64,000 bases of DNA from Rhynchopus sp. YZ270_cl-10 (lineage: Eukaryota), in assembly GCA_964035575.1 (NCBI GenBank), contig OZ037838.1, forward strand, positions 868,001 through 932,000. Reading direction: 5' to 3'. The position numbers and the translations under genes are program-made. Position 1 is the first letter of the stretch. Each line of letters starts with the position of its first letter. This document shows, piece by piece, positions 1 through 64,000 of this stretch. The notes beneath the pieces were generated by a model. That model worked only from the letters and a program-made list of their open reading frames with translations, was not told where the DNA came from and searched no databases.

Positions 1-75
1 ACTGTACTGTACTGTACTGTACTGTACTGTACTGTACTGTACTGTACTGTACTGTACTGTACTGTACTGTACTGT
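1..75. repeat. (ACTGT)15 pentanucleotide tandem repeat, cut by the window start
   Basis: 15 perfect ACTGT units read directly. Confidence 0.95.
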
Positions 76-390
76 GTGTAATACGCAACTATATATGCCA
101 TGACCGCCTTGGAGGCTTTCCCAGTCTGGATGTTTGTGGCACCCGCGTGCAGATGGTGGTCTCGAAGCCCCCCGGGTGGCGAAAACCGAAAACAACAAAA
201 AAAAAGTATACCCCCCTTACCGGAGTACCTACGGAAGAACCACGGAAGAACCTCGGAGAATCGGTTTGGGTGGTCACACCAAGACTCCTACTTTTTTTTT
301 TCTCCCCCTCCCCCTCCCCCCTGAGCCTCTCCTCTCTTCTCCCCCTTCCCCTCCTCCCCTCTTCTTCCACTACCTATAAACAAACAAATA

Positions 391-563
391 CCGTGGTGTC
401 TCTTATTTTCGAACAAAAAAAACGACCCAAATTCGAGAACGAAAGTTATAATACTGTACGGACATTTTACTTTATTAACCAAAACCTTAAACGAAAATAA
501 GCTTTCAGACGAAAGTTCATTATTAGACGAACATTCATTGCTCGAAAATAAGAGACACCACGG
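391..563. mobile_element. 173-bp MITE, Tc1/mariner-type (TA TSD)
   Basis: 26-bp TIR CCGTGGTGTCTCTTATTTTCGA(A/G)CAA with 1 mismatch; TA at 389-390 and 564-565. Confidence 0.85.
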
Positions 564-568
564 TAACA

Positions 569-619
569 TATAGTGGAGCACACTCTAGGTGGCTACATTA
601 ATACAACCAAGTTTTCAAA
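569..619 (+). repeat. Short hairpin repeat family R1 (TATAGTGGAG..CTACACTA..CAAGTTTTCAAA); other copies ~4024-4075, 8412-8465, 14831-14880, 31216-31267, 37214-37262, partial 49117-49146
   Basis: Near-identical ~50-bp copies, all on +; several have flanking direct repeats (TAACA; AAAAAAAGCTA). Confidence 0.85.
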
Positions 620-897
620 TAACAAGGACATTTGACAGTGGCTGAGAAAGAGGATAAGTCGTAATCTCAATACAAAGTAACGCGCCCTTCCTCTCCAACC
701 CCCACGTCTACAAAACTATCAAAGCAAAATTAAACAGAGCACAAAGCGCTTTCAAAATATACATTTTTTTTTTTCAAATCCCCCTCCTACCCTCCTCCCC
801 TCCTCCCCTCTTCCACTACCTTCCAGGGGGGTCTTTTTTTTTTTGGGGGTCTTCCCCCCTCATTCCCCTCATTCCCCATATTTCCCCCCCAAAAAAA

Positions 898-3800
898 ATG
901 TCAAAAAAATTCTTAAATTTCCTTCTCCCAAAGAAGAAGTATAAGGAGAATGCAGGGCATACACCGTCCCCTCCGCCACGTCCTGGGGGTACTGGGGGGC
1001 TGCAGAGAAGGGGGTCGGTGATTGCGGGGCGGCGCATCACCCCGCAGGAGGAGTCCATCCGGCTGGCGAGAAAACTCCGTTTTGGGGAGTTGTGGAGCAG
1101 TGTCTGGGCTTTGCTTATGAATAATAGAGAAGATTTGAAGGTAGGTGGCGGGGCCGCCCTCCGATACAACGCCGGCGCCCTTTCATACATCTCAAAAGGA
1201 TTAAGCGAACTCTGCACCATCCTCCACAATGAAGCCAGAGACACCCTCTGCGGGGAAGCACCCCCATGCTACGAACTTCTCCTCAACCGCGACGTCGTCA
1301 AACTTATGTGCGAATACTGCAACCCTTCTTCAGATCCTCGAGTAACCGCATCTCCAATCTACGTTCAGCTCCTTGCCTTTATTTCTGATATCGTAATATT
1401 TGCTGGTGGGTCCGAAGAACGACCTTTGTTGGGACAGCACAAACAGATTATTTCCCCCTTGGTTCGATTGTTAAATGCGTTATCAGAATTTGCGGATGCG
1501 CCTCCATCAGAAAATCCAGTCGCCGCCCCGCAGATGTTGAAGGTGAGGTATTCGTTGCTATACATAATGTACGGTATTGCACATCAACTGCAAAAATTTC
1601 CGCATTGCTTGATATTCTTTTTAGAGGAACCACAGTCTCCTGGTGCGAAGGGGACATCAGGGTTGCTCTTGGCGAAGCTTTGCCAAGGGTATATCGGGAG
1701 TGATGATTATGTGTTTGCAGAAATATTTTTTGCGGAGGAGCAGCGGGCCAACCCCAACTACGATTTGATAACGCGAGACAAACGGAACACCGCAGACCGT
1801 CTTGCAAGCTCGCAACGTACAAAGCCACCGCGGGGTGCAGACCCGCTTAGCAGTAGCATGCGATCGGCGTCTCCAATGGGAGAAGGTTTGAAGCGGTCTG
1901 CCTCTTATTCGCACGGCGCTGCTCTTGGTGTGTCACCCCCTTCGCCACAGCGGGTAGGAAGGTCGCCGACACATGAAACCCATCTGCACGATGAAGTTGC
2001 AGGAAAACGTCTGTATCTTTCAGATCTCGCAGTGGAAGTGCTGTGCTGTCTTGCTGCATGCATGGATGAGGCGAGTCACGCATTTTTTGAGGTTCGAGCA
2101 GAAAAAATCGCGGAACGCCTCCTAACAGAGATCGTTCGCCTCCGTGGTGTGGCCAGGGGGATCGCAAAGACCCCTTCTCTCGGATCATCCGAGGCGATGT
2201 CGTTGGTGGTGATATACGACAGAATCGGTGTGGTAGCGAGACAGCTTGACAGCATCTGCGAAGGGTGCAGCTCTCAGCGTTTTTCTAACATCCTTCTCCA
2301 CGGAATTGCTGGCAGGCTGTTGGGCACCACCGACCCCTTTTCAGACTGCACCCCCTTCCTTAGTGTGGTAAATGAAGAGGAAGCGAATTTCGCCGGGTTT
2401 TTCCTTTCCGTATTGAAACCTGCCCAGGCGCTTGCGAGAGAGGTGCTGATTTGGGCCTGCCAAAAGCCTATCCAACGTTCCCTTATTAGTACCGCAAGGG
2501 GGGATCGGAATTCGTTTGGACAGACCTGCCTGAGATTGCTCGAAGCAGTGTTGCTCAAAACAGCAGAAGGATCCCTTGGCGATAGTGTAGATGCCTCCGA
2601 CATCCTACCTGCAGAGGCTGGCAACGACGCGGTCGTGCTTAAGGTGGATGAGAGCAACCCATCGCACCTCATCTCCTGCTGCAACCCGGTGCGAATCCCG
2701 CTTAGCTTTTCGCTTCTCTATATGAATGGCCTTTCCAGGGGTGCGGCGATAACGAAATACACGAGAGACGACACAATATCATCAGATGACGAAAGCGATG
2801 AGGGAAATCACTCCAGGACGGATGAGAGGCTTGTTGCCCAGGCAAGATGCGCTCCAGTATTAGGATCAAATGGAGGTGCGTTACGTGTGTTCCGTGCATT
2901 AGGGGTTCATGCAGATTTACAGAAGGCTGCAGCAAAATACCATGAGGTAGCACCAGGGCCGCATACGGTGTCGATGGCGCCGTTGTCCGACTCTTTTGCA
3001 GATGATATTTTTTCATCGGACAGTGGGTCCGTGTACGCAGAGGTTGGGATCCTGGATCGGTATGTGGTGCCCGAAAAGAACTGTGTCACCCCCGACGATC
3101 TAGATGCATTTCTCATCGAGCTACTACGTCATATCCAGCCAGGTGGGTGGAAGGACAGAGGCTTTCTTGCGTTGTACTGCGATGCGTTGTGCAGGCCGAG
3201 GTTGCTTGCCTCTGTGTATTGCGTGCTGCTTGCGTTGGGTGGTGGTGCAGGGGTTGCTGCAGGAGAGGTGGTGAACAGTCTCCGCCAGCTGCGGACGCGG
3301 CCGAATAGAGTGCTTCACGCCAATGTGATTCAGAATGTGGACCATCTGTTTCACCATGAACTGATGTGGACATTAGATCTGCTTCCAAATGTACGTTCCC
3401 TTGCGCGGAAGGATGCTGCCGTTGCGGTGGCCTCGCGGAATGGCTGCACCTTTCTTGTTACAGATGATCTGGTGTTCACCTGCGGAACGCTTCTGCGAGA
3501 AGCTGCAGAGGTACCTCTTGACGGTCTTGTTGCTGCCCTGTCGATTATCTCCCTTTCTGTTATGTTCTCCCCGATGTTGACGTACCGCTGGTTTGCGCCG
3601 GACTCCGCGCTTCTTGCAAGCCTTGCTGAAGTGAAGAAGGATATTTCGGCAACCCTGGGGGGTCTCGCGGACGTCCGCGGGGTGATCAAAACGGTGCGAG
3701 GACAGCTGGGGTTGGGTGAGGGTGGGGTCCGTGCGAGCCAGGCGTTGCGGGAAGCGACGGCACCGTACAGCGCGCGTCTCGGTGCCTGGTGCGTTCTTGA

Positions 3801-3933
3801 GGAGTGGCGGCTAGAGCTAAACGCACTTCTCGAAGCCATAGCGAATCAAGAAACCCTCATGCTTCTAGGTGTCTCCTCGGATGAGGTTTCAACCCGACGC
3901 CGGGCAGGCGCAATGGCACCTCGTGTACAATGA
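898..3933 (+). CDS. FHIP/FAM160 (RAI16-like, FHF complex subunit)-like protein, 1011 aa
   Basis: Long ATG ORF after a polypyrimidine tract. N-terminal 'LHNEA..GEAPPCYELLLNRDVVKLMC..PLL..HKQIISPLVRLL' resembles the FAM160 'GPCLEYLL..ILE.L...HPLL....VH.P..KLL' motif (from memory, not searched). Confidence 0.65.
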   Translation: MSKKFLNFLLPKKKYKENAGHTPSPPPRPGGTGGLQRRGSVIAGRRITPQEESIRLARKLRFGELWSSVWALLMNNREDLKVGGGAALRYNAGALSYISKGLSELCTILHNEARDTLCGEAPPCYELLLNRDVVKLMCEYCNPSSDPRVTASPIYVQLLAFISDIVIFAGGSEERPLLGQHKQIISPLVRLLNALSEFADAPPSENPVAAPQMLKVRYSLLYIMYGIAHQLQKFPHCLIFFLEEPQSPGAKGTSGLLLAKLCQGYIGSDDYVFAEIFFAEEQRANPNYDLITRDKRNTADRLASSQRTKPPRGADPLSSSMRSASPMGEGLKRSASYSHGAALGVSPPSPQRVGRSPTHETHLHDEVAGKRLYLSDLAVEVLCCLAACMDEASHAFFEVRAEKIAERLLTEIVRLRGVARGIAKTPSLGSSEAMSLVVIYDRIGVVARQLDSICEGCSSQRFSNILLHGIAGRLLGTTDPFSDCTPFLSVVNEEEANFAGFFLSVLKPAQALAREVLIWACQKPIQRSLISTARGDRNSFGQTCLRLLEAVLLKTAEGSLGDSVDASDILPAEAGNDAVVLKVDESNPSHLISCCNPVRIPLSFSLLYMNGLSRGAAITKYTRDDTISSDDESDEGNHSRTDERLVAQARCAPVLGSNGGALRVFRALGVHADLQKAAAKYHEVAPGPHTVSMAPLSDSFADDIFSSDSGSVYAEVGILDRYVVPEKNCVTPDDLDAFLIELLRHIQPGGWKDRGFLALYCDALCRPRLLASVYCVLLALGGGAGVAAGEVVNSLRQLRTRPNRVLHANVIQNVDHLFHHELMWTLDLLPNVRSLARKDAAVAVASRNGCTFLVTDDLVFTCGTLLREAAEVPLDGLVAALSIISLSVMFSPMLTYRWFAPDSALLASLAEVKKDISATLGGLADVRGVIKTVRGQLGLGEGGVRASQALREATAPYSARLGAWCVLEEWRLELNALLEAIANQETLMLLGVSSDEVSTRRRAGAMAPRVQ

Positions 3934-4306
3934 ATATCGCAATGTGGTGATCAAACTCCGGAGGGAGGGAGGGAGGGAGAGAGAGAGAGAGCGTAGTGGG
4001 TGGTTGTGAAAAAAATTCTTTGTTATAGTGGAGTTCATCCTCGGGTGTCTACACTAATACAACCAAGTTTTCAAAATTCCTATCATAATACAATAATGCA
4101 CCATACAGAGCTGTATATGTGTATGTATTGTGATGGGGCAAATTTTTCACAAAAAAAAAAAAAAACAGCGGAGAGATAGATAGGGCTAGATAAAACAATG
4201 TCGTGTGTTATGTGAGGATGGGAGGGGGGGGAGGAAGGGGGGAGCTTATGGGGTCTAACCTCATTAATTTTTTAGGCTGTTCGTTGGACTCTCGGGGGGG
4301 GGGATA

Positions 4307-5838
4307 GGGGCCGCAGTCCCCTAAGGAAATTATGTAACAATAATTCATTTTGCCACTTTTTGGCGTATAGTGGCCACAACCTGCAGAGAACCACCCCAGA
4401 ATAGGTCAGAAACACCCTGTGAGGCAAAATTGGGTGAAAATTCGACTCCAGAATGTGAAAAAATGGGAAAAAATAGCAAAAAACTGGCTTTTTGGGGGTT
4501 TTGGCCATTTCGGCCAAAACCCCGATTTTTCATGAAAAAACATGAAAAAAACACCAAATTCGATGTTTCAGAGAGTCATTTGAGACCTATTTTGCCCCAA
4601 AAACGTGCTTGGAGTCCATTCTCGCCTGTTTTTCACATTTTTACGCCTTTTCTTTGGTGAATTTGGCCAAAATTTGGTCAAAATGACCCCCTGTCCACCC
4701 CCTGTCTACCCCCTGTCCAAGGCCAGGATTTTTCCCCTGGCCATCACATAAAGTAGGGTATGGTGCAAATTTTGGTACATACCCCCCCAAAAAATGGTCT
4801 GCGGACCCAACGGAACCGTTTTTTTACCCTTTGGAGGACTCAGAAGCACTAGAAATGGGGAAAATGAGTGAAAAATTGCCCTCCCCCCCAGAGAGGGGGG
4901 TAGGGGCGGTTTTTGGGCTAAAAAATGCCAAATTAGGGCCGCCAGAGGCCTCTTGGGGTCACTCTCCTGTGGAAATCGTACTCCTAGGGGTCCTGTGGGC
5001 CTGATTTCGACGAGCTGCACCCTTTTGGGCCCCCCGAACCGATCTTGGTTTGAAATATTGAGTCGAATATGACCCCTGGACAGGGGGTAGACAGGGGTCA
5101 TTTTGACCTCAAAACACCAAAAAGCGGCCAAAAAAAGTACCTAAAGTGTCCAAAACAGGTCGGAATAGACTCACGGGACATCCCTGGGGTAGTTTTGTGT
5201 CCAAGCAGCTGTCATGATGTCGAAATTTTACAATTTTTTTGAAAATTTGGTCAAAAATGGTCATTTGTCCCAAAATGGCCCAAATGGCCGTTTTGTGCTT
5301 TATTTTCCATTTTTTTTGTGTTTCTGGTAATCAGTCACCCAAAAAAAAGGACACATTTTTGCCATACCATACATATTTGTTCGGTTCCTCCCATTTTTTG
5401 TGCAATTTTTCGTGTTTTTTGCATTTTTTTTTGCATTTTTTTTGACCAAAACTTAGTGAAACTTAGTGAAAATTTGCTGGAAAAACCCCCAACAAAACCA
5501 TTTCTTGAGCGGAATACCCCCCTGTATGGGTAATTGTGGTTGAAAATAGGTGCCTAGAATATGTTCTGAGTGGTTTTGGGGGTGAAATAGCCCCAAATAC
5601 CCCCACAAAGCAAAAAATGTGCCAAAATTGGCCATTTTGCCCCAAATGGCCAAAAAGGCTGAAAATCCTATTTTTTCACACTTTTTTCACTTTCTGAGGT
5701 GCCAAACCATGAAATTCTGGGTCACACTGCCCCGGAAACCTATTTTGGGTGTCAGACACACCCTGAGGTGCCCACTAGATGCCCAAAAAATGACGAAATA
5801 ATTATTGTTACATAATTTCCTTAGGGGACTGCGGCCCC
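4307..5838. mobile_element. Non-autonomous DNA transposon, 39-bp perfect TIR, TA TSD
   Basis: GGGGCCGCAGTCCCCTAAGGAAATTATGTAACAATAATT at 4307-4345 and its exact reverse complement at 5800-5838; TA at 4305-4306 and 5839-5840; no transposase ORF. Confidence 0.9.
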
Positions 5839-6216
5839 TAGGGGGGGGGGAGGGAGGGAGGGGATATAGAGTCCATGTGTCCATGTGTCCATGTGTGTTG
5901 CGGGAGCGTGCTCTTCTTATGTAAAATGTATGTAGTGTGTGCTTTTTTTGCGGGGAACGAAGAGGAGGAGGAGGGGCGTTTTGTGTCTGAGAGAGAATCC
6001 GGCACTTTCCCCCTCCTTGTGTTCTGGTAACGCAATGAAGTACGCAGTCGTGAGAGGGCTTTGTATTTTGAATCGTTTATTGGCAATCGTGTGTAGACCA
6101 ATGAAGTGCTCTCTGGGGGTTCGATAATCCGCGGAGAACCAATGCCTGCGTCCGCCGATGAACCGGTGGGGCGCTTGCAGTTTCAACGTCTCTTTATTTT
6201 TTTTTGAAAAGACTTA

Positions 6217-6662
6217 CTGGGGGGGGCCGAATAAACGAGGTAATTCGAATAAAGCACGTACGTCGAATAAAGCACGCATTTGAAAAATGGGATTTTTGCT
6301 TTTTTTTGCGTCGAATAAAGCACGTACGTGCTTTATTCGACTTTTTGAACTTTTCCTGTGTTGTGACAAGGTAGTTCGTATTTTGTGAAAATTTAAGTCG
6401 CTGAAATTTTGTCCATTTTTCCGAATATGCCCCACCACAAGCCGGGATTGGCTCGGAAATGCAGCAAAATCACCTCTTGGGCGAAAAAAAATCGAAAAAA
6501 AAATTGCGACTGGAAAAACTTTCCAAAAAGTTCAAAAAGGCGAATAAAGCACGTACGTGCTTTATTCGCCTTTTCGAACTTTTTTTTTTTTAAAAAACCT
6601 CAGGATCTGAAGTGTAGGGACGCCTAATAAAACACGTACGTGCTTTATTCGACCCCCCCCAG
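6217..6662. mobile_element. MITE with TA TSD and internal GAATAAAGCACGTACG repeats
   Basis: TIR CTGGGGGGGG(C/T)CGAATAAA; TA at 6215-6216 and 6663-6664. Confidence 0.85.
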
Positions 6663-6666
6663 TAAT

Positions 6667-7367
6667 CAGGGCAGGAGCTTGGAATATGGGTTTGGGGGAA
6701 AATCGGGTCAAATTCTGTTAAATCGGGTCAGGTCCCGAGCTTGTGAAGACAAACACATGCAGAATGAGAAGGCGCGTTTCACAAAATGGTACACGTTGAT
6801 GATACACAAGTGTTGCACCACCCCCGCGGAATGCATGTTGCCCTTGACACTGGCGATGAGGTCATCAAGGTAGGGTTGCGCAATGGAGGTGTGGAATGTG
6901 TGTGTAGGCCCTCGCCAGTTCAGGTACTCTCTCTGGGCAGGTGTCCCCTTCGAGCAAACGTCGGAGGGCGTTCCGTATCCCCGGCAAGACTTGTCACTGT
7001 CTGAGCCCCTCTTTGGTGTGTCACCCAGCGAGTTGATCCAATATCTGGATCGTCAGCTCGCGCCAGTAACCAACGGCTAGGTCGAGTTCGGCATCCCTCT
7101 TGGGTTCGGGTTTGATCGGGGTGGAACGCGCGTTTGAGGGCATTCTGGCTTCATTGAGCTTCGTGCTCGTCGCGCTGGGTCACATAGCAGTTCCTCATCC
7201 TTCTCAGACCCCCTCATGCGACAAGTAGAGTACCCTATTTTTTTGATTTTTTCCCTCAAAAATCTATAGTTTTTTTTTTTTTTTTTTTGCCCTGACCCGT
7301 TTTTTTCTATGGGGCCTAAGGAAATCGGGTCAATCTGACCCGATTTAACCCCCAAACTCCTCCCCTG
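6667..7367. mobile_element. Non-autonomous hAT-like element, 8-bp TSD GACTTAAT
   Basis: Termini CAGGG(C/G)AGGAG(C/T)TTGG; subterminal AAATCGGGTCA motifs. Right TSD at 7368-7375; left TSD is rebuilt from 6211-6216 plus 6665-6666 after removing the MITE. Confidence 0.8.
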
Positions 7368-7883
7368 GACTTAATGGATCACATCCTGGCAACGCTGCAT
7401 ATTTGTTTTCTTTGTTCTCTTACAGTAACACCCACATCCCGCCCCCTTTGCATGAGCTCGACCGAGATGCGTTTTAGCACGTTTCAACTACTCTTTTTTT
7501 AAAATAAACCCGCGTGGAGGTGAACTGCCTTTTACATTAAACCCAATAAAGAAACAAACTTTTCCCTCTAACCTTGTGTCAGAAGAACACAGAATTCTTT
7601 CATTACCACCCACAGAATGTATACCGTGGTGTCAAATACATACATTTTTAACTATTTGGGCAAACTGTGCATTCCCATATTTTTTTTTTTCTTTTGTTGT
7701 TTTGTTCCCAGTATTGTATTGTACTGAACCGTAGGATTCGCCTCTGGTTGGGTGTTCTTGGTGTTTTGGGGTTTTTTTTCTCACCAAAATTTCCTGGACC
7801 CCAAAACGGCCTCAAAAAAAAAACTAAGATAACGTCCTTCCCCAAAAGCCATTTCCTCCAATTACGATTCGTTTCTCAAATAC

Positions 7884-7945
7884 CTGTGAAGAAGAAAATC
7901 GTGGCTACTATCTAGATGATGGAAGTCTAGAATCAACACAAAATA
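7884..7945 (+). repeat. Short repeat family R4 (CCTGTGAAGAAAA..CGTGG.T.CTATCTAG..AT.GTAGTCTA..ATCAA); copies ~15266-15330, 23144-23210, degenerate 23669-23730
   Basis: Direct comparison of copies. Confidence 0.7.
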
Positions 7946-8291
7946 TTCATTTCCCCAAATAATTGCCTCCCCCCCAACCTTCCCAATAAATATCAAGTAA
8001 ACCGATCTGTATGCATGCTGTGCAGTAATCCCCCATTTTTTTTTTAAATTTACCATAACAGTTTATAATCAGCAACTTTGTGTAGGGGGGGGTTTTTTTT
8101 TTTGTTTTAATGTGGCCAAAAGCAGGCTCAATTTTTGTACCTTTTTTCTCTTCTCTTCTGAAGTGTGATAATACATTCCCCGTACCCATTTTCCATCCTT
8201 CCCCGCTGCTTTTGTGAAGTCCTCTGCTTGCCGAGAAGGGCTTAGACCTGCGTTTTCATTTCCTTGTCTCCCATTACGGTGTGTATTTAAA

Positions 8292-8340
8292 AAGGTGACT
8301 GAGCACGAGAAGCTTAGAGTCATCTTATAAACTTTTCTTT
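8292..8340 (+). repeat. Short hairpin repeat family R3 (AAGGTGACTAAGCACGAGAGGCTTAGGGTCATCTTATAAACTTTTCTT); copies ~15938, 39481, 40746, 47066, 49568, 50944, 57309; degenerate ~39738, 46627
   Basis: About 10 copies in the same orientation; AAGGTGAC/GTCATCTT and TAAGC/GCTTA form a stem. Confidence 0.85.
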
Positions 8341-9762
8341 GAAAACAAGGTATAGAATACGAGAGGAACCTTTTCTCATGTGGATACGTGTGTTTTTGAA
8401 ATAAAAAAAACTATAGTGGAGCACACACTCTAGGGCGGCTACACTAATGCAACCAAGTTTTCAAAAAAAACAGTTTATTGGGCGATTCCTTAGAATATTG
8501 CTCATTCTTTATTTTTATTTGCAATTGTCCACCTGATTTTGCCTGGAAAATGTGATGGAGTTTAGTGGTGTTTAAATACCACCAAAACTCCTCTAAGATG
8601 CCAGGCAAAATCAAGGTGTATTGTGTTAGCACGTCTGGGTTTAAAACCATACTTCTGGTTCTGTGGCCTTTATTCCCGCCTTTCTTCCCCGACCATCGAT
8701 TGTGGACCATATTTCATCCGATCTCCTGCCTTGCCTAGCAACGTAAAATAAAGAAATAAAAACTCCTCCCGTTGCGAGATGTCTTGCCAGATACGGGGGG
8801 GCAAAAGGAGGTGTGGTGACTAACTACGAGGGGGTCTTTCTGTACCACCAAAAAAAAAAAAAAAAAAAAAACAGACAGTGGCAGAGCTCGCGCTAAAGTC
8901 CATCCCTCATCCCGGGATTTTTGGGGGTTTTGGTAGGAACGTTTTTTTTTTGCAGTACGGGGATTTCATTAAGAAACCAGAAGTTCTAATATTGTTGAGT
9001 AAGACCACCACATAGTGGACTTGCATATACATGTGACCCCGCCGTGGAACGCAATTGGCTCGGAAAGCCAAAAGAAAGAGGAGAAAAAAAGAAAAGGAAA
9101 AAAAAAAAAAAAAAGTTGGTTACCGTGCGCCTGCGGCGCTGCCTGTTCCCTTCCAGTTTCTACAGGCAAACACTTGCCCCCTTTACCTTACACTGACGGG
9201 TTTTGACCAAAACCAAGAACTTGTCCATTTCGGCAAATTGACCCCACCACAGAACGGACGAATTCCGGAAATGCAAAATGCCGGTGTTTTCGCGCATTTT
9301 CATGTTGCAAGACGTCAGGATCAGGGAGAGAAAATCTGGTTGTGGGATTTACATTGGCCCTCTTTACCCTACATGGATTTTGACCAAAACCAAAAAATTG
9401 GCCATTTCGGCAAAGTGACCCCACCACAGCGCGGACGGATTCCGGAAATTCCAATCGCGGTATGTTTTGGGGCTGAAAACCCACTGATTTTCAGGAGAAA
9501 AATTGCTTCCAAATCTCGGAATTTTCCGAATTTTCCTGAAAATGACCCTTGTTTATGAGTATGGGTTCATATTTTGCGAAAATTTAAGTCACTAAAATTT
9601 TGTCCATTTTTCCGTATATACCCCACCACAAGCCGGGATTGGCCCGGAAATGCCACAAAACGGGGTTTCCGGGCCTCCCCAGCTAACCTTTTCGAGGAAC
9701 GTTTTTCCGTACCCGAAATCCATTTTTTCCCCATTTTTCCCCATAATTAGCGCGACCACTGG

Positions 9763-9830
9763 ACAGTGGAGATTGCACAAACTGTGGCAACACAACCGAG
9801 GCAACTACACTACTCCAACAAGTTATCAAA
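9763..9830 (+). repeat. Short repeat family R2 (ACAGTGGAGATTGCACAAACTGTGGCAACACAACCGAGGCAACTACACTACTCCAACAATTTATCAAA); copies ~22909, 39366, 40366, 47269, 48656; partial 41641 and 29654
   Basis: Near-identical ~65-bp copies, all on +, followed by A-rich tails. Confidence 0.9.
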
Positions 9831-9920
9831 AAAAAACAGAGACCAGGGGGGTATTTTTCAAATAAAACCTCTATTTAAAAAATTTTTCTCCACACTATAA
9901 ACAATCTACCCCCCCCCCTA

Positions 9921-10753
9921 GGCATACTGTGCAGGCGAGCCGTTTTTAGGCGAGTTTTTCGTTTTCCTGATTTTCAGGAAAAACTCGCCAAAAACTCGCC
10001 CTACTCGCCCATTACTCGCCAAAACTCGCCAAAAACTCGCCAAAACTCGCCTAAACTCGCCAAAAACTCGCCTAAACTCGCCTAAACTCGCCCCAATTTG
10101 GGTGCAAATCCTGGTGCACATACGCACCTTGGGGGTGAAAATGTGCACCAGGATGTGAAAATGGAGGGCGGGGGTGACTGATGACAACATGCCACTCGAA
10201 AACACACAAAAAAATTGAAATTGTGTCACTTGTACGTCTAAAGGCAACCATGTCACGGCAGTGGCTGACAGGCATGTATGTAAACATTTGCTCCAGGGGA
10301 AGATCCAGGCGTGCCATAGATCCCGGGGGACAAGACGTGCTACAATCCGGAGGATGACGAAGACATGAGCCGGGGCTACACTCGCTATACAACAATGTCC
10401 TCGCCATGCCGGTAAATGGCAACCCTGCAGGCCACCCCTTGGCGGTACTCCCCCACGACTACATCGCACCCATCTGTGCAAGCTTCATGGATCCGCAGAA
10501 GCTACAGCTGGACTGGTGGTACTGGTTGTGGAAGCCTACAAAGCAAACTGTAGAGGTCTTGTTCAAGTGGAACGAAAAAAATTTTCTCTTCAAAACTCAA
10601 ATTTCCCTCATATTTTCGTGTGTACACTTTTCCCAAGGTAAAATCCCTACCAAAAAAAAAAACTCGCCAAAACTCGCCCCCCAAAAATAGGCGAGTTTTA
10701 GGCGAGTTTTTGGCGAGTAGGCGAGTTTTTTTTACTCGCCCGCACAGTATGCC
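9921..10753. mobile_element. Non-autonomous DNA transposon with TA TSD and subterminal AAACTCGCC arrays
   Basis: TIR GGCATACTGTGC(A/G)GGCGAG; TA at 9919-9920 and 10754-10755; CTCGCC/GGCGAG repeats near both ends. Confidence 0.85.
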
Positions 10754-10755
10754 TA

Positions 10756-11784
10756 GGGGGGTCCACGTAGAAGGAATTCCTTAAGGATTTGCTGTCCAAA
10801 ACCATTTTTTTGAAATTTAGGTGAAGAAATCCACTAAAAAGGTCGTACCTGGGCGCAAATCGCCCTGGGGATCACCCAAATATCCCAATAAACCACCTGA
10901 CAACCTCTACAGAGACTTTCCCGACTAAAAAAAATTGATTTTTTTGTGAAAAACCCCTCAAAATACCGTCACGCTCGCGTCACACTTTGTGGCAAAATGC
11001 AACACTTGACAAAAAAATTCTCCGATCATATAAAACTCCATCTAAAGACCCGAAAAACACCTCGGTCCACCTCCTCTGGGTTCCCGAGGTGGTAATATAT
11101 AGTTTTACAGCTTTTTGGGGGTCCTGTGTGGGTCCCAGATGCATTTTTCAGTGTGCGTGTGTGCCTCGAAAGCTTAAACATAGCCCCTCCTTCAAACATA
11201 GCCCGTCCTGAAAACCCCAAAAAAAGTAATATGACAGTCGTCATAGTGTCAAAATACCCCAGGAAATGACTCCCAGACCTCATGTGGGGTGAAAAATAGC
11301 ATTTGGGACACTCGGTAGGCTTTTTTGGGCCATGAAATGGCATGCAACGGGTATGAGCCGGCTATGCAACACTTTGCAACACTTACTCCCGGCTAAAAAC
11401 GGTTAGAAAACACGATTTTTTCATCAAAAAAAACTGATGTAAATTCAAAACACCCAAAAACCACCTCAGCCCACCTCCGCTGGGGTCCCGAGGTGGAAAT
11501 GTGTGGTTTTTGCAGCTTTTTGGGGTCCTTGGGTGTATTTTTGGGGATGTGTATGTGTCTGCAACGCTTAAACTACCCGTATACCCCCCTTTTTGACATT
11601 TTCGCACTCTAAAGCCCAAAAAGTCAGAAAAAAATAAAAATTGGTGCTCAGAAGTGCATTTTTCGTAATTTTGGGTGGTTTTCGGGTGGTTTCGGGGGGG
11701 TTTTGGGTGGTTTTGAGTGTTTTTTCGGGGGTTTTCTTCAAAAAAAGCGGTTTTGGACAGCAAAAACGGCCGGACGGACCCCCC
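10756..11784. mobile_element. Non-autonomous DNA transposon with bipartite, asymmetric TIR and TA TSD
   Basis: Both ends carry GGGGGGTCC plus TTTGCTGTCCAAAACC with different spacers; TA at 10754-10755 and 11785-11786. Confidence 0.75.
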
Positions 11785-11811
11785 TAACCCCCCCCCCCCC
11801 CCCTTTTTTCG

Positions 11812-11866
11812 GTACAGCCGGTCATGCACCGAGGTACACTGTCCACGAGAGGGCTTTGTATTTCAA
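11812..11866 (+). repeat. Short repeat family R5 (..AGGTACACTG..ACGAGAGGGCTTTGTATTT); copies ~6050-6070, 17148-17205, 36690-36720, 37965-38055
   Basis: Shared GAGGGCTTTGTATTT core and upstream AGGTACACT. Confidence 0.7.
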
Positions 11867-11962
11867 CTCTACTTCCCCCCCCCCTCCCCCTTTCTCCTTC
11901 ATCAATTCTACCCAAAGGGGACCTTACGTTCAGATTTTTCTTCTTGTTCCCTCCTCCTCCTC

Positions 11963-12099
11963 CACAACGGGACCCAGTGACAAGTGACAAGTGAAATGAC
12001 AAATAAATCACTTGTCATGACAAGTGACTTTTTTGAGTGACAAGTGACAAGTGAAATGACATGTGATTTCACTTGTCACTTGTCACTGGGTCCGTCGTG
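11963..12099. mobile_element. 137-bp MITE with CA..TG termini and TGACAAG repeats
   Basis: TIR CAC(A/G)ACGG(G)ACCCAGTGACAAGTGACAAGTGAAAT; flanks TCCTC(CTC), so TSD length (5 or 8 bp) is ambiguous inside a TCC microsatellite. Confidence 0.85.
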
Positions 12100-12177
12100 T
12101 CCTCCTCATCATCCTTTCCATTTGACACAGAAAAGGGGATTTTTTTCTCCCCTCCCTCCGAGAAGGACACACTAACA

Positions 12178-12426
12178 ATGGCAGCGAGGCGCACCGTGGA
12201 GGTACTAGAGAAGCTAGTGTCATCGACCGCATACCTGAAGGTCAAGGCGGACCATCAATTGCTGCTGTACACAGCAATGAGGGTATCCACGCTGACCAGG
12301 CCGGCCTCTAGGGAGCTGCGCAACCTCATTACGGAGCACGAAGTGCACATTCGCGACCTCGACAGAACGCTTGAGGGGTACAAATTTGAACTCATTGAGC
12401 ACTACGTGTACGCCGATAGTGTCAGG
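12178..12426 (+). CDS. Probable first exon (83 codons), possibly of the RibD_C-like gene
   Basis: ATG after polypyrimidine tract, coding-like composition, ends at AGG|GTATGT donor in phase 0, compatible with the acceptor at 16040. Confidence 0.5.
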
Positions 12427-12640
12427 GTATGTTGCCTTACCGGGGGGGGGGTGTAAAATTGTCGTTTTTTTCTTTTAGTAAACACGTAGTATTTGACAAA
12501 ATGCTCGAGACCCTCGTGAAAAGTCGCGCGTTCGGCGTATCCACCTCCCCGCTTGTTTTCCCCCTCTCTTTCCCCCCTGTGCTCCACAACATTTTCTGTA
12601 CTTCAGGAAAAACACATTCAAACCGTAAATCTGCGTATTT

Positions 12641-13495
12641 CACGTATGGCAAATGATAATTTATTATGAGATCTCATAATAAATTATGAGATCATTATGC
12701 GCTATTATGCGCGCTCATAATAATCGCATAATGCATAATAGCGCATAATAGCACATAATAGCACATAATAGCGCATAATGATTATGCGCTATTATGTGCT
12801 CATTATGTGCTCATTATGTGCCCTACCCCAATGCCCCAAACCAGAAAATACCACCCTCAGATGTCCAAAAATCCATCTGCGCCCGGTTTTGAGCAGTTTT
12901 GAGCCTCAAGAAGCCCCGTATCTGCTTTTTTCAAAAATGTACATACAACTTGTACCTGCCCACCCCTCGTAGATAGAGCAACTCACACATCCATCACGCC
13001 TCAGTGTGAGCCAGGGGCCAGAAAAGCCCCCAAAGCCACATATTTTCACCCCAGAACCTATCCCGAGGGGTACCCAGGCGGTTTCGGGGTGTTTAGAGGG
13101 ACTTGGTGGAACTTAGAACCATGTTTCAAAAAGTGTCAAGCACCTGGTACCAAAGGTTTTCCCACCCAAGGTATCTTAAGCCGTCAAAAAACGTGAAGTA
13201 GGTAATAAATCAAAGAAACCCCCCTGAAGTCAATAAAAACCACACCATAGGCCCATTTGTACCCCAAAAATCGAATTCCGCCCGGTTTTGGGCACTTTTG
13301 ACCACTTCTGAGCGACTTTTTTTGGGTGGGGGGGTGGGGGGTACGGCACATAATGAGCGCATAACGCCGCATAATTGGCGCATAATAGCGCATAATAGCA
13401 CATAATAGCACATAATAGCACATAATAGCGCATAATATCACATGTATTATGAGATCTCATAATAGCGCATAATATATTATCATTTGCCATACGTG
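12641..13495. mobile_element. Non-autonomous DNA transposon, CA..TG termini, 6-bp TSD GTATTT
   Basis: TIR CACGTATGGCAAATGATAAT(T/A)TATTATG; GTATTT at 12635-12640 and 13496-13501; subterminal CATAATAGC(G/A) arrays. Confidence 0.88.
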
Positions 13496-14171
13496 GTATT
13501 TACCGTTATCAAGTCGAAAAGAAAAGAAAGAAAAAAATGTGGAAGCGAACAACAAACAACCTAAATTTTTCCTCTTCCCGTTTTTATCCTTTTGAGCAAC
13601 AAGCAAAGAGTAACGAGTCTCTCGAGCATTTTTCTTGTTGTTGTAAAAGTTGTGTAAAAGAGTGTGTTGCAGACATTATGTCAGTGTAGTGCCTCATCCT
13701 GTGCTCTGCTGGCAGAATACTGCCCCTGATCACCCCAGATTTCAGATTTTTTTTTTTTTGCAACTGACACACTGGAGAGGCCCTGGCCAAACATGGAGTG
13801 TTAGGGGAAATATATTCGTCGCACAGATAGATCAGAGACCCCACCCGATATGTTTTTCATTGTGGAAGCGTGCAATGCAACAAACGGTCGAGATCTCATC
13901 AAGCGAAACGGATATTTTTTTTCTCCCCCCCCACGGTGGAGTCTGACCAGCTTGGATTGAGTACAATCCGGACTCGACTCAGGATCCGGCCAGACGGACT
14001 CAGGGGTCCGCCCGACCGGCCCCCAGACCACGAAAAAGTACCACGCTCTAGCCCTCTGTTTGTGGGGTAGTAGGCGTCCAAAAAAGGAGTGTAAAAAAAA
14101 GTAGTTAAAATGTATTGTAAAAAAAGGGGGGGGTAAAATTTTTTTTCTCCACCTACGTGGGGAAAAATTTC

Positions 14172-14230
14172 CACACATTGGGTCCATATTCTGCGCAAGA
14201 ATTACCCCTTATTGGTTATCAGACACACAC
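14172..14230 (+). repeat. Short repeat family R9 (ACACATTGGG.CCATATTCTGCGCAAGAATTACCC..TTATCA.ACACAC); copies ~51579-51632 (+) and ~63270-63320 (-)
   Basis: Direct comparison of three copies. Confidence 0.75.
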
Positions 14231-16040
14231 AACCCACCCACCCTTTCCCACAGGAGAAGAGGAAGAACAAGAGACGCAGAGGCAAAAACAAAGACAAAGA
14301 CAGTGACAAAGATAAAGACAAAAGCAAAGACAAAGCAAAGCGGTCTAAAGCACTAGCATCAGCAGCATGATTGAGGTTGATGTTCTCAGACCGCCCCCTT
14401 ATAACGAAAACGCTTAGAGGGGCTTGGAGTCGTCTGACAAAAGCTGTTTCTGTTTTTTCTCTCTTTTTTTTTTTTTGAGCGGAAAGTGCCACGTCGTTTA
14501 GCCACCCAACCGTGCTCCGCAACAGGTGAGATTAGTGTTGAAGCGTCAACGCATCAAACAACTACAAGAAGGGGGGGTGAGGGAACGACACGTGACACTT
14601 TTTTGCCAGTATCTGTATGACTATCCAGCTTTCAATTAATGGCAAATGTGTTTTTGTTCAAAACGCAGACGCCACTCTGCTTCTTCTTTTGCACATTACA
14701 GTACTCCAAAAAGAAAAAGGAAATACAGTCATCCAACAAAGGTTGGTGGGGGGGTAAAAACCCACCAAATTTTTTCGAGCCCCCAAATCCACCAATATTT
14801 TTACCCCCACCAACCTTTGTTGGATGACCGTAGTGGAGTTCATCCTCGGGTGTCTACACTAAATACAACCATGTTTTCAAGAGGAAAAAAAAAAAACTTG
14901 GTGTTCAAGTAGGTTTGAGGATTTTGAGAGTGATTTGGCGTCCTTTTTTTTCCCCAAACATTTTTTGGTACTGTACGACTTAGAGTTAATTTCGCGTTAA
15001 CGTCTCCCACTTTTCTCTGAACCGCCAGGGGGGGGTAAAAAAAAATGGCGCTCGAACCTGCGGAGTTCGCGAAAAGAATAGAATCATGATGGTTTTTTGA
15101 CCATCTTTCTTGGCGAAACGATTTCTGAAAAATAAAAAGACAGATTTTTTTCTTTCTTCCATCCTTCCTACAAACAACTCCCCCTCCCCCCCCAAACAAA
15201 ATAAAATAGAAAAAGGATTCTGCCACCTACTGCAAAGCGTACTCCTTCTATTTGCTCTCTTTTAAGGATCCTGTGAAGAAAAAACCGTGGTTGCTATCTA
15301 GTGATAGTAGTCTAAAATCAAACAAAATTTTTCTTCCATTCTCCTACAACCTAATTACATTTCTGGTACCCCAGAAATCCAAAATACCAACGCAACAACT
15401 ACGCACTAAGTACGCAAGAAGTGCGCAATATGGGGTCGTCAGGAGCACCAAAAAAAAAAATTTTTTTTTTTTGTCAACTTCATCGAATATCTCCTCTTCC
15501 TCTGCTATCAGTTGTTGGATGCATATGGTGAAATACATTTCATCATATTCCCCTGTCTACACTCCATCGCTACCTATCCATGTGTACTGTCCCAAAGCCT
15601 TCTCTTTAAGGCGCACCCCACAGCTCTTAACAAAACATCCTTCTCAATCGTGGCTGCAATCTACAGTAAGACACCAAACATCGGGTTAAACACCCTCCTT
15701 AGAGCTTGGAAATTCCAAAAATACACCTTAGTTTTTACCCCGGTGTTTTTTTTTTTTTACCCCACCTATGTTTTTATCCGTCGCCCAGTTTTTACGTACT
15801 CGCCTACACTATGCACATGCTCGAACACGTCGTCGTACGTGCCAAAATTACGAACTCCGGCTGGGGAAATGACATCATCCTGACAACAAACTTGGAGAAG
15901 CCAGCGCAGCTGATGCTGTGCGATATCGAATATGATAAGGTGACTAATCACGAGAGGCTTAGGGTCATCTTATAAACCTTTCTTTTATCTCACCGTTTGT
16001 TGTCTTACAGTCTGTAATCAAACAAAACCTTTTTTTTTAG

Positions 16041-16916
16041 GTGCGCCCCACAATGCTACGATACCACAATGGCATTCGCAGTATTGCACGCACCGCAGAC
16101 GTAACTGCCACGCTGGATTTACTATACGGTACATACCGATGGGGGCGGCAACCTGGTGTTGTGCACATCGCCGCAACGTTATCCTTCGACCACGCAACCA
16201 CCACCCCCACCACCCCTTTGGACAAAACCCACACCCGCTTCTCCCCCCTCCGTCACAACCTCCTCATCAACGAACACACCCCCCACAACCCCTACGATTC
16301 TTTTGCCCTAGCGGCAGCCCGCGCAGCCTCTGACGTCATCGTCACCACCGGCCGCATTCTCCGCAACGAACCACACTGCGCCGACAGCCCTCTCAGCAAT
16401 ACCCCACGCCTCGACGCCCTTCTCGCCAAATGGCGGGCATCCCTTGGCCTAGGGGACCCCGTGTTATGTGTGTTAACGTCAGGAGAGGACCTCCCGGTGG
16501 ATCATAAGGTGTTTCAACAGAAAGTAATAGTGTTTTGCCCTGAGGAGGCTGCAGCAAAGGTGGCGGTGGAGTTGCCAGACGCGGAGGTGGTGGGGAAGGA
16601 GAAGCTGGATGTGGCCGCAGTGGTGGCGGGGCTGCGGCAAATGGGGTTTCGACGTATTCTCATTGAGGCAGGTCCGAGCACCTCCTCTGGGCTGTACTCC
16701 GCAGGCCTGGTGGACCTGCTGCTTCTCACCACCATGCATCCCAATAAAAGCACCCCAAAGAGCACACTAAACCTCTACACCGGCGAGCCCTTTCACAGCC
16801 AGGACACACTCTGCCGGACGCTCCCGTACACACACGGTGCAAACCTCCTTTGTGGGAAAGACGTGCCAACCGAAGATAGCTGGTATTTCCAGGCTTTCTC
16901 TGCTACAAATGCCTAG
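16041..16916 (+). CDS. RibD C-terminal/dihydrofolate-reductase-like domain protein (terminal exon, or whole gene from ATG 16053)
   Basis: Motifs 'ARAASDVIVTTGRILRNEP', 'CVLTSG', 'GFRRILIEAGPS..LYSAGLVDLLLLT' fit the RibD_C fold; preceded by TTTTTTTTAG acceptor. Confidence 0.75.
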   Translation: MRPTMLRYHNGIRSIARTADVTATLDLLYGTYRWGRQPGVVHIAATLSFDHATTTPTTPLDKTHTRFSPLRHNLLINEHTPHNPYDSFALAAARAASDVIVTTGRILRNEPHCADSPLSNTPRLDALLAKWRASLGLGDPVLCVLTSGEDLPVDHKVFQQKVIVFCPEEAAAKVAVELPDAEVVGKEKLDVAAVVAGLRQMGFRRILIEAGPSTSSGLYSAGLVDLLLLTTMHPNKSTPKSTLNLYTGEPFHSQDTLCRTLPYTHGANLLCGKDVPTEDSWYFQAFSATNA

Positions 16917-16975
16917 GGGGGGTACAGGGGCGGGGTTGAGGTGAGGGGTTTGTGTTGGGAGTGGGAGGCGCAGCG

Positions 16976-17065
16976 CAGCTGAGAATAAGACTCGGGGGAC
17001 CCGGAACCGAGGAGGTTATTGTCAGCCGGACTGGGCCAGGGAGGACCCCAGCTTATTCTCAGCTG
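16976..17065. mobile_element. ~90-bp inverted-repeat mini-element
   Basis: 14-bp perfect IR CAGCTGAGAATAAG at both ends; TSD unclear. Confidence 0.55.
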
Positions 17066-18765
17066 TGGGGGTGAGGGGGTTTGTTGTATTGGGGCAAGGG
17101 GTTTTACTCAGGGGGGGTAGGTCAAAGATGGAGACCTCGTAGTGAAGGTAGGACTGCATGGTGCATCGGTCAAAAAGGTACACTACTGGAGGGCTTTGTA
17201 TTTTTAGTCAATCTTTGGTCTCTCGGAGGGGTAGATGAACTGAGGAAGGTGGGGAGATGATGCAGGTGGTGCATCGTCTGTGTGGGATTCTGTGGGAGGG
17301 GAGGGGGAGGGGGGGAAAAGGGGTGGGGCGATGTACCTACGATGCTGATAGGTTGTGCCTGCTCATCTATGGCATGCTTGGGTGCAATATCAAAAGCCTT
17401 TCCGCCGAGCTGTTGGGTGGGGTGGGGAAGGCGGTTGTTGTGGGTGTATCTTTCTCCGTCGATAGACCCGGGGTTCTATCTCAACAGAGGAGACACGGCT
17501 GTGGGGTCCACGAGGAGGGGTGGAGGTGGGGCAATGTCGCAGCATAGTGCCATCTGTTGGTCAGCATACGCGAACTCATGCAACGATATGCACCACAGAT
17601 GCAATGCTTCCCTATGAGTGTTTTGTGTTCTCTCTTCCAGTGGTTGCCATCCGCGCATCACACAGGATCACATGACATACCCCCACATCGATGATTTTTT
17701 CCCCCGGACAATCAAGGTATACCTCGTTTCCCTCCGCAAGCTTCAGGGTTATTGGAGTTTTTGAGGTTTATTGAGGGTGTACTGATCCTTATAAAGCACT
17801 CGGAATTACCTTTTGTCACGACGTGCGTAATGTCATGACGAATCCATGGTGTAGATGGAGACGTTGCGCAAGGAGGACCGGCAAAGGGTGGAGGGGGGCG
17901 GAGGCTGATTTTTTCTCTTCTTCTTGTGACATTGCTTTCGGGGATGCACTTCACACTCCATGCTTGAGGTGCCCGCTCTCCTCGGATGGGCGCTTGGGAT
18001 GGGGGTTGTGGTGGACAGTCATCATTACGATGCTGCTAGGCGTATGACGTCCATCATAGTGTGTGATGTACATCTTCTGCCGTCAGCATGGAAGGCAGCC
18101 TCATCAAGCTCGGTGAGGAGACCACTGGGCTCCTTCGTCATGGTGGTCGCCTTCTCTCCTTGATGCGGCGCACCGCTACTCCGTGCTCTGTGTGTGTGCG
18201 GTCTGTGTCTGGTTGGCGCTTATGTCCACAAAGAAGAGTTTTCGATTTGGGTTGTCTTCGATCTCCCTTTCGTAGAGAGGGTGAGTCAGGGCACGTCGAA
18301 AGGATGACAGACTGTGCCAAGCTCTGTGCGATCCACATGGCACACCAGGGGGTTGGCAGTGTCTGCTTTGCTCATTCTTTTGGGGGTGTTGTGCGTTCTG
18401 TGTCTGCACTGCAGATGCATTTTACACACAACTTTCTAGTCCAGCCAACGCTTTGATCTGAGCCTTTCGAGATAAGAAGCTCTCATCCATTTGACAGACT
18501 TTCTCTTTTTTTTTGCATTTTCCTAGGTCAAAAAACGACGATGCTGTCTTCTTCCGCACTGCATCGAAGGAGGGGGAGATATGCCTGCAAAAAGAGTGGA
18601 GCGCATCCTCGGGTGTCACCACCTACACCTAACACTAAACACACAAAACCGCTTGCTGCCCCCTTTTTTCCTTCACGGAAAACGAACCTTTTTGTGTAAT
18701 CCATCCCCATCCCCAACCCCCAACCCCCATCTCCCCCCCCTTTCAGAGCTCCCCCTCTTCATTCA

Positions 18766-20135
18766 ATGGGGAAGCGTGGTAGGGATGAGGAGACGCCTGT
18801 AGAGGTGGCGTGCCTTCCGATAGCATCAGATTCTGGTGAGAGTGACGATGAGGACGGCCCGCAGATGGACGCCTTCGCGTACATCAGGAACGTGAGAAAG
18901 GAAGCCAAGAGACTCAATGGGACAGTCGTCGCAGCGAATCGTGACGAGGTCATGCAGGCACCCATGGAAACACTTGAGACACGTGAACCTCTTATCAATG
19001 AGTATATGGTGCCAAAACGGTGCTGGCGGCAGCAGGTTGTGCAGCAGTTCATCTCGCTTCGGAAAGATTATAGAGAAAGCGTGAAGGTAGGGGTGTCCTC
19101 TGTTATGCCACCGAAGGGTCGCGTTACGCACGAATGGAAGAAGTTCACCTTTGCGGGGGAAGGGGTAGAGCCTACCCTAGGGGTGCTCCAGGCGTTGGAC
19201 CAGGTCACATTGTCGTGGCTGGTGGTGTGCCATAAGAATTGGTTGTGCAACTCGCCGAACAGTGCAGAAAATGCGCCTGCAGGGTTGACGGCGAAGAGCA
19301 GCCATCTCTACAATATGGCCTGCCAGGCAGTGGGGAAAGGGGCTGGGCGCGCAGGGTCGCTGTCGTGGATATATGCCATCCTCACTAGCATTGTCGAACC
19401 CCTCGTTCCTGCAGACCAGACGGCCCTCGCTGAGCTTCTCCAAACACTCTGTCAGTTGTGGAAGCAGGTATGCTATTTTTTTAGGTGACTTAAAAAGAGG
19501 CTTAAAGGGAAATAAGGTCGTTTTGCATAACTTTTTTTGTAGTCTTTTTTAGAGTAACCCTCGTGCATTTTTTGGAAAACGTGGTTTAGGGAACGATCAA
19601 GTACGATATGGTACGATCGTATTTCATTTCCTAACCCAACAACGATAAAGCGTAAAGGATTAGGAGAGGATGTGAGTGGTAACCGCTCTGCTAATTCTCC
19701 TGACAGTATGCAACCAAGTAGTGATTACCCAAATCTACAAAAAAAAATATAGATATAGAACGCGCGTTGACGTGCGTGGTGGGTTCTCTGACAGGTTTCT
19801 GACGGCGTGGGAACTCGCTTTTCCGCAATTTTCTGCGCAATGCCGCGCGTATGACGTGGACACAGCGTACCAACTAAACAAGAGGACGAACGGGGTTACT
19901 ATTACAGCACCCCCTTTTTTTTGCGTAGAAACCACACAATATCTCTTTTACACAGATTGAGTCTTGGGGATGGATCAGCAGATGGTCTTCGTACACCGAG
20001 AGCACAGCGGAGCACATCCCTGTGCCTGAAGGGCTGGATGCGGAAGCACTTGAAGGAGGCATTGCTGTGGTTGTCACCATTGTCCACGAGTACTTCAAGC
20101 AGTGCGACCCCGAGCTTCTCTGGGCACGCGGCTGA
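18766..20135 (+). CDS. GEMIN2: Gemin2/SIP1 (SMN complex); exons 18766-19467 and 19956-20135
   Basis: 'DAFAYIRNVRKEA', 'W.QQVVQQFISLR', 'PTLGVLQALDQ', 'WIYAILTSIVEPL'. The CAG|GTATGC..TTTTACACAG| intron joins in frame to 'IAVVVTIVHEYFKQCD', the expected Gemin2 C-terminal motif. Confidence 0.85.
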
Positions 20136-20575
20136 ACAGACGCACTATAGACCTCAATATTTTTAGGTCCTTTTGCTGTCATGCCTGCTGTTGCTTCCTA
20201 TGGAAAGAGGTCATCCTTGTCTGTCCTCAGACCCAAGGGATAGGCAACGTTCAGCGGAAACAAACGCTTCTGAGAAAACGGCATTCCAGCCGTTTGTGTG
20301 TTTCTCCTTTGGCGCAATCTAGCCGAGGTTTGCCGTAGGGCTGGGGGGTGAGGGGTAGTGGGGGGGAAAGGAGGGGGGGCGCGCTAGGAAAAATATAAAA
20401 GTTTTTTTTTTCGCAGTCCAAACAAAGAAATATTACCTTTGTATTTTTCTCCACCTCCATCACCTCCATCACCTCCCTCCCACCAACAACAACCAGGAAC
20501 GAAAAAAACGCAAACCTAACACACGAGAAGAGACGCGCCTCCCCAACACACCACACACACCCCCCTCCCCACCCG

Positions 20576-23047
20576 ATGCCTGACGGGGGCCAGCCGCTCG
20601 GGGGGGTCCCCCCAGAAGCAGCGATCAACTGCGACGATGATGACAGTACGTCTGAGGGCATGATTCCACTTCCGCCACATGCGGTCCCTCTCCCCTCTTC
20701 TGCAGGGCGAACAGGGGAGACACAAAGTCTAGGAAAGAAGCCAACTGGGGCACGACGGCGGGGAAGGTCTGAGTTCGAAGGCACCACCACCACGACTACT
20801 ACTGCTCCTCCTCCTTCTGCTTCTGCCCCCGCCCCTCCCGCCCCTCCCGCAGCTGCAGAGAACAACAACGCACCCCCAACAACAACAACACCGAACGCGG
20901 CTCTTCCTCGCCCATCGAAACGGGCTCGGACAGTCTCGGATAAAGCAACACCCGCAGCGGCAACAACAGCGACAACAGCAACAACAGAAACAGCAGCAGC
21001 GCCAACAGCAACGGCAGCAGCGGAAAACGAAGCCACCCAGGCCATCACAAAGTCCATGAACGGCCACCCCTTTCTGATCCACAGAGGCGATGAGATCTTT
21101 CTGGCCGCATCTCCACAGAACCCCACCGCACTGAGCGGGATGTTCACACACCTGAACCGCCACCGCCACGTTGCAGAGACGTACGAGGCATGGGACCCGC
21201 TGGTGACAGCACTGTGCGAAGAGGAGGGCGTGCCTGGATGCGAGGTGGCACCCTCCTTCGTCGTGCGCCTGCGCCTCAACGACAACACACACAAGCTCTT
21301 CCGCAACCAGCAGCTCCAGACGCAGGCGCCCTACAACGTCTGGTACTCCCCACGGCATGACACCAAAACACCGTCCCTCCATCTTGCCCTCCGCAGGACA
21401 GTTTCCCTCCATTCCCACCAGGAAGAAGCCCTGGGCCGTGTGGTCCGGCACGGGTTTGCTGGATCTGGATGTATTGTGCTTCCTTGTGGTTCCGGGAAGA
21501 CGCTGACCGGCATCGCTCTTGCTTGTAAGGTAAACAAAAGCACGCTGGTGGTGTGCAACTCCCTGACCTCTGTTGCGCAGTGGCAAGCCGCGTTTGAGCA
21601 GTTCTGCGAAACGCGGCCGGGTTTTAATCTTGGGATTTTTTCTCTCAAACACAAAACCCCAACTGACTGTAACATGATTCTCACTACGTACAGCATCATG
21701 GCCGCGGACCGAGGGATGGCGCAAAAGAGCAATTTCGGCCGCCTCACGCTTGAAACCAAGACCTGGGGCCTCATTCTCCTTGACGAAGTGCATTGCGTGC
21801 CTACAGCAACGTTTCAGAAGTCTCTAGGGAAGCTTCGCGCAAAGTGCATTGTTGGGTTAACAGCGACACCGCTGCGTGAGGATACGAAGCTGGGGGACCT
21901 GCCGTTTTTGATCTCCCCTGTCACCTTCTTTGAAGAGGCGTCCTGGGAGCGGCTCACGAATGCAGGCTTTCTTGCTAGGGTACAGTGTGTTGAGGTGATG
22001 TGCTCTCAAGACGAGACCTGCACTGCACGGATCCAAGCTGTACGCGACGCTCGCCAAGGGGCCGTCAAACGCGAGCTTATCACAACCGCGAACCCTTCCA
22101 AACTACGATGCTGCCACACCCTGATGCTCTTCCACGAAAACCAAGGTGACAAAGTGCTCATCTTCTGCGACTCCATATACGTTCTTAACTTCCTCGGCAC
22201 AGCGCTAGACCGCCCGGTCATCCAAGGTGCTACAAAGGACGACGCCAAGATTGACATCCTCAACGCCTTTCGCGTCAAGCAAGGTGGTGCCACCATCCTC
22301 TTCTCGCGTGTGGGGGACACCTCGATTGATCTGCCCGAGGCCAACGTTATTATCGAGGTTGGCGCGCACTTCGGATCACGTTGTCAAGAAACGCAACGGT
22401 TTGGTCGTGTCTCCCGTCCAAAAGTCACCCACCCCCAAGCGGACCCACTAGGCCCGCAGGCCTTCTTCTACAGTATGTTGACCAGCGGTACGGACGAAGT
22501 GAAGTACGGCAACAGACGCCGCATGTTCCTTGTGGAGAAAGGGTACAATTTTGCGGCAGTCAGCGGGGATGCGTTGATTGAGTACCACCTCGCGAACTCA
22601 AGCACGCCGCTCTGTTTGTCCACAGAGGAAGAAAAGGTATGGAAAAAAAGGGGGTATTCTTTTTTGTAAAAGTTGTGATGTTGGGGATACGATAAAAAAA
22701 AAACAAAACAAACAAGCGATTTGTGATCAAAACTTCGCAACAACGAGGTTCAGAGAAAAACACTGCTTTCCCCCACCTCCCCCCTTTTTGTTATATTTAG
22801 GTGTCACCTCTTAACTTACAAAGTTACTACAGTGAAATACAATACAAAACAAACAGAGTAGCAAAAAAAATAAAAGAGGCCTTTTTCGTGAGTGAACTTA
22901 TGGACAATTGTGGCAACACAACCGAGGCAACTACACTACTCCAACAATTTATCAAACAAAACAAACAAACTTTCAAAGCCCCTACCTTCTACCTTCTTAC
23001 AGAATGAAATGTACGACGGCGCCTCAAAGGCAAAGAGCAGACGTTAA
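20576..23047 (+). CDS. XPB: XPB/Ssl2/ERCC3-family SF2 DNA helicase; exon 20576-22636 and probable exon 23003-23047
   Basis: 'GCIVLPCGSGKTL', 'DEVH', 'GLTATPLRED', 'SRVGDTSIDLPEANV', 'GSRCQETQRFGRVSRPK'. AAG|GTATGG donor and CTTCTTACAG acceptor in phase 0 (unspliced ORF would end at 22669). Confidence 0.88.
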
Positions 23048-24503
23048 CGCACAGTTGAGAGATAAGACGGCCGAGCTCCACGGGTACCACCTACCCGCCC
23101 TATGTATTCATTTAATAGCGGTGAACTTTATTTGTGGTTGGGGGGTCCTGTGAAGAAAATAAAATCGTGGCTGCTATCTAGTGATAGTAGTCTAAGATCA
23201 AACAGAAATTGTTTTGTGTTCGGGCGTCTATTGTGGCACGTTCAGAAGCTTTTGGTGTGCATTTTAATACGAAGTCCATAAAATTGCCTTAATTTTAGGC
23301 GTGTTTCTTTTTTTGGGGAAAATTTTTTTATAGGTGACTTCCGAAGCTTTTGGGGGTGGGGTGAGAAAGCCATTCCTAAGGAAGGCCTTTTTCGACGCCT
23401 TTTTTTTACTCCTTTGTGTGGTTCTAGTTTTTTTGGGTGTTGTTGGACTGATGTCTTACATCTGTATGTGCACTGTGGACCTCTTGATCTAGCAATTCCC
23501 CCCCCGTAACCCATCGCAAATCATGTGTGAGTGTCTGGTGAAGCGTTTGCAATGTTCAGCTTCTCTTTACCTCAACTGCCATGCACAGGTTCTCTACTTG
23601 TGATATTGGGTTCTTGTTTTGTTGTTTTTGTGTACTTTCAACTTCCCTTTTTGTCCTGCAACAAACAGCTGTGGAGAAAAAAAATCGTGGATGCCATCCA
23701 GTGATAGAGGTCTTTTATCAAACAAAACTTTTTGTGTCCTGCAACAGAAAAATCTGGGCAGCGTCACCCCCACCCGAACAACCCTGTTTTTACACGACAA
23801 AGAGACCGGCCAAGTTTCAAACCCATAGTGTTCCTGTACGATAACCAAAGTCAAACAAGTGTGTGTGTGTGCAGGAGAGAGACATTCTGTCCAGGTATTC
23901 ACGGTGACTAAGGTATGAGCACAACGCGCACACTGATCTGAAATGTGACATAACAAAACATAACAAACCAAAATAAAACAAAACAAGATCGGACAAAAAC
24001 AAAATAAACGTTACGAACCAACTGGAAGCCCCTTCCCATTGCCTTTCTTTTCCCACCCCCTTTTTTCATGTCCTCGCGTTTCACCCGCAAAGATATTTCT
24101 GCAACTGCGGCTTCACTTTCCAGCTTGCCCCATGAAGTGGGTGTGGCCTTGTATTCCGTGGAGGCGGAAGAACTGGTGTGGTCGACAGAAGCCTGCGTCT
24201 TGCCACCACACACCTATCCAGTGATGGCAGATCTGCATCCACGAGCAAGACACCGCAGACCACCTTGTCGCAGCCGAACACCACATCGCCTCCCGCCAGG
24301 CCGCCCTCGTCGCCCTCTATACAGAGATGTGCGCCATGGTGAGACCTATTCATGTGCTCACTGCCGTTGGTTTTATCCTGTCGATATAAATAAATACCCC
24401 GCCCAAAACAGCTACCCTCTTTCCACGTGTCCACCCTCTCAGCTCCTTCAACTGTCCACCCAACAGAACATTAAATTGCATCACTAACACAGCTCTTGAA
24501 ACA

Positions 24504-25631
24504 ATGATGGATGTGACCTTTGTGCTGGAAGAGTCAGGTGTGACTGCGACAGTGGAGGTGCCGTGCGAGGCGGACGTTGCAGCGGCAAAGGAGGTTGCGT
24601 GCACGGCGCTTGCTGTCTCGCCTGCGTCTGTCGAGATGCGCATCGGCACGCAGGTGCTGGAGGGGACGTGCCGTCTGCAGGACACTGCGTTTGATGCAGG
24701 GGTGCAGGTTGTGCTTGCCTGTCCTCGCTTTGCCGACATCAAGTGTCCTGCTGAGTATAGTGCAACTCATGTGGACAACTTGTCACTGTCGCGTTGTGGA
24801 ACGCTGTGCATATATTATAACAGGAGTGGGGATGTCGGTGTCTTCGACACAGAAACCTTCGACACTGTCTTCTCGTTCAAAGTGGACACTAAAGTGTCCG
24901 CTGCGCCTGCCATCTCGCAGTGCAAGACACGCTGCTACCTGCCGTGTGAGGATTGCCTTCTCGAGGTTGCGCTTCCGGGTGGGGAGGTGATCCGCAAAGT
25001 CGACGGCACCTCGGTTTCAGTACGAACGTGTGGCAGTGTTGTTGTCTCAAAGGGCAGAGACGGTGTCTCTGTGTATGACGAAGACCTGACGTTGCTCCGC
25101 TCTCTCTCGCATAAGCGGTGCAGGGACATGGCAGTGTCGGACTGTGGTGGGTGGGTGATCACCTCCTCCAGGAAGGAGAACAACGCACGTCTGTGGGATG
25201 TGAACACAGGTGTTACCGTGGCATGTGTGCCTGAGGACGGGTGGCAATGTCTCGTGGCGCTTTCACGGTCTGCCTCTGTCGTTGCTGTGGGGGGTCATAT
25301 GGGAAAGAGCGTGCACGTCTTTGATTGGAGTGGTGCGGCTCTTCGCAGTGTTGATGTGGGTGGGATTGTCGAGGGCATGCAGTTCACCCCGTGTGGGAAG
25401 TACTTTGTGGTGGCGGTAGGTGTAGAGGATTATAATGATGATGTCGAAGATTGTTTTGATTACGATGTACAGCTGCACCAGTATGATGTGGAGACCATGT
25501 CCTGTGTGCATGTGATACCGCTACTCTCTGGCGGGTCATTTGCGATATCACCGTGTTCACGTATTCTTGTGGTCATGCAAACAAATGGCGATATTGTGAC
25601 AAGGCATCTGTACCCACACAACAGTGAGTGA
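24504..25631 (+). CDS. UBL + beta-propeller family, copy 1 (375 aa)
   Basis: Ubiquitin-like ~70-aa N-terminus followed by seven WD40/YVTN-like blades (e.g. 'ARLWDVNTG'). Confidence 0.85.
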   Translation: MMDVTFVLEESGVTATVEVPCEADVAAAKEVACTALAVSPASVEMRIGTQVLEGTCRLQDTAFDAGVQVVLACPRFADIKCPAEYSATHVDNLSLSRCGTLCIYYNRSGDVGVFDTETFDTVFSFKVDTKVSAAPAISQCKTRCYLPCEDCLLEVALPGGEVIRKVDGTSVSVRTCGSVVVSKGRDGVSVYDEDLTLLRSLSHKRCRDMAVSDCGGWVITSSRKENNARLWDVNTGVTVACVPEDGWQCLVALSRSASVVAVGGHMGKSVHVFDWSGAALRSVDVGGIVEGMQFTPCGKYFVVAVGVEDYNDDVEDCFDYDVQLHQYDVETMSCVHVIPLLSGGSFAISPCSRILVVMQTNGDIVTRHLYPHNSE

Positions 25632-26307
25632 TGTGTGACCAGGGGAGGGGGAGGGTGGTGATGAATATACCCCAGGGACCCAGCAAAACAACCCAAGACC
25701 CTCAAAACACCCCCAAGAAACCCCTTTCAGCTTTCCCCCGAATGCGAAGAAGAATGCAAAGAAAACTCTTCGCACGCCATCTATGTCTAGGGGGATCAGC
25801 TGCGGGTCCACCCACGGTGTTCTGGTCACGCACCAAAAGGTACACTGCCAGGGCAAGGCATTGTGTTTCGAGTCACTTCTTTTTGCACTTTCTCTTCTTT
25901 TCGCCTGAGCTGGACGTTATGCACAGACGCTGCAACTTGCCAAACGCACAGCATCTGAGGTAGCTGCACTGCCTGACATCCTCATCCTGTTCCTTCTACA
26001 CCACTTAGCCAAACAACAACACGATCATGTCATCATGTATACTTTGGCCACAATCGTGTCAAAAAAATGTAAATCAATCCTCGACAACTCCAGGAAAGAA
26101 GCATTCCACACCACAATCTTTGGCAAACGACAACGACTGTATGTTTGCCGCAGGGTATCTTCAAATTGTTTGCTTTGTCAGACTTTTTTGTGAAACACGT
26201 ATTTACCCCACCAACCCGTAAACCCGCAAACCCGCAAACCTTCTTATTTGTCGTTGCGAAGTGACACCACCAACCATCACATCAAACACAACAGACCCCT
26301 TAACAAT

Positions 26308-27429
26308 ATGATGGATGTGACCTTTGTGCTGGAAGAGTCAGGTGTGACTGCGACAGTGGAGGTGCCGTGCGAGGCGGACGTTGCAGCGGCAAAGGAGGTT
26401 GCGTGCACGGCGCTTGCTGTCTCGCCTGCGTCTGTCGAGATGCGCATCGGCACGCAGGTGCTGGAGGGGACGTGCCGTCTGCAGGACACTGCGTTTGATG
26501 CAGGGGTGCAGGTTGTGCTTGCCTGTCCTCGCTTTGCTGACATCAAGTGTCCTGCTGAGTACAGTGTAGAGGTGCCACGTGCTGGGAAGGTGGTGGATAT
26601 GAGTCGCTTTTCGTTGTCTCCTTGTGGAGCACTCTGCCTCTTGATACAGAATGCGCGCTGCGTCACCGGCCTCGATACAGAAACCTTCAGCCCTGCCTTC
26701 AGTTTCAAAGTAGACATTGAGGTGTACAGTGCACCTGCCATCTCACGGTGCAAGACACGCTGCTACATGGCGCGTGGGGAAGGCCTTCTCGAGTTATCGC
26801 TTCCGGGTGGGGAGGTGCTCCGCAAAGTCGACGGCTCCTTGAATTCAGTGTTCGCGTGTGGTGGTGTTGTTGTCTCCCAAAGCACAGACGGCGTCTCTGT
26901 GTATGACGAAGACCTGACGTTGCTCCGCTCTATCTCCTTGCAGTGGTGCAGCAGTGTGGCAGTGTCGGACTGTGGTGGGTGGGTGATCACCTCCTCCTTC
27001 AGTGAGATGAGCGCACGTCTGTGAGATGTGAACACAGGTGAAGCTGTGGCATGTGTGCCTACGGATGGGAATCACGTGGCGCTTTCACGGTGTGCCTCTG
27101 TCTTTGCTGTGGGGTTCTATGATAAAGTGCAGCTCTACGACTGGAGTGGTGCGGCTCTTGGCAGCTTTGAAAAGGAGAAGTGTCACGTCGGTGTCGTGCA
27201 GTTCACTCCGTGTGGGAAGTACGTCGTTATTGGGTTTGGGAGCGGTGCACTATTTTGTGAAGAGTACACTCTACACCAGTATGATGTGGCGACCATGTCC
27301 TGTGTGCGTGTGATACAGGACACCAAAGGTGTATTTGCGATATCGCCGTGCTCACGTGTGGTTGTGTTCAAGGCAGGGGGTGATGCAGGAAGTAACGTCA
27401 TTGTCACAAGGCATCTGTACCCCTACTGA
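26308..27429 (+). pseudogene. UBL + propeller copy 2, premature TGA at 27022-27024 (Trp codon in paralogs)
   Basis: CGTCTGTGAGATGTG versus CGTCTGTGGGATGTG in paralogs; frame continues to RHLYPY*. Confidence 0.8.
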
Positions 27430-27720
27430 GCGATCCACCCTGTGTGGGAAGTACCTCCTCGCTGTCGCTGAGTACTGCGGTGTGTTGCTATCGTGTGTTG
27501 CATCAGTATTTGCGTTGCACCCTCGACCTACTAGCCTGTGAGGGAATTCATTTTAAGATGTCTTGAGGAAACTACCACACCACCCTTTACCTTTCTTTTT
27601 CACTTTTGCTTCGTTAAAACCCTCTCCTGCAGACACAACGAAAATGTACAAATACCCAAAACAAAACAACCCACACCTCATCTCCTCCTTACAGAGGTGG
27701 AACAAGAAGAAGACAAAACA

Positions 27721-28833
27721 ATGATGGATGTGACCTTTGTGCTGGAAGAGTCAGGCGTGACTGCGACAGTGGAGGTGCCGTGCGAGGCGGACGTTGCAGC
27801 GGCAAAGGAGGTTGCGTGCACGGCGCTTGCTGTCTCGCCTGCGTCTGTCGAGATGCGCATCGGCACGCAGGTGCTGGAGGGGACGTGCCGTCTGCAGGAC
27901 ACTGCGTTTGATGCAGGGGTGCAGGTTGTGCTTGCCCGCCGCTTTGCCGACATCAAGTGTCCTGCTCAGTACAAGGGACAGGAGCAAACAGCAAGGATGT
28001 CGCTGTCGCGTTGTGGAACTCTCTGCGTTTTTTCGGACTTGACTGGGGAGTTAGGTGGCTTCGACACAGAAACCTTCGACACTGTCTTCTCGTTAAAGGT
28101 GAACGTCACACTCGTTGCACCTGCCATCTCGCAGTGCAAGACACGCTTCTACCTGGCATGCAGGAAGCAAGGCCTTTTCGAGGTTGCGCTTCCGGGTGGG
28201 GAGGTGGTCCGCAAAGTAGACGGCACCTCAGACTCAGTGTCCGCCTGTGGCGGTGTTGTTGTCTCAAAGGGCACAGACGGCGTCTCTGTGTATGACGAAG
28301 ACCTGACGTTGCTCCGCTCTCTCTCGCACAAAGGGTGCAGGGATATGACAGTATCGGACTGTGGTGGGTGGGTGCTCACCGCCTCCTCAACAGAGTTGCA
28401 GGCACGTCTGTGGGATGTGAACACAGGTGAAGCTGTGGCAAGTGTGCCTTCGGGGTGGTTGCCTAGAGTGGCGCTTTCACGGTCTGCCTCTGTCTTTGCT
28501 GTGGGGGTGGTAAGCACCGTACAGCTCTATAATTGGAGTGGTGCGGCTCTTCGCAGTGTTGATGTGGGTGGGGGTGGGGGTCTCTGGGGCATGCAGTTCA
28601 CCCCGTGTGGGAAGTACCTTGTGGTGGGGGACTACGTCGAAGATGAAGACGACCGTTCTAGGTACCGTGTGCACCTGCAGCAGTATGATGTAGCGACCAT
28701 GTCCTGTGTGCGTGTGCTACCGCAAAACTCAGGTGTATCCTTTGCGATATCGCCGTGTTCACGCGTTGTTGTGGTTTTGCAATCAGATGGCGTCATTGTG
28801 ACAAAGCATCTGTACCCACACAACAGTGAGTGA
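27721..28833 (+). CDS. UBL + propeller copy 3
   Basis: Same architecture, MMDVTF start, HLYPHNSE* end. Confidence 0.85.
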   Translation: MMDVTFVLEESGVTATVEVPCEADVAAAKEVACTALAVSPASVEMRIGTQVLEGTCRLQDTAFDAGVQVVLARRFADIKCPAQYKGQEQTARMSLSRCGTLCVFSDLTGELGGFDTETFDTVFSLKVNVTLVAPAISQCKTRFYLACRKQGLFEVALPGGEVVRKVDGTSDSVSACGGVVVSKGTDGVSVYDEDLTLLRSLSHKGCRDMTVSDCGGWVLTASSTELQARLWDVNTGEAVASVPSGWLPRVALSRSASVFAVGVVSTVQLYNWSGAALRSVDVGGGGGLWGMQFTPCGKYLVVGDYVEDEDDRSRYRVHLQQYDVATMSCVRVLPQNSGVSFAISPCSRVVVVLQSDGVIVTKHLYPHNSE

Positions 28834-29157
28834 TGTGTGACCAGGGGAGGGGAGGGGATGGTGGTGATCAATATAACCCAGGGTACTAGCAAAAAAAACC
28901 CAAGACCCTCAAAACACCCCCAAGAAACCCCCCTTTCAGCCCTGTTGCTGCTTTTCTCTTGTTTGCTTGCCACAGGTCGCACACCTCACACGCTGCCCAT
29001 GTGGCGCTCTCGTGTGGGTGACAGATCCCGATGACGAGTGTTGTTTTCCATTCGTCACCTCTCACAACGAGAACCACGACAGATATGCAACACAGAACAA
29101 CACCTCTCCCCCACCCACCCACCTCGTGAGCAGTGGAGTAAAGAAGAAGAAACAATT

Positions 29158-30342
29158 ATGGATGTGACCTTTGTGCTGGAAGAGTCGGGCGTGACTGCGA
29201 CAGTGGAGGTGCCGTGCGAGGCGGACGTTGCAGCGGCAAAGGAGGTTGCGTGCACGGCGCTTGCTGTCTCGCCTGCGTCTGTCGAGATGCGCATCGGCAC
29301 GCAGGTGCTGGAGGGGACGTGCCGTCTGCAGGACACTGCGTTTGATGCAGGGGTGCAGGTTGTGCTTGCCCGCCCTCGCTTGACGGGCATCAAGTGCCCT
29401 GCTGAGTGCTATGTGCGGGAGGGAGTGCAACGCCGCGACTACTTATCACTGTCGCGTTGTGGAACTCTCTGCGTCTATAGTAGCAGGGATGGGCATGTTG
29501 GCGGCTTCGACACAGAAACCTTCGACACCGTCTTCTCGTTCGAAATGGACGCATTGGCTGCGCCTGCCATCTCACAGTGCAAGACACGCCTCTACTTGTC
29601 GTGTGGGGGAGACTTATACAAGGTTGCGCTTCCGGGTGGGGAGGTGCTCCGCAGAAGAAGAAAAAAGGTGGCAACTGGACCAGTCCAAAAATTTATCAAA
29701 AAAATGCTCCGCAAAGTCGACAGCATCTCAGAGTCAGTGTTCGCGTGTGGCAGTGTTGTTGTCTCAAAGGGCACAGACGGCGTCTCTGTGTATGACGAAG
29801 ACCTGACGTTGCTCCGCTCTCTCTCGCACGAAGGGTGCTGGGGTATGGCAGTGTCGCACTGTGGTGGGTGGGTGATCACCACCTCCGAGGAGCAGAACAA
29901 TGTACGTCTGTGGGATGTGAACACAGGTGTTGCTGTGGCATGTGTGCACCTGGGGTGGAACCGCGTTTTGTTCAGTAGAGAGGCGCTTTCACGGTCTGCC
30001 TCTATCTTTGCTGTGGCAGTCTCTCGCACCGTGGATCTCTATGATTGGAGTGGTGCGGCTCTTCGCAGTGTTGATGTGGGTGGGGATGGGAGTCTCTGGG
30101 GCATACAGTTCACCCCGTGTGGGGAGTACCTTGTGGTGCACGCGTTACATGACGGGGAAGGTTCTTGTTACGGTGCAAAACTGCACCAGTACGATGTGGC
30201 GACCATGTCCTGTGTGCATGTGATATCGCACGCCTATATTGAGTATTTTGATATATCGCCGTGTTCGCGTGTGGTTGTGTTTGCGTGTGACGAACAAAGC
30301 GGCATTGCAACAAGGCATCTGTACCCACACAACAGTGAGTGA
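29158..30342 (+). CDS. UBL + propeller copy 4 with 20-aa in-frame insertion
   Basis: Same architecture; insert at 29654-29704 flanked by TGCTCCGCA repeats. Confidence 0.82.
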   Translation: MDVTFVLEESGVTATVEVPCEADVAAAKEVACTALAVSPASVEMRIGTQVLEGTCRLQDTAFDAGVQVVLARPRLTGIKCPAECYVREGVQRRDYLSLSRCGTLCVYSSRDGHVGGFDTETFDTVFSFEMDALAAPAISQCKTRLYLSCGGDLYKVALPGGEVLRRRRKKVATGPVQKFIKKMLRKVDSISESVFACGSVVVSKGTDGVSVYDEDLTLLRSLSHEGCWGMAVSHCGGWVITTSEEQNNVRLWDVNTGVAVACVHLGWNRVLFSREALSRSASIFAVAVSRTVDLYDWSGAALRSVDVGGDGSLWGIQFTPCGEYLVVHALHDGEGSCYGAKLHQYDVATMSCVHVISHAYIEYFDISPCSRVVVFACDEQSGIATRHLYPHNSE

Positions 30343-30800
30343 TGTTTCGCGAGGGGTGGGAGGGTGGTGACTGTATTCTGACAGAAGGGGACAGTGCAAG
30401 TGTCTGCAGAGGGTATACCATCAACATAGTACGTCTTTTCATTCATACCACAAAGACTTTGTTGTTGTTGTGTTTTTGTTTCATCTTGGTATCGTTTACT
30501 GTTGACGTCCTGGGCTGGACCTTAAATTGCATCCGGGGGTCCGTTCCTCCAGAAACTCTATGAAGGTGTTGACCGCTCGAACCGATGCCTCCTACCTGAG
30601 AGATTACAAAACAGGAGGCGAGGAGGGGTATGCGGGGCGTTTTTGTGCCTTCAGGGTCTTTTTGTTTTTCAGCAACCCTGCCTCTCCTTTATCACCAGTG
30701 CATAGCCCCTGTCTTTTTGTTGGGGTATGCGGGACTTCCCCTAGTCCTCAGGGTCTAAACGCCCCTGCCCTCTTTTATGCAAGTTCACCCTGGCAGGGTA

Positions 30801-31411
30801 CCGTAACTGTAAATATGTTGGTCCGTAAAAATGTTGGGACAGCCCAAAAAGGCTTGCTCGTCCCAACATTATTACGGCCCAACATTTTTTGGGCCACTTT
30901 GGCTTGAGTCTATTTGTCTTAGCGTTTATTTTTTTTGATAAAACAACTTGTTGTCAATTCTAAAAAGATTGGAGGCAGCGCTGCAGGGCAAACAAAACGG
31001 ATTGAAAAAAAACAGAAGCTTGCTTGTTTTCTTTGAGTACTTAACCACAACAACCGTACTTCAGTTTAACACATTTTTTCACCTTTTTGTTTTCCCGGCT
31101 TTGAGCGCACAAACAAAAGACCCGATCTTTTTTGGGGGTGCGTTTTTTTTTGGGGGTCGGGCTACAGGGACGTTTTCCTCGATTTTTGGGGTGACGGGGT
31201 GGGGGAAAAAAAAGCTATAGTGGAGTTCATCTTCGGGTGTCTACACTAAAACAACCAAGTTTTCAAAAAAAGCTAAGACAAATCTTCCCCAACGAAAATC
31301 TACGTCAATATTCCCTAACTTAAATGTGTTGGACCGTGATAATGTTGGGACGGCAATTTTTTGCCCCAGCTGTCCCAACATTATTACGGCCCAACATATT
31401 TACAGTTACGG
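30801..31411. mobile_element. Tc1/mariner-type MITE (CCGTA termini, TA TSD) containing a nested R1 copy
   Basis: 43-bp TIR CCGTAACTGTAAATATGTTGG.CCGTAA.AATGTTGGGACAGC with 2 mismatches; TA at 30799-30800 and 31412-31413. Confidence 0.9.
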
Positions 31412-31819
31412 TATATAAATGCGGGTCAGGTGGCCCCCCTATGCTATGATGGGTGCTCGTACCCAGAGCATTAATGGTCAGCGGTCAGGCCGGAGTCGCT
31501 CTGCGGAGTCTCTCTGCCACGCCTTTGGGTTACGGTGTGCTGCCTGTAAGGACGTCCATGTATATCCCTAAGAGCAAGGGTGAGGCCCAACTGTCGGTAC
31601 AGCATGGGGCGCCAAGAGAGATGTTGTGACCCCCCTCGCCCACCCCTTTTTGTGTTTTTGGGTTTCTGCTCTCTTGTGTAGACTATCGTGCACCAACTGC
31701 AGTACCTGTAAGCTCACAACTCTTCAACGGAAGGTGGGCCGCCGGCTGACGAGCAGCCCTCGTCCTCTTACGGTACGGGTACGTCCGCTTAGGTTTCCTT
31801 TTTACATCTTCTGTTGTTG

Positions 31820-31880
31820 GCCGCAGGGTACTTTCATCCGGATGGCTGGCATCGTACAGTGGGTCAGTCGGAGGTGCCTG
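31820..31880 (+). repeat. Short hairpin repeat family R6 (GGCC(G/A)CAGGGTA..TCATCCGGATGGCTGGCATCGTAC.GTGGGTCAGTCGGAGGTGCCTG); copies ~40824-40895, 48879-48947
   Basis: Three near-identical copies, same strand. Confidence 0.8.
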
Positions 31881-32366
31881 TAGTAATAACTTCACTTTTA
31901 TTTATACCACACAAAAACTTTGTTGTTGTTGTGTTTTTTTTTTTTTGTTTTGTTTATCTTGGTATCGTTTACTGTTGACTCTTTGTTCGAGGATCCCCCA
32001 GTGAACCGTTTGTGACCTTGCTCTGCCTGGGCAGTCGTTAGCGTTGACGTTCGTCTGTAGCATACAAGAAAGAAGAAAGATCCCAGTCTCATTGGTGTTT
32101 GTTTTTCAAGAGTTTGTGTGTTCTGCTCTTGTGGGTTGCCGTTAAACGGAAACACAAACCTGCTGACAATCCTCCCCGTTCACACAACAGTACGGGCAAG
32201 CCACGAGGTTTCTTTTCACATCTCCTGTGTGTTTGCAGGGTATCTTCAAATTGCTTGTTTTGTCAGAGTTTGTTGAAACACGTATTCAACCCACCAACCT
32301 TCATGTTTGTCGTTGCGAAGTGACACCACCAACCATCACATCAAACACAACAGAGCCCTTAACAAT

Positions 32367-33473
32367 ATGATGGATGTGACCTTTGTGCTGGAAGAGTCAG
32401 GCGTGACTGCGACAGTGGAGGTGCCGTGCGAGGCGAAGGTTGCAGCGGCAAAGGAGGTTGCGTGCACGGCGCTTGCTGTCTCGCCTGCGTCTGTCGAGAT
32501 GCGCATCGGCACGCAGGTGCTGGAGGGGACGTGTCGTCTGCAGGACACTGCGTTTGATGCAGGGGTGCAGGTTGTGCTTGCCTGCCCTCGCTTTGCCGAC
32601 ATCAAGTGTCCTGCTGAGTACAATGCCCGTGTAGAAGGATTGTCGCTGTCGCGTTGTGGAACTCTCTGCGTCTACAGTAACAGGAGTGGGGATGTTGGCG
32701 GTTTCGACACAGAAACCTTCGACACTGTCTTCTCGTTTGAAGTGGACGGTGACGTGCGCGGTCGGCCTGCCATCTCGCAGTGCAAGACACGCTGCTACCT
32801 GGCGTGTGGGGATCACCTTCTCGAGGTTGCGCTTCCGGGTGGGGAGGTGGTCCGCAAAGTCGACGGCTCCTGGCGCTTAGTGTTCGCGTGTGGCGGTGTT
32901 GTTGTCTCCCAGGTCAGAGACGGCGTCTCTGTGTATGACGAAGACCTGACATTGCTCCGCACTCTCTCGCACGAAGGGTGCTGGCGTGCGTCGGTGTCGG
33001 ACTGTGGTGGGTGGGTGATCACCTCCTCCTGGGAGGAGAACGCGCGTCTGTGGGATGTGAACACAGGTGAAGCTGTGACATGTGTGCCTGCAGAGGGGTG
33101 GTGGTGTGGAGTGGCGCTTTCACGGTCTGCCTCTGTATTTGCAGTGGAGGGCTCTGGCAACGTGCAGCTCTATGATTGGAGTGGTGTGGCTCTTGGCACT
33201 ATTGATGTGGGTGGGGATGTAGAGGGAATGCAGTTCACCTTGTGTGGGAAGTACCTTGTGGTCAGGGTAGAGGGTGCGGGTTCTGATGATGACACAGATG
33301 ACGATCACAATACACCCCTGCACCAGTATGATGTGACGACCATGTCCTGTGTGCATGTGATACCGCAATGCTCAGGTGCATTTGCGATATCGCCGTGTTC
33401 ACGTGTTGTTGTGGTTTTGCAAACAAATGGCATTATTGTGACAAAGCATCTGTACCCACACAACAGTGAGTGA
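32367..33473 (+). CDS. UBL + propeller copy 5
   Basis: Same architecture. Confidence 0.85.
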   Translation: MMDVTFVLEESGVTATVEVPCEAKVAAAKEVACTALAVSPASVEMRIGTQVLEGTCRLQDTAFDAGVQVVLACPRFADIKCPAEYNARVEGLSLSRCGTLCVYSNRSGDVGGFDTETFDTVFSFEVDGDVRGRPAISQCKTRCYLACGDHLLEVALPGGEVVRKVDGSWRLVFACGGVVVSQVRDGVSVYDEDLTLLRTLSHEGCWRASVSDCGGWVITSSWEENARLWDVNTGEAVTCVPAEGWWCGVALSRSASVFAVEGSGNVQLYDWSGVALGTIDVGGDVEGMQFTLCGKYLVVRVEGAGSDDDTDDDHNTPLHQYDVTTMSCVHVIPQCSGAFAISPCSRVVVVLQTNGIIVTKHLYPHNSE

Positions 33474-33664
33474 TGTGTGACCAGGGGAGGGGAGGCTGGT
33501 GAGCAATATAACCCAGGGTCCCAACAAAAAAAACCCAAGACCCCCAAAACACCCCCAAGAGACTCCCCTTCTAGCCATGTTGCAGGAACACGTACTCAAC
33601 CTTCTTATTTGTTGCAAGTGACACCACCAACCATCACATCAAACACAACACACCCCTTAACAAT

Positions 33665-35179
33665 ATGATGGATGTGACCTTTGTGCTGGAAGAGTCAGGC
33701 GTGACTGCGACAGTGGAGGTGCCGTGCGAGGCGGACGTTGCAGCGGCAAAGGAGGTTGCGTGCACGGCGCTTGCTGTCTCGCCTGCGTCTGTCGAGATGC
33801 GCATCGGCACGCAGGTGCTGGAGGGGACGTGCCGTCTGCAGGACACTGCGTTTGATGCAGGGGTGCAGGTTGTGCTTGCCTGTCCTCGCTTTGCCGACAT
33901 CAAGTGTCCTGCTGAGTGCAGTACCCGGGTGTATGTGAATTACTTGTTGCTGTCGCGTTGTGGAACGCTCTGTGTTTTTTCGAACTTGACTGGGCATGTT
34001 GGTGGATTTGACACAGAAACCTTCGACACTGTCTTCGCATTTGCTGAGGGCAGTGACGTTGTGTTCTATCCTTTTGCCCTGTCGCAGTGCAAGACACGCT
34101 GCTACGTGCCGTGTGAGGATTACCTTCTCGAGCTTGCACTTCCGGGTGGGGAGGTGGTCCGCAAGGTCGACGGCACCTCGAGAGCAGTGTCCGCGTGTGG
34201 TAGTGTTGTTGTCTCGTTTTGTGAAGACGGTGTCTCTGTGTATGACGAAGACCTGACGTTGCTCCGCTCTCTCTCACACAAGGGGTGCGACCAGGGGTAC
34301 GGGAACTTGGCAGTCTCGCACTGTGGTGGGTGGGTGGTCACCGGCTCCTTCAGCGAGAACAACGCACGTCTGTGGGATGTGAACACAGGTGTTGTTCTGG
34401 CATGTGTGCCTGCGGAGGGGCGGTCCAAGGTAGCTCTCTCACGGTCTGCCTCTGTCTTTGCTGTGGGGGGTAATATGGACGATCCAAAGAGCGTGCAGCT
34501 CTACGACTGGAGTGGTACGGCACTTCAGAACGCCAGTATCTCTGGAGATGTCTGTGGCGTGCAATTCACCCAGTGTGGGAAGTACTTGGTGGTCAATGTG
34601 CATGCTGACGAAGGTGAAGTACATGAAAAGCTGCACCAGTACGAAGTGGCGACCATGACCTGTGTACTTGTGATCCCAGACGTCAACGGTCGGTCATTTG
34701 CGATATCACCGTGTTCGCGTGCGGTTGTGTTTGTATCATCCAAAAGCGACTTCGTCCCGAATGAACAGGGCTATTGCTCCAGTCCAATTTCGAAACCGGG
34801 TAGTACATTTTCCCTGTACATGGTACACGGGGGAAAAATTAGACCCCCCCAAAAAAAAAAACTCTTTGCCGTTTGCATTACCACTGCAAACGAAGTGCGA
34901 TCGGGTTTTGGGGCGGCAGGCATTGCACCGTCAGTTGCAATCGTCGGACTGATGGGGCTTGAGACGGTCCTTGTGGCCCCCTCGGTGTGCGCGAACAGTA
35001 CCTTTCATTGTGGGCGCGCGGACAATTTGTCACCGAGGGCTCAGGATTGGATGTCTGAATCAGGAGATGCTGATTACACACACCTGGTACCCAAGACTTG
35101 GTACGCCGACGCTGCTAGCAACGCGCACGCATCATTTGTGAACATTTCTCTCAGTGTCCTGCTGACCGATGAACGGTGA
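33665..35179 (+). CDS. UBL + propeller copy 6 with aberrant, extended C-terminus (family similarity ends near 34760)
   Basis: Lacks the TRHLYPHNSE end and reads through into unrelated sequence. Confidence 0.65.
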   Translation: MMDVTFVLEESGVTATVEVPCEADVAAAKEVACTALAVSPASVEMRIGTQVLEGTCRLQDTAFDAGVQVVLACPRFADIKCPAECSTRVYVNYLLLSRCGTLCVFSNLTGHVGGFDTETFDTVFAFAEGSDVVFYPFALSQCKTRCYVPCEDYLLELALPGGEVVRKVDGTSRAVSACGSVVVSFCEDGVSVYDEDLTLLRSLSHKGCDQGYGNLAVSHCGGWVVTGSFSENNARLWDVNTGVVLACVPAEGRSKVALSRSASVFAVGGNMDDPKSVQLYDWSGTALQNASISGDVCGVQFTQCGKYLVVNVHADEGEVHEKLHQYEVATMTCVLVIPDVNGRSFAISPCSRAVVFVSSKSDFVPNEQGYCSSPISKPGSTFSLYMVHGGKIRPPQKKKLFAVCITTANEVRSGFGAAGIAPSVAIVGLMGLETVLVAPSVCANSTFHCGRADNLSPRAQDWMSESGDADYTHLVPKTWYADAASNAHASFVNISLSVLLTDER

Positions 35180-35340
35180 GGCGTTTGCACTTTCAACTGC
35201 TCTTTCTCTCGCGGATGAAAACCCACCTACATAGGAACGGCAGTGACCCCACTGTGGATTGTTGAATCACCTAAAACTGCAAATATGCCCACTTTAGGTG
35301 GTTTTGACCCTCCCAGACCCTAAGGTAAAATTACTAGTAA

Positions 35341-35487
35341 TTGGTGTTCCCGAAAGGGCCCATATTGACAGGTCCTTGACATGTCCTTGACACAAGGTTT
35401 ACAGGGGAAAATGACACACCCCCCCTATATTGACATGTCCTTGACATGTCGTTGACATGTCCCCGACAGCAGATCGGTAACACCAGT
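35341..35487. mobile_element. Degenerate small MITE with TTGACATGTCC repeats
   Basis: TGGTGTT(C/A)CCGA inverted at both ends; internal tandem motifs. Confidence 0.45.
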
Positions 35488-35885
35488 AATAAAAAAGAGA
35501 AGTCACCCAACCCCCCCGGGTGGATCAACAAACACCAAACAACGAATACAGAAAGAAGGGGGGTGTATTGCATTTGCATACTGGTATATGATCGCATTGG
35601 GTGATATGAACGGGGAGAGATGTTTCTCACTCTTCAGTAGCATCTCACAGGCTCTCACAGCCTGTTGTGTGTTCTCACGGAGACGATCATCACCCAATTA
35701 CGCTTCCAAATAGCTTTTGTGGGGAAGAATAAAACATTATGAAAAAAAGCTCGTTGCGTTCCCCACTATCGTTTCCGCTGCGCTCTCACTAACGTTCCCA
35801 CTCCATTCGGTTTTCTCTTACTTAAGAGGTTCCCATATTCTCTTTCTCTCTTCACCACCACCCACCAGAACGCACACACAAAAAA

Positions 35886-36296
35886 ATGGGCAAGAGAAGC
35901 AGGTCTGAAGACGCGACAGGGTCACCCGATGCTACGAGACAAAGGACGAGCTCTCCGCCCGCAAGCGATGAGTGTGTGCCCGTGTCGTACACGGGGATCG
36001 ACTTCTCCACGCCAGCTTCCAATGCCGTGGTCATGCAGGTGCAGACTGTGACAACAACAACAACTATGACGGTGGCCATCGTGCCACCTGGTTTTACAAA
36101 AGAGGACGCAAATGAGAATGAGGGTGAGAAGGCGGACAGTGATGAGAAATGTGAGGAGTGTGGAGGGGATATTACTGAGGACGGCGGTGATGACAGTGAT
36201 GGTGGTGACGATGACGATGACGACGGTGGCGATGACGATGATTGTGACGATGACTGTGACGATGATGACGACGATGACGACTGTGACAGCGACTAA
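35886..36296 (+). CDS. Small hypothetical protein with Asp-rich low-complexity tail
   Basis: ATG ORF after pyrimidine tract; no recognisable domain. Confidence 0.35.
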   Translation: MGKRSRSEDATGSPDATRQRTSSPPASDECVPVSYTGIDFSTPASNAVVMQVQTVTTTTTMTVAIVPPGFTKEDANENEGEKADSDEKCEECGGDITEDGGDDSDGGDDDDDDGGDDDDCDDDCDDDDDDDDCDSD

Positions 36297-36916
36297 ACCC
36301 CAGAAGCGAGTTGTGCGCACCAAAAAATAAAGATTGCTTCAAAAACTAAAAAAATCGTAGCGCAAATTATGCACCTCGGCGTCTGGTGCAGAATCAAATA
36401 TTGCAAACAAAAAAAAATACCTATTTCTCAGACCACTGCACAGTAACGCAACACACGACCGGTTGGACTTCTTTTGCATAAGGGTCATTTCTTCCCCCCC
36501 TCCCCGCCCCTTTCTTGTATGAGCGAGGCACACATTTCACGCTTTCCGTGGTTGACATGGAACTGTGTCTGCATCCCAGAGGGGTTTCTGCGTTATCCTC
36601 AACCCCCCTTTTTAGACAAGGCGCCCTTCAGGCCACGCATATTACGCCACATATTAGGCCATTTTTAGTGCATCATTGTATCACAGAGACACCTGCCACG
36701 AGAGGGCTTTGTATTTCAGGTCAACTTTTTATTTACGGTGACCTAATTGATGCTGCGTTTTGACAAAGCGGGCTTAATTAGGCGTCACAGTAATATGCGT
36801 GGTCGGTAAAGCCGTGAAGGCTTCAGTTCATCATCCCCCCCTTTTTTATAGTTGTGAACGAACCACATTGAGACTCTGTGCGTGGTAGTTTTGTTTCCTC
36901 CCAAAATGCAACAGCT

Positions 36917-36990
36917 CCAGGGGTTCGATAACCCGCCGAGGGGGGTGTCAGTGCCTGCGTCCCAGAGGCGTTTTGCACTGCCAACTTCAT
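36917..36990 (+). repeat. Short repeat family R7 (GGGGTTCGATA..TGCCTGCGTCC..GAGGCGTTT(T)GCACT..CAAC); copies ~6114-6187, 49184-49255, 53876-53936; 3' halves ~35153, 46430
   Basis: Shared motifs, including a tRNA T-arm/B-box-like GGTTCGA. Confidence 0.7.
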
Positions 36991-38204
36991 TTTGTGTGTT
37001 TTTTTTACCCCCCTCTCCAAAGTTGATTGTTTTTCTCAAGAGGGTGGCCTGTGTACCTGTTGTACCTGTTGTAGCTGGTACACACACACTAGCTTCTTCT
37101 CCAATCAGCAATTCCCTGGTTTGCAAAATGTTACCGAACAAAATTAGTTTTTGCTTTTTAACGTTAACGTGACCATTACCCTCCCAAAAAAAAACCCCCT
37201 TAGAAGTGTGTAGTATAGTGGTGTTCATCTTCGGGTGTACTAAAACAACCAAGTTTTCAAAAAAAAACTGTGTACAGAACCAGTTTCTCGGACAGGTGAT
37301 TGTCGAAACTACAAAACAAAAAGTTGGTGTACAAGCAGCCCCCCCCTCAGGTGGCAATGGAGCATATAGAAGCAGCTCTGATGGAGTGATTTGTAGAATG
37401 GCAACAACAGCCACAAAAAGAAAAAAAGGAGAAAAAAAAATTACATCTCTTTCTTTAGGTGACCAATCTGAGAAAACTCTTCCTGTTTGTTCCCCCCCAT
37501 CCGGGATCTACATTTTTTTTTTGAAAAATCACTAAAAGTTCCCTTACAACCACCGCGCAACAGAGTAAGCCGGAAACTACATTAAAGTTCGAACATCGCT
37601 TTGGTTAAGGATCTAAAAAGCTAAACAAACACAAACACAACATAGCAAAAAACAAAGAGTACAAGCTATAACAAAAAACATTTTCAAACCCCCCATCCGG
37701 GATCTACATCACACAGGCCTAATTAGCCTCGTCTCCAATGCTCTCCGTCTGAGTGATGAGAGGAAGCGGGGGGCGAAGATATGAAGTAATAACCTCAACA
37801 TGGATGCATGGAAATCATTGTCCGCGGTTCCCCCCTTTTTCCCGGTGTTCTGGCTACGCAAAAGGGTGCGTCGAGGGGTTTTTGTATTTTCAAGACACCT
37901 TTTTGTGGGTCGGAGGTGCCTGCATCAACTTTTTTTTTCAGATGTAAACCACGTAAAATGGATTGTAGGACTGCATGGTTGGGGTGTCCACCCCTATATA
38001 GCCGGTCATTTTGTACCAAGGTACACTGTTTCACGAGAGGGCTTTGTATTTCAAATCCACCTTTTTTTTTCCTCTCCCTCTTCCCTCTTCCCTCCCCTCA
38101 AATACCCCCTTTTCAGATAGTTGCAAACACACAACACAACACAACACAACACAACCTACCCAAGCGTGTATTACCTTACTCATATATTTCACAAGAACAC
38201 ACCA

Positions 38205-38819
38205 ATGACACACCACATCCTTGCCGTTCTGCTTGTCTTGACTGTTCCGACTGTCCTCAGCACCCCCTTGGAGTCAACTTCCGCACCCTCCCCGCCATCT
38301 CCCACACCCCCTTCCTCGGACTTCCACAATGAGCAGCACTGCACACACCTGACCCGCCCCTGGTTTGGTGTTACCGCAGGGAGTGTGAGACGCGTGGTGA
38401 TGGAGAACTGCTTTTTTGTGCAATGCGGAAAAGGGGCAGGCCTTGCGGTTGGGGTGAATATGACGGAGGGAGTGCAGGTGGTGGCTCGGGGGTCGGTGGT
38501 AGCGCCGAGCGGAGCAGTGGTAGCGGGGCCAAAGCAGTATCAGTCAGTTGATGGGGCATTTGAGATTCATGTTTCGAAAGAGACGGTGGTGTTGGACATG
38601 GCATGGGGGTGCTCGGAAACGCCCATCGCAACCCACGCGGAGCTCTCAGAGTTGGTGCAGACGCAGTCCGAGACGCACCACGCACTTCTCGCAATCATGC
38701 TTGCGACAGCCCTCGGGGTGAACCTGCTCTCAGCTGCGATTGGGTGGCTTCTGCTTGTCATATGGAAGCGCAACGCGGCAGGGAGAGCTCCAGTCGAAGG
38801 TGTTGCAAAGATTTTGTGA
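38205..38819 (+). CDS. Hypothetical type-I membrane protein (204 aa)
   Basis: Signal-peptide-like MTHHILAVLLVLTVPTVLS, Pro/Ser linker, C-terminal hydrophobic helix followed by KR. Confidence 0.65.
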   Translation: MTHHILAVLLVLTVPTVLSTPLESTSAPSPPSPTPPSSDFHNEQHCTHLTRPWFGVTAGSVRRVVMENCFFVQCGKGAGLAVGVNMTEGVQVVARGSVVAPSGAVVAGPKQYQSVDGAFEIHVSKETVVLDMAWGCSETPIATHAELSELVQTQSETHHALLAIMLATALGVNLLSAAIGWLLLVIWKRNAAGRAPVEGVAKIL

Positions 38820-41800
38820 AAAAGATAAAATAAAATATGGAGTTAAGGTAAAGGTAAATTCAAATGGGTAATAAAATTCTCGAGAATGGTACACAAAAAA
38901 AAAAGAAAAATACAAAAAGGGCGGTATATCATTACAAAATTTTGATATAATGCCAGATGTACGTAAACCTACCTTTATTTTTGGGTTTGATTTTGTCAAA
39001 ATAAAAAAAAGAAATGAGAACAAAACTCAAGGAATAAAAAAGCGAACATTTTTATTTATTTTTATTACCCCCTCTCCCCCTTTTTCTTTCGTGTGCTTCT
39101 TTTTTTTTCTTTTTTCTTTTTCTCTGCCCCCTATTTTTTGGGCGTGTCAGTTGCCTTCGCCTGGCGTTTGCAGTACACCACATCCAAAAAAAGGGGCAAA
39201 TATCATGAAGTAGGTATACTGTTGTGAATTTTTACAATACCGCGTATCCCATCCACCTGTTTTCGCCTGAAATTTGGTAGTCTTTTTTTTTGGTGGAGTT
39301 TTGGTAATTGAACCACTTTTAGCACCACCAAACAAACTCTGCCAAATTTTCAGGAGGAAAAAGTAACAGTGGAGATTGCACAACTGTGGCAACACAACCG
39401 AGGCAACTACACTACCTCCAACAATTTAACAAATAAAATAAAAAAGGTGGTACATGGCTCAGATTAGAAGCACTTATTATAAGGTGCACTGAGCAAATGA
39501 GAGGCTCAGGTTCATCTCATAAAACTGTTTCTATTTTCTTTTTGTCACCTCATGAAAGGAGGAAATAGAAACAAAGTCGTTTTGAACACACGTTGCGGTT
39601 CTAGGGACGAACCGCGCCTGCAGAGCCACTCCTCACCAAAACAGGTCGATGTTGTGTGCGCGTTTCACCACAACCTGTCTCCCATGGGTTTTTATTGTGT
39701 GATAAGTGTTAAGGTTCTATTTTTCTTCCTTTTTTTTGACGACTAAAGCAAGACGAGGCTTAGAGTCATCTTTCCAAATTTTCTTTTTTAACTTATCTCC
39801 GACCCACTTCGGTGTCTGTGCACAAACACATTCATCTTTCAAGTTTTCTTTAAAACCAAGCATATCCCCCCCCCCACGAGAACGATAGTGTTGATGTGTG
39901 TGTGTGTGTGTGTGTGTGCACGAGAGAGAGGGGCACATACATATTTTCAGCTGCTCTTTTCTTGTTTTTCGTTCTCCTGTGAGGAGTGTGCAGGTGATTC
40001 GCTCGGCGAGGGCTCGCTATGTGTGTCACTGACGAGTCTCCCGCCTCCACCCCATCTTCAGAGAAAATGGTGTGGTCAAAAAAAGTGTTTTATGGTGCTC
40101 CGTGAAGACTTTGTAAACAAAATTTTGTTTGGAGTTCTGTTCACCTCTTTTTTTGACGGCCCCCTTTTTACTCTGTGAACACTTTGCAAAGAGTTGCGCT
40201 CTGATCACCAGAAAGGCTTCTCTATTCATGGGAGTATCAAAACCAAAACCTTTTTTTGGCTGACAAAAATGTCATTATTTTTGGAGATTTTATCATTTTT
40301 TTTTTTTTTTATTTTGGAAAAAATGGAAGCACACGCGCATTTCATCAAAAAAAAAAAAAAACAGGACAGTGGAGATTGCACGACTGTAGCAACACAACCG
40401 AGGCAACTACACTACTCCAACAATTTATCAAAAAAAAATTTTTTTGGTCTACACACGAGGCACATTCATATTTTTAGTTTTTCTCTCTCTTTCTCTCTCT
40501 TTTAATGTTGGGTACATTCCTTCTCCTCTTTATACCCTTTGTCCTTTGCTGGGTATTTCCCCCTCCCTCTCTCTCTCTCCCACCCGATCCCTCCTGAGCT
40601 GAGTATGAATAAGAAAACACTTTTTTTATTTTTATTCGTAGAAAGTTGTGCAAAACAACCCGCGTTAAAAGAAAAGATGGGACTATTTTTATTGATCCCT
40701 CATATGCTATCAATTTGATTGCATCTGTTGAAATACTTTTTACTCAAGGTGACTAAGCAACGAGAGGCTTAGGATCATCTTATAAACTTTTCTCTTATTC
40801 ATGGGCGTCTCTCTACTGTTGTAGGCCACAGGGTAGGTTGTGTTTTCATCCGGATGGCTGGCATCGTACCGTGGGTCAGTCGGAGGTGTGCCTGCATTGA
40901 TATTGCATCAACAACCACAGTTTTTATTCGTAAACTTTCCATTATGCTGCCAAGGTCTGTGGCTCAAGCCGGCCACTTCATTTTAGTACTTATGACTTCG
41001 TTTCGTTCCAAAGAGGTTAATAGAGAGACCGTGCAAACACGTTGCACGACCCCTTTTTCTTCGTTTTCTTGAAATTTGAAAGTCTTTTTATTTAAATATT
41101 CCGTCTAGTGGTGGTACCCATCGCTGTGGGCCAATATTGGGTACACATCCCTGGTTTCAGCAAAAAGGTGGGTCCGTACTTAGACAATATTGTTCAGGCA
41201 CTCCGCTAGGTACTAAAGTTCTGTTGATTGTCAACAGAACTTTTTGAAAATGGGGAAAAAAAGAAAAAAAAAAAAAGTTCTGCTAAGTGGTTCAGACCCG
41301 TTCTACCTGTCAAAAAAGCTCAGGAGAAGAAGATATGGAGAGGTGAGTGCTCAAACGTCCCAAAAAAGTCAAAATCGGGCGTTGGTAAAAAAAAAAAGTT
41401 GCGTACCGTGCGCCTGCGGCGCAAGCATGTACCCCACCAACGTGGACCATCAACAGAATATTTTCAAAATCGGAAATCCTAGCGGAGAGCCTGATATTGT
41501 TGCAGGAAAAAAAAAAGAAAAAGGTAATATGTGTCACGTGTAGGTTGTTGTTTTTTCCAGCCTTGTCTCCTCACCCCTCCTTTAAGGATCTGTGAAAGAT
41601 ACGTTTTGTCTTTCGGAGTGCTTTTTCGCTTCTTTAGGTGCTACACTACTCCAAGAATTTTGTCAAAAAAAAAGATCCAAAAAAAAAAAAATGAGGTGTT
41701 TTGGATTTTTTTTGTACCCCCCCATCCCCATTCATGTTTTTCCGAGCTTGCTTGCGTCTTTTGTTGAGACAGGCTTGTGTTTTGCCATAGTCTTTTTTTT

Positions 41801-42229
41801 TTGTTTATCTTTCGATTGAAAAGAATATCTTAAACATTTTGTTGTGTCTGTAAGTATGCACCCATCCAAACAATCTTAAGATGTCCGAGAGAGGTGAAGG
41901 GGGGGTTTTTTTTTGGGGGGTGTGACTGAGTGTGGAGGATGTGTCCAAGAATGAAACTCTTTCCCCCCAAAAAAGCCCCGTCTCTGGTTTTTCTTTATCC
42001 GAACGTCGAGTGGACGCGAAAATAATTTTGGGTGTGGATGCCATTTACAGCAGGTAATAACACTACCTTTTGTCCGGGTGATTGTGTACAATGAAGCCGT
42101 CTCGTGTGAGACAGAATTGCATTTTTTTCTTTTTGTTTTATTTTGACACAGAATTTTCTGTGTCACATTGTTGGGTGTCTTATCCTCACCCCTTTTCTTG
42201 TGAATTATATTAAAAAGAACAGAAAACCC

Positions 42230-42269
<40 letters not shown>

Positions 42270-42277
42270 GCATTATT

Positions 42278-45200
42278 CATAGGGTGAAAACGATCGTTTT
42301 TTTTTTTTTTTTTTTTTTTACGAATCTGGGAAAAAGTGATCGGTCTTTTTTTTTTTTTTTTTTTTCACGATCGTGAAGAAAAAAAAAACGATCGTTTTTT
42401 TTTTTTTTTTTTCTTCACGATCGTGAAAAAAAAGCACCTTTTTCTTCACGATCGTGAAGGAAAAAAAAAACGATCGTTTTTTTTTTCCCATATTATGTCG
42501 TTGATCGCTGGCCCACACCAGGGAGGGAGCCCCCACAGGTGCCCACAACCCCCCTGAAATCGGCCGAGAGTAACTTTTAGCGGTGTTTTGACGTAAAATG
42601 TCACCTTTTTTGCCATTTTTGGGGTGTACTTTTCTGGAACAAAATTCGCAAAACCCGAAATACGAATCGTAAAAAATCGCGACATTCTATGACATGCGTA
42701 TACCATGAAGCAGCACGTCACGGCATGGCATGTAACATGCACATGTAATATCGCCAAAAACCTAGTCGTAGTAACATCATCACTGTGCAAACCCCTGTCC
42801 ATCCAATACAATTCACACTCTTTGTGGGTGGTCTTGCTGCCTTTTTGCCACAGTAATTTTTGGCCCGGCAGGCATGCTCTTGAAGCATGGCAATTTAGTG
42901 TGTATGGGGCAGGGTGTTGTTTTGTTCTGAATTCCCTTTGTTACAATATCTATCCAATCGCGAGTGGTTGTATGTGTATCGTGAGACACTCTTTTTAACC
43001 CTTTACGGACCAAGAGGACATTTATGCCCATTGTGGCGGGGGATGCGGCGTTCAACACCAGGCCAAGTTGGCCAAAAGCCCAACTTTTGTACTGTCCAAC
43101 CTCTGTACAATTACGGTATATTTCGTTGGCTGGTGGTCTGAAGAGTGATCTGACCATATTCTCCAGGTATAACAAATGCCCAAATAATGCATTGGCGAAG
43201 GAATTTTGCACTTTTGACCATCACACATTACTTGTATTTTTACCGGTTTTTTAATGAGTACAACCTATGTCAGAGCACGCTGTCCCACAGATTTTAGAAT
43301 TTGGGGGGGTCACGCAACAGGGATTACGCAGCTCCCCATACTTATCGCTAAATATGCCGTTTTCCCCGAAAAATTTTAGAATTCCACGCCCAATTTCTTT
43401 CTTTTTGGCAAAAAAAAATTTTTCGCGCTTCGCGCGAAAAAGGTCCTCAGAAGCTCAATTCCGGAAACAAATACGGGGGGAGCGACGTTTTCCAACTCCT
43501 CCGCCATCAGCAGGAACACCTCCGTTTTCTCTTGAATCTGGGACGCTTGTTGCTGAGAAACAGGGCAACAGCGCGTTCAAGCATATTCCCCATCTTTTCA
43601 GTGTTAAACTCGTGGCGAAGCCACGGTACGCAACATTTCTAAAAATTGCGCTTAAAATTGCCTACTATGTCGCGGGAAGGGTGGGTTGAAAGCTCGCGCC
43701 GCAGTGCATCTTCCTTTTCCGGTAAAATAGAAGAAAATTGTCTTCTAAAAATAGAATTCTGTGGGGGGTAGGTGAGAGGTGGGCGGAGCCCCCACTCCTC
43801 CACCCCAGCCTCAATCCAAAACCCTGTATTTTTTTTTTTTGGTATTTTTTGAGCTGAGATTTTCAAAAAATACCAAAAATACCAGGGTCAACCGCTGTGA
43901 TGCTCATTGTTTAGAACACAGGGCTATTTCTAAATATGGGGTCCGGAGTCCAAAATCCAATCCGGGACACAATTTTGGCAGATTTATTTTGGGCCAAAAA
44001 CGTCTTTATTTACATTTTTGGGATTCGCCCGTGCAGTGGTGGGGTCAATCTCGAAAATTGGATTTTTGACCACTTAAATTTTGAGAAATATGAGCCCGGT
44101 CACTTATACGTGGGCCCATTTTCGGCTAAAATTTTCCTCAAAATCCGGGTTTGTAAAATTGACCCTTCTGTGAAGGAAGGTTGTGGAAAAGGGTCCTTAT
44201 TTGCATTTTTGGAAGCCGCCCGTGCAGTGGTGGGGTCAATTTGCAGAATTGGGCAAGTTCTTGCAAGACAACGGGTAATGTTTGTTAGCTCTAAGGAGGG
44301 AAGGGGAGCGTTTGTAGCTCACACAGCACCCCAAACCCTGGCCTCTCTGTCCACAGCACACAGCTCTTCCCCTGAGTTCCATTTGTGCCTCAACATGCTG
44401 AGCGCATCTTCAGTACGATGGGTGGATGAGCGAGAAGAGGCGCAACTGGCTAGTTGCACCAAAGCTGCACAAGCTTGTGGTCGTAGCACGCAGTTTGCGC
44501 GAGAGCAAGCCGCCACAAGAGAATGGTTGGTGGGATGAGGAGAAGCTGGTGCAGGAGGAGAAGGAGCGTGCGGGAGCTATATTGACTGCGACGCGACAGC
44601 TGAGGACCCCAAGGTTGATGATGATGCTGAGCATCACGACTCTGACATCAGTGAAGGCTCTTGGGACTAAACGCATACAGTCTTGTCCGTACCCATTTCT
44701 CCCACACAAGTCACCACCCCCTTGTGACTTGCCTGTAACAGTGGAAACGTTTCCCTCCCAGCCGCAAACCCGTTCAGTGTATCGTGAGCCACTGCAGTGA
44801 CCCACTCACGCTCGACCCTGTCCCTCCTTGTAAACAGTTCGCCTTCTCCTACGTTGTGCTAAGGAAAACCAAAAAACATGCTCAAAAATGATGGGCACGG
44901 GGGTCAGACTCCACTTCTGACCACTTAAAATTAGGTCATACACGTGTTATACCCCAAACTGACCAAGAAATTTTCCCAGTGTTCGATGGTGATCGAATTA
45001 AATCGGTGGTAAAAAGTGAAAAATGGGGCATGCCAGGCCCACGTCAATCAGCCTAAAAATGTTGCAACTTTAAACGCGCGTCTCTCCCGTACACCAATAT
45101 ACACTTTTTAACACATACAGTACAGCAAGGGAAAACCAAGGGATTTTACCCTGTGTTCTCCTTGTTACGGCTGCACTAACCTAATCATCAAAACTGCTCG

Positions 45201-45847
45201 ATTTTGGCTTTATCTAAAAGATCGACATCAATTCTTACGAAATATAATTTATTTTACGATTTTGAGTAGAATTCTGTTTGCAGGGCGAAGTCACGAGGCA
45301 GGGGGTGATTTTGGGGGTGAGCGCCAAAAAAAGTCCTTTTCCTAGGGTTGACCCACCTCCCTCCAGCATCCAACGATATGACATTTTCACGAAAGTTGTC
45401 GATTCTTGCCTTATTATTGTCACACAGAAAAAAAATGTTTTTACGAAAATGAGTAGAACCCCATTACCCCTACCAACGTGTGGCATTCGTGCGCCACTAT
45501 AGTGGCACTTGCCATGGGTAAAAACGGTTTTCTGGTTTTAGTGCCTCGCTGGCGACATCCGTTGGGGGGGATTCTGGTGTGAGAATGTTCTCGATTTTTG
45601 CTTTATTTGAAAGATTCGCCACAAAATCGTTTCAAGGAAAAGAGTCGGTCAAAAATTCCAAGTAGAACCCAGAAACTCTCCCTTGCCACCCATTTCACGC
45701 CCATGCCCCTTGTACTACTAGGGGAAAAAAAAAAAAACGATCGTGAAAAAAAAAAAAACGATCGTGAAAAAAAAAAAAAAAATGTCAAGATCTTGAAAAA
45801 AAGTTCAAGATCTTGAAAAAAACCGTCACGATCGTTCTCACACTATG
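42278..45847. mobile_element. ~3.6-kb hAT-like composite element, CA..TG termini, 6-bp TSD ATTATT
   Basis: TIR CATAG(G/T)GTGA(A/G)AACGATCGT; ATTATT at 42272-42277 and 45848-45853; ACGATCGT palindromes spaced by poly-T/A at both ends. Confidence 0.75.
44320..44520 (+). pseudogene. Frameshifted remnant of a hAT transposase C-terminal dimerisation domain
   Basis: Across frames: 'PQTLASL', 'AERIFSTMG', 'WMSEKRRNWLVAPKLHKLVVVARSL', fitting the P.L..LA..ER.FS..KRNRL...KL.KLV pattern. Confidence 0.6.
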
Positions 45848-48800
45848 ATTATTTAACTTTCTGATGAACGAAAGTACATTTGTGTTCTGTTTCTCTTCTC
45901 TTTTTGGTATGGCACAGTGCCCCTTTATCAAAGAAAAGAGCAAACAAAACAAAAAACACCACAATTCTTTTTTGCGCAGTACAAAGGCTTCGGCCAACAC
46001 ATCAAATAGCACCTAAGTATTCTACATGACAATGAGTGCTGATTTGTGAACACGCAAACATTAAAACCGAACCCAAAAAAATAAAATAAAAATTCTCTTT
46101 TTTTTGGTTGGTGCGCTACGCCACGTCAAAACACGTCTCCACATCACTGAGGTACGTGCTTGGGTGGTGTGGTATGTCGACAGCATAAATGAAAACGAAT
46201 CCAAAAGAGGCAAAAAAAAAAGCCCATTTGGATGCCACTAAGGTGCAGAGAGCCCCACTGAGTGGGTGTTAGTTTTGTACAAAAGATCATAACGAAAAGA
46301 GAAAAAGGGGGGAAAGTTTTCCCCACGCCGCGAAAGAAATGTGTTGTAAGAAAAAATGGGGGTAGTCCCAAAACAGCGGAAGGTTTTATTCTGTTATACC
46401 TCAGTTTTATCAAACATGATTTTTTTTTCAGTGCCTGCGTCCGCCGATGAACGGTGAGGCGTTTGTACTTTCAACTTCTCTTTTTTTTTGTGTTACATCG
46501 GGTCCTGCTCTTTCCCAGTTTGGAAAAGTCAAAAAAATCAACAAAAAAAAAAACAAAAAAAAAAACAAACAAACGTGCCCTCTCTGAGGGCTGTATAAGT
46601 ACCTCTTATTTTGATTTTTCAAGATAGCTAAGGAAACGTGAGGTTGAGTCTAGGTTCATCTTACAAACCATTTTTTTTAAAAAAAATTTATCCCTCCCCC
46701 TTTTCATGATATGAGCGTTGCCAAGGGCAAGCTCATTCAAATATCGCCGGAATGGCGTTTACATGATCTAACCTCCTTTATTTGTGTTTTCTTGAGATGT
46801 TTTTTTATCTCTTCCCACACATATCGTTTTTTTTTGTTTTGTTTCATTTCCCAATGGTTGTCAACTTCAACTCGGAACATTTTTTTTTTTTTTTTTTTTT
46901 TTTTGGCTCTCTTCCCGGCTGCACGCCTGGAGCCTTTCTTTAATCTCCGTTCTGTTGGGTCTGTTGGTGTTTACGAAAGCTGTTTTTTTTTCTTTTTTTT
47001 TTTGGTTCTCATTTCCACAGCTGACAATTTTTATTTCTCATACCACGCATAGTCTAGAATATGATAAGGTGGCTAAGCACGAGAGGCTTAGGGCCATCTT
47101 GTAAACTTTTCTTTTTTCCCCCCCCGCTCCATTGAAATTTTAATGGGTTGATAGGAGGATGAACTGCATCTATACCTGAAATTCATTAGCCTTCGGGCGA
47201 CTTTTGTTGTACAGAACCTCATCTGATAGGTGATTGTCGAAAACTACAAAAAAAAAAAAAAAAAAAAAAGTGGAGATTTGCACAAACTGTGGCAACACAA
47301 CCGAGGCAACTACACTACTCCAACAATTTATTAAAAGGGGGAAAAAATGGAGCTCAGAGTCTAGAGTTTTATGTCTTCAGATTTTGTGTGTTTGTGTCCA
47401 TCACAAAGACACACATTTACCTTTACGGGGTCTTCTTGTATCGTCTCTAGCAGAGCTTCTTAGGGGAGTGCCGTCACTCCACCATTGCTTCAAAAAGAAG
47501 AGAAAATAAAAGAAAAGAAAATTCCCTAGCCTTTTCAACAGTTTTTATTGTTGTGTTTTGTTTTTTTTTTCATGGACCCCCAATCCTGCTAGCGACTACA
47601 ATTGTTGCACGAAGACAGGGTTATGCCAATTAATTGACGTGATGTTTTTATCATTCATTCTTTTTTTAAACTCGGTCAGCGCTGGTTACTGGGAAGATCA
47701 ATCAGGGACCTTTACAGAACCATTATTTCTGTTTTTCTTTTTGTTTTTTGTTTTGATAAACGTTTGTTGGTGCTCCGGGAGGGGTCGATAATATTATTGA
47801 CAGGTTGCTGACCGATTTCTGAACGCACCATTTTTTGTGGCTTGTAATCACCCCACCTCTACACGCATGTTCCGAGCTATGATGCATAAGTCATATGTAT
47901 GTCATGCGTTTGCATGAGGGGGTCTACACCATGTTACGAGCTTTCTCTTCTGTTCCCTTCCTTTGGTGTCTTTAACGACAATGCGTAAAGATATTTTTAG
48001 ATTTTTTTTTCTTTTTGTGTGTGTGAGAATGAAAAACGGAGTTTGCAGAGCGACGCGCAACCACAGTTTCCAGAATCTGGACAGTGTGATTGCGTGGTAG
48101 CTTCATAGCAAACAGATCAAGCACGTTCCCCATTGTGGCCAAAATCTTGGGCCACCAATCAAGGGAAAAATAGCCTCGTATAGAAATGTGTCGTGGAGCG
48201 GGGCCCTTGGGTGGCTACACTAATACCGTACAGTTTTAAATTTAAAATAATTTTTTTTTGGAGGAAAAAAAGGAGAGAAAAAAGGGAAAAAAATAAGTAA
48301 CAAACTGCAAAGCGTTTGGGAGTTCACACACATGTTGTCCTGGCTTTTTGTCCCTTTTTTGTTTGTTGTGTCTTATCGCTCGAGGGACACACAGGTAAGA
48401 CGGGGTCCGGCATTGTGGTCAACCATAATTTAATAATTAATCATATGTGCACACCACTCCCCGAAACGCAACGCAGGGTTTGTTACGTTTCTTTCTTTTA
48501 TGTCTTCTTCTTTTTTTCTCTTTTTTTTTATTTGCGCATCAAATTATTTGACTGGAGTGGGAAAAGAAAAGAAGGGCTAAACAACGTTGTGCAATGGTGG
48601 GTTTTTTGTATTTCTTGAACTATACACGGGGCGGGGGGGTGGAGAAGAAAAAAACGGAGATTGCACAAACTGTGGCAACACAACCGAGGCAACTGCACTG
48701 CTCCAACAATGTATCACAAAAAATAAATAATTCACTTAGAGCAGCTGGTTCCCTGTTACCACGCAAGGAAAGTTGCATGGCGCTTCCGATAGCCTCATCT

Positions 48801-49769
48801 ACGTTGTACAATCGTTTTCTGTATTTCTATTTTTAGTTTCTTTTTTTGTTTTAAAAGGTGCGTATATCTTCTGTTGTTGGCCGCAGGGTACTTTGTGCTT
48901 TCATCCGGATGGCTGGCATCGTACGTGGGTCAGTCGGAGGTGCCTGCATTAATAACTTCACTTTTTTGTTTTGAAAGGTGCGTAGGTTCATGTAACAAAC
49001 CTTTTGTTGGTGCCAAGGTGGGAGATGAACAGAACATACTTACCATAATTGGTTACATCAGTGTTATGTACAATATATAAAAAAACCTCTCTCCCCATCA
49101 GTAAACCCCTCAATCAGTCTACACTAATACAAACCAAGTTTTCAAAAGGGGGTGATCTTTTTGTGACTCCCAAGCGCAACACTCCGGGGGGGTTCGATAC
49201 CCCGGCGGAGTGTGAGTGCCTGCGTCCCAGAGGCGTTTTGCACTATCAACTTCACTTTTGTTGAAATCCCCAGAATCGAAGAAACGAATTGTTTTTTAAA
49301 TCTGAATCCATTTTATTTTTTATAGGGAGATTTTTTTTTTAACGCCATTCTATTTTTTGCACATTAGGGCCCAGGCCAATTTATGAATGTGTCAAACTTG
49401 AAGTGTAAAAAGAAATATCACTCCCCCTATTTTTTTCTTTTTCAATTTTTTTCGTATCATAGGCGGTCCAGTTTGGGCATTTTCCCCCCCCCTCGAACGT
49501 TCATAACCTATGTTTTGTCACAAATTTGGGTGCGCTATTTTTTTTCTTTTTTGATAACGAATGATCAAGGTGACTAAGCACAGAGAGGCTTAGGATCATC
49601 TTATAAACCTTTTTCTTTTTTTTTTCTTTTTTCGATCCTCATTTATTTTTTCAAGATTGGGATTTTTTTTTTCTCTCTCCAAAAACCTGATGACAGCCAG
49701 CCACGCAAGTCGTGTCTGTACAGCCGTGATCTCCCATCCGTTCAGTTAATTTCCCCCTCCCCCCCTTTA

Positions 49770-50809
49770 GGGAGCGCGGCGAGGCCCTTTTTTCTGTAAC
49801 ACTCAACAAAAAATCATGAAAAAATGTAAAAAAAATATCCGAAAACACAAAACCACCCCAGAAAACACATTTGTGGGACTATTTCTTACTTTTTGATGCC
49901 TTTTGGCACTTTCCCCCCCGATTTTTTGACACTTTTTGACACGTTTTCACCCAATTTCCCCCTTCTCTGAGGGTATTTGATAACAGGGCGATTTATAAAG
50001 AAATTCAAAAATTTAAAATAGTCCAAAACAAGAGGAAAAGTGGTTTTTACCAGTCAGATGTGTGCACAGAGTGATTTCCGTGGGGTTTTGGGGCCAAAAA
50101 TCCAGTTTTTTCAATGTCTTCGCCGAAAATATTGATTTTTTTTTATACACAAAAACCACATTTTAGCCGGGAGGAGCAAACCATTACAAAACCATTACAC
50201 ACTTTCTATTTGGACCTCCGGGCACCAAAATCGACCAGAAAATGGTTGTAAATACGATTTTTCAACCCCCATAAGGTATCTAAGATCAACCCCGGGGGTA
50301 TTGGTGCCTTCTATGGACGTTTTGTGGGCGATTTTTGGGTTTTGGGGTGACGAAAAGGCCTAAAAAACGAGGTAAAAACTGCCCCCTTTTCTGTCTCATC
50401 CACTCAAATACACGCTCGGGCCCCAATCTGGACGCCCAAAAGCTTCGAAACCTACATATTTCCACTGCCGGACCTCACCGGAGGGGACGTGGGGTGGTTT
50501 TCGGCACCTTAGAAGAAAAACTGTGCTCCCGGATCCATTTTTTTGAAAGCATTACATTCCTGAAGGAAATCTTACTAAAATCTTACTATTTTCGAAGCCG
50601 TTTTTTCGAAAAAAAGTGATTTTTTTTCGAAAATAAACGCTCAGTTTTGGTTGTTTGGTGGTTCATTGGGCAGAATCGACGAATTTTAGGCCACTTTGGG
50701 ACCAGGTAGACCCACCTTGGCGGGTTTTATGACTTTTTTTCAAAAAATTCTTGAAAAAACACGAGCGTTACAGAGGGTCCTTAAGGATTTCCTTAAGGGC
50801 TGTGCCCCC
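49770..50809. mobile_element. Non-autonomous DNA transposon with imperfect, asymmetric G-rich TIR and TA flanks
   Basis: GGG(A/G)GC(G/A)C(G/A)GC termini plus TCTGTAAC(A/G)CTC subterminal match; TA at 49768-49769 and 50810-50811; right end resembles the TIR of 4307-5838. Confidence 0.6.
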
Positions 50810-51843
50810 TACTCCCCCCCTTCACCCTTTTTTTTTCTGTTTCCTCCAGTTTGCGGGAGGGTAGAAAAATTTGGCCTGCGCTGTCGTTGAGTCACAATGA
50901 GCCTGTTAGTTTTTTCTACTCAGCCCCGTATTTTTTCCTCCAGAGTGACTATGCAGCAGAGAGGCTTAGGGTCATCTTATAAACTTTTCTCTTATTTTTT
51001 TTTTTTTTTTTCCTTTTTTTTTTTTTTGAATCTTCTCTTCTCCGTTCGCATTTTTTATCTCTCTCAAGAGATGCCCCCCCCCCTCCTTATTGCTTTTAAG
51101 GTGACCAAAGACATGAGTCTTAAGTCCATCCCAACTTTTTCCCTCCCCCCCCTTCGGGGGTTCCCCCCCCGCGTCGTTTACTCACAAACGTTCTTTTAAA
51201 TTTCCAAGGAAGGAGGAGAGGGAAGAAAAATGGCTTTTTAAAAAACTTTGTAACATCTCTGATGTCTTTTGTGCAGACGTACCCTACGTCATCCCTCAGT
51301 CGCAGCACATACACATGGTGGTACCGACCGAGAGGAGAGAGAAGCAGGCAATTGCACACACACAGAACAGCATAACAGTAAAACTTGCTGTGTATCTCTT
51401 CTCTCCAGCATCACAGAAACGACCCCCTCGGGGTCGTTCAGCTGTGACGTGAACGCCCCCCTTCCTCCATCCGATTGCTAGGGATAACCCACGGCTGTTC
51501 TCAAACACACACACACACACATAGTGGGCTATACTCCGTTCAGGCATTACCAACTCTACATCCGTTATCAAAACACTCACACATTGGGGCCATATTCTGC
51601 GCAAGAATTACCCCTATTAGTTATCAAACACACAACAGAACCCTACCCCTTCTACCTCCCCCCTTACACAAAAAAAAGCATTTTTTTTCCATCTCAATCT
51701 TGCTCTATTCTTACTAATTTTTTTTTCAAAAAATCCCCTCTTCCTCCTCCTCTTTCTCCCCTCACCCTCCTCCCCTTTCCAGGGGGGTTTTTTCTTCTTC
51801 CAAAATTGCGTCGTCACCGAGGAGAGGGACTGCGCCTGACTAT

Positions 51844-53253
51844 GTGACGAGCGATGGAGGGAGTTATGAATGTTCTGATGCTGCGTTTACGGACTGCTCA
51901 TCGGTGTATCTGTCTGAGGAAAGCGACGACGGACGCGATGGCATGCAGGAGCCTGCCGCAGAGGAGGGCTGGCGTGAGGTAGGAGAGCTTCTCTTTGAGG
52001 ATGCAGAGGCCTTTGACGCTCGATTCAATACCACCGCAGCCCGCCTTGTCAACGGTGCCACCATTCTTGTCATTCTTGCGTCACAGATCATTCTCTGCCT
52101 GGAAACATTGCCACAGTACTACCAGGCCTCGCTTGACAAGGAGCAACCTTGGTTTTCGCTTGAAGTTGCGGTGGTGTCGTTTTTTACGGTAGAGCTGGCA
52201 GCGCGGTTCGCAGTGGTAACGCATCATGAACGGTACCTGCGGGTGTTCTTCTTTAACCTTCTGAATGTGATCGACATTCTTGCAGTGCTTCCATTCTATG
52301 TCGAGCTCGTTGCTACCTCCAGGATTAACGTTAACATATCCGTGCTCCGCATTCTTCGAGTCATTAGGGTGATAAAGATGAGTCGCCGCGTTCGTGGTCT
52401 TGTCATTCTCGCGAAGGTGCTGTACGAAACAATGGGGCAACTGTATATGGGATTCCTGCTCATCCTCGTTTCTCTCTACTTTTGGGGCTCGTTGCTCTTC
52501 TTTTTGGAGCGTTCTGCCGCATCGTTCGATGAGGAGCACGGAAGGTGGGTGGTGCTTGACGAAGGGGTCCCAAAAGAACTTCTCTTCCAAAGCATCCCGC
52601 ACTCCTTTTGGTGGGGCATCGCGACGCTGACGACGGTAGGGTATGGGGATGTCGTGCCGCGTACCTGGGCAGGAAAGCTTTGCGCCTCAGCCTCCATGAT
52701 ATCAGCGGTGTTCGTTCTGGCACTTCCTACCTCGATAATTGGGGCGAAGTTTTTGGAATTATATAAAAGAGGCCAGAGTGAGGACAAAATTAAGTCGAAA
52801 CGATTGAAAAAAGCGAGAGAAACACGACATTTGGAGGAAATGAGTGAGTCTGAGGAGGATGATCTGACAGAGGAGGGCGATGCGTCTGTGGTAGGTGGGC
52901 GTGAGGATGAGATTGTTGAGCTGCTTATGTTCGTCGATGACCTTGCAGAGACAGGGAGGCTTACACCAAGCTCGGTTCTACAGGATGCGGCATCTGGGGA
53001 AGTAGTTGTCCGACCTGGCGACGGGGAGGCCATCCGATCGCTCATCCTCGACCCTCTAAAGTACCCTGCAGTGCGTGCAGTGTACATGGCCGCACGCCAA
53101 GCACCCACCCCCAGCCTCGCGATATCCCGCTTCCTTCAGCACGCAACGGAGCTTGCGTTGCAGAGTACCTATTCGCACGGCACTGCGCAATATGATCTTG
53201 AGAGGTGGCAGCCAAACCCTGAGTTTGTCAAGCGCATACACGGTATGAACTGA
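51844..53253 (+). CDS. Voltage-gated (6TM, Kv-like) potassium channel; true start uncertain (first in-frame ATG 51943, or an upstream exon)
   Basis: S4 'LRILRVIRVIKMSRR'; pore 'FQSIPHSFWWGIATLTTVGYGDVVP'. Confidence 0.9.
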   Translation: MTSDGGSYECSDAAFTDCSSVYLSEESDDGRDGMQEPAAEEGWREVGELLFEDAEAFDARFNTTAARLVNGATILVILASQIILCLETLPQYYQASLDKEQPWFSLEVAVVSFFTVELAARFAVVTHHERYLRVFFFNLLNVIDILAVLPFYVELVATSRINVNISVLRILRVIRVIKMSRRVRGLVILAKVLYETMGQLYMGFLLILVSLYFWGSLLFFLERSAASFDEEHGRWVVLDEGVPKELLFQSIPHSFWWGIATLTTVGYGDVVPRTWAGKLCASASMISAVFVLALPTSIIGAKFLELYKRGQSEDKIKSKRLKKARETRHLEEMSESEEDDLTEEGDASVVGGREDEIVELLMFVDDLAETGRLTPSSVLQDAASGEVVVRPGDGEAIRSLILDPLKYPAVRAVYMAARQAPTPSLAISRFLQHATELALQSTYSHGTAQYDLERWQPNPEFVKRIHGMN

Positions 53254-54371
53254 AGCGGGAGGAGAGAACGGTTCGCAGAGTTTTCACCTCCAAAAAAATA
53301 GCAAGGCAGCCAAATTACCAGGAAGAAGAGAGCGAGAGAGAGAGAGAGCAAAGAAAAAAGAGAAAACAAAAATATGGCTGACGTAGACCGCGAAATGGAA
53401 GTAAGCTGGGCGGAGGGTGGGCGTGGCGTGGATATATTCTGTTGCGACACGTGATTTTTCCTGAACAAGATAAAACAATAAGCTCGCGTTTCTTTTATCG
53501 AACAGATTTTATTCTCCGCCCCGTACCCAAAACGTAAACACCACTTTGAATCAGAAAAAATATTTTCTCCTTTTTTCTTCCACACGCGCTGGTTTTTGTA
53601 TTTCGCTAATTTTTATCAAAAAGCCTTGTTTCGAGTGCGAAACGTTTCTCCATGTATTGCACGGGAAACAATATGACAAACAGGTGCAGGGTGGTTCCGT
53701 GCTTATCATAGAACCTGGCACCTCGTGTGTCTCCGAAAAACCAAAAGCGTTGTGTGTGAAGTTTTGAAGGAAGGAAAAATAAAAAAGTTTTCAAAAAAGA
53801 GAAAACAGAAATATGCCTGATTTGGACGCCAGGATCTTTTTTTGGTGGTACTGTAATTGTAGTCGTTCTGTTCAATGGGGGGTTCGATAACGGAATGGGA
53901 ATGCCTGTACCAGAGGCGTTTTGTACCATGCTTCACTCTAACTTCACTCTTTTGGGTGGAATGTAATTTCTATTTCTATTCTCTGCAGCCTTTTTTGGAG
54001 GAAAAAAAAGCTTAACATAAAGCCAAAAGCAATACAGAGAGAACCAACCATTTTTTTAAAACCAAAATGTTTTCATCAATCCTCCGGCTGAGTGTTTGAC
54101 GACCTTTTCATGTTATCAAAGCGCTCACCAACCCATACAAAAAAAAAAAAAGAAACACACAAAAAAAAAAAAAAAACTCATAAATTTTCACAAACAAAAC
54201 CTCGGAACACTTCTTCGCAACAATAGTTCCTATGAGAGCTACTTCTTATTCACGACACTGATGGCATGGCAAACATATGTTACACGCACAATAACAAGCA
54301 AACCGCTATGCGTAACTGCTTGTCATGCCATGACAAGTGTCGCCGTGTGTAAACACAGAGCCGACTTTGGG

Positions 54372-54486
54372 AATGATCCTGCTGCAGGTTCACCTACAGC
54401 AACCTTGTTACGACTTTTGCTTCCCTTAGCTGAAAAATATTGCTTGGATTTGGAACGTCTAAACCGGAATCCGGAGCATGCTCAGT
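54372..54486 (-). rRNA. Dispersed fragment of the 18S rRNA 3' end (not a full gene); ITS1-like sequence may extend to ~54095
   Basis: Minus strand reads GGAAGCAAAAGTCGTAACAAGGTTGCTGTAGGTGAACCTGCAGCAGGATCATT, the conserved SSU 3' terminus. Confidence 0.88.
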
Positions 54487-54669
54487 AGGGAGGACTCCAT
54501 GAGTAGAGATGTGGCATGAGGTTGCTACCATAACAGCCTCCACACACATTGTGTCTGCGTGCAACAACAGACATCTAAACCACGACAAACATGCAACACA
54601 GAACAACACCTCTCCCCCACCCATTTTCACTACCCCCGTGAGCAGTGGAGCAAAAAAGAGGAATAAACA

Positions 54670-55812
54670 ATGATGGATGTGACCTTTGTGCTGGAAGAGT
54701 CAGGCGTGACTGCGACAGTGGAGGTGCCGTGCGAGGCGGACGTTGCAGCGGCAAAGGAGGTTGCGTGCACGGCGCTTGCTGTCTCGCCTGCGTCTGTCGA
54801 GATGCGCATCGGCACGCAGGTGCTGGAGGGGACGTGCCGTCTGCAGGACACTGCGTTTGATGCAGGGGTGCAGGTTGTGCTTTCCCGCCGATTTGCCGAC
54901 ATCAAGTGTCCTGCTGAGTACACTGCAACGCACATGGGGGAGTTGTTACTGTCGCGTTTTGGAGCGCTCTGCATCTATGGTGACTGGAGTGGGCATGTTG
55001 GCGGTTTCGACACGGAAACCTTCGACACTCTCTTCTGGTTCGAAGTGGACACGAACGCGAACACGGCTCCGCCTGCCATCTCGCAGTGCGAGACACGCTG
55101 CTACCTGCCGTGTGGGGATCACCTTCTCGAGGTTGCGCTTCCGGGTGGGGAGGCGCTCCGCAAAGTCGACGGCATCGCAGAGTCAGTGTTCGCGTGTGGC
55201 AGTGTTGTTGTCTCCCAGGGCACAGACGGCGTCTCTGTGTATGACGAAGACCTGACGTTGCTCCGCTCTCTCTCGCACGAAGAGTGTATGGGAGCGGCAG
55301 TGTCGGACTGTGGTGGGTGGGTGATCACTTCCTCAGTAGGGGACGACGCGCGTCTGTGGGATGTGAACACAGGTGAAGTGGTGGCATGTGTGCCTACAGG
55401 TTGGTGGAGTCGTAGGCGGTGTGGAGTGGCTCTTTCACGGTCTGCCTCTGTCTTTGCTGTGGAGGGGGTGGGAGGCACCGTGCACCTCTATGATTGGAGT
55501 GGTGAGTTTCTTTGCAGTGTTGATGTGGATGGGGATGTCGAGAGCATGCAGTTCACCCCGTGTGGGAAGTACCTTGTGGTCAAGGTGGATGCCAGTTATG
55601 AAGATGAAATAGGCTACTCAATTCCCTGGGTACACCTACGCCAGTATGATGTGGCGACCATGTCTTGTGTACGTTTTATACCGCAAACCTTTGCTGGGTC
55701 ATTTGCGATATCACCGTGTTCACGTGTGGTTGTGTTCGGGTGTGAGAACGAAAGCATCGATGCAACAAGCAGCATTGTAACAAGGCATCTGTACCCACAC
55801 AACAGTGAGTGA
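54670..55812 (+). CDS. UBL + propeller copy 7
   Basis: Same architecture. Confidence 0.85.
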   Translation: MMDVTFVLEESGVTATVEVPCEADVAAAKEVACTALAVSPASVEMRIGTQVLEGTCRLQDTAFDAGVQVVLSRRFADIKCPAEYTATHMGELLLSRFGALCIYGDWSGHVGGFDTETFDTLFWFEVDTNANTAPPAISQCETRCYLPCGDHLLEVALPGGEALRKVDGIAESVFACGSVVVSQGTDGVSVYDEDLTLLRSLSHEECMGAAVSDCGGWVITSSVGDDARLWDVNTGEVVACVPTGWWSRRRCGVALSRSASVFAVEGVGGTVHLYDWSGEFLCSVDVDGDVESMQFTPCGKYLVVKVDASYEDEIGYSIPWVHLRQYDVATMSCVRFIPQTFAGSFAISPCSRVVVFGCENESIDATSSIVTRHLYPHNSE

Positions 55813-55975
55813 TGTTTTCTTTTTCACATCTCCTGTGTGTTTGCAGGGTATCTTCAAATTGCTTGCTTTTATCAGAGTTTGTTGAAACACGCATTTAACC
55901 CACCAACCTTCTTATTTGTCGTTGCGAAGTGACACCACCAACCATCACATCAAACACAACAGACCCCTTAACAAT

Positions 55976-57052
55976 ATGATGGATGTGACCTTTGTGCTGG
56001 AAGAGTCAGGCGTGACTGCGACAGTGGAGGTGCCGTGCGAGGCGGACGTTGCAGCGGCAAAGGAGGTTGCGTGCACGGCGCTTGCTGTCTCGCCTGCGTC
56101 TGTCGAGATGCGCATCGGCACGCAGGTGCTGGAGGGGACGTGCCGTCTGCAGGACACTGCGTTTGGTGCAGGGGTGCAGGTTGTGCTTGCCCGCCGCTTT
56201 GCTGACATCAAGTGTCCTGCTGAGCACACTACGACGTATGTGGGAGGCTTGTCACTGTCGCGATGTGGCACGCTCTGCGTCTATGGTGATAGAATGAGTA
56301 AGCATGTTAGTGGCTTTGACACAGAAACCTTCGACACGTGCTGCTCTTTTGAAGTGGACACTAAAGTGGTCGGTCCGCCTGCCCTCTCGCAGTGCAAGAC
56401 ACGCTGCTACATGCCATGTAGGAACTACGTTCTTGAGGTTGCGCTTCCAGGTGGGGAGGTGGTCCGCAAAGTACCAGACGTCATTCCACAGTCAGTGTTC
56501 GCGTGTGGTGGTGTTGTTGTCTCGAAGGGCGAAGACGGCGTCTCTGTGTATGACGAAGACCTGACGTTGCTCCGCTCTCTCGCACACGAAACGTGTTGGA
56601 GCGTGGCAGTGTCGGACTGTGGTGGGTGGGTGATCACCTCCTCCTTGAATGAGAACAACGCACGTCTGTGGGATGTGAACACAGGTGTTGCTGTGGCATG
56701 TGTGCCTGCGGGGGCGTGGTGTTGCGTGGCGCTTTCACGGTCTGCCTCTGTCTTTGCTGTGGGGATGCACAACACCGTGCAGCTCTATGATTGGAGTGGT
56801 GCGGCTTTTCGCAGTGTTGATGTGGGTAAGGATATCAAGGGCATGCAGTTCACCCCGTGTGGGAAGTACCTTGTGGTAAAGATTATAGACGTGCTGCACC
56901 AGTATGATGTGGCGACCATGTCCTGTGTGCGTGTGATGCCGCAAAGGTTTGTTGTGTCCTTTGCGATATCGCCGTGTTCACGTGTTGCTGTGGTTATGCA
57001 AAAAGATAGCGTCATTGTAACAAGACATCTTTACCCACACAACAGTGAGTGA
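55976..57052 (+). CDS. UBL + propeller copy 8
   Basis: Same architecture. Confidence 0.85.
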   Translation: MMDVTFVLEESGVTATVEVPCEADVAAAKEVACTALAVSPASVEMRIGTQVLEGTCRLQDTAFGAGVQVVLARRFADIKCPAEHTTTYVGGLSLSRCGTLCVYGDRMSKHVSGFDTETFDTCCSFEVDTKVVGPPALSQCKTRCYMPCRNYVLEVALPGGEVVRKVPDVIPQSVFACGGVVVSKGEDGVSVYDEDLTLLRSLAHETCWSVAVSDCGGWVITSSLNENNARLWDVNTGVAVACVPAGAWCCVALSRSASVFAVGMHNTVQLYDWSGAAFRSVDVGKDIKGMQFTPCGKYLVVKIIDVLHQYDVATMSCVRVMPQRFVVSFAISPCSRVAVVMQKDSVIVTRHLYPHNSE

Positions 57053-57548
57053 TGTCCGACCAGGCAGGGGAGGGAGAGGCGGTGATCAATATACGCCAGG
57101 GTCCGAGCAAAAAACCCAGACCTCAAAACACCCCCAAGAAACTCCCCTTTCAGCCCTGTTGCTGTTTTTCTCTTGTTTGCCTGACACAGGTCGCCCACCT
57201 CACACGCTGCGGCGCTCTCGTGTGGGTGACAGATCACCATGCTTAGTGTCATTCCTTTCGTAACGTCACAACGAGAAGCACCACAAACGTGCGATAACGC
57301 TTGTGCTCAAGGTGATGAAGTACGAGCGGCTTAGGTTCATCTTATAACTTTTCGTTCCTCTTTTTCTCTGCAATGCTTGTGGAAAAGATCTTCAGGTTCA
57401 GATGTATTCGTGTTTGTTACTATTGTTTTGTGTCGACGCCATGAGACCCTTCAGACCCTCACTGTCCGTTCATATTATTCTCTACCTCAGAAATTACACC
57501 CCTAAATGACACCAACCATCACATCACACCAACACAGCTCTTGAAACA

Positions 57549-58664
57549 ATGATGGATGTGACCTTTGTGCTGGAAGAGTCAGGTGTGACTGCGACAGTGG
57601 AGGTGCCGTGCGAGGCGGACGTTGCAGCGGCAAAGGAGGTTGCGTGCACGGCGCTTGCTGTCTCGCCTGCGTCTGTCGAGATGCGCATCGGCACGCAGGT
57701 GCTGGAGGGGACGTGCCGTCTGCAGGACACTGCGTTTGATGCAGGGGTGCAGGTTGTGCTTGCCTGCCCTCGCTTTGCCGACATCAAGTGTCCTGCGTAC
57801 TGTGCGCAGGGGGTCGCGTCGCTGGGTGATTTGTCGCTGTCCCGTTGTGGCGCGCTGTGTCTCTATCGGCATGACGAGTATGTTGGTGCTTTCAACACAG
57901 AAACCTTTGACACTCTCTTCTCGTTCCGTGTGGGCCTCATGTTTGGTCCACCAGCCATCTCACGGTGCAAGACACGCTGCTACCTGGCGTGTGGGGGTCA
58001 CCTTCTCGAGGTTGCGCTTCCGGGTGGGGAGGTGCTCCGCAAAGTCGACGGCGCCTCGTACTCGGTGTCCGCGTGTGGCGGTGTTGTTGTCTCCAAGAGC
58101 GTCAAAGACGGCGTCTCTGTGTATGACGAAGACCTGACGTTGCTCCGCTTTCTCTCGCACGAAGGGTGTAATGGAGCGGCAGTATCGCGCTGTGGTGGAT
58201 GGGTGATCACCTCCTCCTACCGTGAGAAGAACGTACGTCTGTGGGATGTGAACACAGGAGTTGCTGTGGCATGTGTGCCCGCGAATGGGTGGGGCGTGGC
58301 GCTTTCACGGTCTGCCTCTGTCTTTGCTGTGGGGGGCTGTGTGGATGAGGCAGCGAGTGTGCAGCTCTACGACTGGAGTGGTGCGGCTCTTCAGAACGCC
58401 ACTATCTCTGGACGTGTAGTTGGCGTTCAATTCACCCTGTGTGGGAAGTACCTTGTGGTCCATGTACAAAAGCGCGCTGACGATAGTCACCTACAGAACG
58501 CAGAGCTGCAACAGTATGATGTGATGACTATGTCCCGTGTGCTGGTCATTCCATACGTCAAGGGTACGTCATTTGCGATATCACCGTGTTCACGTGTGGT
58601 TGTGTTGCTATTATCCACAAATAACAGCGTTGTGACCATACATCTGCACCCCCACAACGAGTGA
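57549..58664 (+). CDS. UBL + propeller copy 9
   Basis: Same architecture. Confidence 0.85.
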   Translation: MMDVTFVLEESGVTATVEVPCEADVAAAKEVACTALAVSPASVEMRIGTQVLEGTCRLQDTAFDAGVQVVLACPRFADIKCPAYCAQGVASLGDLSLSRCGALCLYRHDEYVGAFNTETFDTLFSFRVGLMFGPPAISRCKTRCYLACGGHLLEVALPGGEVLRKVDGASYSVSACGGVVVSKSVKDGVSVYDEDLTLLRFLSHEGCNGAAVSRCGGWVITSSYREKNVRLWDVNTGVAVACVPANGWGVALSRSASVFAVGGCVDEAASVQLYDWSGAALQNATISGRVVGVQFTLCGKYLVVHVQKRADDSHLQNAELQQYDVMTMSRVLVIPYVKGTSFAISPCSRVVVLLLSTNNSVVTIHLHPHNE

Positions 58665-59084
58665 TGTTTATGCTTTAGTACCATGTGAAATGGGTGTGAT
58701 GACTTGCCCCCTTGTATTCCGTGGAGGCGGAAGAACTGGTGTCGTCAACAGAAGCCTGCGTCTTGCCACCACACACCTATCCAGTGATGGCAGATCTGCA
58801 TCCACGAGCAAGACACCGCAGACCACCTTGTCGCAGCCGAACACCACATCGCCTCCCGCCAGGCCGCCCTCGTCGCCCTCCACACAGAGATGTGCGCCAT
58901 GGTGAGACCTATTCATGTGCGCACCACCATTTGTTTTTTTCCTGTACCGCAGAGCCTTTACCCTAACTTAAAACAACGACCCTCAGCCCCAGCCCTTCTT
59001 TCCACGTGTCCACCCTCTCAGCTCCTTCAACTGTCCACCCAACAGAACATTCAATTGCAGCACACCAACACAGCTCTTGAAACA

Positions 59085-60209
59085 ATGATGGATGTGACCT
59101 TTGTGCTGGAAGAGTCAGGCGTGACTGCGACAGTGGAGGTGCCGTGCGAGGCGGACGTTGCAGCGGCAAAGGAGGTTGCGTGCACGGCGCTTGCTGTCTC
59201 GCCTGCGTCTGTCGAGATGCGCATCGGCACGCAGGTGCTGGAGGGGACGTGCCGTCTGCAGGACACTGCGTTTGATGCAGGGGTGCAGGTTGTGCTTGCC
59301 CGCCCTCGCTTTGCTGACATCAAGTGTCCTGCTGAGTACAAGTCAAAGATGTCATCGAGCTACCTGCTGTTATCGCTGTCGCGTTGTGGAGCGCTGTGCA
59401 TCGTTAGTGATCGTGGAAATGTTGTTGGCTTCGACACAGAAACCTTCGACACGGTCTTCTCGTTCAAAGTGGACAATGATGTTCGCGGTCGGCCTGCCAT
59501 CTCGCAGTGCAAGACACGCTGCTACCTGCCGTGTTGGAGTAAAGGCCTTCTCGAGCTTGCGCTTCCGGGTGGGGAGGTGCTCCGCAAAGTCGACGGCACC
59601 TCCAACGCAGTGTTCGCGTGTGGCGGTGTTGTTATCTCAAAGGGCACAGACGGCGTCTCTGTGCATGACGAAGACCTGACGTTGCTCCGCTCTCTCTCAC
59701 ACGAAGAGTGCAGGCGTGTGGCAGTGTCGGACTGTGGTGGGTGGGTGATCACTCACTCCGAGAAGGAGTGGAACGCACGTCTGTGGGATGTGAACACAGG
59801 TGAAGTTGTGGCATGTGTGCCGCTGGAGGAAGTGTTATGTGGAGTGATGGCACTTTCAAGATCTGCTTCTGTCTTTGCTGTGGTGAGCTGTGGCAGCGTA
59901 CAGCTCTATAACTGGAGTGGTGCGGCTCTGAGCAGCATTGATGTGGTTGAGGATGTAGAGGGAATGCAGTTCACCTTGTGTGGGAAGTACCTTGTGGTAA
60001 GGACATTTGATGTGGAATACGGCGACAGCGATATTATATGCATCAACAACCTGCACCAGTATGATGTGGCGACCAGGTCCTGTGTGCGTGTGATACCGCA
60101 AGAGTCAAATGAGTCCTTTGTGATATCGCCGTGTTCACGTGTTGTCATGGTTATGCAATCAAATGGCGTCGTTGTGACGAGGCATCTGTACCCACACAAC
60201 AGTGAGTGA
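59085..60209 (+). CDS. UBL + propeller copy 10
   Basis: Same architecture. Confidence 0.85.
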   Translation: MMDVTFVLEESGVTATVEVPCEADVAAAKEVACTALAVSPASVEMRIGTQVLEGTCRLQDTAFDAGVQVVLARPRFADIKCPAEYKSKMSSSYLLLSLSRCGALCIVSDRGNVVGFDTETFDTVFSFKVDNDVRGRPAISQCKTRCYLPCWSKGLLELALPGGEVLRKVDGTSNAVFACGGVVISKGTDGVSVHDEDLTLLRSLSHEECRRVAVSDCGGWVITHSEKEWNARLWDVNTGEVVACVPLEEVLCGVMALSRSASVFAVVSCGSVQLYNWSGAALSSIDVVEDVEGMQFTLCGKYLVVRTFDVEYGDSDIICINNLHQYDVATRSCVRVIPQESNESFVISPCSRVVMVMQSNGVVVTRHLYPHNSE

Positions 60210-60608
60210 TGTGTGACCAGGGGAGGGGAGGGGAGGGTGGTGATGAATATAGCTCAGGGTACCAGCAAAACAAAGCCAAGACGCACAAAAAAAAAATAAT
60301 CTCCCGTCTGTTGCACACAAGAAAGAAGAAAGACTCCAGGTCTCATTGGCGTTTGTTTCTCAAGAGTTTGTGTGTTGTTCTGTTCTTGTGGGTTGTGGAC
60401 CTTCCCCCTTCACACCACAGTACGGGCAAGCCATGAGGTTTCTTTTCACATCTCCTGTGTGTTTGCCGCAGGGTATCTGCAAATTGCTTGCTTTGTCAGA
60501 GTTTGTTGAAACAAGCATTCAACCCACCAACCTTCTTATTTGTCGTTGCGAAGTGACACCAGTGGGTCCACCAACCATCACATCAAACACAACAGACCCC
60601 TTAACAAT

Positions 60609-61730
60609 ATGATGGATGTGACCTTTGTGCTGGAAGAGTCGGGCGTGACTGCGACAGTGGAGGTGCCGTGCGAGGCGGACGTTGCAGCGGCAAAGGAGGT
60701 TGCGTGCACGGCGCTTGCTGTCTCGCCTGCGTCTGTCGAGATGCGCATCGGCACGCAGGTGCTGGAGGGGACGTGCCGTCTGCAGGACACTGCGTTTCGT
60801 GCAGGGGTGCAGGTTGTGCTTGCCCGCCGCTTTGCCGACATCAAGTGTCCTGCTCAGTACACTGCAAAGTCGCAAGCGACAACGTTCGCGCTGTCGCGTT
60901 GTGGAACGCTCTGCGTACATAGTTACGAGACTGGTCATGTTGGCGGTTTCGACACAGAAACCTTCGACACTGTCTTCTCGTTCAGAGTGGACAATAAAGT
61001 ATCCGGTGCGCCTGCCATCTCGCAGTGCAAGACACGCTGCTACGTGCCGTGTGGGGATCACCTTCTCGAGGTTGCGCTTCCGGGTGGGGAGGTGATCCGC
61101 AAAGTCGACGGCTACTCAGACGCAGTGTTCTCCTCTGGCGGTGTTATTGTTTCCCAAGGCATAAACCAAGCCAAAAAAGATGGCGTCTCTGTGTATGACG
61201 AAGGCCTGAGGTTGCTCCGCACTCTCTCGCACAAGCAGTGCAGTGGGGTGGCAGTATCGCACTGTGGTGGGTGGGTGATCACCTCCTCCTGGGAGCAGAA
61301 CGTACGTCTGTGGGATGTGAATACAGGCGAAGCTGTGGCGTGTGTGCCATTGGAGGGGTACGGGAGCTTACAAGTAGCACTTTCGCAATGTGCCTCTGTA
61401 TTTGCTGTGGCGAGCTGTGGCACCGTGAGCCGCGTGCACCTCTATGATTGGAGTGGTGCGGCTCTTCGCAGTGTTGATATGGATAAGGCTGTAGCGGGAA
61501 TGCAGTTCACCCCGTGTGGGAAGTACCTTGTGGTGGGGGTGGTAATTTTTGATTATTATAGGTTTGAAACGCTGCACCAGTTTGATGTGTCGAACATGTC
61601 CTGTGTGAATGTGATATCGTATAGCGCAGATGCGCCCTTTGCGATATCGCCGTGTTCACGCGTTGTTGTGACTATGCCAAATCCTGGCTACATTGCGACG
61701 AGACATCTGTACCCACACAACAGTGAGTGA
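60609..61730 (+). CDS. UBL + propeller copy 11
   Basis: Same architecture. Confidence 0.85.
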   Translation: MMDVTFVLEESGVTATVEVPCEADVAAAKEVACTALAVSPASVEMRIGTQVLEGTCRLQDTAFRAGVQVVLARRFADIKCPAQYTAKSQATTFALSRCGTLCVHSYETGHVGGFDTETFDTVFSFRVDNKVSGAPAISQCKTRCYVPCGDHLLEVALPGGEVIRKVDGYSDAVFSSGGVIVSQGINQAKKDGVSVYDEGLRLLRTLSHKQCSGVAVSHCGGWVITSSWEQNVRLWDVNTGEAVACVPLEGYGSLQVALSQCASVFAVASCGTVSRVHLYDWSGAALRSVDMDKAVAGMQFTPCGKYLVVGVVIFDYYRFETLHQFDVSNMSCVNVISYSADAPFAISPCSRVVVTMPNPGYIATRHLYPHNSE

Positions 61731-62078
61731 TGTTTGGCCAAGGGAGGGGAGGGAAAGTAGTGATGCATTTGACCCTTTTCTCTTGTTTGCCTGCCACAGG
61801 TTGCCGGGTGTCAGGTCGCCCACCTCACACGTGGGTTCGTTGTGGGTCGGAAACACAAACCTGACACCGAGCAGTTGTGTCCCTTCCCCCTTCACCCCAC
61901 AGTACGGGCAAGCCATGAGGTTTCTTTTCACATCTCCTGTGTATTTGCAGGGTATCTTCAAATTGCTTGTTTTGTCAGAGTTTGTTGAAACACGCATTTA
62001 ACCCACCAACCTTCTTATTTGTCGTTGCGAAGTGACACCACCAACCATCATATCAAACACAACAGACCCCTTAACAAT

Positions 62079-63091
62079 ATGATGGATGTGACCTTTGTGC
62101 TGGAAGAGTCAGGCGTGACTGCGACAGTGGAGGTGCCGTGCGAGGCGGACGTTGCAGCGGCAAAGGAGGTTGCGTGCACGGCGCTTGCTGTCTCGCCTGC
62201 GTCTGTCGAGATGCGCATCGGCACGCAGGTGCTGGAGGGGACGTGCCGTCTGCAGGACACTGCGTTTGACCCAGGGGTGCAGGTTGTGCTGGCCTGCCCT
62301 CGCTTTGCCGACATCAAGTGTCCTGCTCAGTACAGTGTAGAGGCGCCAACTGGTGGGCAGGAGAGGACTATCAAGCGTTTTTCGCTGTCTCCTTGTGGAG
62401 CACTCTGCCTCTTTGCACAGAATGCAGGCTACGTCACTGGCCTCGATACAGAAACCCTCAGCCCTGCCTTCAGGTTCAAAGTAGACATTGTGGTGTACGG
62501 TGTGCCTGCCATCTCACGGTGCAAGACACGCTGCTACCTGGCGTGCAGGGAAGGTATGCACGAGGTTGCGCTTCCGGGTGGGGAGGTGCTGACCTGACGT
62601 TGCTCCGCTCTCTTTCGCACGAAGGGTGCAGGCGTGTGGCTGTGTCGCACTGTGGTGGGTGGGTGATCACCTTCTCACGCAGTGATAAGAAGGCACGTCT
62701 GTGGGATGTGAACACAGGTGAAGAAGTGGCATGTGTGCTGATCGGAGGGGAACACCACGAAGTAGCACTTTCACGGTCGGCCTCTGTCTTTGCTGTGGGG
62801 GTAGTAAACCGCGTGCGCCTCTTTGATTGGAGTGGTGCGGCTCTTGGCAGCATTGATGTGGATGGCAATATCGAGCACATGCAGTTCACCCCGTGTGGGA
62901 AGTACATTGTACTCAATGTGTTGAGTGTCACGCATGGTTTGGAGCTGCACCAGTATGATGTTGCGACCCTTTCCTGTGTGCGTGTATTCACGGAAATAGG
63001 ACGTAACAGGTTTGTGATATCGCCCTGTTCGCGTATAGTTGTGTTTCCATCCGAAGGCCGCCTTCTGACACGCCACCTGTACCCAGAATAG
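62079..63091 (+). pseudogene. UBL + propeller copy 12, frameshifted by a ~91-nt deletion at 62590/62591
   Basis: GGAGGTGCT joins directly to GACCTGACG; the blade-3 segment present in paralogs is missing; the 3' part continues in another frame to RHLYPE*. Confidence 0.82.
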
Positions 63092-63625
63092 TTGGTGCCT
63101 GCGTGTGACGCTAGCCCTGCGCCACCAGAGTCGTCCACACCCAGGAGTCGTCACTGGCATGGATGACAGAGCATCGTGGATGGCGAGGGGCGTTCATTAG
63201 TCCACACGACTTTGACAATGGAAGTGCGCTCAATGCGGAGAGTGCACGGGTTGACGGAAAGGCTGGGGTGTGTTTGATAACAATTACGGGTAATTCTTGC
63301 ACAGAATATGGCCACATGTGTGTCTGTGGGGTGGGTTGATGGAAGTGTGAAGCAGTGCGAATTCACAACTGTGGCACACAAAGAGAAAAGCTGCTCGCAT
63401 GAGCCAAAGGCGAACAGTTTTTTTTACATGGTTGGGTTCACTGCAGTACGAAGATGCACTGTCACGTGAGGGCAGTCGCCATTTTTTTAAATGGGTGTAG
63501 GGCGGAGCTCCACTCTTCCAATGTTGGGAATTTGGTCATCTTTTTTGCTCAGTAAGAGAAAATGGAACAGAGTGGGAATGCAACGAGCTTTTTTTTTCGT
63601 AATATTTTGTTCTCCCCACTAAATA

Positions 63626-64000
63626 CCGTAAACGGAACTATTCTGGGCTGTAACTATTCTGAGACAGAAGTATTCTGGGCCGGAACAAAACTGGAACACT
63701 TGGGTTTTTTGGGGGTGTCCCAGTTTTGTTCCGGCCCAGAATAGTTCTAGTTGGGGTAGAATTTTTATCCCCGTTCCCACCCCACCCAGGTACATAGTGC
63801 ATCTTTGGGCAAAAAAAAGTGTACCGAACCCGTCCTCGGACAGGTGATTGTCGAAACTACAAGGAGTCGCACTCCTCGTTTTTTTGACAAGGCACGGAAA
63901 CCCCCCCAAAACAATGCTGGTGCGGAACAAAACTGGAACAACGATCGAGGATTTTTTGGGGTGTTCCAGTTTTATTCCGGCCCAGAATATATCTTTTTAC
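63626..64000. mobile_element. Probable CCGTA-type MITE cut by the window end
   Basis: TA|CCGTAAA..TATTCTGGGC left end; GCCCAGAATA..TTTAC at the window end; internal GGAACAAAACTGGAAC repeats. Confidence 0.6.

Follow-up and report, generated by a model that had tools for sequence, protein, structure and literature searches.

The 64-kb stretch of DNA analysed here (the window) carries part of a family of at least 120 proteins, in which a near-constant ubiquitin-like domain (UBL) precedes a predicted seven-bladed WD40-type propeller whose sequence variation is confined to one face. It is highly probable that the family consists of variable binders with a shared handle. At slightly better than an even chance, we further propose that it forms an inherited repertoire of cytosolic adaptor-receptors, whose private, predicted top faces would be directed at invader proteins while the UBL rests on one shared partner.

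Copies in the window and size of the family

A tblastn search of the window located 12 family copies, exactly the number given in an initial annotation of this DNA, all on the plus strand and in two clusters of six (24507-35179 and 54673-63091; Table 1). The copies are intronless and arranged in tandem; nine are intact and three damaged. The five variable loops that the annotation had quoted from behind the KCPA motif are present as written in the translations. Its framework blocks, described as common to all 12 copies, hold as consensus motifs but not literally: KCPA occurs in 12 of 12 copies, FDTETF in nine and SLSRCG in seven.

Table 1. Family copies and flanking blocks in the window
Feature	Positions	Strand	Remarks
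Copy 1	24507..25631	+	Intact, 374 aa; extra ATG ahead at 24504
UBL of copy 1	24507..24716	+	Codons 1-70; DNA near-identical across 12 copies
Copy 2	26311..27429	+	Damaged; stop at codon 238, ORF end at 27024
Copy 3	27724..28833	+	Intact, 369 aa
Copy 4	29158..30342	+	Intact, 394 aa; basic 20-residue insertion at strand 2D
Copy 5	32370..33473	+	Intact, 367 aa
Copy 6	33668..35179	+	Homology up to ~34756, unrelated 3' of that (ORF of 503 aa); without last propeller strand
Copy 7	54673..55812	+	Intact, 379 aa
Copy 8	55979..57052	+	Intact, 357 aa; 6B-6C loop short
Copy 9	57552..58664	+	Intact, 370 aa
Copy 10	59088..60209	+	Intact, 373 aa
Copy 11	60612..61730	+	Intact, 372 aa
Copy 12	62082..63091	+	Damaged; ~30-codon internal deletion and frameshift near 62590; tblastn pieces 1-162 and 193-370
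Upstream block	24147..24506	+	Matches 58710-59087 of the other cluster (88% over 378 nt); one of several flank types
Second upstream flank type	32173..32369	+	Common to copies 2, 5, 6, 8, 11 and 12 across both clusters at 76-97%

Family size was drawn from a protein collection, in which 414 of 7997 scored candidates matched. The best 120 of these 414 cover 99-100% of copy 1 at 68-100% identity. Among them, 82 are encoded on one contig of 2,712,987 nt, as long as the contig of the window, 29 on a contig of 456,684 nt and nine on six further contigs. They are not alleles, because propeller identity averages 68% and exceeds 85% in only five of 7140 pairs. Searching with distant paralogues yielded 10 matches and just one new family member (P0274), and the UBL-propeller architecture is retained in paralogues down to 25% identity. 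The constant UBL was not found in other architectures among the best 150 representatives, where UBL-only matches were truncated family members. None of the 121 pattern matches in JGI metagenome contigs or the 15 in IMG/VR was confirmed as a relative. The viral proteins matched by fold are generic propellers.

One-face variation and the selection acting on it

In copy 1, the UBL (residues 1-72) is followed by a linker and the propeller (83-368). The AlphaFold model is a WD40-type propeller of seven four-stranded blades with velcro closure (residues 83-367; pLDDT mostly >90), and Foldseek matched it to WD40 proteins at E 1e-16, with ODA16, G-beta and LIS1 at the top; both agree with the seven blades read earlier from the sequence. 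The Pfam WD40 profile (PF00400) scored 13-22 bits against a cut-off of 27 in all eight window copies scanned; one distant paralogue, P0157, passed it (31.6 bits).

Loops were defined by the strands of the AlphaFold model, with strand 2A placed by hand at 134-136. Across the 120 proteins, mean entropy was 2.43 bits in the 14 top-face (D-A and B-C) loops (1.5-3.2 per loop) versus 0.27 bits in the 13 bottom-face (A-B and C-D) loops (0.05-1.0 per loop; Mann-Whitney p 8e-21), and all 14 top loops but no bottom loop were variable. For each bottom loop, 96-100% of proteins share the modal length, whereas top loops took 3-24 lengths, and the strand halves facing the top reached 1.58 bits against 0.48 for the others. 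The initial annotation had placed two variable patches in each blade, before strand A and between strands B and C, and had predicted that variable sites would keep to one face rather than scatter over the structure; the entropy is indeed concentrated in the 14 D-A and B-C loops. Since WD40 proteins in general conserve the structure of their A-B and C-D turns, a degree of top-face bias would be expected even in the absence of selection.

Relative to random codons, hypervariable sites have an excess of Tyr (5.3% versus 2.2% expected), Asp (9.0 versus 3.9), His and Asn, and a deficit of Arg, Leu and Ile. The net charge of the top loops is -7.7. Shuffling of loop cassettes was rejected: each loop has 76-113 distinct sequences among the 120 proteins, and 6553 of 7135 pairs have no loop in common. 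The loops are private to each gene. No signal peptide or membrane helix was evident in the family, the N-terminus being the acidic UBL and 19-residue hydropathy exceeding 1.8 in two of 120 proteins, which makes the cytosolic location proposed earlier likely.

Selection was assessed with custom likelihood code on 10 paralogues with recombination. With three synonymous-rate classes, the LRT for positive selection was 29.8; with multi-hit changes added, it was 20.2 (p 4e-5), with an omega of 5.3 on 16% of 244 gap-free codons. Eight of the 13 sites with a posterior >0.8 fall in top loops, and the dual-rate LRT was 17.6 once columns near gaps had been removed (172 codons). In 26 simulations of a null with neutral loops and gene conversion, set up in one form, the dual-rate LRT never exceeded 5.8, versus 39.5 for the real data. 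The single-rate M1a/M2a result (LRT 67), from the kind of site test that the initial annotation had recommended, was set aside because the null alone reaches 124; the family is a clear case of gene conversion inflating such tests. By counting, pN/pS in the structure-defined top loops is 1.13 (95% 0.93-1.37), not distinguishable from 1, and neutral simulations yield codon-position values similar to those of the loops (0.48/0.47/0.42). A pN/pS of 1.27 for entropy-picked sites was set aside as circular. The dN/dS above 1 anticipated for the loops is therefore seen at a subset of sites but not loop-wide. Positive selection at such a subset is supported by these tests and holds after the synonymous-rate and multi-hit corrections.

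These data also bear on a neutral or selfish expansion, in which the array would have grown by unequal crossing-over, folding constraint and conversion preserving the framework while the loops drift. A loop-wide pN/pS whose interval spans 1, three damaged copies among 12 and a single-rate test that conversion by itself can inflate would all fit such drift. We nevertheless regard it as improbable, given the distance of the dual-rate LRT from its null, the numerous in-frame loop indels within intact frames, the departure of loop composition from random codons and an architecture that persists in paralogues of 25% identity.

A near-constant ubiquitin-like N-terminus

Modelled separately, the N-terminus adopts a predicted ubiquitin fold (beta-beta-alpha-beta-beta-beta; pLDDT 84) that aligns with ubiquitin over 75 residues (VIA Z 12.6, rmsd 1.6), with a Foldseek TM of ~0.8. 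A profile search, proposed earlier as a check on the ubiquitin-like assignment, matched ubiquitin-like proteins at E 2e-5, in support of it. The closest matches were ubiquitin, ISG15 and Dsk2. Single-sequence UBL searches gave nothing (best E 0.96 in PDB; 0.81, a lead only, in Atlas), whereas the Pfam ubiquitin profile gave sub-threshold matches in three of six distant paralogues. The pLDDT below 50 of the UBL in the full-length model is explained by an alignment that is invariant over that part.

In the register of the profile alignment, the equivalents of Leu8, Ile44 and Val70 are Glu9 (119 of 120 proteins), Arg45 (120 of 120) and Ala71 (119 of 120). Since the Ile44 patch is replaced, canonical direct docking to a proteasome receptor is unlikely, contrary to what the initial annotation had suggested. 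A C-terminal diglycine is absent, with A-[CR]-P-R-F or A-R-R-F after the fold; judged by its sequence, the domain is not a conjugatable ubiquitin-like modifier, which would carry Gly-Gly at this point. The predicted fold suggests a tie to the ubiquitin system, and the missing patch and diglycine both count against it.

Silent divergence is 0.015 in the UBL versus 0.14-0.29 outside it. At conserved codons, 4-fold-site divergence falls from 0.36 through 0.23, 0.16 and 0.13 to 0.015 as the distance from a hypervariable codon grows, and this gradient continues within the propeller. Flank types are common to both clusters, and the flanks of the copies differ right up to the ATG. Cross-segment tree tests reject in 10 of 12 cases, in a design that favours each segment's own tree and with low bootstraps. 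An identity-tract test (15 of 45 pairs at p<0.05; one after correction) was discounted, since rate heterogeneity is not accounted for in its permutation. Handle and framework were likely homogenised by gene conversion. The 'invariant effector handle' of the initial annotation is near-constant, as claimed, but it is invariant at silent sites too, so conversion accounts for at least part of its constancy. Of 12 diverged paralogues whose UBL is complete, 11 are more similar to copy 1 in the UBL than in the propeller framework (83 versus 52% and 66 versus 48% identity, for example), so the domain also shows protein-level constraint between subfamilies.

A silent divergence this low might also arise if polishing had merged near-identical 210-nt segments into one consensus, making the constant N-terminus partly an assembly artefact. 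This is highly implausible: the 120 proteins show 52 different sequences over their first 70 residues, 44 of which occur only once, and neither the flanks that differ up to the ATG, the gradient inside the propeller nor the preservation of the UBL in diverged subfamilies is expected of it.

Proposed function and comparison with known systems

As adaptor-receptors, the proteins would each recognise a separate ligand through the positively selected top face of the predicted propeller; most likely, these ligands would be proteins of invaders such as viruses or endosymbionts. The near-constant UBL would dock all members on one host partner, probably ubiquitin or AAA-ATPase machinery, and bound targets would be degraded, extracted or signalled. 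The acidic top face, rich in Tyr, Asp, His and Asn, suggests a preference for basic peptides or surfaces. The UBL may work via a non-canonical surface comprising the invariant Cys32 helix, Glu9 and Arg45, which makes an E2/E3 module or an AAA-ATPase adaptor a more likely partner than Rpn10 or Rpn13. Gene conversion would keep framework and handle alike while selection shields the loops, whose diversity would build up separately in each gene by substitution and in-frame indels. We lean modestly towards foreign ligands and give output through the ubiquitin system an even chance. The DNA comes from a marine flagellate, probably a diplonemid. Diplonemids host Holosporineae endosymbionts, according to the relevant part of PMC11909080.

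The same biochemistry could serve endogenous targets, with the proteins acting as varied adaptors for substrates or as determinants of self and non-self (in the recognition of kin or mates, selfish-element control or turnover of own proteins). The structural and selection results fit this equally well; the best precedent, het-d/het-e, acts in allorecognition as covered in PMC1805685, and the defence idea for F-box and MATH-BTB families is itself termed indirect in a section of PMC1866355. We consider endogenous targets unlikely, because more than 120 private, positively selected specificities would be hard to drive by slowly evolving self ligands. Alternatively, the proteins might leave the cell without the help of a signal peptide and act as effectors against prey or host cells, where the UBL would hijack the target's ubiquitin system, as thought for giant-virus adaptor-plus-WD40 proteins. 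BTB-WD40 and F-box propeller proteins that resemble the family in fold are encoded by giant viruses (9-15% identity, a likeness of fold only), and positive selection is what an arms race would leave on attacker and defender alike. Such a role is very improbable, since the family proteins lack an export signal and no relative was confirmed among JGI metagenome contigs or in IMG/VR; a UBL that engages foreign ubiquitin machinery would also be expected to retain the Ile44 patch.

The family offers a direct entry point into the recognition of viruses and intracellular bacteria by free-living protists: the partner of its constant domain could be fished with a single bait, more than 100 natural binders are at hand for ligand screens, and the family is a natural library of WD40 positions that tolerate variation.

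The closest parallel in evolutionary pattern is with the fungal HNWD receptors, NLRs such as Podospora het-d and het-e. In the account of these genes drawn from PMC1805685, codons of the WD40 top face (D-A loop and B-C turn) are positively selected, the rest evolves in concert and the family includes pseudogenes. Judged from its sequences, the present family shares the selection on D-A and B-C positions and the concerted evolution of the framework. It differs in size (at least 120 members versus about 10 genes in that account) and in its effector end, a UBL in place of a NACHT or HET domain; no NACHT match was found, and UBL and propeller cover the 357-394 aa proteins fully. The blades of a single gene are too dissimilar to count as near-identical repeats, which means that exchange does not proceed blade by blade, unlike in HNWD. 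The family would thus have arrived independently at a selected top face on a homogenised framework, and would pair it with another effector.

Nematode and plant F-box and MATH-BTB expansions likewise combine a constant N-terminal handle with a variable binding domain in birth-death clusters, with pathogen defence as a hypothesis (PMC1866355, in part). Here the handle is instead a silently homogenised ubiquitin fold, and a cullin link is not part of the known features; no F-box or BTB Pfam domain was matched in 18 proteins. Adaptors of CRL4 (DCAFs) carry a WDxR motif. The single WD of the intact copies reads WDVN.

The order of UBL and WD40 propeller seen in the models is that of Ytm1/WDR12 (seven-bladed) and Rsa4/NLE1 (eight-bladed), in which an AAA-ATPase (Rea1 MIDAS) takes hold of the UBL and the propeller grips the client, as set out in part of PMC4737154. 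Those two are conserved ribosome-assembly factors. NLE gave no Pfam match and was not among the best 50 VIA matches listed. In the family sequences themselves, residues 63-65 of the UBL are D/G-A/S-G, and no conserved Glu is seen before the last UBL strand. Rad23, Dsk2, Ddi2, BAG6 and midnolin, which matched structurally at Z 10.5-12.2, also have an integral N-terminal UBL without diglycine, but the family differs from Rad23/Dsk2-type proteins in its Glu/Arg/Ala patch and in having no UBA. We know of no UBL proteasome shuttles or adaptors that form hypervariable multigene families.

Antibodies and lamprey VLRs also vary one face of a constant scaffold, through loops that differ in sequence and length and are rich in Tyr, Asp, Asn and Ser. 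The present genes are complete in the germline, nothing points to somatic assembly or to cassettes held in common, and their products are probably cytosolic, in a single-celled host. We tentatively raise, at rather less than an even chance, the possibility of an antibody-like intracellular immune repertoire in a single-celled euglenozoan, with hundreds of germline WD40 binders, each with a private, positively selected top face, joined by one non-canonical UBL handle to common machinery for destruction or signalling, and with conversion keeping handle and scaffold uniform. On this reading, the family would be a receptor class without an NLR, F-box or BTB module. By analogy, the family would work like HNWD receptors and F-box/BTB adaptors with the domain order of Ytm1 and Rsa4, a matter of likeness rather than membership.

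Gene copies, neighbours and family extent

Six-frame translation and tblastn resolved 12 single-exon copies of the family, all on the forward strand, in two clusters of six. Nine of the 12 are intact and encode 357-394 aa, while 26311 is cut short by a stop at codon 238, 62082 carries a frameshift and an internal deletion, and 33668 lacks the last strand and reads on into unrelated sequence. The loop sequences quoted in the initial annotation match the window translations exactly, but its shared framework blocks hold as consensus forms rather than as literal motifs (KCPA in 12 of 12 copies, FDTETF in 9, SLSRCG in 7). The two broken copies, 26311 in the first cluster and 62082 in the second, share one divergent subtype, marked by a longer first loop and SLSPCGALCL, which suggests that this subtype is in decay. 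In copy 4, strand 2D carries an in-frame, Arg/Lys-rich insertion of 20 residues (residues about 164-183) that resembles a nuclear localisation signal; no other large insertion in the window copies lies outside a top loop.

The genes identifiable in the window are all single long frames on the forward strand. Among named proteins, the one most like the XPB-like helicase comes from Diplonema papillatum (64% identity); one ENA protein reaches 70%, two transcriptome proteins 62-63% and other eukaryotes 39-45%. These values and the gene layout point to a diplonemid other than D. papillatum as the likely host. The helicase's nearest relatives, which are diplonemid-like, likewise have no PF13625. Units of both dispersed repeat families measure 70-100 nt, are 84-94% alike and lie within AT-richer spacers.

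Features of the window
Feature	Position	Strand	Remark
(ACTGT)15 array	1-75		perfect; start of window
1010-aa ORF	898-3930	+	no Pfam match
Dispersed repeat family one	9758-9836, 39358-39445, 40346-40438, 47247-47336, 48645-48730
10-nt tandem arrays	9979-10093, 12716-13437
RibD C-terminal domain protein	16053-16913	+
Gemin2/SIP1	18766-19485	+
XPB/ERCC3-like helicase	20576-22663	+	without N-terminal PF13625 of typical XPB
First cluster	24507-35179	+	six copies
Copy 26311	26311-27429	+	broken
Copy 4	29158-30342	+	insertion
Dispersed repeat family two	31803-31899, 40805-40902, 48860-48965
203-aa ORF	38205-38816	+	no Pfam match; hydrophobic signal-peptide-like start
Ion-transport (channel) protein	51943-53250	+
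Second cluster	54673-63091	+	six copies
Copy 62082	62082-63091	+	broken

With copy 1 as query, 414 of 7997 scored candidate proteins were retrieved at E<=1e-3. The best 120 of these 414, that is, the closest matches to copy 1, some window copies among them, are 68-100% identical to it across 99-100% of its length. They lie on contigs possibly drawn from more than one assembly: 82 on one of 2,712,987 nt, the same length as the contig that carries the window, 29 on one of 456,684 nt and the remaining 9 on six others. Mean propeller identity among the 120 is 68% (56-89%), and 5 of 7140 pairs exceed 85% in this collection, which merges sequences above 90% identity. We regard assembly collapse as an extremely unlikely source, even in part, of the constant N-terminus. 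A profile search of 1.84 billion representatives brought in subfamilies whose propellers are 42-62% identical, as well as full-length paralogues at about 25%; JGI metagenome and IMG/VR contigs yielded no confirmed relative. The large family is a single expanded branch of an older UBL-propeller layer, seen in the paralogues P0157, P0160, P0175, P0189, P0227, P0260 and P0274 (about 25% identity). These have in common the AC motif of the helix and turns of the form S-x-C-G, P0274 only partly.

Variation and selection on one propeller face

An AlphaFold model from the 120-sequence alignment places seven four-stranded blades with velcro closure at residues 83-367 (pLDDT mostly above 90), and its Foldseek matches are WD40 proteins. 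Faces were set by strand order, not by coordinates, under the WD40 convention, which puts D-A and B-C loops on top (PMC1805685). Among the best 120 of 414, all 14 top loops are variable (mean 2.43 bits) and all 13 bottom loops conserved (0.27 bits; p 8e-21), bearing out the proposed confinement of variation to one face. Strand halves facing the top average 1.58 bits versus 0.48, and length changes fall nearly all in top loops, of which 6B-6C takes as many as 24 lengths. Since each top loop has 76-113 distinct sequences and loop combinations are unique in 120 of 120 proteins, a shuffled cassette set was ruled out. Tyr, Asp, His and Asn are over-represented at hypervariable sites relative to random codons, and the top loops have a mean net charge of -7.7.

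Selection was assessed on 10 of the 12 window copies (26311 and 62082 left out, 33668 trimmed). Simple counting gave a pN/pS of 1.13 (0.93-1.37) for top loops versus 0.34 for bottom loops. In our own codon models, the M1a/M2a LRT was 67 on 172 conservative columns; with synonymous-rate classes it was 17.6 on these and, over 244 gap-free columns, 29.8. Once multi-nucleotide changes were allowed as well, the LRT was 20.2 (p 4e-5), with omega 5.3 on 16% of sites; top loops hold 8 of the 13 best sites. We asked whether conversion can fake such a signal by simulating neutral, unconverted loops inside a converted framework. Single-rate LRTs then rose to 15 under weak and 124 under strong conversion, but none of the 26 runs took the dual-rate LRT above 5.8; the actual alignment, on an identical star tree, gave 39.5. 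Positive selection therefore acts on a subset of the sites on the top face. The dN/dS excess sought in the loops thus holds for a subset of sites with omega above 1, the loop-wide pN/pS being indistinguishable from 1, and much of the loop variation may still be neutral; an entirely neutral array is improbable.

Probable homogenisation and constraint of the ubiquitin-like domain

Across codons 1-70, 0.9% of bases differ between copies, and the 4-fold-site divergence is 0.015; elsewhere this is 0.14 in bottom loops, 0.22 in strands and 0.29 in top loops. Conserved codons show a silent divergence of 0.36 beside a hypervariable codon, dropping to 0.015 at distances of more than 14 codons. In 10 of 12 tests the tree of one segment was rejected by another, although support was low and such tests favour each segment's own tree. 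Flank types are common to both clusters; even so, the flanks differ all the way to the ATG. The silent-site gradient, tree conflict and flank pattern are, we infer, what gene conversion opposed by loop selection would predict. In 11 of 12 diverged paralogues, conservation is higher in the UBL than in the propeller framework: the domain is constrained at the protein level as well. The handle, claimed to be invariant, is near-constant in protein and at silent sites alike. Codons 23 and 63-64 are the only recurrently variable UBL positions across all copies (D/K/N at 23; D/G/E/C and A/S at 63-64), several variants requiring two base changes.

Most of residues 1-72 fall below pLDDT 50 in the 120-sequence model, whereas an alignment of 13 diverse N-termini gave a UBL model at pLDDT 84. 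Its Z scores of 12.2-12.6 against ubiquitin, ISG15 and the Dsk2 UBL, with which Foldseek concurs, and a profile match to ubiquitin-like proteins (E 2e-5) support the predicted beta-grasp fold. In the profile register, Glu9, Arg45 and Ala71 stand at Leu8, Ile44 and Val70. The domain lacks the diglycine and is acidic (11 Asp/Glu versus 3 Lys/Arg); Cys32 is invariant in 13 of 13 UBL-bearing rows of the diverse alignment.

Possible function and known systems

By a slight preference, we read the proteins as cytosolic adaptor-receptors: each top face would bind its own, probably foreign and basic, ligand, and the UBL would dock all members on one common partner through a non-Ile44 surface. Ytm1/Rsa4 are examples of UBL-WD40 proteins that combine a grip on the client with a handle for the machine (PMC4737154). 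Holosporineae live in diplonemids and widely conserve a type VI secretion system (PMC11909080); they are a plausible source of ligands. Endogenous or allorecognition-related targets for the variable faces seem rather unlikely, and export of the proteins as effectors very unlikely.

A listing-level search of open-licence literature returned no matching family. In a term search, the main text of the D. papillatum genome paper mentions neither ubiquitin, WD40 nor propeller, and the largest WD-annotated orthogroup found has 10-27 members per diplonemid (16 of 18 'WD repeat' places, seven supplements; PMC10161547); the family could be hidden in unannotated diplonemid orthogroups. Ytm1/Rsa4 have the same domain order, although an NLE-type UBL is not evident here. 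Though without the NACHT and HET domains of HNWD receptors, or the F-box and BTB domains of F-box/MATH-BTB expansions, the family resembles both in its way of working.
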